From Candidatus Saccharimonadota bacterium (GTDB taxonomy: Bacteria > Bacteroidota > Bacteroidia > Flavobacteriales > Blattabacteriaceae), in the NCBI RefSeq assembly GCF_964030875.1, contig NZ_OZ034981.1:210001-242000 (forward strand): 32,000 nucleotides of DNA, read 5' to 3'. How positions within the stretch are numbered: the stretch's first letter is position 1; each line of letters opens with the position of its first letter. The translations under genes were made by a program, and so were the position numbers. This document shows, in pieces, positions 1-32,000 of this stretch. The notes under the pieces were generated by a model, which saw only the letters and a list, made by a program, of their open reading frames with translations, was not told the origin of the DNA and did no database searches.

Positions 1-265
1 GATTTTTAAATAAAATTAAGTGAATTAGCCAATACTCTCATAGTGTTGAAACTTTTTTTTGCTAACACAATGTTATTAGCTTTTCCAGAATATTTGTGGT
101 AAGACCTTTGGCTTGAAAAAAAGCAGCATTTATTAATGTTCTTTACCGGGAATATTCTATTCAGCTACGGATTTTTTAAAAACTGCCTCTCATGCTGTTG
201 TCCTATATAGATATTCCTTGGGCATACTATCGCTTTTTTTTAGAAGTATTGACAGGTTTTGGTTC

Positions 266-378
266 GGGATATTTCGACAGTCTTAGTGGACTGGGATATT
301 TCGACAGTCTTAGTGGACTGGGATATTTCGACAGTCTTAGTGGACTGGGATATTTCGACAGTCTTAGTGGACTGGGAT
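266..378. repeat. Perfect tandem repeat, 27-bp unit gggatatttcgacagtcttagtggact x4 plus 5 nt
   Basis: Counted directly: units at 266, 293, 320 and 347. It is in frame (GYFDSLSGL x4) inside the N-terminal ccoN fragment. Confidence 0.97.
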
Positions 379-890
379 TTTTCATGTTGCTAGGACGTGT
401 TTTTAAGATGATAACTTATCGTTATCTAGCTTTTGACAGAGATTATAAATCATTTAAGAATTCTTTCGGTATGTTAGGTTATGGACGTTGGAGAATGCTT
501 CATACTAATACCGTTGTTTTTGCTTTTGTAGTAAATATAATTTTTACAGGCTCTTACTATTCTTTACAACGTTTATTGAAAACAAGAATGTTCAGCGATG
601 GATCAATTTTTATGGATGGCAACTTCTGATTGTACTCACCTGGATTACTTATCTACTGGGAATAAATACCAGTAAAGAATACGCTGAACACGAATGGCCA
701 ATAGACATACTAATTGCTATAGTATGGTGTATTTACTACGGAAATATTATTGGTACACTCTTAAGAAGAAGAGTACAACATCTGTCTGTTTCAATATGGT
801 TTTTCCTGGGTAGCTGTTCTCGTATTGCACATTTATTGCGATTCCTATAGCTCTTAACTCACTTAATAGCTATTCTATTTATGCCGTAGT

Positions 891-922
891 GGTCCAATGG
901 TGGTATGGTCCAATGGTGGTAT
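891..922. repeat. Perfect 16-bp tandem duplication ggtccaatggtggtat x2
   Basis: 891-906 equals 907-922. It duplicates the codons of the conserved CcoN VQWWYG motif; 16 nt is not a multiple of 3, so it shifts the frame. Confidence 0.95.
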
Positions 923-1980
923 GGGCACAATGCTGTGGCTTTTATTTTGACCACACCGATACTTGGGTTGATATCCCTAGGTAAAGCCTGTTTTCTCTTA
1001 TAAATTATCTATTATTCATTTTTGGTCACTAATTTTCGTTTATATCTGGGCAGGTCCTCATCATTTAATGTATACCTCTCTTACCGGTTGGGCACAGATG
1101 CTCAATGGTATAAAGTAAGAGAGAATCCAATCCGAAAATTTTTATCAGTGACCTGCTATGGAATGGCTACTTTCGAAGGTCCCATGCTGGCTACTAAGAC
1201 ATTAAATTCCATCGTACATTTTCCCGACTGGATAATTTCACATGTAGGAACTTTGGTATGGAACGTCTTTATGGCATTTGGAGTTATCTATTGGCTAGTT
1301 AAGCGATTATATTCTCCAACATTAGCGAATATCCATTTCTGTATGGTAACTATTGGGATAATTTTTTATGTCATTCCGCTTTATTGTGGAGCTGTTATAC
1401 AAGCTTCGATGTGGAAAGAATTCAATCCGTACGGAACACTTGTGCACAAAAATTTTCTTGATACTGTAACAGCTATAGTTCCTTTTTACAAACTTCGGTT
1501 GATAGGTGGTATACTGTATTTTACAGGAGTTGTCATAATATTTATCCGAATCGTCCGATTTATCGCAAATGAACCTGCATAAGCTGTTTCTTTAAGAGAT
1601 AATTTCAACAACATAAACTTTAAAAATCATCCCTGGATCCCTAACAAAAACCAATTAAGTTTACTATATTATCTATCATTGTAGTATCTATTGGAAGCAT
1701 AGTAGAAATCATCCCTACGTTAATAATTTAGATCTACAATATCAAGTGTTAAACCTTATAGTCCTCTAGAATTATAGGGGAGAGATCTTTATATCCGTGA
1801 AGGTTGTATCACAGACCATTCATAGATGAAGTAGTACGTTATGGTGAATATTCTAAAGCAGGTGAGTTTGTTTCTTTGGGGTTACAAACGTACAGGTCCC
1901 GATTTAGTAGATCCCAGTTCTTGGCATTTAAAACATATGTCTAACCCTAGATCTACTTATCCTGGATCTATTATGCCGAG

Positions 1981-2086
1981 ATATCCTGGGTTGATATCCT
2001 GGGTTGATATCCTGGGTTGATATCCTGGGTTGATATCCTGGGTTGATATCCTGGGTTGATATCCTGGGTTGATATCCTGGGTTGAT
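1981..2086. repeat. Perfect tandem repeat, 13-bp unit atatcctgggttg x8 plus 2 nt
   Basis: Units start at 1981, 1994, ... 2072. The first unit is the native CcoO ..PRYPWL codons, so the array is seeded in coding sequence. Confidence 0.97.
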
Positions 2087-2339
2087 TTTCCGTCAGTTAA
2101 ATACGTAATATACTCTGATCAAACTAGGTGTACCATATACTGTACACAATCGCATAAAAATATGGCTGCACAGGCAGCTAAAATAGTGAAAAATATTTCC
2201 AATGAATCTCCTGATATTAAACATAAAATTTTATATGGTCCGTAAGTAAAAATCATACTACGATGAGATATTTCGTAGCCTCTGTAGAGATAAAAATCCA
2301 ACAAATTGCTAGTTATAAATAAAAACCGTAACAAATCCA

Positions 2340-2740
2340 CTATAGGAAAATCTCCTCAAGGAAAAAAAGTTCTTTGGTAAGAAGACTGATAAAAATTGTA
2401 ATCATTTATTAACCCAAAATGAAGGTGCAGCTATTTACTGTACACGTTTAGGAATTCACCACGAAAACATTTTTATGTGCGATAGCAAATTCGTTCTGTA
2501 AGAAAATATCTTTGGAAAAGGTGCATTACGTGTTTTCTACAAAAATGCTATTGGAGCTACTGTCCGCAGCGATTATCCTAATCAGTAACGTACATGTGCA
2601 GGCAAAATCTTCTGTTCCTGAGCCAGTTTGTAACCTAAGCGATTGATTACTTATGTAGCTAAGGCTCTAAGGCTGCTCGTCAAAGAATTGTTGATTGGTA
2701 AGCTTATAAAAAACAACTATTCAAGTAAGTAGAGACCAGA
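2340..2740 (+). pseudogene. Malic enzyme (NAD(P)-binding domain) remnant
   Basis: Translations read KIVI..EGAAIYCTRLGIHHENIFMCDSK (2421-2489; compare malic enzyme GAGAA...CDSKG) and ATVRSDYPNQ* (2556-2588; compare the RSDYPNQ motif). Stops and frameshifts lie between them, and most of the gene is missing. An 8-bp duplication ctaaggct x2 sits at 2659-2674. Confidence 0.5.
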
Positions 2741-2777
2741 TATCATCGTCATTTATATTCCCATATAAATTCTATTA

Positions 2778-4601
2778 ATGATTTTTAAAAAAATACTTGA
2801 ACAAGTTACGATATTATTTTCCGGGAATTCCGGTGATGGTATACAATTCATCGGTAGACAGTTTACTAACACTTCAGCTTTTCTCGGAAATAATCTTAGT
2901 ACTTTATCAGATTTTCCTGCTGAAATCCGTGCTCCTCGTGATACCATTGCAGGTCTTTCAGGTTTTCAAATCCACTTTGGAAGTGTAGAAATAACATCTC
3001 CAGGTGATTTATATGACGTCCTAGTTGTAATGAATGCAGCAGCGTTAAAGAAGAATTTTCCATTTCTTAAAAAAGGGGGAAAAATTATAGCCAATACTAT
3101 GGGATTTACTTCAAAAAGTCTGCAATTAGCAGGTTATCCCCCAGATGTCGATCCATTGAAAGAATTATATGATTATGATGTATATCCACTTGATCTTATC
3201 GTACATAGTCATAAACTACTAAAAAATTTGAACCTCAGTAAGAAAGATAAGGAAGTGGCTAAAAATATGTTTGCATTGGGTTTTATCTATTGGCTCTATA
3301 GTCGTCCTTTAGGATATACTGAATATTGTCTTAAACAGATCTTTAAAAAGAATACTCAACTTCTACAAGCTAATTTAAATGTATTTCGGGCGGGTTATAA
3401 TTTCGGAGAAATAAGTGAAACTTTTACAGAACGTTTTATAGTAAAATCATCTAATCTGCCTTCAGGTATTTATAGAAATGTTACTGGAAACCAATCTCTA
3501 ACATTAGGATTAGCTACTGCAGCTATACAAGCTGGTCTCAATCTATTTTATGCCGGATATCCTATAACTCCTGCTTCAGATTTGCTTAATTATTTTGCCT
3601 CTTACAAAAACTTGGGGATAAAAAGTTTTCAGGCAGAAGATGAGATTTCTGCAATTACTTCAGCTATTGGAGCTTCATATGCAGGTGATTTAGGTGTAAC
3701 TGGAACTTCAGGTCCTGGAATGGCTTTAAAACAGGAAGGATTAGGTTTAGCATTTATGCTGGAATTACCTTTAGTAATTATCAATGTACAACGTGGTGGT
3801 CCATCGACCGGGTTACCTACTAAAACTGAACAATCTGATCTTCTTCAAGCGATTTATGGATGTCATGGTGAAGTCTCTATTCCTGTGTTAGCTCCTTCTT
3901 CTCCTTCACGTGCTTTTACAGTAGCTTTTTACGCTGCAAAAATTGCTATAGAACATATGACTCCAGTTATTTTACTTAGCGATGGTTATCTTGCTAATGG
4001 TTCAGAACTTTGGCGTTTTCCAAAAAGCTATAAATTGGATACTATATGTCCACCTTTTTTAAAAAATTCAAAAAACTATCGTCCTTACCAACGGTCTGAA
4101 ATGGGGGTTAGGCGTTGGGTGAAACCTGGGTTGGCAGGATATGAACACAGAATAGGTGGCCTAGAAAAAGAAGATGAAACAGGAAATATATCATATGATC
4201 CTAAAAATCATGAAAAAATGGTGAAGTTAAGACAAAAGAAGATTGATTTGATTAAAAAAAAATGGCCTAAACCAAGGATAGATTATGGTAAAAAAACTGG
4301 AAAGCTTCTTATATTGAGTTGGGGTTCTACTTCCGGAATTGTTCGTGCTGCAATAAAAATCCTTTTAGATGAAGGAAAATCAGTATCACATACCCATCTA
4401 GAATATATTTATCCACTTCCTAATGGACTAGATACTATTTTGCAAAACTTTAAAAAAGTGCTGATTCCTGAACTTAATAATGGTCAACTTATTCATATTA
4501 TTCGGGATCAATTTTTAATTGATGCTATTCCGTTTTCGAAAATCCAAGGTATTCCATTTACCATTTTTGAAATTGTTGAAAAAGTGCGAGAGATTATATA
4601 A
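2778..4601 (+). CDS. korA: 2-oxoglutarate/2-oxoacid:ferredoxin oxidoreductase alpha subunit
   Basis: Intact 607-aa ORF. The N-terminus ILFSGNSGDGIQFIGRQFTNTSAFLGNNLSTLSDFPAEIRAP and the internal GYPITPASD..AEDEISA..GTSGPGMALK are typical of KorA-type alpha subunits. Confidence 0.88.
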   Translation: MIFKKILEQVTILFSGNSGDGIQFIGRQFTNTSAFLGNNLSTLSDFPAEIRAPRDTIAGLSGFQIHFGSVEITSPGDLYDVLVVMNAAALKKNFPFLKKGGKIIANTMGFTSKSLQLAGYPPDVDPLKELYDYDVYPLDLIVHSHKLLKNLNLSKKDKEVAKNMFALGFIYWLYSRPLGYTEYCLKQIFKKNTQLLQANLNVFRAGYNFGEISETFTERFIVKSSNLPSGIYRNVTGNQSLTLGLATAAIQAGLNLFYAGYPITPASDLLNYFASYKNLGIKSFQAEDEISAITSAIGASYAGDLGVTGTSGPGMALKQEGLGLAFMLELPLVIINVQRGGPSTGLPTKTEQSDLLQAIYGCHGEVSIPVLAPSSPSRAFTVAFYAAKIAIEHMTPVILLSDGYLANGSELWRFPKSYKLDTICPPFLKNSKNYRPYQRSEMGVRRWVKPGLAGYEHRIGGLEKEDETGNISYDPKNHEKMVKLRQKKIDLIKKKWPKPRIDYGKKTGKLLILSWGSTSGIVRAAIKILLDEGKSVSHTHLEYIYPLPNGLDTILQNFKKVLIPELNNGQLIHIIRDQFLIDAIPFSKIQGIPFTIFEIVEKVREII

Positions 4602-4609
4602 GGAGGATA

Positions 4610-6238
4610 TTATTGTTTTACTTTCTTCCAGCTCTCTTTAAGTGTTACAGTTCTATTAAAAATAATTCTTTCTTTATAAGTATCTGGATCTACGCAAAAG
4701 TAGCCTAATCTTTGAAATTGAAAAATCTGACCTTTTTTTGCTTCTCTTAAAGAAGGTTCTCCATAGCCTTGAACAACTTTTAAAGAATTTGGATTGATAA
4801 AATCAAGAAAATCTCGTTCTTTATTACCATCTGGTAATGGTACAGAAAATAAACGATCATATAATCTGACCTCGACTTTTATTGAATGTTCAGACGATAC
4901 CCAATGTAACGTTCCTTTTATTTTTCGTAAACTTTCTTTGGTATTGCTACCTGAGAGACTTTTAGAATCATAAAAAGAGTGAACTTCTATAATTTGACCT
5001 TCAGAATCTTTTATCACGCTAATTCCTTTAATAATATAAGCGTTTTTAAGACGAACTTCTCCCCCAATACATAACCGAAAGAACTTTTTATACCCTACTT
5101 CCATAAAATCCTCTCTCTCAATATAGAGTATTTTTGAAAAAGGAATATTTACAGATTTTGTCGGATAATTTTCAATAACGAGTTTTATAGGATCAAGTAT
5201 AACCATTACCCGTGTGGCCGTTTTATTAAGTTGTTTGCGGATGCTAAATTCAAGTAAAGAAATGTCAACTACATTATCCCTTTTAGTAACACCTATTTTA
5301 TTACAAAATTCTCGGATAGCTTCTGGAGAATAACCACGACGACGTAACCCACTGAGAGTTGGCAAGCGAGGATCATTCCATCCTGGAACATATTTTTTTT
5401 CTATAATCCGTTGTAATTTACGTTTACTCATAATGGTATAACTAAGATTAAGTCTTGAAAATTCACATTGTCTAGGTTTTATTTTACCGTCTTCATATAT
5501 CTGATCAAGATACCAATTATATAAAGGGCGATGGTTTTCAAACTCTATTGAACAAAGTGAATGCGATATCTGTTCAATATAATCTGATTGACCATGCGTC
5601 CAATCATAAGTAGGGTAAATACACCATTTTTGACCTATACGGTGATGAGATTTTTTTAATATTCTATACATAATAGGATCACGAAGATTCATATTTGGAG
5701 AGTTCATATCAATTTTTGCACGTAATACATACTGACCCTCTTCAAATTCTCCGGCTCTCATTCGTTCTAACAACTCTATATTTTCTTTTATAGATCTTCT
5801 CCTATAAGGACTTTCTATGCCACCTTCAAAAGGTGTTTTTCTTTGTGCTAGGATGACTTCTTGAGATTGTTCATCTACATAAGCTTTTCCTTTCCATATG
5901 AGTTTTTTAGCCCATTGATAAAGTTGTTCAAAATAATCAGATGCATAACATTCTTTATCCCATTTTAAACCCAACCAAAGAATATCTTTTTTTATAGAAT
6001 TTACATAATTTTGACCTTCTTTAGTTGGATTCGTATCGTCAAACCGTAAATTGATAGACGTCCCGTATTTTCTACTTAGTTCAAAATTTAGACAAATTGC
6101 TTTAGCATGACCTATATGTAAATATCCATTAGGTTCAGGTGGAAAACGAAATCGTAAATTCTCTCTAGAAAAATATTTTTTAAGATCATTTTCAATAATT
6201 TCTTCAATAAAATGCTCAGGAACATGTTCATTCATATT
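4610..6238 (-). CDS. glnS: Glutaminyl-tRNA synthetase
   Basis: Carries the class-I HIGH motif (PEPNGYLHIGHAKA) and a KMSKS-like IMSKRKL. The start is placed at MNEHVPEHFIEEII (ATG at 6238), because the first 27 codons of the track ORF overlap the tmRNA 3' end. Confidence 0.93.
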   Translation of the reverse strand, partial: NMNEHVPEHFIEEIIENDLKKYFSRENLRFRFPPEPNGYLHIGHAKAICLNFELSRKYGTSINLRFDDTNPTKEGQNYVNSIKKDILWLGLKWDKECYASDYFEQLYQWAKKLIWKGKAYVDEQSQEVILAQRKTPFEGGIESPYRRRSIKENIELLERMRAGEFEEGQYVLRAKIDMNSPNMNLRDPIMYRILKKSHHRIGQKWCIYPTYDWTHGQSDYIEQISHSLCSIEFENHRPLYNWYLDQIYEDGKIKPRQCEFSRLNLSYTIMSKRKLQRIIEKKYVPGWNDPRLPTLSGLRRRGYSPEAIREFCNKIGVTKRDNVVDISLLEFSIRKQLNKTATRVMVILDPIKLVIENYPTKSVNIPFSKILYIEREDFMEVGYKKFFRLCIGGEVRLKNAYIIKGISVIKDSEGQIIEVHSFYDSKSLSGSNTKESLRKIKGTLHWVSSEHSIKVEVRLYDRLFSVPLPDGNKERDFLDFINPNSLKVVQGYGEPSLREAKKGQIFQFQRLGYFCVDPDTYKERIIFNRTVTLKESWKKVKQ

Positions 6239-6284
6239 GAATTTATATTTATAGTTAGAAATATAAACATGGGGATATTTATTG

Positions 6285-6648
6285 TGGAGTTGGCGGGATT
6301 CGAACCCGCGTCCATACAAGTAATTTGTAAGATTTCTACATACTTATCTCCTCTTGTAAACCTACAATAGAAGAGGAGCATTCTATTGAGGAATTATCCT
6401 TTTAGTTTTCAAAGGTTTCCTAGCTTTATTTTACGGTACCTCTTAATCATAAATTATAAAGCGGAATTTATGAGAGATATCTTGCTTCGGCAGATTATGC
6501 CGACGTGGCTTTAAATTTTTACTTAAGCAGCAAGAGCATAGTTTTCTTCGCCGGTTATATTTTGTGACGCTAGATTTTCGTGTTTACCTCACGTTACACG
6601 GTATGCTTACTTACTTATTAAGCTTGCTGTCAAAACCATTTCAACCCC
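6285..6648 (-). ncRNA. ssrA: tmRNA (SsrA), one-piece, about 364 nt
   Basis: The minus strand starts GGGGTTGAAATGGTTTTGACAGC (6648 downward). It ends GGACGCGGGTTCGAATCCCGCCAACTCCA (T-arm, acceptor, discriminator A at 6285; CCA not encoded). The acceptor pairs GGGGTTG/CAACTCC with the G3:U wobble. The tag frame ggc gaa gaa aac tat gct ctt gct gct taa encodes GEENYALAA* (6552-6523). Confidence 0.95.
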
Positions 6649-6833
6649 TTATAATATATACTACATTTACTGATGATAAGGAGGCTGGAGTGAAACGTCA
6701 TTCCACTCTTAACGAGGCAGATCAATGATCCTAACGCTTGGTGAAAGCAGGAGTAGACGTTATTACTTTGTATTGGTAACTATGACTATAAATGCTTATC
6801 CCCACAAATTACTGCTATTCTTACGGATAAAGC

Positions 6834-6859
6834 TATTGCTGCTGGTTATTGCTGCTGGT
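6834..6859. repeat. Perfect 13-bp tandem duplication tattgctgctggt x2
   Basis: 6834-6846 equals 6847-6859. It duplicates the AIAAG codons of the IMPDH-like remnant and shifts the frame. Confidence 0.93.
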
Positions 6860-6923
6860 TCTAATTGTGTTGTATGGAACTTCTTAGGCTGGGTGGGTAG
6901 CGTGCCGGTATTATATTACCAGT

Positions 6924-7053
6924 AATAAAGTCATTCATCGTCCAGCTTCAATAAAGTCATTCATCGTCCAGCTTCAATAAAGTCATTCATCGTCCAGCTT
7001 CAATAAAGTCATTCATCGTCCAGCTTCAATAAAGTCATTCATCGTCCAGCTTC
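6924..7053. repeat. Perfect tandem repeat, 26-bp unit aataaagtcattcatcgtccagcttc x5
   Basis: Units at 6924, 6950, 6976, 7002 and 7028, all identical. Confidence 0.97.
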
Positions 7054-7171
7054 TATAGTGAAATTCTATTGCTATCGCTTTTTTACGAGGGAGGAGGTAA
7101 CGCTTTCTGAATTTTTTTCAGCTCTAACTTTGTAGATACTCCAGAAGAAGTGGTCACTAGATCCATTGGTT

Positions 7172-7478
7172 ATTTGAAGTCGGTCGCTTTATCGCGTTAA
7201 TCAAATGAGGAAAGTCCGGACATCATAGAGCAACACAAATGGGTAATTCCCTTACACTGCAAGGTGAGGACTAGTGCAACAGAAAGAAAGTACAGTTTGG
7301 CTGTAGTGAAATTAGGTAAACTCTGTGCGATGAAATGCTATGTAGACCGGCGTTTAAGATCTGCTCGGTCGTAGTCGGTGGGTAGGCAGTTTGAGATAGA
7401 TGGTCACATTTATCCTAGATTAATGATAAAGGTTCCTAGGGGGATACAGAATCCGGCTTACAGGCCGACTTAAGTTAT
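7172..7478 (+). ncRNA. rnpB: RNase P RNA (bacterial type A), unusually short at about 295-305 nt
   Basis: Contains GAGGAAAGTCCGGAC (7207-7221), AGTGCAACAGAAAG, GGTAAACTC and ACAGAATCCGGCTTA (7446-7460). The closing helix pairs aagtcggtc (7177-7185) with ggccgactt (7463-7471). Only about 30 nt precede the P4 5' strand. Ends are uncertain by about 15 nt. Confidence 0.9.
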
Positions 7479-7499
7479 GTTCTTCAGCTATACAACCTG

Positions 7500-7880
7500 T
7501 TTTGGTAAAATAATTTCTTCAGATTGTATACTTATATTTGAGCTGCTTACCAAACTAAATGTCCTGTAGCTATACAGAATTCGTAGCTTTTCCATGCCAG
7601 TGATGCGTACCACTCATAAAGTCTACACCATAGTAGTGTGTAATATTAAACAGATAGGTTTTATCACGTATTCAAGGACATTAAGGGCATCACTGTTAAT
7701 CTATAGTAGCATATACGTGTTTATAACCAGCATAAAGCGCTTCAGCGCTGCCTACCAAAAGTTACTATATATTTGCTTGATAGCTACAGACAGACCTTGT
7801 ACTGATGCTACTAGGTAAACCTTAATGTGTTTAATTTAGACACGTCAGACTGTAAGCTTAGTAATAAAACAGTGCTACAG
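7500..7880 (-). pseudogene. PLP-dependent class-V aminotransferase / cysteine-desulfurase-like remnant (tentative)
   Basis: Minus-strand fragments read DALNVLEYVIKPICLILHTTMV (7691-7626) and YYGVDFMSGTHHWHGKATNSV (about 7635-7575). They resemble class-V ..le..i.pkTkLv.ithvSN.. and ..vDF..fSgHK..GP.G.G. Stops occur in every frame. Confidence 0.3.
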
Positions 7881-7904
7881 CTCCTAAGGATGTACAATGA
7901 TCTC

Positions 7905-9479
7905 TTATTTTAAATATTCCATTGGTAATTCAACTATACCATGGGGTTCTATTTTAACAATGCGAGTGCAAACCGTTTTAATTAATTCTTGATCTTTAGA
8001 AGTAATCAAAATAGTACCTTTAAAACTTTTTAAAGAATTGTTAAGCGAGGTTATAGACTCTAGATCTAAATGGTTGGTAGGTTCATAAAACATCAATACA
8101 TTAGCTTTAAGTAGCATCATTTTAGAAAACATGCAACGCATCTTCTCACCTCCTGAAAGAACATGGGTTTTTTTTAGCGTTTCATCTCCGCTGAAAAGCA
8201 TTTTTCCTAAAAATCCTCGGATATATTCCTCACAATTTTCTTCTTCCTTTTCTACATATTGTCGAAGCCAGTCAATAATATTCAGATTATTTTTAAAAAA
8301 TTCGTCGTAACTACTAGGAAGATATGCTTGTTTTGTGGTAATTCCCCATGAAAAATTTCCACTTTCAGGACGAAGTTTTCCTGCTATGGTTTTATAAAGA
8401 ATAGATGTAGCTTTGCTATTATCAGAGATCAGAGCAATTTTATCTCCACGATTTACCTTTACTGAAAGGTTTTGAAAAATAATATTCCCTTCAAAGGATT
8501 GAGAGAGATTTTTGATCTCTAATATTTTATTTCCAGCTTCACGTTCTTGTTCAAAAATTATAGCCGGATATTTTCTTGATGAAGGTTTAATTTCATTGAA
8601 ATTTAGTTTATCTAGCATTTTCTTTCGTGCAGTTGCTTGTCTAGCTTTAGCTACATTAGAACTGAATCTTTGGATAAATTCTTGTAATTCTTTACGTTTT
8701 TCTTCAGTTTTTTTATTATGTTGCATTTGTTGTTGAATAGCAAGCTGACTCGCTTGATACCAAAATGTATAATTTCCAGTAAATAACTGAATTTTTCCAA
8801 AATCCAAATCGCAAATATGAGTACATACTGAATCTAGAAAGTGACGATCATGAGAAACTACAATAACAGTATTTTCATAGTTAGACAAAAAATCTTCTAA
8901 CCAATTAATAGTATCTACATCTAGATCGTTAGTAGGTTCATCCAATATTAGAATATCAGGATGACCAAAAATAGCTTGAGCCAATAATACACGGACTTTA
9001 TCTTTCCCATTAAGATGTTTTACTTTTTTAATATGTTCTTCTTCTGTTACACCTAAGCTGGAGAGTAAATGAGCGGCATCTGATTCTGTGTTCCATCCTC
9101 CCATTTCCTCGTATAACAATCCTAATTCTCCTGCTTTAATTCCATCTTTTTCTGAAAAATTATCTTTCTTATAAAGAAAATCCATTTCCTGTTTAATGTC
9201 AGAAAGTTTTTTATTACCTCTTATCACTGTTTCTAGTACTGTGTAATTATCAAAAACGGAGTGGTCTTGTTTCAATACCGACAGACGTTTTCCAGGTTCA
9301 ATGTTAATTTTTCCTGAGGTGTAATCTTGTTCACCAGAAAGAATTTTTAAAAAAGTAGATTTTCCTGCACCATTTGCTCCTATAATTCCATAGCAATTTC
9401 CTTTAGTAAATTTAATATTTACCTCTTCAAAAAGGATTTTTTTTCCAAATTGTAAAGAAAGATTTGATACTGTAAGCAT
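7905..9479 (-). CDS. ABC-F family ATPase (YbiT-like, two ABC domains, no transmembrane domain)
   Basis: Intact 524-aa ORF. NBD1 has Walker A GANGAGKST, Walker B ILILDEPTNDLD and SHD. NBD2 has the signature LSGGEKMR, but its Walker A reads SDNSKATS, its Walker B reads LMFYEPTNHLD, and its switch reads SKD. Confidence 0.9.
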   Translation of the reverse strand: MLTVSNLSLQFGKKILFEEVNIKFTKGNCYGIIGANGAGKSTFLKILSGEQDYTSGKINIEPGKRLSVLKQDHSVFDNYTVLETVIRGNKKLSDIKQEMDFLYKKDNFSEKDGIKAGELGLLYEEMGGWNTESDAAHLLSSLGVTEEEHIKKVKHLNGKDKVRVLLAQAIFGHPDILILDEPTNDLDVDTINWLEDFLSNYENTVIVVSHDRHFLDSVCTHICDLDFGKIQLFTGNYTFWYQASQLAIQQQMQHNKKTEEKRKELQEFIQRFSSNVAKARQATARKKMLDKLNFNEIKPSSRKYPAIIFEQEREAGNKILEIKNLSQSFEGNIIFQNLSVKVNRGDKIALISDNSKATSILYKTIAGKLRPESGNFSWGITTKQAYLPSSYDEFFKNNLNIIDWLRQYVEKEEENCEEYIRGFLGKMLFSGDETLKKTHVLSGGEKMRCMFSKMMLLKANVLMFYEPTNHLDLESITSLNNSLKSFKGTILITSKDQELIKTVCTRIVKIEPHGIVELPMEYLK

Positions 9480-9510
9480 TACTAAACAAGGATTTTTTTT
9501 ATAAAAGCTG

Positions 9511-9596
9511 TTTACAAAGTGATTTACAAAGTGATTTACAAAGTGATTTACAAAGTGATTTACAAAGTGATTTACAAAGTGATTTACAAAGTGATT
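9511..9596. repeat. Perfect tandem repeat, 12-bp unit tttacaaagtga x7 plus 2 nt
   Basis: Units at 9511 through 9583. The array fills most of the 137-bp divergent spacer between the ABC-F start (9479, minus) and the smpB start (9617, plus). Confidence 0.97.
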
Positions 9597-9616
9597 GAAT
9601 CAAAATAAATTTTGTT

Positions 9617-10054
9617 ATGAAAACCAAAATTGAAAATAGAAAATCTCGTTTTGAATACGATATTTTAGATGAATATACGTCTGGAATACAGTTATTAGGA
9701 ACAGAAATAAAATCAATTAGACGGAATAATGTTTCTATTTCTGAGAGTTTCTGTAAAATGAAAAATAAAGAGCTTTACGTTATAAATATGTATATTTCAA
9801 AATACGAATGGGGAACGCATATTAATCATGATGTTAGAAGAGAGAGAAAGCTTCTCTTAAAGAGATCAGAGTTAAAAAAACTTGAACGTAAACTCAAGGA
9901 GTATAATTTAACTCTAATACCTAAAAGACTTTTTATAAACGATAAAGGACGTGCTAAGCTTAAAATTTTTTTAGCAAAAGGAAGAAAATATTATGATAAA
10001 CGCAATATTATCATGAAAAGAGAAATGGAGAGACGTAGAGATGATTTTTTTTAA
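9617..10054 (+). CDS. smpB: SsrA-binding protein SmpB
   Basis: 145 aa. NRKSRFEYDILDEYTSGIQLLGTEIKSIR and the basic C-terminal tail are typical of SmpB. Confidence 0.94.
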   Translation: MKTKIENRKSRFEYDILDEYTSGIQLLGTEIKSIRRNNVSISESFCKMKNKELYVINMYISKYEWGTHINHDVRRERKLLLKRSELKKLERKLKEYNLTLIPKRLFINDKGRAKLKIFLAKGRKYYDKRNIIMKREMERRRDDFF

Positions 10055-10065
10055 AATATTATAGA

Positions 10066-10200
10066 GGGAGATTTCATCCAGTAAAATTAAAGGGAGATTT
10101 CATCCAGTAAAATTAAAGGGAGATTTCATCCAGTAAAATTAAAGGGAGATTTCATCCAGTAAAATTAAAGGGAGATTTCATCCAGTAAAATTAAAGGGAT
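10066..10200. repeat. Perfect tandem repeat, 26-bp unit gggagatttcatccagtaaaattaaa x5 plus 5 nt
   Basis: Units at 10066, 10092, 10118, 10144 and 10170. The reverse complement encodes the tatC ..PLILLDEIS.. segment. Confidence 0.97.
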
Positions 10201-10563
10201 GGTAGCAATAAACATGCTTATTATATCTGAAGGAGTGATAGCATAATTAAAAAAGCGTGTTTTCAACAATTTTGTAGTAATTAGACCGATTTGGGTTAAA
10301 AAAAGTAGGATCTATTACTATAGAAATATAAAAATGTTTTCAGGTAAATAACTTAGACGAAAGCTCTTGCTAAATTGTATCCACAAAATAAAACTAAAGC
10401 AGACAATATAATTTCGTTCTTGTTACGAAAGTCCAGGACGTATCAAACTACAAATTTCATCAAAAATCTAAGGAAGAGCTAGGATGATTATAAAACTTCC
10501 CCATAAATAAGTATTAAATTGTCCTAAAAGTTTAGTGTTTTGTATCTGTAGATTCAGAGATCT

Positions 10564-10613
10564 AATCATTGGATTATTTTGATGGATCAAATCATTGGAT
10601 TATTTTGATGGAT
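10564..10613. repeat. Tandem duplication, period 26 bp (aatcattggattattttgatggat, 24 of 26 nt identical)
   Basis: 10564-10587 equals 10590-10613. On the minus strand it duplicates the tatC codons IHQNNPMI and introduces a stop. Confidence 0.9.
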
Positions 10614-10815
10614 AACCCGGACCATTTTATTGAATAGACGATAACTAATAAAATTAGCTGGAGCAAAACCCACAATGATGCTTAGTAAAGCTATAAAAAC
10701 AGGTTTTCGTAATTCTTCAAGATGTTCCATAAATGGCATCGTAAAATATTCCATGAGACGGTCAGTTGGGAGAATTATTTACTCCGTGGGCTTTATAATC
10801 TTGTAAAAAATGACA

Positions 10816-11084
10816 TTAAAAAGAGGAGATGAAAGCATCCTTATAAAAAATTTGTAAGTCTTCAATACCTTCACCTAATTGATCATTCCTCCTTTAAAAA
10901 CACGTGGATCAGTTTTTTAATCACTTATGTACGGCAGTATATACATAAATCTGCTGACGGCTGCTGCACGAAAAGTATCGTATGCTCCTCCTCACCCCAG
11001 GTCGGTAGAAACCGTCTGTATACACGATTAGGGTACATTACTTTTGTTTTTCCTGCTATAAACCGCTTTAGTTTTTTGTAACCC
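10816..11084 (-). pseudogene. ftsY: Signal-recognition-particle receptor FtsY, about 270-bp remnant
   Basis: Minus-strand fragments read GLQKTK (about 11084-11066), DTFRAAAV (10979-10956) and GEGIEDLQIFYKDAFISSF* (10875-10816). No P-loop GxxGxGKT remains. The DTFRAAA-to-GEGIEDL spacing is about 80 nt against roughly 500 nt in intact FtsY. The position after rpmB-rpmG-DUF4295 matches the usual Bacteroidota operon. Confidence 0.8.
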
Positions 11085-11086
11085 TC

Positions 11087-11236
11087 TCATTTCTTGTCAA
11101 AAAAATCATTTATTTTATTATCTGGAACTATTTTTTCTTCAAAAACATAAGTTCTTGATTTGATTGACTTAATCAGACGTATAACTTTTGTCATTTTTTT
11201 ATATACATTATTTTGTAACACAGTTTTTTTTGCCAT
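11087..11236 (-). CDS. Small conserved protein, DUF4295 family (49 aa)
   Basis: Hand translation: MAKKTVLQNNVYKKMTKVIRLIKSIKSRTYVFEEKIVPDNKINDFFDKK*. It starts 1 nt after the rpmG stop. It is below the 60-aa cut-off of the ORF track. The MAKK.. start, the K.K...Y.F core, and the position after rpmB-rpmG match the DUF4295 genes of Bacteroidota as I recall them. Confidence 0.75.
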   Translation of the reverse strand: MAKKTVLQNNVYKKMTKVIRLIKSIKSRTYVFEEKIVPDNKINDFFDKK

Positions 11237-11237
11237 T

Positions 11238-11420
11238 TTATTTAATTTCTTTATGAATAGTGTATTTTCTTAGAATAGAGTTATATTTTCTTAATTCTAT
11301 TCTATTAGGCGTATTTTTTTTATTTTTTGTACTAAAATAACGAGAGATCCCTTTTTTTCCACTTTTCTTATGTTCAGTACACTCCAGAATTATTTGGATT
11401 CTATTTCCTTTTTTTACCAT
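11238..11420 (-). CDS. rpmG: 50S ribosomal protein L33
   Basis: 60 aa: [21 protein letters not shown]...[34 protein letters not shown]. Confidence 0.95.
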
Positions 11421-11423
11421 TTT

Positions 11424-11660
11424 TTATTTTATTAGTCTTTTTTTCCTCGAACGTTTAAGTGCCTCTTCAATTCCTATAGTATTCACCGTTCTAATTCCAG
11501 CTGCAGATATTTTTAACAAAATCCATCTATTTTCTTTAGGAAGAAAGAATCTTTTTTTTATAATATTAATATTAAAACGACGTTTAATTTTATTATTAGC
11601 ATGAGAAACTTTGTTCCCTATTAGAACTTTTTTACCGGTTATTTTACAAATTTTTGACAT
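11424..11660 (-). CDS. rpmB: 50S ribosomal protein L28
   Basis: 78 aa: MSKICKITGKKVLIGNKVSHANNKIKRRFNINI.. Confidence 0.95.
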   Translation of the reverse strand: MSKICKITGKKVLIGNKVSHANNKIKRRFNINIIKKRFFLPKENRWILLKISAAGIRTVNTIGIEEALKRSRKKRLIK

Positions 11661-11726
11661 TTTAAATCTTTTTTTTATTTCGGATTATTTAAATAACAGC
11701 TGCATAAGCTTTTTAATGAATAAATT

Positions 11727-11823
11727 CCATTATGCAATCCATTATGCAATCCATTATGCAATCCATTATGCAATCCATTATGCAATCCATTATGCAATCC
11801 ATTATGCAATCCATTATGCAATC
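11727..11823. repeat. Perfect tandem repeat, 12-bp unit ccattatgcaat x8 plus 1 nt
   Basis: Units at 11727 through 11811. It lies 67-163 nt upstream of the rpmB start (11660, minus) and before the yidC remnant. Track ORF 11611-11826 (HYAIHYAI...) is just its translation. Confidence 0.97.
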
Positions 11824-12710
11824 TAAAAAAATAGATTATTATTTACTTATAGTGACTATAATTTCAATATTAATAGTCTTTTTTTGTTTCAATGAAATTG
11901 GGTAGAAAAATATACAGTTATCAAATAAAAAAACTATTTGATTCTCTCCCAATAAATATGGGGAAACTATTTGAAGAAGAAAATGATATGATTAGTATAA
12001 AAATATCTAATCTTGGGGTGGGGGGAATATTAGTGAGATCTTTCTCAAGAAGTATAATACTTCTAACGATAAAATATTACGTTTAGTAAAGACGAAAAGT
12101 TTCACTTTTGGTATAAATATGATAACTCTTTCTGGTTTATAGTAATGATCCCCCTAATCTGCAAGAAACTCCCTATCAATACATCTTAACTATGAAAACA
12201 ATTTTTCATAACGTAGGGGAATTATTCATTCCCGAAAGAAAAATCATATTAGGCAAATTTGTCCATTACTAGTCGAGGTCTTTGTTCTTAATAATGCTAT
12301 TTTTTTTAATTGTAAACATAAATTAATTGGTTTGGAAAATAATTATACACAAATGTGTTATTCTTATGGAAAGAATAAAAGAATAAAAAAAGAAATTGTC
12401 TAGCTAATAAACAACAATTTTGTACTAAAAATCCTTTTAAAACAACGAAAATTCAATAAAAAATACTGACATCACCATTTGATATTAAATGGTGTTCTAT
12501 GTTTTCTCCATTAGTTTATAATGAACTTAATTGTAAGGCAAAGTGGGATTTTGTTCCATTAAAGTATAATCTTCTTAAGAAGTATGGTGATAATTTTGAA
12601 GATCTTATCCCATTTGGTTGGAGTATTTTGATCAAAAACAAAGTTTAATTATTATAGTAAAACTTATATTATTCCCCATTACTTATTGGCAATGTAAATT
12701 CATTGCTATA

Positions 12711-12785
12711 ATGAAAATTATACGTTATGATATAGAAGAACTGAATGAAAATTATACGTTATGATATAGAAGAACTGAATGAAAA
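12711..12785. repeat. Perfect 34-bp tandem duplication atgaaaattatacgttatgatatagaagaactga x2 plus 7 nt
   Basis: 12711-12744 equals 12745-12778, inside the yidC remnant. Confidence 0.95.
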
Positions 12786-12968
12786 ACTTAAATCTGCAGA
12801 TAAGCAACAAGCTACTATAGAATTTTATAAAAAAATCGTAATAAATCCAATGTCTGGATTTTTTATGCACTGTTTCAATTTTTTTAAAAAGATTATTAAT
12901 CTTCGAGGAAAATCATTTCTTTGGGCTTATGATTTAACTTATTACGATTCAGTATTTCATCTTCCTAT

Positions 12969-12998
12969 CCCTATTTATCCCTATTTATCCCTATTTAT
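12969..12998. repeat. Perfect tandem repeat, 10-bp unit ccctatttat x3
   Basis: Units at 12969, 12979 and 12989, inside the yidC remnant (IPIYPYLSLF region). Confidence 0.93.
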
Positions 12999-13181
12999 GG
13001 AAATCATGTTAGTTTATTTTATATTGTATACAAAGTTTAGTCATATAAATAATTACGTTCAAGTAAATAATAATAATATTTCATGCCCATAATAATGCTT
13101 TTATTTAATTATGCTTCCGTACTTTCATTATATTATATAAAATCTTTTGAATATTATGTTTATATATAAGGGAATAATATT

Positions 13182-15017
13182 ATGAATAAAAACAAATATT
13201 TTTTTTTTCTCTCAGGTTTCCTGATTATTTTGGGAATATTTCTTTTTCAATATTTGGTCTTTAAAAGACAACAGATTTCTCCAGATTTTTTTTTTAAAAT
13301 CCTTTCTGAAAAAAGAGTTCAGAAAATAATTATAACAAATCACTCTAAAGCCATCATATGGGTTTATAAAAAAAATATAAAAAATAAAAAATATCTTTTA
13401 TATACAGATTTTGATCATTATGAATTAACTATAAATAATTTTCCTTTTTTTTCTAAAAAGATTGAAGAATATAAATATCTCTATAAATTAAATCTCATTC
13501 TTCTTTTAAATAATCAAAAAGAATCTAATTTTAGCAAAACTGTCATTGAATCCGTATTCTTTTTTTTCCTCTTTGTAATATTCTGGGGATTCATATTATC
13601 TCGTATAAACGTAGGTTCTGGAAAACATATATTTAATATTGGAAAGTCTAAAGCTAAACTTTTTGACGAAAACGATAATGTTAAAATTACTTTCCAAGAC
13701 GTAGCTGGGTTGGAAGGAGCAAAGGAAGAAATCCAAGAAATTGTTGACTTTCTAAAAAATCCTAATAAATATACTAATTTAGGAGGGAAAATTCCTAAAG
13801 GTGCGCTTTTAGTTGGACCTCCAGGAACAGGGAAAACTCTTTTAGCTAAAGCTGTTGCCGGAGAAGCTCAAGTCCCGTTCTTTTCTCTTTCTGGATCTGA
13901 TTTCGTAGAAATGTTTGTTGGAGTAGGTGCTTCTCGCGTTAGAGATCTTTTTAAACAAGCTAAGGAAAAATCTCCTTCCATTATTTTTATTGATGAAATC
14001 GATGCGATAGGACGTTCTAGGGTAAAAAATAATATTAATGGAGCTAATGACGAACGTGAAAATACCCTTAATCAGCTACTTACAGAAATGGATGGTTTTG
14101 ATACCAATACTAATGTTATAGTGATGTCTGCCACCAATCGTTCAGAGATTCTTGATCAGGCACTTTTACGTCCTGGACGTTTTGATCGTACTCTTTTTAT
14201 AGATCTTCCAGAACTAAATGAAAGAAAAGAAATTTTTTTAGTACATATTAAAAAATTAAAAATTGCAAAAGATATAGATATTGAATTTTTATCTCGTCAA
14301 ACTTCTGGGTTTAGTGGTGCTGATATAGCGAATATATGTAATGAATCTGCTATTATAGCAGCTCGTCAAGAAAAATCAAAAATAGAATATCAAGATTTTT
14401 TAAGTGCTATAGATAGAATTATTGGAGGATTTGAAAAGAAAAATAAAGTAATAAAGTTAGCAGAAAAAGAAAGAATAGCTTATCATGAAGCAGGTCATGC
14501 TGCTATTAGTTGGTTAATTGAACATGCGGCTCCTCTTGTAAAAGTTACTATTGTTCCTAGGGGAAAATCTTTAGGAGCCGCTTGGTATCTTCCAGAAGAA
14601 CGTCAATTAACTACTTTTGAACAGATGCAAGATGAAATTTGTGCTTTATTAGGAGGACGGGCTGCTGAACAAGTAATATTTAAAACTATTTCTACAGGTG
14701 CTTTAAACGATTTAGAACGTGTTACTAAACAAGCACAATCTATGGTAACAATTTTTGGATTAAATAAACGTATTGGTAATATTTCTTATTATGACTCTAC
14801 AGTTAAAAACGAATCTGCTAAACCCTATAGTGAAAATACTGCCAGAATTATTGATGAAGAAATTTCTAAAATTATTGAAGAACAATATCAACGTGCATAT
14901 AAATTATTAGCTAATAATCGTGTAAAACTTAAAAAATTAGCTAAGAAATTACTTGATAAAGAAGTTATCTTTAAAGAAGATCTTGAGGAAATTTTTGGAA
15001 ACAGACCTTTTCCATAA
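13182..15017 (+). CDS. ftsH: ATP-dependent zinc metalloprotease FtsH
   Basis: 611 aa, with two N-terminal hydrophobic segments, AAA+ Walker [19 protein letters not shown], Walker [13 protein letters not shown], and the zinc site HEAGHA. Confidence 0.96.
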
Positions 15018-15023
15018 AATATT

Positions 15024-16925
15024 TTATTTAACTTCTTCAAAATCGACATCTTGAACATTTTTACTCTGAGTATTAGATGCGGAAGTATTTTTACTCTGAG
15101 TATTAGATGCGGAAGTATTTTTTTGAGCAGTATACAATTCTTGTGAAATACTGGTCCAAATATCTGTTAAAATTTTTGTAGTCCTGTCTATTTCATAGAA
15201 ATTTTTTGAAGCCCGAGCATTTTTAAGCTGTTGTAAAATATCTTCTATTTTTTTCTTATTCTCTTTTGATAATTTGTTTTCGGATTCTTTAATCTGTTTT
15301 TCAGTTTGAAAAATTAGTCCATCCGTAGCATTTAACTTATCAATTTCTTCTTTATATTTTCTGTCTTTATCAGCATTTTCTTGGGCTTCTCGTTTCATTT
15401 TTTCAATTTCTTCTTGACTTAATCCTGAAGAAGCTTCAATACGAATTGATTGTTCTCTATTAGTACCTTTATCTTTAGCTGAAACGTTTAAAATACCATT
15501 GGCATCAATATCAAAAGTTACTTCTATTTGAGGTCTTCCTCTAGGAGCTGGTGGTATATTAATTAAATCGAACCGGCCAATTTCTTTATTATCTTTGAAA
15601 AGAGATCGTTCACCTTGTCCTACTCGAATAGTTACAGCTGGTTGATTGTCAGAAGCAGTAGAAAATGTTTCTGATTTTTTTGTTGGTATAGTTGTATTAG
15701 ATTCTATTAATTTAGTAAATATTCCACCTAAAGTTTCTATACCTAAAGAAAGTGGTGTGACATCCAGGAGAAGCACATCTTTAATATCTCCAACAAGAAC
15801 TCCACCTTGAATAGCTGCTCCTATAGCTACAACTTCGTCAGGATTAACACCTTTTGAAGGTTTTTTTCCAAATAATTTTTCTACTTCAGCTTGAATTTTT
15901 GGAATTCGTGTAGAACCACCTACTAAAATTACTTCATCAATATCTTTAATTGCATCTAATCCAGCAGATTCTAATGCTTTTTTGCAAGGTTCCATGGAAC
16001 GACGAATAAGACCATCTTCAAGTTGTTCAAATTGAGCTCTAGTAATAGTTTGTACTAAATGTTTTGGTCCAGAAGAAGTAGCAGTAATATAAGGTAAATT
16101 AATTTCAGTTTTTAGTCCTGAGGAAAGTTCGATTTTTGCTTTTTCAGCTGCTTCTTTTAAACGTTGATGAGCCATAGGATCTTGTCGAAGATCAATACCT
16201 TCTTGAGATTGGAAACTCTTTACCAAGAAATTAATAAGAATATCGTCAAAATCATCTCCTCCTAAATTGGTATCTCCATTTGTAGAAAGTACTTCAAATA
16301 CGCCATCACCTAATTCTAGAATAGAAATATCGAAAGTCCCTCCTCCTAAATCATATACTGCGATTTTTTTATCATGTTTCTTTTTATCTAATCCATAAGC
16401 TAATGCTGCTGCAGTAGGTTCATTAATTATGCGTTCTACTTTCAATCCTGCAATTTCTCCAGATTCTTTAGTAGCTTGTCTTTGTGAATCATTAAAATAT
16501 GCAGGGACAGTGATAACTGCACGGGTAACTTTCTGTCCAAGATAATCTTCAGCAGTTTTCTTCATTTTTTGTAAAATCATTGCTGAAATTTCTTGTGGAG
16601 TATAAATTTTTTTATCTATATCGACTCTTGGAGTATTATTAGGACCTTGTATAACCTTATATGGCACCCGATTTATTTCAGTAGAAAGATCCGAAAATGT
16701 TGTCCCCATAAACCGTTTTATTGAAAAAATAGTTTTTTTAGAATTAGTAACAGCTTGTCTTTTAGCTGGATCTCCGATTTTTATTTCTCCTTCTTCAACA
16801 AAGGCTACCATAGATGGAGTAGTTCTTTTTCCTTCAGAATTAGGAATTACTATAGGATCATTCCCTTCCATTACTGCAACACAGGAATTGGTTGTTCCTA
16901 AATCTATACCAATAATTTTATTCAT
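15024..16925 (-). CDS. dnaK: Molecular chaperone DnaK (Hsp70)
   Basis: 633 aa: [36 protein letters not shown]-terminus DVDFEEVK. Carries an in-frame 10-aa duplication near the C-terminus. Confidence 0.97.
15057..15122. repeat. Perfect 30-bp tandem duplication (period 30, about 2.2 copies)
   Basis: 15061-15090 equals 15091-15120, with matching flanks. It is in frame in dnaK and gives [20 protein letters not shown]. Confidence 0.95.
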
Positions 16926-17129
16926 TTTTAAAATTTTTAAAAAGAGAAAACAAGCATTGTGCCATTAATTTTTTTTTATATGATTGTGTGTTTATTTTAT
17001 AATGTCATTATCAATGACTTTATGTCAACTTTAGAAGATTTTTTTGTAATAATTTTGTAAATTAAAACTAAAATGCTATATATACTCATGCTTTTCTTTG
17101 TAAACAATGATTTTATTTTTTAATATACT

Positions 17130-17576
17130 GTGGACAGTTTAAGCTTTAAAACAAATTCCGTCTCAAAATATGAGATAAGCAAACGTTGGTTACTTATTGA
17201 TGCAACAGATAAAAGTTTAGGAAGACTTGCTTCTACTATTGCTAAAATAATAATAGGAAAACATAAAATTCTTTTTACACCTAACATAAATTGTGGTGAC
17301 CATATTATCGTGATTAATGCAGAAAAAATAAGTTTAAAAGGGAATAATTGGAAAAATAGAAAATACATAAGTTATACTGGTTACCCTGGTGGTAAAAAAT
17401 GTCTAAGCGTTTTTGAACAATTCAATAAAAATCCGATTGTTATTTTAGAAAAAGCTGTTAAAGGAATGTTACCTAAAACAAGGTTAGGGAATCAACTTTA
17501 TAAAAACCTGCATGTGTATGTAGGTCAAAAACATAAACATGTGTCTCAAACACCTATAGTATTGAATATTAATTAA
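17130..17576 (+). CDS. rplM: 50S ribosomal protein L13 (GTG start)
   Basis: 148 aa: (M)DSLSFKTNSVSKYEISKRWLLIDATDKSLGRLAS.. The GTG at 17130 matches the usual L13 N-terminus length. Confidence 0.93.
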   Translation: MDSLSFKTNSVSKYEISKRWLLIDATDKSLGRLASTIAKIIIGKHKILFTPNINCGDHIIVINAEKISLKGNNWKNRKYISYTGYPGGKKCLSVFEQFNKNPIVILEKAVKGMLPKTRLGNQLYKNLHVYVGQKHKHVSQTPIVLNIN

Positions 17577-17582
17577 TTTGAT

Positions 17583-17969
17583 ATGGAAGTTTTACATATA
17601 ATAGGAAGAAGAAAAACTTCAATAGCTCGGTTGTATTTATCACCAGGATGTGGTAAAATAGTTATTAATAAAAGAAATTATAAAAAATATTTTCCACAAA
17701 AGTTATTAAGATATAAAATTTTACAACCGTTTTCACTTACTAATAATATAGATAAATTCGATTTAAAAATTCGGGTTTTAGGAGGAGGTATAAACGGACA
17801 GGCTGAAGCTATTCAGTTAGCTATTTCTCGTGCTCTTTGTAAGATAAATTCAGAAAATCGAAGAATTTTAAAACCTTTAGGATTACTCACCCGTGATCCA
17901 CGTTCAGTAGAACGTAAAAAATTTGGAAGAAAAAAAGCTAGAAAGAAATCACAGTTCTCTAAACGTTAA
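17583..17969 (+). CDS. rpsI: 30S ribosomal protein S9
   Basis: 128 aa: GRRKTSIARLYL..GGGINGQAEAIQLAISRAL..RDPRSVERKKFGRKKARK..QFSKR. Confidence 0.96.
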   Translation: MEVLHIIGRRKTSIARLYLSPGCGKIVINKRNYKKYFPQKLLRYKILQPFSLTNNIDKFDLKIRVLGGGINGQAEAIQLAISRALCKINSENRRILKPLGLLTRDPRSVERKKFGRKKARKKSQFSKR

Positions 17970-18023
17970 TTTTCTCGAGAATATTCCGATATATTTATAT
18001 TATTTTAAATAAATAAATGTAGA

Positions 18024-18740
18024 ATGTCGAAATCGAAAATAAATATAAAAGAATTATTATCTACTGATGTCCATTTTGGACATTCTTCACGTAAATGGTG
18101 TGCTCATATGAGTCCATATATATACATGAAAAAAAATGGAATTTATATTATAGATCTTTATAAAACTATAGAAAAGTTACAGGAAGCTTGTAAAGCTATA
18201 CAGGATATTGTTTATTCAGGTAAAAAAATCCTCTTTGTAGCCACAAAAAAACAAGCTAAAGACATAGTCTCAGAAGTTTCTAGAAAACATAATATGCCTT
18301 ATATTACAGAACGTTGGTTAGGAGGTTTACTGACAAATTTTATAACTATTCGTAAAACAGTTAAAAAACTTAATCTTATTGACAAAAAAAAGAAAAGTGG
18401 TGCTTACGAATCTCTTTCAAAAAAAGAATTATTAATGATAAATCGTTCTCAAAAAAAGCTTGAAAAATATATAGGATCTATATCAGGAATGACGCGATTA
18501 CCATTCGCCATTTTTATTATAGATATCTCTCGAGAAAAAATAGCTCTTAAAGAAGCTAAGAAACTTAATATTACCACGTTTGCTATGGTAGATACTGATT
18601 CTAATCCCAAATTAGTAGATTATTTTATTCCTTCTAATGATGATTCTTCAAAATCTATATCAATTATTTTAAAATATATAAGTGAAGCTATAGCTTTAGG
18701 AATTTCTTCTAGACAAAAAGAACGAGAAAACAATGTCTAG
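18024..18740 (+). CDS. rpsB: 30S ribosomal protein S2
   Basis: 238 aa: LLSTDVHFGHSSRKW...ILFVATKKQAK...ERWLGGLLTNF. Confidence 0.96.
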   Translation: MSKSKINIKELLSTDVHFGHSSRKWCAHMSPYIYMKKNGIYIIDLYKTIEKLQEACKAIQDIVYSGKKILFVATKKQAKDIVSEVSRKHNMPYITERWLGGLLTNFITIRKTVKKLNLIDKKKKSGAYESLSKKELLMINRSQKKLEKYIGSISGMTRLPFAIFIIDISREKIALKEAKKLNITTFAMVDTDSNPKLVDYFIPSNDDSSKSISIILKYISEAIALGISSRQKERENNV

Positions 18741-19554
18741 AATAACTGCTAATCAAATAAAGAATCTGAGGAAAAAAACTGGTTCTGGAATAATGGATTG
18801 CAAAAAAGCGCTTATAGAATCTAAGGGAGATTTTCAAAAAGCTATTGAAATATTACGAATAAATGGAAAAAAAATTGCAATGAGTCTTTCTCATCGCGAG
18901 ACTAATGAAGGAGTTCTTATTGCAAAAGTAAATAGAGAAGAAACACAAGGAGTAATTATAGGATTAAGTTGTGAAACTGATTTCGTAGCAAAAAATAGTT
19001 CTTTTATTAAATTAGCTAATAAATTTGCAGAAATAGCGATTTCATGTAGAAATAAAGATGATTTATTAAATAAATTTATAGGTAATCTTCCGATTAAGGA
19101 AAAACTTATAGAACAAACTGGTGTAATAGGAGAAAAAATTGATTTATGTTTTTTTGAAAAACTTTCAGCTTCTTTTGTCTCTTTTTATGTTCATAATGGA
19201 AATAAAATAGCTAGTTTAGTCGGATTATCATCTGCACCTAAAGGTGTTCAAGAAGTAGCTAAAAATTTAGCTATGCAAGTAGCTGCTATGAATCCCATAG
19301 CTTTAAATAAAAAAAAGTTATCTACTGATATACTTCATAAAGAAAAAGAAATTGCAAAAGAACAATCAAGAAAAGAAGGAAAACCTGAAAATATTATAGA
19401 AAAAATTTCTCAAGGAAAATTAAATAAATTTTTTGATGAAAATTTACTTCTTGACCAAAAATTTATAAAAAATAATAAATTATCTGTATTAGAATATGTA
19501 AAAAAATTTAATTCGAATATTCAAATTACTGATTATAAAAGATTATCTTTTTAA
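18733..19554 (+). CDS. tsf: Elongation factor Ts
   Basis: 273 aa: ITANQIKNLRKKTGSGIMDCKKAL..SCETDFVAKN. Overlaps rpsB by 8 nt. Confidence 0.95.
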   Translation: MSRITANQIKNLRKKTGSGIMDCKKALIESKGDFQKAIEILRINGKKIAMSLSHRETNEGVLIAKVNREETQGVIIGLSCETDFVAKNSSFIKLANKFAEIAISCRNKDDLLNKFIGNLPIKEKLIEQTGVIGEKIDLCFFEKLSASFVSFYVHNGNKIASLVGLSSAPKGVQEVAKNLAMQVAAMNPIALNKKKLSTDILHKEKEIAKEQSRKEGKPENIIEKISQGKLNKFFDENLLLDQKFIKNNKLSVLEYVKKFNSNIQITDYKRLSF

Positions 19555-19619
19555 GGTGGTCAAATATTATTTTGTCCTTCTAATATGTGATATTATCGAT
19601 TAATCCTTACTCTTCCTCC

Positions 19620-20290
19620 TAATGTTCGTCCAAAAAATACTCTCTATAATTAAAGAAAGTGCTCAATTGGTTTACAAAACATTAGGAATGTTAACTTCAT
19701 AAATACAACCAGGTGTAACTACACTTTATTTAGATCACAAGGCCGAAGAATTTAGACGTTATCATGGCGGTATTCCAGCTTTTCTAGTACTTTATAATTT
19801 TCCCAATACATTATGCGTATCTACCAATGACATGGTATTCCCAATAAAAAACCTTTATCTGAAGGAGATATTGTGGGGTACTAATGAATGGATATTATGG
19901 TGATCATGCTTATACTTTTGCAGTAGGTGAAATATCTGAAGACCGAAAAAAAACTCATAGAGGTTATTCTCTATCCCGTGGTATCTATTCTTGTAGAATA
20001 GGGAATTGTACAGGAGATATTGGATACGCTATTCATAACTATGCAGAAAAATATGGTTCCGGTGTAGTTATAGAATACACGGATTAGTAAAAAAATCTAA
20101 TCCTCTGTTACCCAATTATGGAAAAAGAGGATATGATGGTCCTAGCTATTGAACCCATGATTAATCAGGGAACACCTAAGAGAATTAAAAAATATGATTG
20201 GACAATTATTACTAATAAGCCTTCAGTTCATTTTTAACATAATGTAGAAACCCAATTTTACTTTCTACATCTAAAACTATTCATTCTTCT
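19620..20290 (+). pseudogene. map: Methionine aminopeptidase type I, eroded
   Basis: Fragments in several frames: IIKESAQLVYKTLGMLTS*IQPGVTTLYLD..EEF, FPNTLCVSTND, IPNKKPLSEGDIV, MNGYYGDHAYTFAVGEISE (ORF 19884-20087), GDIGYAIHNYAEKYG, PNYGKRG, LAIEPMINQGT, DWTIITNKPSVHF*H. Deletions remove the IDCG and HGxG/HE metal-ligand regions. Confidence 0.85.
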
Positions 20291-20372
20291 GAAGAGGAAC
20301 CGACTATTAAACGTATTCTGCTCTTACTCGAGAATAAGTATAAATTCGTCATTTATTTTTAACAAAAATCTT

Positions 20373-20762
20373 ATGCCAACAATCCAACAGTTAATAAGAA
20401 AGAAAAGAGAAATTTTTAATAAAAAAAGCAAATCTCCGGCTTTAAATTCTTGTCCTCAACGTCGAGGAGTCTGTATACGAGTTTATACTACTACTCCTAA
20501 AAAACCTAATTCGGCAATGCGTAAAGTGGCTAGAGTCCGGTTAACTAATGGAAAAGAGGTTAATGCCTATATTCCTGGTGAGGGTCATAATTTACAAGAA
20601 CACTCTATCGTTTTAGTTCGTGGTGGAAGAGTTAAAGATTTGCCTGGTGTACGTTATCATATATTACGAGGTGCTATAGATACTGCTGGAGTAAAAGATA
20701 GAAAACAAGCACGTAGTAAATATGGAACTAAATATTCCAAAAATGAAAAAAGTAACCCTTAA
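20373..20762 (+). CDS. rpsL: 30S ribosomal protein S12
   Basis: 129 aa: [54 protein letters not shown]. Confidence 0.97.
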
Positions 20763-21219
20763 AAAAAGATCTTTATTACCTGATCCAAAATTTAACGACC
20801 CCTTAGTAAGTCGTTTTGTTAATAATTTAATGAAAAATGGGAAGAAAAATCTCGCATATAACATCTTTTATGGTGCTATGAAAATTGTAAAAGAACGTAA
20901 TGAAAATAAAGATAAAAATGAGCTAGAAATTTGGAAACAAGCACTTACCAATATTATGCCTCATGTAGAAGTTAGGAGTCGTAGAGTAGGAGGATCTACT
21001 TTTCAGATTCCTAGACAAATTAGTCCATATAGAAAAATATCAATAGCTATGAAATGGCTTATCTGTTACTCACGAAAAAGAAATGAAAAAAGTATGTCTG
21101 ATAATCTTGCTGCAGAAATTATTGCCGCATCTAAGGAAGAAGGATTAGCTGTAAAGAAACGTATTGATACTCATAAAATGGCCGAATCTAATAAAGCTTT
21201 CTCACATTTTAGGTTCTAA
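20743..21219 (+). CDS. rpsG: 30S ribosomal protein S7
   Basis: The start is moved to ATG 20743 ([35 protein letters not shown]), which matches the canonical S7 N-terminus. It overlaps the rpsL tail by 20 nt. Confidence 0.93.
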
Positions 21220-23321
21220 TGAAAGATCTTAAATTTACTAGGAATATAGGTATAGCAGCGCATATAGATGCAGGAAAAACTACTACTACAGAACGTATCC
21301 TTTTTTATACTGGGATCAACCATAAAATAGGTGAAGTCCATGATGGGGCTTCCACTATGGATTGGATGGCTCAAGAACAAGAGAGAGGTATTACTATTAC
21401 TTCAGCTGCTACTAGATGTGAATGGAAATATTGTAATAATAAATATGATATAAATATTATAGATACACCAGGTCACGTGGATTTTACCGTAGAAGTAGAA
21501 CGTTCCTTAAGAGTCTTAGATGGAATGGTTACTATTTTTAGTGCGGTAGATGGAGTAGAACCACAATCCGAAACTGTATGGCGTCAAGCAGAAAAATATA
21601 AAGTCCCAAGAATAGGTTTCGTCAATAAGATGGATAGACGAGGTGCAGATTTTTTCAATGTTTGTTCTCAGGTAAAAAAAATATTAGGTGGGAATCCTTT
21701 GCCCCTGCAAGTTCCTATTGGGAGCGAAGAAAGTTTTAAAGGTGTTGTGGATCTTATTTATAATAAAGCTATAATCTGGAGTGAAGATGATTATGGTATG
21801 ACTTATAAAAATATCCCTATTCCCAACAATCTTGAAAAAATAGTAGCTTACTATCGTGGAAAACTTATTGAAGCTATCGCGGAATACGATGATATTTTGA
21901 TGGAAAAATTTTTTGAAAATCCTAATTCTATTTCAGAAAAGGAGTTGATTGAAGATTTGAGAAAAGCTACTATTCAAATGAAGATTGTTCCTATGCTTTG
22001 TGGATCATCATTTAAAAATAAAGGGGTCCAGTCTATTTTAGATGCTGTTTGTCAATATCTTCCATCTCCTCTAGATGTGGAACAGATTATTGGAAATAAT
22101 ATTAAAACAAAATCTTCCGAAAAAATAATTCCAAGTGATAATGAACCATTTACAGCTTTAGCTTTTAAAATTTCTACTGATCCTTTTGTCGGTCGTTTAG
22201 CTTTTTTTAGGGTCTATTCTGGAAAGCTTTCTGCAGGTTCTTATGTTTTAAATACTCGTTCCAATAATAGAGAACGTATTTCTCGTCTATATCAAATGCA
22301 TGCTAATAAGCAAAACCCAATTAATAGTATTAAATCAGGAGATATTGGAGCTGCTGTAGGATTTAAAGATATAAAAACTGGAGATACTCTTTGTGATGAG
22401 AATCGGCCGATCCTTTTGGAAAGTATATCTTTTCCTGATCCAGTAATCGGGTTTTCCATAGAACCTAAATATAAAAATGATATTGATAAAATGAGTTTTG
22501 CTCTTTCCAGACTCGTTGAAGAAGATCCTACTCTTCAAGTTCGTATAGATAATTCCAGTGGACAAACGATTTTATCAGGAATGGGAGAGCTTCATTTAGA
22601 AATCATTATTGATCGTCTTAAAAGGGAATTTCAAGTAGAAGTAAATCAAGGAAAACCTCAAGTAGAGTACAAAGAATCATTTACTACAGAATATAAACAT
22701 AGAGAGGTTTATAAAAAACAAACTGGAGGTCGGGGGAAATTTGCTGATATTATATTTAAAATTGGTCCTTCTAATAAGAATTCGTTCGAATTTGTTAATT
22801 CTGTAAAAGGAGGAAATATTCCTAAGGAGTTTATTCCATCTATAGAAAAAGGTTTTAAAGAAGCTATGAAAACCGGTCCTTTAGCAGGTTATGAAATAGA
22901 TGCGATGAAAATAACTTTAATAGATGGAACGTATCATCCTGTGGATTCTGATCAATTATCATTTGAACTAGCAGCTAAGATCGGGTTTAAAGAAGCGGCA
23001 AAAAAAGCAAATCCAGTTCTATTAGAACCTATTATGAAAATTGAAATAGTTACTTCAGAAGAAAATCTTGGAAATATAGTAAGTGATTTAAACCGACGTC
23101 GTGGTATTATGCAAGGTGTAGATGATCGTAACAATTCTAAAATAATTAGAGCACAGGTTCCTTTAACTGAAATGTTTGGATATGTAACTACTTTACGAAC
23201 ACTTTCGTCAGGAAGAGCTACTTCTTCAATGGAATTTTCTCATTACGAATCTGCTCCTAAAAACGTTGCTGAATCTATTATTTTTAGGGTAAAAGGAGAT
23301 CCTCATAAAAATGAATCATAA
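21219..23321 (+). CDS. fusA: Elongation factor G
   Basis: 700 aa: [37 protein letters not shown]. Its ATG overlaps the rpsG TAA (taatg). Confidence 0.97.
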
Positions 23322-23611
23322 AATTAGAATAAAATTAAAATCTTACGATCATAATTTAGTAGTCTGCTGAAAAAATAGTCAAATCTGTGAAACCCACTGG
23401 GGCTTTTGTTAACGGACCCATATGTTTGCCAACACAAAAAAAAATTTTTACTATTTTACGTTCACCACATGTTAATAAAAAGTCTCGTGATCAGTACGAA
23501 TTACGTATTCATAAAAGATTATTAGATATTTATAGTCTTTCTTCTAAAACTATAGATGTGCTAATGAAACTCGAAATTCCTAGTGGTGTAGAAATTGAAA
23601 TAAAAGGATAA
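23311..23611 (+). pseudogene. rpsJ: 30S ribosomal protein S10, reading frame broken near codon 17-19
   Basis: ATG 23311 gives [19 protein letters not shown] (stop at 23368-23370). The rest, [24 protein letters not shown]...EIEIKG, is in the +1 frame from 23363, with a tag stop at 23360-23362 just upstream in that frame. The total is 301 nt; adding 5 nt would give 306 nt, or 101 aa, the canonical S10 length. Track ORF 23387-23611 is the GTG-initiated C-terminal 74 aa. Confidence 0.8.
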
Positions 23612-23617
23612 TTTATT

Positions 23618-24244
23618 ATGTCAGGTATTATAGGAAAAAAAATTGGAATGACGAGTCTTTTTGATGAAGATGGAAAACATGTTTCTTGCACTGTTATTCA
23701 GGCAGGGCCATGTTCAGTTATACAAATTAAAACTTTTGAAAAAGATGGTTATTCATCTGTACAACTAGGTTTCGATAATCAACTAGAAAAAAATGTATCT
23801 AAACCTCTGTATGGTCATTTTAAAAAAGCTGGAGTGTATCCTAAAAAAAAAATTATGGAATTTTCTGGCGAATTTGTGAATAATATAAAATTAGGTGATG
23901 AAATCAGTATAAATTTATTCTCAGAAGGAGAATTTGTCGATGTCACAGGTTTATCTAAAGGTCGGGGGTTTCAGGGTGTAGTCAAGAGACATAATTTTTC
24001 TGGAGTTGGAGAACGAACTCATGGTCAACATAATAGGTTAAGATCTCCAGGTTCTATTGGAGCAGGATCTGATCCTTCTAGAGTCTTTAAAGGAACAAAA
24101 ATGGGAGGTAGAATGGGATATAAAAATGTTACTGTTAAAAATCTTAAAGTCCTAAAAATAGTTCTTGAACGTCAGATTATTGTTTTAAAAGGGTCTGTTC
24201 CTGGTAATAACAATACATATCTAGCAATTAAAAAATGGAAATAG
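23618..24244 (+). CDS. rplC: 50S ribosomal protein L3
   Basis: 208 aa: [31 protein letters not shown]. Confidence 0.96.
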
Positions 24245-24870
24245 CCGTATTAAATATTAAAGGAGAATCTACCGGTCGTCATATTTTATTAGACCCCTCT
24301 ATTTTTAAGAGAGATTATAATGATCATTTAATATATTTTGATATTAAAAGTTATTTAGCTTCACAACGTCAAGGAACAAATAAAACTAAGGAGAGGAGCA
24401 AATTATCAGGAAGCACTAGAAAACTTCATCGTCAAAAAGGGACAGGTAGTTCAAGAAAGGGAGATATTCATAATCCATTATTTCGTGGTGGGGCTAGAGT
24501 CTTTGGACCTCGTCCAAGATCGTTTCATCAAAAATTGAATAAACTTGCAAAAAGTTTAGTTAAAAAATCTATACTTAGTAAAAAAGTAAAAGATAATGCT
24601 ATTAAAGTAGTAGAAGATTTTTCTTTTGAAAAGCCTAATACTAAAAAATTTTTAAGTCTATTACGTTCTTTTAAATTAGAAAAGAAAAAAATCCTCTTTG
24701 TATTAAAAACACCAGATAAAAAATTATATCTGTCGGCAAGAAATTTACAAGGAAAAAAAATTAGAACTGTTAACGAAATAAATAGCTATGATTTACTGAA
24801 TTCAGTTAAATTAATTTTTTTAGAAAGTGCTTTTTGTCAAATTCAGGAAAATTTAAAAAAAGTAATATAA
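24235..24870 (+). CDS. rplD: 50S ribosomal protein L4
   Basis: 211 aa: [39 protein letters not shown]. Overlaps rplC by 10 nt. Confidence 0.95.
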
Positions 24871-24872
24871 AC

Positions 24873-25151
24873 ATGGATTTTTTATTAAAAAAGCCAATTA
24901 TTACTGAAAAAACTAGTGCTGCTGTTAAGTTGCACAATGTTTACGTTTTTTTAGTAAATATACGTCATAATAAATATGATATAAAAAAAATAATTGAAAA
25001 TAGATATTCTGTATCTGTAAAAAATGTCCGGATTATAGTGTGTGCACCTAAACGTTTTAAATATAAAAAAATTAAAAAAGCTCTAGTAGAATTTAAAAAA
25101 GGACAATCGATAGATTTTTATAATCTAGATTGTTATCATCAGATTCAGTAA
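24873..25151 (+). CDS. rplW: 50S ribosomal protein L23
   Basis: The start is moved to ATG 24873 ([15 protein letters not shown]...), giving 92 aa. The upstream part of the track ORF overlaps the rplD tail. Confidence 0.92.
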
Positions 25152-25153
25152 TT

Positions 25154-25966
25154 ATGTCAGTGAAAAAATTAAAACCTATAACACCTGGACAGAGATTTAG
25201 AATTGTAAATAGTTTTAAGGAAATTACTAAAACTATTCCTAGCAAAATTTTAACTAAAGGAAAATCCTCTACTGGAGGTAGAAATAATACTGGAAAAATG
25301 ACTGTCCGTTATATTGGACAGGGTCATAAAAGAAAATATAGAATTATCGACTTCAAAAGAGATAAAAGAGAGATATTTGCCGTAGTGAAATCTATAGAAT
25401 ATGATCCTAATCGTTCAGCGTTTATCTCTCTTCTTCATTATGACGATGGAGAAAAGCGGTATATTATTGCCCAAAATGGACTTAAAGTTGGGCAGAAAAT
25501 TATTTCTGGAAAATCAGTACTTCCTGAAATAGGAAATGCTACTTTTTTAAGTGATATCCCGTTAGGTACGATTATTTCTTGTATTGAAGTTCAACCAGGT
25601 AAAGGAGCCAAAATTGCCCGTAGTGCTGGTTCGTATGCGCAAATCTCTGATAGAGATAATAAATATGCTATAATTAAACTACCTTCAGGTAAAACAAAGA
25701 TACTATTGGCTACTTGTATGGCTACTATAGGTTCAGTATCAAATTCAGATCATCAATTAGAAATATCTGGGAAAGCGGGTAGGAACCGTTGGTTAGGAAG
25801 AAGGCCTAGGACCAGAGCAGTTGCTATGAATCCTGTAGATCATGCTATGGGGGGTGGTGAAGGTAAAGCATCCGGTGGTCATCCCAGAAGCCGTAAAGGG
25901 ATTCTTTCTAAGGGATATAAGACAACCAGAAAGGTCGATAGAATTGATAAAAAATATATGAAATAA
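25154..25966 (+). CDS. rplB: 50S ribosomal protein L2
   Basis: The start is moved to ATG 25154 ([15 protein letters not shown]..), giving 270 aa. Contains [14 protein letters not shown]. Confidence 0.95.
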
Positions 25967-25969
25967 ATT

Positions 25970-26251
25970 ATGACACGTTCCTTAAAAAAAGGTCCATATA
26001 TACACTATAAATTATATAAAAAGGTTACAAAAAGGTCTCATTCTATTAAAAATAAAAAACCCGTTATAAAAACTTGGTCTAGAAATTCTGTTATTTCTCC
26101 AGATTTTGTTGGAAAAATTATAGCAGTTCATAATGGAAAACAATTTATACCAGTATCTATTACTGAGAATATGGTAGGTCACAAACTAGGAGAATTCTCT
26201 CCTACACGGATTTTTAGGGGACATGCTGGTGCGAAGAAAAAAATAAAATAA
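25970..26251 (+). CDS. rpsS: 30S ribosomal protein S19
   Basis: 93 aa: [41 protein letters not shown]. Confidence 0.96.
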
Positions 26252-26255
26252 ATTT

Positions 26256-26642
26256 ATGGGATCAAGAAAAAGAATAAGTGCTATATCTAAAAGACGTCCA
26301 GTTTTTGCATGTTTAAATAACGTCCCTATTTCAGCTAGAAAAATGAGACTAATAGCTAATTTAATACGTAATCTTTCAACCCAGAAGGCCCTAGAAGTAG
26401 TTCAATTTAATAAAAAACATGCATCTATTTATTTTGAAAAGCTTATTCTTTCTGCTATGGCTAACTGGATAAATAATAACACCTCTCTTGGTAAAGAGCA
26501 TTTATATATTAGTAGAATCTATGTAGATAGTGCTCATATGCTCAAAAGAGTTCGTGCTGCTCCTCAGGGGAGAAGTCATCAAATTAGAAAAAGATCTAAC
26601 CATGTTAGTATTTTTTTGTATAGTAAAAATAATGGAGAATAA
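26256..26642 (+). CDS. rplV: 50S ribosomal protein L22
   Basis: 128 aa, including [15 protein letters not shown] and [22 protein letters not shown], with the expected operon position. Confidence 0.93.
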
Positions 26643-27322
26643 TGGGACAAAAAACAAATCCGATTGCTAATCGACTAGGTATTATAAGAGGTTGGGATTC
26701 TAACTGGTATGGAGGAAAAAATTACAAAAATAGAATAAAAGAAGATTACCATATACGTAAATATATTGAAGTACACTTTTCAAAGTCTAGTATATCTCAT
26801 ATTTATATAGAAAGTACTTTAAAAATGATCATTCTTACTATTACTACATCTCGTCCTGGTATTATTATTGGAAAAGGAGGAAAAGAAATAGATAAACTAA
26901 AAGAGTCATTAAAAAAAATGACTAAGAAAGATGTTAATATTAATATATATGATATACGTAATTCTTCTTTGGATGCTCGTTTGGTCGCCAAAAATTTATC
27001 CCAACAAATTTCCAATAGAATTTCTTATAAGAAAGCTATTAAGGTAGCTATTTATGATGCTAAACGTCTGGATGTTGAAGGTATCAAAATCCAGATATCT
27101 GGTAGGTTAAATGGTGCAGAAATGTCCCGAACTGAATCTTATAAAGAGGGTCGGATTCCTCTTTCGACCCTTCGTGCTGACATAGATTATGCTATCGATT
27201 TTGCTAAGACTTCTTATGGAATAATTGGAATAAAAGTTTGGATTATGAAAGGAGAAATTTATGAAAAAAAAACAGATCTATCTCCATTAATAGGATTGAA
27301 AAAACAACAAAGACCCAAATAA
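26642..27322 (+). CDS. rpsC: 30S ribosomal protein S3
   Basis: 226 aa: [50 protein letters not shown]. Confidence 0.96.
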
Positions 27323-27329
27323 AAAAAAG

Positions 27330-27752
27330 ATGTTACAACCTAAAATAACAAAATATAGAAAACAACAGAAAGGTCGCATAAAAGGAAAATCTAGTAGAAA
27401 TTGTACCCTTTCTTTTGGAATTTTCGGGTTAAAAACATTAGAGTCAAGTTTGATAACAGACCGTCAGATAGAAGCTTCTCGTATAGCAGCTACTCGGTAT
27501 ATGAAAAGAGAAGGAAGATTATGGATTAATATTTTTCCTGATAAACCAATAACTAGGAAACCTCAAGAAGTTAGAATGGGTAAAGGAAAAGGTTCAGTAG
27601 AATTTTGGGCAGTGCCTGTAAAATCAGGTTGTATTTTATTGGAAATTAGTGAAGTAACATTATTAATAGCTAGAGAAGCTTTACGGTTGGCAGCAAAAAA
27701 GTTACCAGTAAAGACTAAATTTATAGTAGCCAATAATTTTTATGGATTATAA
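27330..27752 (+). CDS. rplP: 50S ribosomal protein L16
   Basis: 140 aa: [36 protein letters not shown]. Confidence 0.96.
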
Positions 27753-27754
27753 GA

Positions 27755-27943
27755 ATGAAAGCATCTGAAATAATCAATCTCTCTATAAAAGAAATTAGTA
27801 ACCAAATAAAAAATAAAAAATCAGAGTATGAAATTCTTCATTTTAATAATAAAATATCTACGTTAAAAAATCCTCTAAAATTAAGAATTACTAGAAAAAT
27901 TATAGCTCGGATGCTGACTATACTTCGGAAAAAAAATACATAA
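27755..27943 (+). CDS. rpmC: 50S ribosomal protein L29
   Basis: 62 aa, lysine-rich helical protein in the expected position between rplP and rpsQ. Confidence 0.88.
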
Positions 27944-27951
27944 AATTTTTT

Positions 27952-28206
27952 ATGAAAAGGAATTTAAGAAAAGAAAAAATCGGAGTTGTTATTAGTAATA
28001 AAATGAATAAAACTATTATTGTAAAAGAAATAAGACGTGTCAAACATCCTTATTATAGAAAAGCTATATCTAGGATAAAAAAATATGCTGCACATGACGA
28101 ATATAATATTTGCAATGAGGGAGATCTTGTTCAATTAATGGAAACACGTCCACTTAGTAAAAGTAAGCGTTGGAGATTGGTTAGAATAATAGAAGAAGTC
28201 AAATAG
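27952..28206 (+). CDS. rpsQ: 30S ribosomal protein S17
   Basis: 84 aa: [57 protein letters not shown]. Confidence 0.95.
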
Positions 28207-28213
28207 TTATTAG

Positions 28214-28585
28214 ATGTTACAGCAAGAATCCATACTGAAAGTTGCCGATAATACAGGGGTTAAAGAGGTATTACTTATTCGTATACTTGGCGGTACTAAA
28301 AAGCGGTATGCCTCGATAGGAGATAGGATCGTAGTATCTTTTAAAAAAGTTATTTATTCAGGTGATATAAAAAAAGGGCAGGTCTCTAAAGCTGTAGTTG
28401 TACGTACAAAAAAACCAGTTCGTCGTGAAGACGGTTCTTATATTTCATTTGATGATAATGCTTGTGTACTTCTCAATACTTCAGGAGAAATTATAGGGAC
28501 TCGTATTTTTGGACCTATTCCTCGGGAACTACGTGAACATAATAAATATCTGAAAATTATATCATTAGCATCTGAAGTTCTTTAG
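28214..28585 (+). CDS. rplN: 50S ribosomal protein L14
   Basis: 123 aa: [38 protein letters not shown]. Confidence 0.96.
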
Positions 28586-28591
28586 ATTATT

Positions 28592-28903
28592 ATGAAATCA
28601 AAAATAAAAAAAGGAGATAAAATCATCGTTTTAAGTGGAAATTATAAAGGGGTTAAAGGAAGAGTAATAGCTGTTTTTCCTAAAAACAAAACCGCTATTG
28701 TAAAAGGTGTTAATCTTATAAAACAACATATTAAACCCCATGATAACAATCCCAAAGGGGAGATTATTAAAAGAGAATCTCCTATCTCTTTATCAAAGAT
28801 TTCTGTAGTTGATCCAGATAGCGTAAAACCGACCCGTATTGGATTTCATCTAAAAGATGGAAAGAAGTTTCGGATAGCAAAGCGTTCTGGAAAAATCTTA
28901 TGA
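28592..28903 (+). CDS. rplX: 50S ribosomal protein L24
   Basis: 103 aa: [22 protein letters not shown] (KOW motif), with the expected operon position. Confidence 0.94.
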
Positions 28904-29448
28904 TGTATTTACCTAGAATAAAAAGTTTATATAAAAAGAAAACTTCTCTGATAATGGAAGAATTCAAATATTCTTCGCCGATGCAGGTTCCGATACTTAA
29001 AAAAATTATTATAAGCCAAGGAATAGGAGATGCTGTATCCGATAAAAAACTGATAAAGTATGCTATTGACGAAATTAGTGCTATTGCTGGTCAAAAAGCA
29101 GTCCCTTGTCTATCAAGAAAAGATGAATCCGGGTTTAAACTCCGTAAGGGAATTCCAGTGGGAATTAAGGTCACTCTTAGAGGAGATAGAATGTTTGAAT
29201 TTTTAGATAGGTTAATCACTGTAGCTCTTCCTAGAGTACGAGATTTTAATGGAATTAATTTTAAAAGTTTCGATGGTCACGGTAACTACAATATGGGGAT
29301 ATCAGAACAAATTATATTTCCAGAAATTTCTATAGAAAAAATTAACAAAATTTCAGGAATGGATCTTACTTTTGTTACCTCAGCTAAAAGTGATGAAGAG
29401 GCGTTTTCATTACTAAGACATCTTGGATTGCCTTTTAAAAAAAAATAA
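28900..29448 (+). CDS. rplE: 50S ribosomal protein L5
   Basis: 182 aa: [53 protein letters not shown]. Overlaps rplX by 4 nt. Confidence 0.95.
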
Positions 29449-29454
29449 ATAAAA

Positions 29455-29724
29455 ATGGCTAAAAAATCTCTTCAATCTAGAGAACGTAATAGATTAAAAT
29501 TATATAACAAATATGCTGAAAAACGTAATAAGCTAAAAAAATCTGGTAATTATGAGGGGTTGCAAAAACTTCCTCGAAATTCTTCTAGAGTTAGATTGCA
29601 TAATCGTTGTGAATTTACAGGACGTCCTAAAGGATACATGCGTCTATTTGGAGTATCTAGGATTTTTTTTAGAGAACTTGTAAATATGGGTTTAATTCCA
29701 GGGATAAAAAAATCTAGTTGGTAA
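29455..29724 (+). CDS. rpsN: 30S ribosomal protein S14
   Basis: 89 aa: [53 protein letters not shown]. Confidence 0.95.
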
Positions 29725-29725
29725 T

Positions 29726-30124
29726 ATGTACACAGATCCTATAGCAGATTTTTTAACACGAATTCGGAATGCTTTAAATGCTGAACATAGTATAGTGGAA
29801 ATTCCTTCTTCAAAATTAAAAAAAGAGATTACAAAAATCTTATTTGATCAAGGATTAATATTAAGTTATAAATTTGAAGAAAATTCAAATAAGAAAAATA
29901 TTAAAATTGCTTTAAAATATGACCGTAAAACAAGAAAACCAGTAATTAAGTCTATTAAGCGTTTAAGCAAACCAGGATTAAGAAAATACAGTTCATCTAC
30001 TAATTTACCTCGTGTATTAAATGGGTTAGGAATTGCAATAATTTCGACCTCTCAAGGCGTCATGACAGATAAACAGGCTCGAGCAAAACATGTTGGAGGA
30101 GAAGTTATATGTCATGTATATTAA
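29726..30124 (+). CDS. rpsH: 30S ribosomal protein S8
   Basis: 132 aa: [47 protein letters not shown]. Confidence 0.96.
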
Positions 30125-30135
30125 AAATGTTATTT

Positions 30136-30684
30136 ATGTTAAGAATTCGAAATTTTCCTCTTTCTATACCGAAAGGAGTTTCGGTCGAATTAAAAAACAA
30201 TAATCTTATAGAAGTATTAGGACAGATCGGAAAATTACAACAAGTATTCTCTTCACGAATTAAAATAGAATATAATGGAGAAAAACTCTTAGTGAAGAGA
30301 ACTTCAGATAACAAGGAAGATAGAGCAATACATGGTCTTTATTGCTCAATTATTAAAAATATGTTTATTGGAGTCACCATGGGATTTTCTAAGGAATTGG
30401 AATTAGTAGGAATAGGATACAGAGCTTTTCATAAAAATCAACGATTAGAATTAAATTTAGGTTTTTCTCACAATATTATAATGGAACTTCCGATAGAAAT
30501 TAAACTACATACCCAATATGAAAAAGGAAAAAATCCATTAATTATTCTTAAATCCTGTGATAAGCAACTATTAGGTCTTGTTGCTGCTAAAATTTATTCT
30601 ATTAGAAAACCAGATCCTTATAAGGGAAAAGGAGTAAGATACGTCGGAAAATATATAAGAAGAAAAGCAGGAAAATCCGCTTAA
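30136..30684 (+). CDS. rplF: 50S ribosomal protein L6
   Basis: The start is placed at ATG 30136 ([22 protein letters not shown]..), by analogy with the canonical MSRIG..PI.IP.GV. ATG 30127 is an alternative. The 5' part of the track ORF overlaps the rpsH end. Confidence 0.9.
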
Positions 30685-30686
30685 AA

Positions 30687-31004
30687 ATGTCTAAAAAAAA
30701 GAATAAAATTTTTGGTACTTCAGAAAGGCCCCGTCTATCAATATATAGAAGTAATAAAGATATTTTTGCTCAAGTCATTGATGATTTTAAAGGTATTACG
30801 TTATCTTCAGCAACAAGTAAGGAAAAAAAATTTAAAATAAAAGTAAGTAAAACTAAAAAAGCTACTTTGGTTGGTCAAATCTTAGGAGAAAAAACTCTTA
30901 AGTTAGGTATAAGTCGTGTAGTCTTTGATAGAAATGGTTATCTCTATCACGGTAGAGTAAAAGCCTTAGCTGAAGCAGCTCGAAAAGAAGGATTAGAATT
31001 TTAA
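30687..31004 (+). CDS. rplR: 50S ribosomal protein L18
   Basis: 105 aa: [48 protein letters not shown]. Confidence 0.95.
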
Positions 31005-31010
31005 CCCAAA

Positions 31011-31508
31011 ATGGAAAAAACAGTTATTAATAAAAAAATTTCTAGACTTGTTGAAGTAGATAGAGTAGTAAAAGTAACCAAAGGAGGAAGAGGATTTAGT
31101 TATCGGGCACTTGTAGTAGTGGGGAATGAAACTGGTATAGCCGGATACGGGACTGGAAAATCTAAAGATATTTCTGAAGCTATTTCAAAAGCGGAAGATA
31201 ATGCTAAAAAAAATATGTTTAAAATTCCTGCTGTTAATGGTAGTATTCCTCATGAACAAGAATCTCGTTATTCAGGGGCTTGTGTTTTTATGAAACCTGC
31301 TTCTCAAGGAACAGGACTTATTGCTGGTGGCGCAGTGCGCGCTGTATTAGAAGTAGTTGGGATTAAAAACGTACTGTCAAAATCTAAAGGTTCTACTAAT
31401 GCACACAATGTAGTAAAAGCAACGTTTAAAGCATTATCAAATATGCGTGATATAAAAAATATTGCTAGAGAAAGAGGTGTCTCTATACAAAAAGTTTTAA
31501 AAGGTTAA
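31011..31508 (+). CDS. rpsE: 30S ribosomal protein S5
   Basis: 165 aa: VDRVVKVTKGGRGFSYRALVVVGN..GYGTGKSKDISEAISKA..AGGAVRAVLEVVGIKNVLSKS.GS.N. Confidence 0.96.
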   Translation: MEKTVINKKISRLVEVDRVVKVTKGGRGFSYRALVVVGNETGIAGYGTGKSKDISEAISKAEDNAKKNMFKIPAVNGSIPHEQESRYSGACVFMKPASQGTGLIAGGAVRAVLEVVGIKNVLSKSKGSTNAHNVVKATFKALSNMRDIKNIARERGVSIQKVLKG

Positions 31509-31513
31509 AACAA

Positions 31514-31711
31514 ATGAATAAAATTAAAATTACGCAAGTCAAAAGTATTATAAAATGCTCTAATAATCAAAAAAAAACTATTAAAGCCTTAGGGTTAAGA
31601 AAAATTAATCAGAAGGTAGAGCATCTTTATACTCCTCAAATACTAGGAATGATCCGTAAAGTAAGGCATCTTCTAAAAATAGAAACAAATGAAATTTGTA
31701 AAAAATTGTAA
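31514..31711 (+). CDS. rpmD: 50S ribosomal protein L30
   Basis: 65 aa: [50 protein letters not shown]. Its last 23 nt overlap rplO. Confidence 0.93.
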
Positions 31712-32000
31712 CCGTCTTGGTAGAGGGCAAGCTTCTGGAAAAGGAGGAACTTCAACACGAGGACATAAAGGAGCAAAATCACGCTCAGGAAATTCTACTA
31801 AATTTGGATTTGAAGGTGGTCAAATGCCTCTACAGCGCCGCATCCCTAAATTTGGATTTAAAAATATTCATCGTAAATGTTATGTTGGTATTAATATAGA
31901 TGTCTTACAAAATTTAGTAGATAAGGGAAAAATTAAAACCGAAGTGAATCCAATAATTTTACAAAAACTCGGTTTAGTATATAAAAATAAATTAGTCAAA
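31689..32000 (+). CDS. rplO: 50S ribosomal protein L15 (3' end runs off the window)
   Basis: The frame from ATG 31689 reads [60 protein letters not shown].. (classic L15) and is open to base 32000. Track ORF 31717-31899 is in a different frame and is spurious. Confidence 0.92.

Follow-up and report, generated by a model that had tools for sequence, protein, structure and literature searches.

The DNA examined here is a window of 32,000 nucleotides (contig NZ_OZ034981.1, positions 210,001 to 242,000, the whole stretch that was analysed) from a second assembly of "Candidatus Walczuchella" ICPU (host Icerya purchasi), near-identical to CP170564.1. Walczuchella is a bacterial symbiont of the cottony cushion scale with a tiny genome of 289 kb. 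The comparison set comprised ICPU (this window and CP170564.1), the sister species ICSE and CRMU (about 98% identity to ICPU), DRCO and LLAX, which are Drosicha and Llaveia symbionts outside the Icerya/Crypticerya clade, and one ENA lineage, with 14-39 kb, a part of the genome, sampled from each. A sequence-only reading of the window had listed thirteen tandem expansions, and all thirteen were recovered by Tandem Repeats Finder (TRF), with starts no more than 1-5 bases from those first given. The TRF arrays and the pseudogenes that hold many of them are as follows.

192-2386, + strand: ccoNO and fixP pseudogene remnants, non-functional, containing the arrays at 266, 890 and 1980
266-383: 27-bp unit, 4.4 copies, 98% match, 5' part of the ccoN pseudogene
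890-924: 16-bp unit, 2.2 copies, ccoN pseudogene, coding for VQWWYG; terminal microhomology TGG
1980-2086: 13-bp unit, 8.2 copies, ccoO part of the ccoNO pseudogene; microhomology GAT
2659-2674: 8-bp unit, 2.0 copies, score 32
6834-6860: 13-bp unit, 2.1 copies, non-coding spacer between tmRNA and RNase P RNA
6924-7057: 26-bp unit, 5.2 copies, same spacer as 6834
9511-9596: 12-bp unit, 7.2 copies, divergent spacer between abcF (start 9479, - strand) and smpB (start 9617, + strand)
10065-10199: 26-bp unit, 5.2 copies, 3' end of the tatC pseudogene (- strand), coding for LILLDEIS
10168-10799, - strand: tatC pseudogene remnant in two frames, 57-63% identity to LLAX TatC
10559-10613: 26-bp unit, 2.1 copies, 96% match, inside the tatC pseudogene
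11726-11823: 12-bp unit, 8.2 copies, the unit holding the ancestral yidC start codon (TCCATT-ATG-CAA)
11816-13136, + strand: yidC pseudogene remnant spread over three frames
12710-12785: 34-bp unit, 2.2 copies, yidC pseudogene; 8-bp microhomology AATGAAAA
12966-12998: 10-bp unit, 3.3 copies, yidC pseudogene; microhomology TAT
15057-15122, - strand: 30-bp unit, 2.2 copies, in-frame duplication in intact dnaK

Twelve of the thirteen stand far above chance: with a filter of period at least 8, score at least 50 and match at least 95%, the window holds 12 arrays and 100 dinucleotide-preserving shuffles of it hold none. The remaining one, the 8-bp duplication at 2659, is at chance level, about 1.7 such rows being expected per shuffled window; it is old and common to ICPU, ICSE and CRMU. 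Rows of two 8-bp units resembling it also occur inside ftsH, at 14247 and 14442. The window holds about 4 arrays per 10 kb, their copies perfect and their units 8-34 bp long, and repeats of 2-7 bp are not in excess by TRF. The block from 17 to 32 kb had been described as free of arrays, and TRF detects only imperfect, low-scoring, A/T-rich rows there, because this block consists almost entirely of functional genes. Arrays of like kind were found in ICSE, CRMU and the ENA lineage.

Non-functional sequence makes up 24% of the window and holds eleven of the 12 arrays (P = 1.5e-6). The sequence-only reading had noted that the array in an intact gene stays in frame, and this extends to all scored arrays in intact coding sequences (3/3, in three species: dnaK 30 bp, ileS 12 bp and ICSE ftsH 15 bp). 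In dnaK, 10 residues are doubled in the variable linker upstream of the conserved C-terminal DVDFEEVK; the protein has 633 aa in the window and 623 aa in ICSE, whose gene carries one copy between ATTTTT...ATTTTT. The LLAX ftsH likewise begins with an (NKP)n repeat. Of 34 distinct arrays located in non-functional DNA across four lineages, 11 (32%) have units that are multiples of 3, in line with the one third predicted under neutrality. The earlier count of eight in ten units that are not multiples of 3 is thus uninformative, since it equals the neutral two-thirds expectation.

The gene contexts first named were right for ccoN/ccoO, tatC (- strand), yidC and the C-terminal linker of dnaK. The IMPDH-like label at 6834 lacks support, as the open reading frame at 6725-6925 has no Pfam family match, and two arrays (the one at 9511 and, where yidC begins, the one at 11726) lie between genes and not in coding remnants. 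The ccoNO remnant shares 52% identity with the LLAX CcoNO protein and retains only short open reading frames. Several arrays sit where tandem expansion might itself have driven pseudogenisation: the 26-bp duplication at 10559 lies at a change of reading frame in tatC (tblastn frames -1 to -3 at 10575-10590), the 12-bp array at 11726 repeats the start codon of yidC with every unit (residue 1 of LLAX YidC maps to 11816), most unit lengths are not divisible by 3, and in-frame arrays have already entered ileS and dnaK. However, in ICSE, CRMU, DRCO and the ENA lineage tatC and yidC are dead as well, and there they and ccoNO show numerous stops and frame changes without the ICPU arrays; the multiple-of-3 share in dead DNA is the neutral third, and the sampled regions contain no gene that is intact in a sister and broken here by an array alone. 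Because tatC, yidC and ccoNO are multi-lesion pseudogenes already in sister species free of these arrays, their death preceded most arrays, which are mostly passengers rather than inactivating hits. Arrays as the primary gene-killing lesions are thus unlikely.

The earlier claim that the arrays are local amplifications of native sequence and not imported repeats is borne out, each unit being unique to its own locus and 10 of the 12 arrays being single-copy at the orthologous loci of relatives, the ancestral state that had been anticipated. The units at 6834 and 6924 are single-copy in ICSE and CRMU, that at 11726 in ICSE, CRMU and LLAX, those at 890 and 10559 in ICSE, CRMU, DRCO and LLAX, that at 12710 in ICSE, DRCO and LLAX, and those at 10065 and 12966 in all relatives; the 1980 unit is single-copy in DRCO and LLAX, and ICSE and CRMU have lost part of it through short deletions. 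The array at 9511, which stretches the abcF/smpB spacer from about 59 bp to 137 bp, corresponds to one copy in CRMU, DRCO and LLAX and to two diverged copies in ICSE. The short direct repeat that seeded an array is visible already in single-copy orthologues: LLAX has TGGTC...TGGTC spaced by 16 bp at the 890 locus, CRMU has AGGTAT...AGGTAT at 26-bp spacing at 10065, and AATGAAA(A) lies at both ends of the single 12710 unit. Terminal partial units in the window measure 5, 3, 3, 1, 0, 2, 5, 2, 8, 3 and 6 bp. Over 35 arrays in four lineages the microhomology has a median of 3 bp and a mean of 5.7 bp against a null mean of 0.84 bp, the observed mean being reached in 0 of 5000 simulations; some arrays end in remainders of at least 10 bp, which may represent decayed units and not microhomology.

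The arrays had been thought either recent or in the course of homogenisation, and both are true. Ten are species-specific, and the array at 266 is common to ICPU, ICSE and CRMU and was homogenised separately in each, copy-by-copy comparison revealing species-specific substitutions in every full copy and other variants retained in the edge copies. Since it is shared by three species yet homogenised within each, this array is a case of concerted evolution. Its copy number is 4.4 in each of the three, a constancy that would be unexpected if the array drifted freely. Another array, with a 15-bp unit, is shared by three species at 8.7, 11.7 and 4.7 copies.

Between the window and CP170564.1 there are no substitutions in 19,465 shared bases, and the two differ only by one unit each at four of the six arrays with at least 4 copies (7.2 copies in CP170564.1 at 1980, 4.2 at 6924, 6.2 at 10065 and 7.2 at 11726, or +1, +1, -1 and +1 in the window), differences that could be errors of one assembly or majority calls of a mixed population. 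Could the arrays or their copy numbers have been made by the assembler or by polishing? The public Walczuchella genomes derive from Illumina reads assembled with SPAdes and Pilon, with coverage uneven at repetitive sequences by the authors' own remark (PMC12188211); a run of N lies within a 28-bp array of the CRMU Illumina record, Logan contigs end at arrays, and the one-unit differences point the same way. Yet every array occurs in both independent assemblies with matching position and unit sequence, copy number matches in 9 of 13, and the copy-number differences run in both directions. In the Illumina record, three of the four arrays that differ measure 86-108 bp and could be spanned by single reads if, as we infer, the runs were of 150 bp. 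The same pipeline yielded the array-poor DRCO genome, and an artefact would not yield species-specific homogenised variants. We therefore consider such an origin very improbable.

A function for the arrays, as phase-variable contingency loci, regulatory repeats (iterons or promoter multimers) or selected protein repeats, could be suggested by the 9511 array, which lies between two intact divergently transcribed genes and whose unit appears to resemble the Bacteroidetes -7 promoter box. The constant 4.4 copies of the 27-bp array in three species and the translation of the dnaK and ileS arrays are in line with this. The units are nevertheless all different and drawn from the local sequence at each site, array positions are not kept between 98%-identical species, and only one of the 12 arrays lies outside dead or spacer DNA. 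Furthermore, single-strand folding of the arrays gave no consistent structure, and phase variation is of no obvious use to a host-restricted symbiont, which makes a functional role highly improbable.

Concerted evolution and single-unit gains and losses would be equally expected if homologous recombination (RecA-type unequal crossing-over or gene conversion), and not replication slippage, made and homogenised the arrays. Units of 10-34 bp are, however, shorter than the efficient RecA homology length known from E. coli, and seeds of 2-8 bp microhomology indicate misalignment rather than a homology search. DNA recombination genes, together with mutL, dnaB and primase, are reported to be absent from the LLAX genome published in 2014 (PMC3971599), and the 2025 study reports recombination and repair proteins as absent (PMC12188211). 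RecA-type recombination is thus exceedingly improbable; RecA-independent sister-strand exchange is possible and is counted here within slippage and template switching.

Array density differs among lineages, with 3.8 per 10 kb in ICPU, 4.9 in ICSE, 3.7 in CRMU, 2.9 in the ENA lineage and 0.46 in both DRCO and LLAX; the Icerya/Crypticerya clade exceeds the Drosicha and Llaveia symbionts about 8-fold. The same pseudogenes are present in DRCO. Between Iceryini genomes, 27-76% of indel bases belong to tandem indels (period at least 8), compared with 0-7% between DRCO and LLAX; by event count, tandem indels are still fewer than non-tandem ones. The slippage-type mode proposed earlier fits the microhomology at array ends, but it is "dominant" only for bases and in one genome pair. 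Loss of mismatch-repair or recombination functions, the cause then offered, is insufficient as a whole cause because these losses are shared with array-poor genomes: LLAX has them too, and dnaB and dnaG are gone from all seven genomes (PMC12188211).

We conclude, with a probability of about 0.8, that replication slippage independent of RecA, through nascent-strand misalignment or template switching, produced the arrays as neutral by-products in a Walczuchella lineage whose replication and repair are crippled, and that selection filtered them. A first duplication arises between pre-existing direct repeats of 2-8 bp lying 10-34 bp apart in ordinary sequence, as the single-copy orthologues indicate. 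Once two identical units are present, misalignment appears to gain or lose whole units quickly, so that copies stay identical by concerted evolution and copy number changes far faster than bases substitute. Selection purges arrays from functional sequence and lets them accumulate in pseudogenes and spacers, those in intact genes persisting only if in frame and in tolerant segments, a filter that the placement data show. Array birth may have become more frequent in the Icerya/Crypticerya clade, and also in at least one further lineage, perhaps through some lineage-specific change in replication or repair.

We found no published account of such array instability for Walczuchella; it is already known in one other insect symbiont. 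This closest precedent is Portiera aleyrodidarum of Bemisia tabaci, in which short tandem repeats have proliferated (Sloan and Moran 2013, PMC3673631). In both cases an obligate insect symbiont has a tiny genome that has lost replication and repair genes, with a burst of tandem repeats in the non-coding DNA of one lineage, a repeat-poor sister lineage and indels located in a repeat context. In Portiera the burst is tied to rearrangements and to the loss of dnaQ, mutL and other genes, whereas the Walczuchella-group genomes are described as fully syntenic (PMC12188211). Portiera shows a spike at 7-bp units and expanded intergenic regions, whereas Walczuchella has units of 8-34 bp, no excess at 2-7 bp, and arrays that are each a different local sequence, many in recognisable pseudogenes.

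Bacterial VNTRs or minisatellites, used as MLVA loci (for example Mycobacterium MIRU-VNTR and Wolbachia VNTRs), also have units of tens of bases whose copy number differs between close strains with identical flanks. Classical VNTRs number only a few per megabase; they are often intergenic and their copies have diverged, in contrast to Walczuchella, whose 289-kb genome shows about 4 arrays per 10 kb, all with perfect repetition of the unit. In E. coli, rearrangement of tandem repeats is RecA-independent and explained by template switching, work of the Lovett laboratory in which whole units are likewise gained or lost without RecA from short-homology seeds (PMC8378479 and its reference 28). Those experiments measured deletions between engineered 101-bp repeats, whereas Walczuchella, in which genetics is impossible, displays the birth and expansion of natural 10-34 bp repeats. 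Slipped-strand repeats of organelles (a chloroplast case, PMC5438981) similarly involve in-situ, short-seeded duplication of spacers in small, weakly repaired or non-recombining genomes, but in another genetic system and with no pseudogene context. Finally, in the flavobacterial insect symbiont Karelsulcia, a 6-bp expansion in atpB (PMC13345377) is also a short-term change by gain of repeat units; it concerns one in-frame hexamer locus, unlike the dense, genome-wide arrays of longer units in Walczuchella.

The sequence-only reading had listed 13 tandem arrays, and Tandem Repeats Finder (TRF), run over the whole window, found all of them again in agreement as to position, period and copy number. 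With a filter requiring a period of at least 8 bp, a score of at least 50 and at least 95% matches, 12 arrays passed, and none did in 100 dinucleotide-preserving shuffles. The 8 bp x2 row at 2659 carries no weight, with a score of 32 and about 1.7 such rows expected by chance; rows equal to it were also present inside ftsH. The absence of strong arrays between 17 and 32 kb was borne out by TRF, which detected there only imperfect, weak, A/T-rich rows. Array copies follow each other directly head-to-tail without spacer, with 0% indels and 96-100% matches, and their exact periodic spans were computed. Units measure 8-34 bp, and periods of 6-7 bp occurred in the window only in weak A/T-rich rows. 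A CRISPR array was rejected because the copies abut, the period equals the unit length and there are no unique spacers; iterons were ruled out on anatomy.

The gene content of the window is that of a reduced flavobacterial insect symbiont:

Remnants of ccoNO and fixP; 2-oxoacid:acceptor oxidoreductase alpha; glnS
tmRNA; RNase P RNA; ABC-F ATPase; smpB; tatC remnant
rpmB; rpmG; DUF4295 gene; yidC remnant; ftsH; dnaK; a long ribosomal-protein block

Two of the encoded proteins, ABC-F and the oxidoreductase, exactly match proteins on CP170564.1 (288,943 bp), the record of "Candidatus Walczuchella" ICPU from the host Icerya purchasi (Choi et al. 2025, PMC12188211), and also have RefSeq WP_ accessions titled 'Walczuchella endosymbiont of ...'. 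Since the window in addition crosses, at 6235/6236, the origin of CP170564.1 set at the glnS start codon, it represents another assembly, made independently, of what is essentially the same symbiont. The annotated GlnS has 541 aa and starts at 6235; a longer TTG-start ORF (4610-6319, minus strand) is spurious and overlaps the tmRNA gene (6282-6648). A 67-aa ORF at 19884-20087, with only a partial Peptidase_M24 (methionine aminopeptidase) match, is a map remnant lying within about 0.8 kb of non-coding DNA free of arrays. The remnant at 6834, previously read as IMPDH-like, did not hold up, having no family match and only a weak tblastn match to a 71-aa LLAX (Llaveia symbiont) ORF. A search of a plasmid collection with the window returned no meaningful match, and exact look-ups of DnaK, EF-G and the TTG-start version of GlnS gave no entry. 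The matches listed for the ABC-F protein in a scan of genome contigs were free-living Flavobacteriia with identities of at most 66%.

Between window positions 1 and 19,465, comparison with CP170564.1 revealed 0 substitutions and exactly four gaps, each corresponding to one whole repeat unit.

Arrays differing in copy number between the window and CP170564.1 (start in the window; unit; copies in the window; copies in CP170564.1)
1980; 13 bp; 8.2; 7.2
6924; 26 bp; 5.2; 4.2
10065; 26 bp; 5.2; 6.2
11726; 12 bp; 8.2; 7.2

These differences, observed between assemblies and not between reads, affect four of the six arrays with at least 4 copies, the low-copy arrays all being free of them. As to presence and sequence, the two assemblies agree for every array, indicating that the arrays are not artefacts. 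Their copy number is either truly hypervariable or imprecisely assembled. In the Illumina record, three of the four arrays that differ span no more than 86-108 bp, and the differences run in both directions; for these reasons real variation, between populations or within hosts, appears more likely than assembly imprecision. Arrays that change beside identical flanking sequence could serve as markers for typing populations of the host, a globally invasive pest.

We compared the syntenic loci of the symbionts ICSE (Icerya seychellarum), CRMU (Crypticerya), DRCO (Drosicha) and LLAX and of a lineage from ENA sample ERZ15609813. Identity to the window is 97.8-98.3% for ICSE and CRMU and about 93% for DRCO and LLAX; the ENA contig (L090, NODE_1023) represents a further Walczuchella lineage, about 91-94% identical to the others. 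A single-copy ancestral state had been anticipated, and one unit copy was indeed found in ICSE/CRMU or DRCO/LLAX for 10 of the 12 arrays. The locus of array 9511 contains two diverged unit copies in ICSE and one in the other relatives. Two arrays are older than the split of ICPU, ICSE and CRMU. One is the 27-bp array at 266; the other, with a 15-bp unit, lies at the hflX 3' end, a short way upstream of the window, and its perfect copies number 8.7, 11.7 and 4.7 across the three species. The 27-bp array (window 266-383; ICSE stretch L092 7729-7847; CRMU stretch L093 7404-7521) counts 4.4 copies in each of the three species. All full copies within a species share substitutions that set it apart from the other species, other variants being confined to edge copies, a pattern that reads as concerted evolution with separate homogenisation in each species. 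It is to be noted that the copy number is identical in the three species despite this separate homogenisation. Every relative has private arrays at other sites, and seeds can be reused with different periods, as for the ICPU 24-bp and ICSE 12-bp arrays at one shared site.

Further arrays, upstream of the window (ICPU stretch L082) and in relatives
ICPU, L082 168-222: 12 bp x4.6, in frame inside ileS
ICPU, L082 1285-1430: 24 bp x6.1 between ileS and tsaD, in two blocks of variant units
ICPU, L082 6781-6911: 15 bp x8.7, starting in the last hflX codons and including the hflX stop codon
ICSE, tatC remnant: private arrays of 10 bp x13.2, 16 bp x9 and 11 bp x8.1
CRMU: private arrays of 25 bp x3.4 and 27 bp x4.1
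ENA lineage, L090: perfect arrays of 15 bp x4.3, 15 bp x4.1, 20 bp x2.8 and 8 bp x5.2

In CRMU (CP170566.1), a run of N at about L093 8111-8233 separates two blocks of one 28-bp array, which was left open by short-read assembly and probably has a larger true copy number than assembled. This gap illustrates a more general warning, that copy numbers are uncertain in short-read symbiont assemblies and in pseudogene calls ending in arrays.

The proposal that the arrays are local amplifications and not imported sequences was upheld, as no unit was found outside its own array in 39 kb, save one chance 10-mer. Imported or dispersed repeats (REP, MITE, IS) were likewise rejected on these locus-unique units and on the lack of any transposase-like ORF in the window. 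We then define microhomology as the terminal partial unit, common to the unit start and to the sequence following the array. In the window arrays these partial units measure 5, 3, 3, 1, 0, 2, 5, 2, 8, 3 and 6 bp, and 35 arrays from four lineages give a median of 3 bp and a mean of 5.7 bp, against a mean of 0.84 bp for random duplications of equal sizes, the observed mean being attained in 0 of 5000 simulations. The boundary direct repeats are already present in single-copy orthologues, before duplication, for example ATTTTT...ATTTTT spaced 30 bp apart in ICSE dnaK, AATGAAAA spaced 34 bp apart in the yidC of DRCO and LLAX, and AGGTAT spaced 26 bp apart in CRMU tatC. Microhomology together with pre-existing seeds is the signature of nascent-strand misalignment. 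Hairpin- or cruciform-driven slippage was dismissed as a general feature, since single-stranded folds of ten units taken as 2-4 copies gave inconsistent z values (-3.2 to +2.0). The LLAX genome is reported to lack DNA recombination genes, mutL, dnaB and primase (PMC3971599), and tandem repeats in E. coli rearrange independently of RecA, a behaviour accounted for by template switching at the replication fork (PMC8378479). From the microhomology seeds, the locus-unique units, the missing recombination genes and the E. coli precedent, we conclude that RecA-independent slippage or template switching would both create the arrays and homogenise them. The arrays display several VNTR-type or slippage features: no spacer, local origin, microhomology and copy-number difference between close assemblies.

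Intact CDS and RNA genes make up 76% of the window. An association of arrays with non-functional DNA, also suggested earlier, is marked: 11 of the 12 arrays lie in the remaining 24% (binomial P = 1.5e-6), and the ribosomal block has no arrays because it is functional. Contingency (phase-variation) loci, with their 1-7 nt repeats, were set aside given the 8-34 bp units, the location of 11 of 12 arrays in dead or spacer DNA and the lack of conservation of the loci between species. Scored arrays within intact genes are all in frame:

dnaK: 30-bp array duplicating 10 residues in the variable C-terminal linker
ileS: 12-bp array
ICSE ftsH (L083 6424-6468): 15 bp x3 at the 5' end

The LLAX FtsH (L089 4238-6172) starts with MNQNNKPNKPNKPNKPNKPNKPNKPNKLNN, an in-frame 9-bp (NKP)n repeat. 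The N-terminus of FtsH seems to tolerate repeat insertions repeatedly. The ftsH gene is intact in ICPU, ICSE, CRMU and LLAX; the DRCO copy (L086 4523-6346) has three in-frame stops and no gene call and appears to be a pseudogene. Among 34 distinct arrays located in non-functional DNA, the unit length is divisible by 3 in 11, which is the neutral third; the count of 8 of 10 units that are not multiples of 3 in dead genes, once taken as telling, equals this neutral expectation and is uninformative. The tatC, yidC and ccoNO genes are intact in LLAX. In ICSE, CRMU, DRCO and the ENA lineage they are pseudogenes with multiple lesions, and none of these genomes has the ICPU arrays; the arrays are therefore mostly passengers placed in DNA that was dead beforehand.

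Array density in the syntenic region (lineage; arrays per 10 kb)
ICPU; 3.8
ICSE; 4.9
CRMU; 3.7
ENA lineage; 2.9
DRCO; 0.46
LLAX; 0.46

Neither method nor opportunity explains this contrast, as DRCO was obtained with the same sequencing and assembly pipeline and shares the pseudogenes, its ftsH being dead too. Tandem indels with a period of at least 8 bp account for 27-76% of indel bases between Icerya/Crypticerya genomes and for 0-7% between DRCO and LLAX, although the latter are the more diverged pair. The split between array-rich and array-poor lineages agrees with the two subclades of the published phylogeny. Loss of mismatch repair or recombination, put forward at first as a possible cause, fails as the whole cause, since the known repair and replication losses are common to both subclades: dnaB and dnaG are missing in all seven genomes according to Choi et al. 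(PMC12188211), and mutL, dnaB, dnaG and recombination genes are reported missing from all genomes, with mutS kept in 3 of 7 (PMC3971599, PMC12188211). A tentative reading, to which we assign a probability of about 0.4, is that Icerya/Crypticerya Walczuchella have passed into a distinct heritable 'minisatellite mutator' state, in which microhomology-seeded tandem duplication of 10-34 bp is a leading source of new DNA. Such a state would rest on a lineage-specific loss, e.g. of mutS, a helicase, topA or an exonuclease, or on an altered Pol III alpha/epsilon fusion subunit, in a background already devoid of DnaB, DnaG, MutL and RecA. Arrays would then be homogenised without any recombinase, and duplications would offset deletion bias and help an ancient genome to stay large and pseudogene-rich. 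If this holds, the arrays would be a natural readout of a replisome copying DNA with host or foreign helicase and primase, and would supply ready hypervariable markers with which to trace Icerya purchasi, an invasive pest.

The -7 promoter box of Bacteroidetes has the consensus TAnnTTTG. Within array 9511 (9511-9596), the 12-bp unit reads TCACTTTGTAAA in reverse complement, one base off this box, the single copy at the LLAX locus reads TAACTTTG, and the first copy of the array stands at an unchanged, native distance from the abcF start. The array may amount to a multiplied promoter element between abcF and smpB. The ABC-F ATPase (7905-9479, minus strand) is kept in every Walczuchella genome sampled and scores as YbiT type (PRK15064, 600 bits), not Uup (303 bits, below the 900 cut-off). 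In E. coli, Uup is the ABC-F protein for which suppression of template-switching products has been reported (PMC7145654), and its absence may thus be relevant.

Both Walczuchella genome papers leave tandem repeats unmentioned, and a full-text literature search for Walczuchella with tandem repeat turned up a single, unrelated paper. We consider the arrays to be of moderate interest, on account of the clean contrast between rich and poor lineages among collinear genomes and of direct evidence that arrays turn over fast without a recombinase. They add a concrete mutational mechanism to the reported pseudogene richness of Walczuchella, tandem arrays supplying at least a third of the indel bases between species of the Icerya/Crypticerya clade, and offer a natural example of how arrays arise, expand and evolve in concert where RecA-type recombination is reported to be missing. 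The contrast also allows a direct test of which loss, in replication or repair, makes medium-unit repeats unstable.

The nearest known parallel is Portiera of Bemisia tabaci, in which short tandem repeats proliferated in intergenic DNA in a lineage-specific manner, coincident with gene losses that include those of dnaQ and mutL (PMC3673631). As in Portiera, the tandem-repeat excess of Walczuchella is lineage-specific relative to the sister lineage (3.7-4.9 versus 0.46 per 10 kb). In contrast to the 7-bp spike of Portiera, Walczuchella units span 8-34 bp without microsatellite excess, and many of the arrays lie within recognisable pseudogenes. Portiera genomes are rearranged, whereas those of Walczuchella are reported to be fully collinear (PMC12188211) and the loci compared here align collinearly.

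Follow-up and report, generated by a model that had tools for sequence, protein, structure and literature searches.

Relics of tatC, ftsY and yidC within 3 kb of a Walczuchella genome, decayed as part of its genome-wide erosion

The window analyzed here is a stretch of 32,000 nucleotides in which three genes for membrane-protein targeting and insertion, tatC, ftsY and yidC, are present as relics. On sequence evidence, the source genome is that of Candidatus Walczuchella, a flavobacterial symbiont of the cottony cushion scale Icerya purchasi (genome ICPU, 288,943 bp; Choi et al. 2025, Mol Biol Evol, PMC12188211), and the FtsH encoded in the window has 100% identity to the NCBI entry for FtsH from the Walczuchella symbiont of I. 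purchasi. The locus and its surroundings comprise the following features.

1-2000, plus strand: cbb3 oxidase pseudogenes, pieces of ccoN (COX1) and ccoO (FixO) in three frames
10060-10754, minus strand: tatC pseudogene, recognized by Pfam, tblastn and DNA alignment with L083
10065-10199, minus strand: 26-bp tandem array in tatC, 5.2 perfect copies (TRF)
10559-10613, minus strand: 26-bp tandem duplication in tatC, 2.1 copies (TRF)
10816-11084, minus strand: ftsY relic, recognized by tblastn, a shuffle test and synteny, about 28% of a 945-bp gene
11087-11236, minus strand: DUF4295 gene, intact ORF
11238-11420, minus strand: rpmG, intact ORF
11424-11660, minus strand: rpmB, intact ORF
11726-11823, no strand assigned: 12-bp tandem array TCCATTATGCAA, 8.2 perfect copies (TRF)
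about 12020-13145, plus strand: yidC pseudogene, recognized by tblastn against P0122 and L084, with a Pfam score below the cut-off
12710-12785, plus strand: 34-bp tandem duplication in yidC, 2.2 copies (TRF), unit encoding MKIIRYDIEELNE
12966-12998, plus strand: 10-bp tandem array in yidC, 3.3 copies (TRF), shifting the frame at IPIYGNHVSLF
13182-15017, plus strand: ftsH, open, 611 aa

A preliminary description of this DNA had placed the three dead genes within 10060-13092, with ftsH and dnaK intact nearby and a dead cbb3 oxidase at the window start. It was right on each of these points: the relics lie where it put them, with similarity beyond chance, ftsH and dnaK are open (611 and 633 aa), and ccoN and ccoO are in pieces across three frames. 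Intact rpmB-rpmG-DUF4295 (11087-11660) sit between the dead genes, with smpB and ftsH on the flanks, and RpmG is identical in the ICSE and CRMU genomes. The 12-bp array lies between rpmB and the yidC relic, in a spacer expected to hold the 5′ end of yidC, and its unit is absent from other lineages. With two hydrophobic segments near its N-terminus (22 and 16 residues), FtsH counts as a surviving membrane-protein client; no FtsH_ext Pfam domain was recorded for the FtsH of the window. Pfam searches took in the window apart from the minus-strand frames of 1-2790 and the spacers around RNA genes. Against Rfam, tmRNA and RNase P RNA pass the threshold in the window, and no SRP RNA does.

In one frame of 10040-10800 on the minus strand, the tatC relic matches positions 43-114 of the TatC profile (PF00902) with 32.2 bits and E=1.2e-7, above the cut-off of 25.1. 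Against the intact 275-aa TatC of L084, tblastn aligned residues 8-61 with 10739-10632 in frame -1 and residues 91-255 with 10521-10168 in frame -3, the latter with five in-frame stops and large internal gaps. Preservation of the N-terminus MEYFTMPFMEHLEELRK and breakage by stops and two 26-bp expansions had been described earlier, and Pfam, tblastn and TRF confirmed both. Beyond the five stops, the damage comprises at least one frameshift and several deletions, which measure 13, 40, 14, 6, 42 and 12 bp relative to sister lineage L083 in the DNA alignment. The longest tatC ORF is 55 aa, and no uninterrupted ORF of ~250-275 aa with six TM helices is found at the locus. The array at 10065-10199 derives from the last TatC codons, its unit encoding ...PLILLDEISL, which matches the end of TM6 (IPIVILYEVSI) by tblastn; this unit is absent from ENA contig L085, and the stretch lies outside Logan contig coverage. 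The unit duplicated at 10559-10613 is a single copy in L083.

The putative identification of the ftsY relic leans on collinearity and synteny. One block, GAYDTFRAAAVSR at 10988-10950, corresponds to residues 147-159 of Blattabacterium FtsY, and a second, GEGIEDLQIFYKDAFISSF (10819-10875), corresponds to residues 294-312 of 314 (both by tblastn) and is directly followed by a stop codon at 10816-10818. Each block is weak alone, at ~22 bits; the two are collinear, and both also match FtsY of PDB 6cy1. As a pair they score 43.5 bits against 27.4 ± 3.8 (maximum 38.1) for dinucleotide shuffles, none of 1000 reaching the observed value, where the statistic is the best collinear pair; chaining all HSPs instead did not discriminate, as 65 of 1000 shuffles then scored as high as the relic. 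No frame of the relic matched the SRP54 GTPase domain (PF00448) or the N domain (PF02881) in Pfam at E≤10. In Blattabacterium (L087), an intact 314-aa ftsY comes right after rpmB-rpmG-DUF4295 on the same strand, and the relic fills the identical slot.

Within the relic, the G2 motif (GAYDTFRAAA) and the C-terminal GEGIEDL block are kept, and none of the three frames contains G3 (DTAGR) or G4 (TKxD). The stretch lost between DTFRAAA and GEGIEDL, first put at about 400 nt, comes to ~330 nt (~110 codons). The reduction of the gene to ~270 bp with its native stop in place is upheld, but not the reported lack of a P-loop: a degenerate remnant of G1 (GxxGxGKT), reduced to AGKT, survives at 11045-11056, and its distance of ~19 codons upstream from GAYDTFRAAA equals the native one. 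The N domain (~118 codons) is deleted, with ~8-10 codons left from the DUF4295 stop to the P-loop relic. Since this relic lies ~10 codons past the DUF4295 stop in L083 and L085 as well as in the window, the N-domain deletion appears to have been early and common to the three lineages.

For yidC, a tblastn search with a 370-aa YidC (P0122) gave E=1.7e-17 over 12511-13041 and 38 bits over 12645-13145, and a piece of the P1 domain was located at 12020-12127. The Pfam score for 60KD_IMP, 25.3 bits, is below the cut-off of 35, and homology is clear by tblastn. The TM core (12511-13145) is spread over two frames, with at least seven in-frame stops and internal deletions; the pieces overall fall in three frames, and no continuous ORF holds the N-terminal TM, the P1 domain and the five core TMs. 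Both tandem expansions shift the reading frame, and the 34-bp unit is a single copy in L081-L083. The earlier account of a yidC full of stops, with two expansions and a lost 5′ end, is accurate, the N-terminal ~100 codons including TM1 being undetectable; the 3′ end it also gave as lost lacks the C-terminal tail only, and homology extends to about 13145 (NYASVLSLYYIKS, last core TM). With the stitched YidC relic as query, three matches were returned, the YidC of the Llaveia symbiont (LLAX) not among them.

Short ORFs persist in these relics, and they could be taken to work still, as split or truncated proteins (a 115-aa YidC ORF at 12745-13092, a 55-aa TatC N-terminus) or by way of transcriptional slippage. 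For a few other genes, rescue through slippage at poly(A) tracts is mentioned by Choi et al. (2025), and one ICPU fragment of the YidC periplasmic domain is not flagged as a pseudogene (Choi et al. table). Residual function of this kind is nevertheless extremely unlikely. Both yidC ORFs (11892-12086 and 12745-13092) are mosaics of frames, and in the second of these IPIYGNHVSLF and ILYTKFSH, which share one frame in L083, stand in separate frames in the window. TatC has no uninterrupted TM2-6, FtsY is without its N domain, G3 and G4, and the ORF boundaries differ in every lineage.

The comparison across related endosymbionts that had been proposed as a check found the same three loci dead, with different lesions, in five other Walczuchella lineages: ICSE (L090), CRMU (L091), two Logan lineages (L083; L089/L092) and an ENA contig (L085). 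The lesions of tatC and yidC vary between lineages. These data bear on whether errors of sequencing or assembly have broken the frames of genes that are in fact intact, a suspicion encouraged by the error-prone nature of tandem arrays and homopolymers, and by the uneven read depth at repeats and the five pseudogene ends flagged as possible misassemblies by Choi et al. (2025). Such an explanation has next to no chance of being right. Deletions of a hundred codons, many stops and the loss of catalytic motifs go beyond what single-base errors produce, and ICPU coverage is 1,523x (Choi et al. 2025, PMC12188211). Because the same genes carry different lesions in these lineages, at least five and independently assembled, an assembly artefact can be ruled out.

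The three relics are unequally decayed, with 28% of the length left in ftsY and roughly two thirds in tatC and yidC. The death of ftsY seems to predate the split of the sampled lineages. In LLAX, yidC is intact, with tatC and ffh pseudogenized (Choi et al. preprint Table S2). Since yidC is intact there next to genes already dead, and since lesions are lineage-specific, the genes died at different times and not in a single coordinated event; we infer their order of death from presence and absence across lineages and from degree of decay. In other Flavobacteriales, tatC and yidC are located elsewhere (L084; L087). Searches by tblastn with all relic fragments against 80 loci of free-living Bacteroidota and some Proteobacteria, none with ftsY or ffh, gave no match.

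Three dead genes in 3 kb, together with six arrays between 9.5 and 13 kb (TRF), may suggest that one regional event, a mutational hotspot or a rearrangement, killed three neighbors, so that their clustering would be mechanistic and not functional. This is quite unlikely given the intact genes between and beside the relics, the LLAX yidC that is intact despite a dead tatC, and a far more advanced decay in ftsY than in the other two. The dead cbb3 region and other spacers have an equally high density of arrays, and dead genes elsewhere in the genome belong to the same functional categories. The proximity within 3 kb is inherited gene order common to all Walczuchella and has no meaning of its own, since the genes lie on different strands with intact rpmB-rpmG-DUF4295 between them and all seven genomes are collinear (Choi et al. 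2025, PMC12188211). The "coordinated collapse" of the preliminary description stands at the level of pathways, with SRP, YidC and Tat gone according to the published table, but not as one event or as a meaningful cluster.

The decay of the three genes is part of a genome-wide erosion published in 2025, and is a correct but ordinary finding. In all seven Walczuchella genomes, secretion and trafficking genes (COG category U) are mostly lost or pseudogenized, and categories U, M and C are the three most eroded; the ongoing genome-wide erosion in Walczuchella also affects envelope synthesis, the majority of respiratory genes and ATP synthase, and cbb3 and energy genes are eroded in ICPU (Choi et al. 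2025, PMC12188211). For ICPU, yidC is tabulated as one pseudogenized CDS; secA, secY and tatA are entered as intact, whereas tatC, ffh and lepB are given as missing, and no paralogs of yidC, ftsY or tatC are listed; ftsY is unlisted in every Walczuchella genome (Choi et al. preprint Table S2). No Walczuchella genome has an annotated secE (Choi et al. preprint table). That study covers the same genome and the same phenomenon at the level of annotated CDSs (Choi et al. 2025, PMC12188211); new here are the unannotated tatC relic in ICPU, the ftsY relics in all lineages and the degenerate AGKT remnant. Loss of SRP, YidC and Tat was already documented in ICPU and its sister genomes and fits standard late-stage endosymbiont erosion. 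The locus carries little weight as a discovery and is a clean illustration of how membrane-insertion genes decay. Relics as deep as that of ftsY, or of tatC in ICPU, escape annotation-based pseudogene counts, which biases the timing of gene loss when it is taken from CDS tables.

The locus very probably holds three independent pseudogenes decaying neutrally after relaxed selection on membrane-protein targeting and insertion. SRP targeting (ffh, ftsY) and Tat (tatC) would have lost function first, and yidC would have died later, separately in several lineages. Each inactivated relic would then shrink by deletions and meanwhile be inflated by local tandem duplications, which may arise by replication slippage in a genome without mutS (absent from ICPU in the published gene table, Choi et al.). 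Of the seven genomes, LLAX, DRPI and DRCO have mutS, and ICPU, ICSE, CRMU and CRGE lack it. Large membrane clients of the symbiont are dead too in the same window, namely the cbb3 oxidase, and what membrane proteins remain, the two-TM FtsH among them, may be inserted via SecA/SecY alone. Sec-only insertion of the remaining membrane proteins is the most likely route, as we infer from the published annotation of secA and secY. How these proteins are inserted had been raised as a puzzle, and it is largely answered in print by the intact secA and secY and the lack of paralogs in the table, with the integrity of both genes in ICPU resting on that annotation. In sister lineage CRMU, SecY was seen directly, fused to IF-1 and downstream of rplO.

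Another possible source of the missing functions is the host or co-symbiont, which might supply an Oxa1/YidC-like insertase and SRP components at the symbiont membrane. Walczuchella probably resides inside a host-derived membrane, and its metabolism depends on host genes, including horizontally transferred ones, and on co-symbiont genes (Choi et al. 2025); the two-TM FtsH, moreover, stays open without SRP or YidC. Import is still very unlikely, considering that the client list is drastically shrunken, that FtsH itself is losing its membrane anchor in some lineages, that SecA and SecY, annotated intact, offer a simpler route, and that there is no evidence of protein import in the Walczuchella system. 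Walczuchella of Icerya would still make membrane-anchored proteins (FtsH with two TM segments, SecY) without SRP, FtsY, YidC, TatC and signal peptidase; that SecA/SecY alone are insufficient for this, and that host or co-symbiont factors for targeting and insertion are needed, is also unlikely. If true, targeting delivered by the host or co-symbiont would be an organelle-like dependency with a retention pattern opposite to that of mitochondria.

Loss of SecY and SRP/FtsY is usual in mitochondria, which almost always retain Oxa1, the homologue of YidC. Walczuchella ICPU reverses this pattern, with YidC dead and SecY and SecA kept according to annotation. As described in two accounts (PMC8662606, PMC8321541), mitochondria and plastids partly abandoned their export machinery (Sec, Tat, SRP, YidC) as the membrane proteome shrank, as here, and protein import sets these organelles apart from what is seen in Walczuchella. 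Uzinura diaspidicola, likewise a flavobacterial scale-insect symbiont with a similar genome size, is tabulated without Sec and without Tat (Rosas-Perez et al. 2014, PMC3971599). Its genes have disappeared altogether, whereas decay in ICPU is midway, with recognizable relics and with SecA and SecY annotated intact. To our knowledge, Carsonella, Hodgkinia and Tremblaya are likewise without SRP and YidC.

About 11% of the window's dead DNA consists of tandem arrays that are perfect and lineage-specific; such arrays, and their inflation of pseudogenes, are not discussed by Choi et al. (2025, PMC12188211). Walczuchella arrays have 9-34-bp units with nearly all copies perfect, lie in pseudogenes and spacers (the cbb3 region carries 27-, 16- and 13-bp arrays), are built from local coding sequence and differ between lineages. 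Logan contigs L081-L083, L089 and L092 are without tandem arrays, which is not read as biological absence, these contigs presumably being short-k assemblies able to collapse such arrays. Portiera from Bemisia tabaci, also an ancient insect symbiont, likewise has short tandem repeats, concentrated in intergenic DNA, which coincide with the loss of replication and repair genes and with no net deletion bias (Sloan and Moran 2013, PMC3673631). Its repeats peak at 7-bp units and accompany genome rearrangements, in contrast to the 9-34-bp units and collinear genomes of Walczuchella. In the relics, tandem duplication returns DNA while deletions remove it, and the share of dead DNA in arrays is a measurable signature of slippage that can be compared between Walczuchella with and without mutS.

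The window (G+C ~30%) holds the rpmB-rpmG-DUF4295 cluster typical of Bacteroidota and the S10/spc ribosomal-protein block. Genes for korA, glnS, an ABC-F ATPase, ftsH, dnaK and the ribosomal operons are intact, including the ftsH and dnaK that the preliminary description had reported as such. Other features used here are as follows.

Features of the window (coordinates, strand where given, description)
6282-6648, minus, tmRNA gene, intact, tag peptide GEENYALAA
7176-7476, plus, RNase P RNA gene, intact
9617-10054, smpB, open; a sister-contig orthologue matches Pfam SmpB
13182-15014, ftsH, intact
19640-20308, plus, map pseudogene with stops, frameshifts and small deletions

Three genes for membrane-protein targeting and insertion, tatC, ftsY and yidC, are dead, as had been proposed, and their homology, lesions and lineage specificity are established together with their co-occurrence with a cbb3 oxidase at the window start, also correctly called dead, since its ccoN and ccoO fragments are spread over three frames. 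For tatC, one frame of 10040-10800 (minus) exceeds the curated Pfam TatC cut-off (32.2 vs 25.1 bits, E=1.2e-7). In tblastn with the intact 275-aa TatC of L084, a reduced flavobacterial contig, residues 8-61 lie at 10739-10632 in one frame and residues 91-255 at 10521-10168 in a different frame, with five in-frame stops and large gaps. A 26-bp unit formed by the last TatC codons stands in 5.2 perfect copies, a second 26-bp unit is duplicated, and six further segments of 6-42 bp are missing relative to L083, a contig of one of two Logan lineages of Walczuchella.

In Blattabacterium (L087), a 314-aa ftsY immediately follows DUF4295; in the window, the space from the DUF4295 stop to the tatC start is only 332 bp. 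Just two blocks survive, collinear with the Blattabacterium protein: GAYDTFRAAAVSR (residues 147-159) and GEGIEDLQIFYKDAFISSF (residues 294-312), with a stop right after the second. Both also match FtsY of PDB 6cy1. The single blocks are weak, but their collinear pair scored 43.5 bits, which none of 1000 dinucleotide-shuffled sequences reached (mean 27.4 bits, maximum 38.1). The gene had been described as lacking a P-loop, which must be corrected: a degenerate remnant, AGKT, lies at 11045-11056, ~19 codons upstream of GAYD, the same distance as in the native gene, although the frame shifts by 1 nt between the two. Nothing is left of the N domain, G3 or G4. The P-loop relic lies ~10 codons past the DUF4295 stop in the window, in L083 and in L085 (a Walczuchella contig from ENA), and this shared position indicates that the N-domain deletion, hence the death of ftsY, is older than their split.

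The yidC relic scored 25.3 bits against Pfam 60KD_IMP, below threshold, and E=1.7e-17 over 12511-13041 in tblastn with a 370-aa YidC (P0122). After a change of frame, homology runs on to 13145 (NYASVLSLYYIKS), and a P1-domain piece was found by tblastn at 12020-12127. The relic carries at least seven stops, one 34-bp duplication and one 10-bp x3.3 array; its first ~100 codons are undetectable, and a 12-bp x8.2 array occupies part of their space.

The locus was compared in ICSE (L090), CRMU (L091), the two Logan lineages (L081-L083; L089/L092) and L085, and the three genes are dead in all of them. Every retrieved Walczuchella lineage has the order smpB, tatC relic, ftsY relic, DUF4295-rpmG-rpmB, yidC relic, ftsH, while the remaining length differs: L089 keeps TatC residues 6-260, L083 a 169-aa YidC ORF and CRMU only scraps. 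Such broken genes could in principle be an assembly artefact, which is ruled out by the identical order with different amounts left; the latter also shows ongoing, independent decay. An operon or joint event behind the 3-kb cluster was likewise rejected, because outside Walczuchella (L084, L087) ftsY is not adjoined by tatC or yidC, and the proximity is thus a by-product of Walczuchella gene order. The proposed coordinated collapse of inner-membrane protein biogenesis therefore stands at the level of the pathway, and its coordination and clustering do not.

The Walczuchella genomes, seven in all, are collinear and rich in pseudogenes, with envelope (M), trafficking and secretion (U) and energy (C) the most eroded categories; in ICPU, the Icerya purchasi symbiont genome to which the window belongs, 32 of 270 CDSs are pseudogenized (coverage 1,523x), and mutS, dnaB and dnaG are absent (Choi et al. 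2025, PMC12188211). The preprint's Table S2 gives for ICPU one pseudogenized yidC CDS plus two YidC periplasmic-domain fragments, three ccsA fragments, no tatC, ffh or lepB, and intact secA, secY and one tatA. For LLAX, the Llaveia symbiont genome, it gives tatC and ffh pseudogenes and an intact yidC; an ftsY entry is missing for every genome. An older comparison table has Uzinura without Sec and Tat altogether (PMC3971599). The finding is thus correct but known, and only the tatC and ftsY relics, which lack annotation, are added to the published record.

Genes for envelope and energy functions are eroding across the whole genome (Choi et al. 2025). Loss of large polytopic, cofactor-bearing clients probably relaxed selection on SRP and Tat and later on YidC, whose genes then became pseudogenes one by one; the simple membrane proteins that are left, among them FtsH with its two TM segments, are most likely inserted by SecA/SecY alone. 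No SRP RNA was found at the Rfam threshold within the window. The intact tmRNA and RNase P RNA and open smpB indicate that trans-translation was kept while SRP was lost.

FtsH anchor regions of sister lineages were compared with window 13182-13650. Both TM segments are kept in ICPU, ICSE and CRMU (TM2 of CRMU with a 3-codon deletion). TM1 and the periplasmic part are frameshifted or degraded in L083 (2925-3300), L089 (6300-6560) and L085 (8750-9130), where the ORFs (493-583 aa) start near TM2. The anchor may be eroding together with the insertion machinery, and its frameshifts in some sisters fit a continuing loss of membrane functions. In CRMU (L088, 11076-12662), the gene call downstream of rplO gives one 528-aa protein in which SecY is fused to IF-1 (Pfam SecY and eIF-1a), as noted by Choi et al. 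2025 (PMC12188211); the ICPU equivalent lies just past the window end.

Tandem repeats are not mentioned in that paper. The window contains eleven arrays (units 10-34 bp, 2-8 copies, identity 96-100%), their units derived from local sequence, and ten lie in pseudogenic or intergenic DNA, which makes up 24% of the window (binomial P=5e-6) and is 11% tandem array.

Tandem arrays in dead DNA
266-383
890-924
1980-2086
6924-7057
9511-9596, 12-bp unit, 7.2 copies, directly upstream of smpB/ABC-F
10065-10199, in tatC
10559-10613, in tatC
11726-11823, 12-bp unit, 8.2 copies, directly upstream of rpmB
12710-12785
12966-12998

One of these, a 26-bp x5.2 array, lies between the tmRNA and RNase P RNA genes. 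The pattern resembles that of Portiera (BT), where tandem repeats and microsatellites proliferated after repair-gene loss (PMC3673631), ICPU being without mutS. ICSE, CRMU (L091, L088) and L085 have other arrays at other sites in the same dead zones. Of the arrays with a 12-bp unit, the two longest stand in divergent spacers that could be promoter regions; the unit of the first is in single copy in L085. The eleventh array, an in-frame 30-bp duplication at 15057-15122 (minus), repeats 10 residues in the C-terminal tail of DnaK, which is intact otherwise, so the slippage process reaches live genes too, where tolerated; its unit is in single copy in L081-L083.

Methionine aminopeptidase is normally essential, and its gene, map, a pseudogene in the window, is in pieces in L081 and ICSE and intact (277 aa) in the lineage of L085.

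Follow-up and report, generated by a model that had tools for sequence, protein, structure and literature searches.

The best solved relative of the intact ribosomal protein S10 of Candidatus Walczuchella is the uS10/NusE protein in the 70S ribosome of Flavobacterium johnsoniae (PDB 7JIL, chain o), which matches it end to end over 100 residues (E = 6.5e-44) and contains the motif NLVDKSAEKIV. Rescue of frameshifted genes by transcriptional slippage on poly(A) runs has been reported for the endosymbionts Buchnera and Blochmannia. No mutS, dnaB or dnaG is present in Walczuchella, where pseudogenisation is rapid and ongoing; some of its genomes have lost infA, infB, prfA and certain ribosomal-protein genes or keep them only as pseudogenes, but the small-subunit ribosomal-protein genes stayed intact in the seven genomes of Choi et al. 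(PMC12188211). The genome of Walczuchella ICPU from the host Icerya purchasi (CP170564.1, GCA_053502465.1) comprises 288,943 bp and is a SPAdes assembly of Illumina data covering it 1,523x (Choi et al. 2025, PMC12188211), and a Walczuchella project from I. purchasi, PRJEB75090, is named in a 2026 announcement (PMC13459715). A ribosomal-protein gene that is frameshifted in one record and full length in close relatives has been read as most likely a sequencing error (Galperin et al. 2021, bioRxiv 10.1101/2021.01.31.429008).

Here we analyze a frameshifted copy of rpsJ, the gene encoding S10, in a stretch of 32,000 bases (hereafter the window, meaning the whole stretch analyzed). The comparison with its relatives shows that this copy carries a single 5-bp deletion of effectively zero age, private to one deposited assembly, and suggests that the deletion is very probably either an artefact or a young allele that is not fixed.

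Results

The nearest S10 proteins and the flanking proteins identify the source of the window as Candidatus Walczuchella monophlebidarum, which lives in giant scale insects as a flavobacterial symbiont. In the ORF map, as in the annotated relatives, rpsJ opens the S10 operon: fusA precedes it, and rplC, rplD, rplW, rplB and the other genes of the S10/spc operon follow (Table 1). The last 11 nt of fusA overlap the start of rpsJ, and the same overlap is present in LLAX and in one further relative, which points to translational coupling of the two genes. Rfam, promoter and terminator scans returned nothing relevant at the rpsJ locus.

Table 1. Coordinates of the features discussed in the text, numbered from the first base of the window
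Feature	Position	Strand	Description
Tandem-array difference, ICPU/window	1980		one extra 13-nt unit
Tandem-array difference, ICPU/window	6947		one extra 26-nt unit
Tandem-array difference, ICPU/window	10075		one missing 26-nt unit
Tandem-array difference, ICPU/window	11726		one extra 12-nt unit
map	19640-20308		spread over three frames
fusA (EF-G, 700 aa)	21219..23321	+	ORF list; Pfam EF-G domains recorded on the identical ICPU gene
rpsJ 5' segment, frame 0	23311..23370	+	codons 1-17 authentic, then out-of-frame V, C and premature TGA 23368-70
Deletion junction	23362..23363	+	ATAAA missing between the two positions; alignment with intact relatives, LLAX, ICPU
rpsJ 3' segment, +1 frame	23363..23611	+	codons 20-101 (82 codons) ending EIEIKG, TAA 23609-11
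A6 run	23370..23375	+	starts at the last base of TGA; outside the shift window 23363-23367
74-aa GTG ORF, S10 residues 28-101	23387..23611	+	ORF list; Pfam match to model positions 24-98 only
rplC (L3), next S10-operon gene	23618..24244	+	intact; identical to ICPU

An earlier note on this DNA had described rpsJ as frameshifted, and translation bears this out: frame 0 runs from the ATG at 23311 into the TGA at 23368-70, and the remainder of S10 continues in the +1 frame from 23363, with that frame closed just upstream by a TAG at 23360-62. The loss of 5 nt proposed there, by which two codons are replaced by a single G, was recovered in the alignment with relatives, and its arithmetic (301 + 5 = 306 nt, giving 101 aa) agrees with the gene length of all relatives, which is 306 nt (101 codons and a stop) as against 301 nt here. 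When close relatives are aligned, the lesion is placed unambiguously as GTAG[ATAAA]TCTGC. The missing ATAAA consists of the AT of GAT (D18) and of AAA (K19), so that both codons are gone and the frame is shifted; D18, S20 and A21 are invariant, and K19 nearly so, among 25 Bacteroidota S10 proteins. The junction at 23362/23363 shows neither a flanking direct repeat nor microhomology. Downstream of it, every base of the 3' segment is the same as in ICPU. Joined across the two frames, the translation is 96% identical to intact Walczuchella S10 and covers positions 1-98 of the 98 positions of the Pfam model Ribosomal_S10 (PF00338; E = 4e-32). Unlike the F. johnsoniae protein, however, the window copy has no single reading frame that passes through residues 18-19, and it does not offer an uninterrupted S10 ORF of about 101 codons that includes strand beta1 and helix alpha1; as written, it is a null allele or gene remnant and not a functional member of uS10. 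Within 23300-23420, the deleted allele is recognized by the junction string GTAGTCTGC and the intact allele by GTAGATAAATCTGC. Only one NCBI contig, of 288,648 bp, is indexed with the 74-aa ORF diagnostic of the lesion; the lesion therefore belongs to the public record and did not arise when the window was extracted.

The same 74-aa ORF, whose GTG start at 23387 had been pointed out in the earlier note and is confirmed by the ORF list, is the only open S10-like ORF at rpsJ as the sequence stands. Its start lies 17 nt past the premature stop, which makes termination-reinitiation mechanically possible, and its product still matches positions 24-98 of the Pfam S10 model, so that a truncated or two-piece S10, produced by reinitiation at this GTG with or without the 19-aa N-terminal peptide, could be imagined to work. 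We regard this as extremely unlikely. According to the secondary structure limits taken from an AlphaFold2 model of an intact relative (E3-11 and H14-31; mean pLDDT 78.8), the 74-aa form is predicted to lack beta1 (3-11) and nearly all of alpha1 (14-31), both core elements of the fold. Invariant positions (I5-L16, D18, S20, A21, I24 and V25) would be lost or split from the rest of the protein, no such architecture occurs in the best 120 of 3,738 S10 matches, and a lesion of zero age leaves no time for adaptation. The proposal of a functional truncated S10 is accordingly not upheld.

The TAG at 23360-62 in the +1 frame and the TGA at 23368-70 in frame 0 together restrict any change of frame to a shift window of 23363-23367, and inspection of the sequence agrees with the earlier note that this interval holds no slippery site. 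Programmed recoding (a +1 frameshift, prfB-like, at UGC UGA; a hop; or transcriptional slippage) would restore an S10 of 99 aa, and two features of the locus are compatible with it: a frame-0 UGA closes the shift window, as in prfB, and GUC occurs both at 23362-64 in frame 0 and at 23378-80 in the +1 frame, which in principle provides take-off and landing codons for a hop. However, the P-site codons available (GUA, GUC and UGC) are unable to re-pair in the +1 or -2 frame, a purine-rich Shine-Dalgarno-like stimulator is absent upstream of the shift window (23330-23362 read), and the fold of 23330-23430 is no stabler than that of shuffled sequence (z = +0.61). The frameshift is conserved in no relative, the otherwise identical ICPU has a plain ORF, and any recoded product would lose or replace the invariant D18, S20 and A21. 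Slippage at the A6 run fares no better, because this short run follows the UG of the stop and its slippage would leave the stop in place; runs of A or T of about 9 or more, in which a change of length would restore the rpsJ frame, are absent, A6 being the only run. The unusual recoding event that the earlier note had listed thus finds hardly any place at this locus, and we consider it exceedingly doubtful. A reading of TGA as tryptophan (genetic code 4) was also considered and was rejected, since frame 0 meets several more stops straight after.

Intact rpsJ, encoding an S10 of 101 aa, is present in at least 10 other Walczuchella assemblies, the set comprising ICPU, CRMU, CRGE, ICSE, one or both Drosicha genomes, LLAX, ENA ERZ15609813 and Logan ERR10687444/SRR29856495/SRR29856496; an eleventh, partial contig (Logan SRR32776412; S10 residues 12-101) has an intact junction as well. 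One identical S10 protein is encoded by ICPU, CRMU and CRGE, a second form is common to LLAX, ICSE and one or both Drosicha genomes, and a third is shared by the ENA metagenome contig and one Logan contig. The deletion was found in none of the other assemblies examined. Pairwise dN in rpsJ is 0-0.008 against a dS of 0.016-0.28 (dN/dS of about 0.02-0.07 within the genus), and because dN is far below dS, rpsJ must be under strong purifying selection throughout the genus. Real loss of an otherwise universal protein, another of the explanations in the earlier note, is therefore refuted at the level of the lineage. Short Logan fragments from fusA and rplC clusters also have an intact junction but belong to a different strain (97-98% identical) and apparently to a Hi-C library, and they carry no information on the sample behind the window. 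Among metagenome contigs, the exact deletion-junction string gave 0 matches and the intact junction motif gave 115, mostly from free-living Flavobacteria, and these 115 matches show wide conservation of the intact DNA motif and nothing further.

The closest comparison is provided by ICPU, which was aligned in three pieces jointly spanning the whole window (1-32000). Across all 32,000 bases there are 0 substitutions, and apart from the gain or loss of one unit in each of four perfect tandem arrays (Table 1) and the rpsJ ATAAA, which ICPU has, the two sequences do not differ. The ICPU gene is like the window copy in its operon position and in all 301 shared bases; it is unlike it in having ATAAA and hence an ORF of 306 nt and 101 aa. 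The rpsJ deletion is thus the sole non-repeat difference between the two in 32 kb, and since no other such difference accompanies it, its age is too small to measure. Nor do the two I. purchasi assemblies disagree at any homopolymer in these 32 kb of approximately 70% A+T, which suggests an accurate assembly of the window and speaks against random long-read noise as the cause of the deletion.

At greater distance, the window and LLAX are about 96% identical over 17.5 kb. In 17.8 kb of this comparison, the rpsJ indel is the only one that breaks the frame of an otherwise intact gene; all other indels are intergenic, are a multiple of three in length, or fall in the map region. The map gene differs from LLAX by many indels, LLAX itself has a broken copy, and the ICPU gene calls do not include it: map is a genuine old pseudogene. 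The two genes are alike in belonging to the same genome and in being subject to the same mutational regime, that of a lineage without mutS, but map has accumulated many lesions, whereas rpsJ has a single one shared by no relative. The broken rpsJ shows no second lesion and no substitutions relative to ICPU, and the marks of an established pseudogene (multiple lesions, relaxed constraint, sharing among strains) were not found in it.

Discussion

The rpsJ of the window represents a known, ordinary kind of event, namely either a frameshift confined to one record or an allele on its way to becoming a pseudogene. Among the four explanations that the earlier note had put forward, a sequencing error still stands; the other reading that remains, a young unfixed allele, had not been listed there. 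Under either of these, the functional S10 of the symbiont would be made from an intact rpsJ template. The deletion might exist only in the consensus, as an artefact of assembly or polishing, or it might be a real, young allele that has not been fixed and would persist beside intact copies in a symbiont population with multiple genome copies and without mismatch repair. We infer both the supply of S10 from intact templates and the choice between the two origins.

A consensus, assembly or polishing artefact is slightly our first choice, held tentatively and at somewhat less than an even chance. It is favoured by the usual reading of frameshifted ribosomal-protein genes that are full length in close relatives, but consensus errors are not typically 5-nt deletions in non-repetitive sequence, and the assembly is otherwise flawless. 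A young unfixed allele is a possibility that we take almost as seriously. Such symbionts hold many genome copies, so that a defective copy of rpsJ could be complemented by intact ones. The absence of mutS, dnaB and dnaG from Walczuchella, together with its fast pseudogenisation, speaks for an allele of this kind (PMC12188211); against it, for an allele that inactivates an essential single-copy gene to appear in the consensus, most copies in the sample would have to carry it.

Taken together, fixed loss, recoding, a truncated S10 and a second copy are unlikely. In the case of a genuine fixed loss, the symbiont would not need S10 function, would obtain it from its host or a co-symbiont, or would have ribosomes that work without S10. 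Walczuchella genomes are unusually pseudogene-rich, with even infA, infB and prfA affected in some of them (PMC12188211), and the assembly of the window appears accurate, with zero homopolymer disagreements with ICPU in 32 kb. Nevertheless, small-subunit ribosomal-protein genes are reported to be intact (PMC12188211), the dN/dS of rpsJ is about 0.02-0.07 across the genus, and the intact gene of ICPU, from the same host, implies that any loss would date back no further than the latest few VNTR changes; we therefore judge fixed loss very unlikely. We also know of no import of ribosomal proteins into insect endosymbionts. That the deletion is both real and fixed (homoplasmic) in the living Walczuchella population of Icerya purchasi, which would then be without a self-encoded full-length S10, is likewise very improbable; it would call for a truncated or recoded product, or for S10 from the host or a co-symbiont, in which case the symbiont would depend on its partners for a core ribosomal protein much as organelles do. 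It is scarcely conceivable that the window copy is redundant because the genome encodes another intact rpsJ. Gene duplicates are unexpected in a symbiont genome of 289 kb, the 90%-identity S10 cluster has from the 288,648-bp contig only the 74-aa ORF and no intact form, and the 20-kb stretch of ICPU examined has a single rpsJ, the one that opens the S10 operon.

Whether as an artefact or as a young unfixed allele, the deletion is mainly a flag for data quality and annotation: the record should carry rpsJ as frameshifted, and it should not be counted as a loss of S10. It would gain biological weight only if the deletion were frequent in the reads. If it were a majority null allele, it would provide direct evidence of within-cell complementation of defective genomes in a polyploid, repair-deficient endosymbiont, and a fixed allele would be evidence that a core ribosomal protein has been outsourced in the manner of organelles.

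Three known systems can be compared with rpsJ. It resembles the +1 frameshift of prfB (RF2) in having a frame-0 UGA where the frame must change, but it lacks a slippery codon of the CUU-U type, a Shine-Dalgarno-like stimulator, and conservation among relatives. It resembles the genes rescued by poly(A) slippage in Buchnera and Blochmannia in being a frameshifted essential gene of an A+T-rich endosymbiont with an A run nearby; in rpsJ, however, this run is just A6, begins at the last base of the stop and lies outside the useful window. The cases described by Galperin et al. (2021) share with rpsJ a frameshift in one record and full length in close relatives, but the 5-nt deletion in rpsJ lies outside a homopolymer, in an assembly that otherwise matches an independent one perfectly, and these two differences make an error less obviously the answer for rpsJ than for those genes.

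Eroded and Apparently Fragmented Genes

The map gene (methionine aminopeptidase) of the window is spread across three reading frames and is an old pseudogene; in relatives, it is broken in LLAX, a more distant Walczuchella genome, and intact (277 aa) in L001, an ENA contig representing another Walczuchella lineage. Two ORFs matching parts of cytochrome oxidase subunit I are separated by ~400 nt of non-coding DNA with a 16-nt tandem repeat. This pair looks like a fragmented respiratory gene, consistent with an erosion of energy metabolism that has been reported. The yidC gene appears to be truncated. A remnant matches the YidC/60KD_IMP family below the threshold, and it adjoins an ORF-poor region of 2.5 kb, whose sole content is three small genes: rpmB, rpmG and a DUF4295 gene on the minus strand.

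Coordinates of features in the window and, for the fused ORF, in Logan contigs
Feature	Position	Strand	Size	Basis or remark
Cytochrome oxidase subunit I, N-terminal part	192-629			PF00115 match of ORF
Cytochrome oxidase subunit I, C-terminal part	1022-1582			PF00115 match of ORF
Tandem array	266-383
Tandem array	1980-2086
Tandem array	6924-7057		26-nt unit
Tandem array	9511-9596
Tandem array	10065-10199
Tandem array	11726-11823
Tandem array	12710-12785
Tandem array	15057-15122		30-nt unit
tmRNA	6282-6648	-		tag GEENYALAA
RNase P RNA, shortened	7176-7476	+	301 nt	model of 367 positions
ORF-poor region	10200-12745		2.5 kb
YidC/60KD_IMP remnant	12745-13092		115 aa	PF02096, 24 bits, sub-threshold (cut-off 35)
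map	19640-20308
Deletion vs LLAX, rpsL-rpsG	20722-20762		29 nt
rpmC (L29)	27755-27943		62 aa
secY-infA fused ORF (outside window)	L045, 18781-20306; L046, 18791-20306			gene calls

Tandem Arrays and Assembly Differences

Many tandem arrays, 98-100% perfect and with unit sizes of 12-34 nt, occur in the window, the majority of them within non-coding or pseudogene DNA of this very small symbiont genome. The array with the 30-nt unit falls within dnaK, at its 3' end, and the 26-nt array at 6924-7057 sits between the tmRNA and the RNase P RNA. At four arrays, the window and the genome of the Walczuchella of Icerya purchasi (ICPU; CP170564.1), identical in other respects, are exactly one unit apart; these four therefore behave as fast VNTR loci, or else the units were miscounted in one of the two assemblies.

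L049, a Logan contig of 1,329 nt (SRR32776412) whose first bases are GATCGATC, has rpsJ-rplC abutting a dnaK fragment from 8 kb off on the opposite strand. The contig resembles a chimera produced by Hi-C ligation rather than a rearrangement. The rpsJ junction, i.e., the site of the 5-nt ATAAA deletion private to the window's assembly, is intact in this contig.

Ribosomal Protein Genes among Walczuchella Lineages

The rpmC gene is intact in the window and in ICPU; ~92 nt across its interval are missing from LLAX, from which rpmC has been reported absent. The content of ribosomal proteins therefore varies between Walczuchella lineages. Relative to LLAX, a deletion in the window takes out the last part of rpsL together with the spacer that precedes rpsG; rpsL thereby acquires a different C-terminus and runs into the beginning of rpsG. 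Gene calls give ICPU, as well as Logan contigs L045 and L046, an identical rpsL of 129 aa that overlaps rpsG.

Gene calling in two Logan assemblies, both from related Walczuchella, yielded a single ORF of 526-528 aa in which secY is fused to infA (IF-1); ICPU has the two as separate genes. An unusual arrangement of the IF-1 gene has been remarked on by Choi et al. (PMC12188211).
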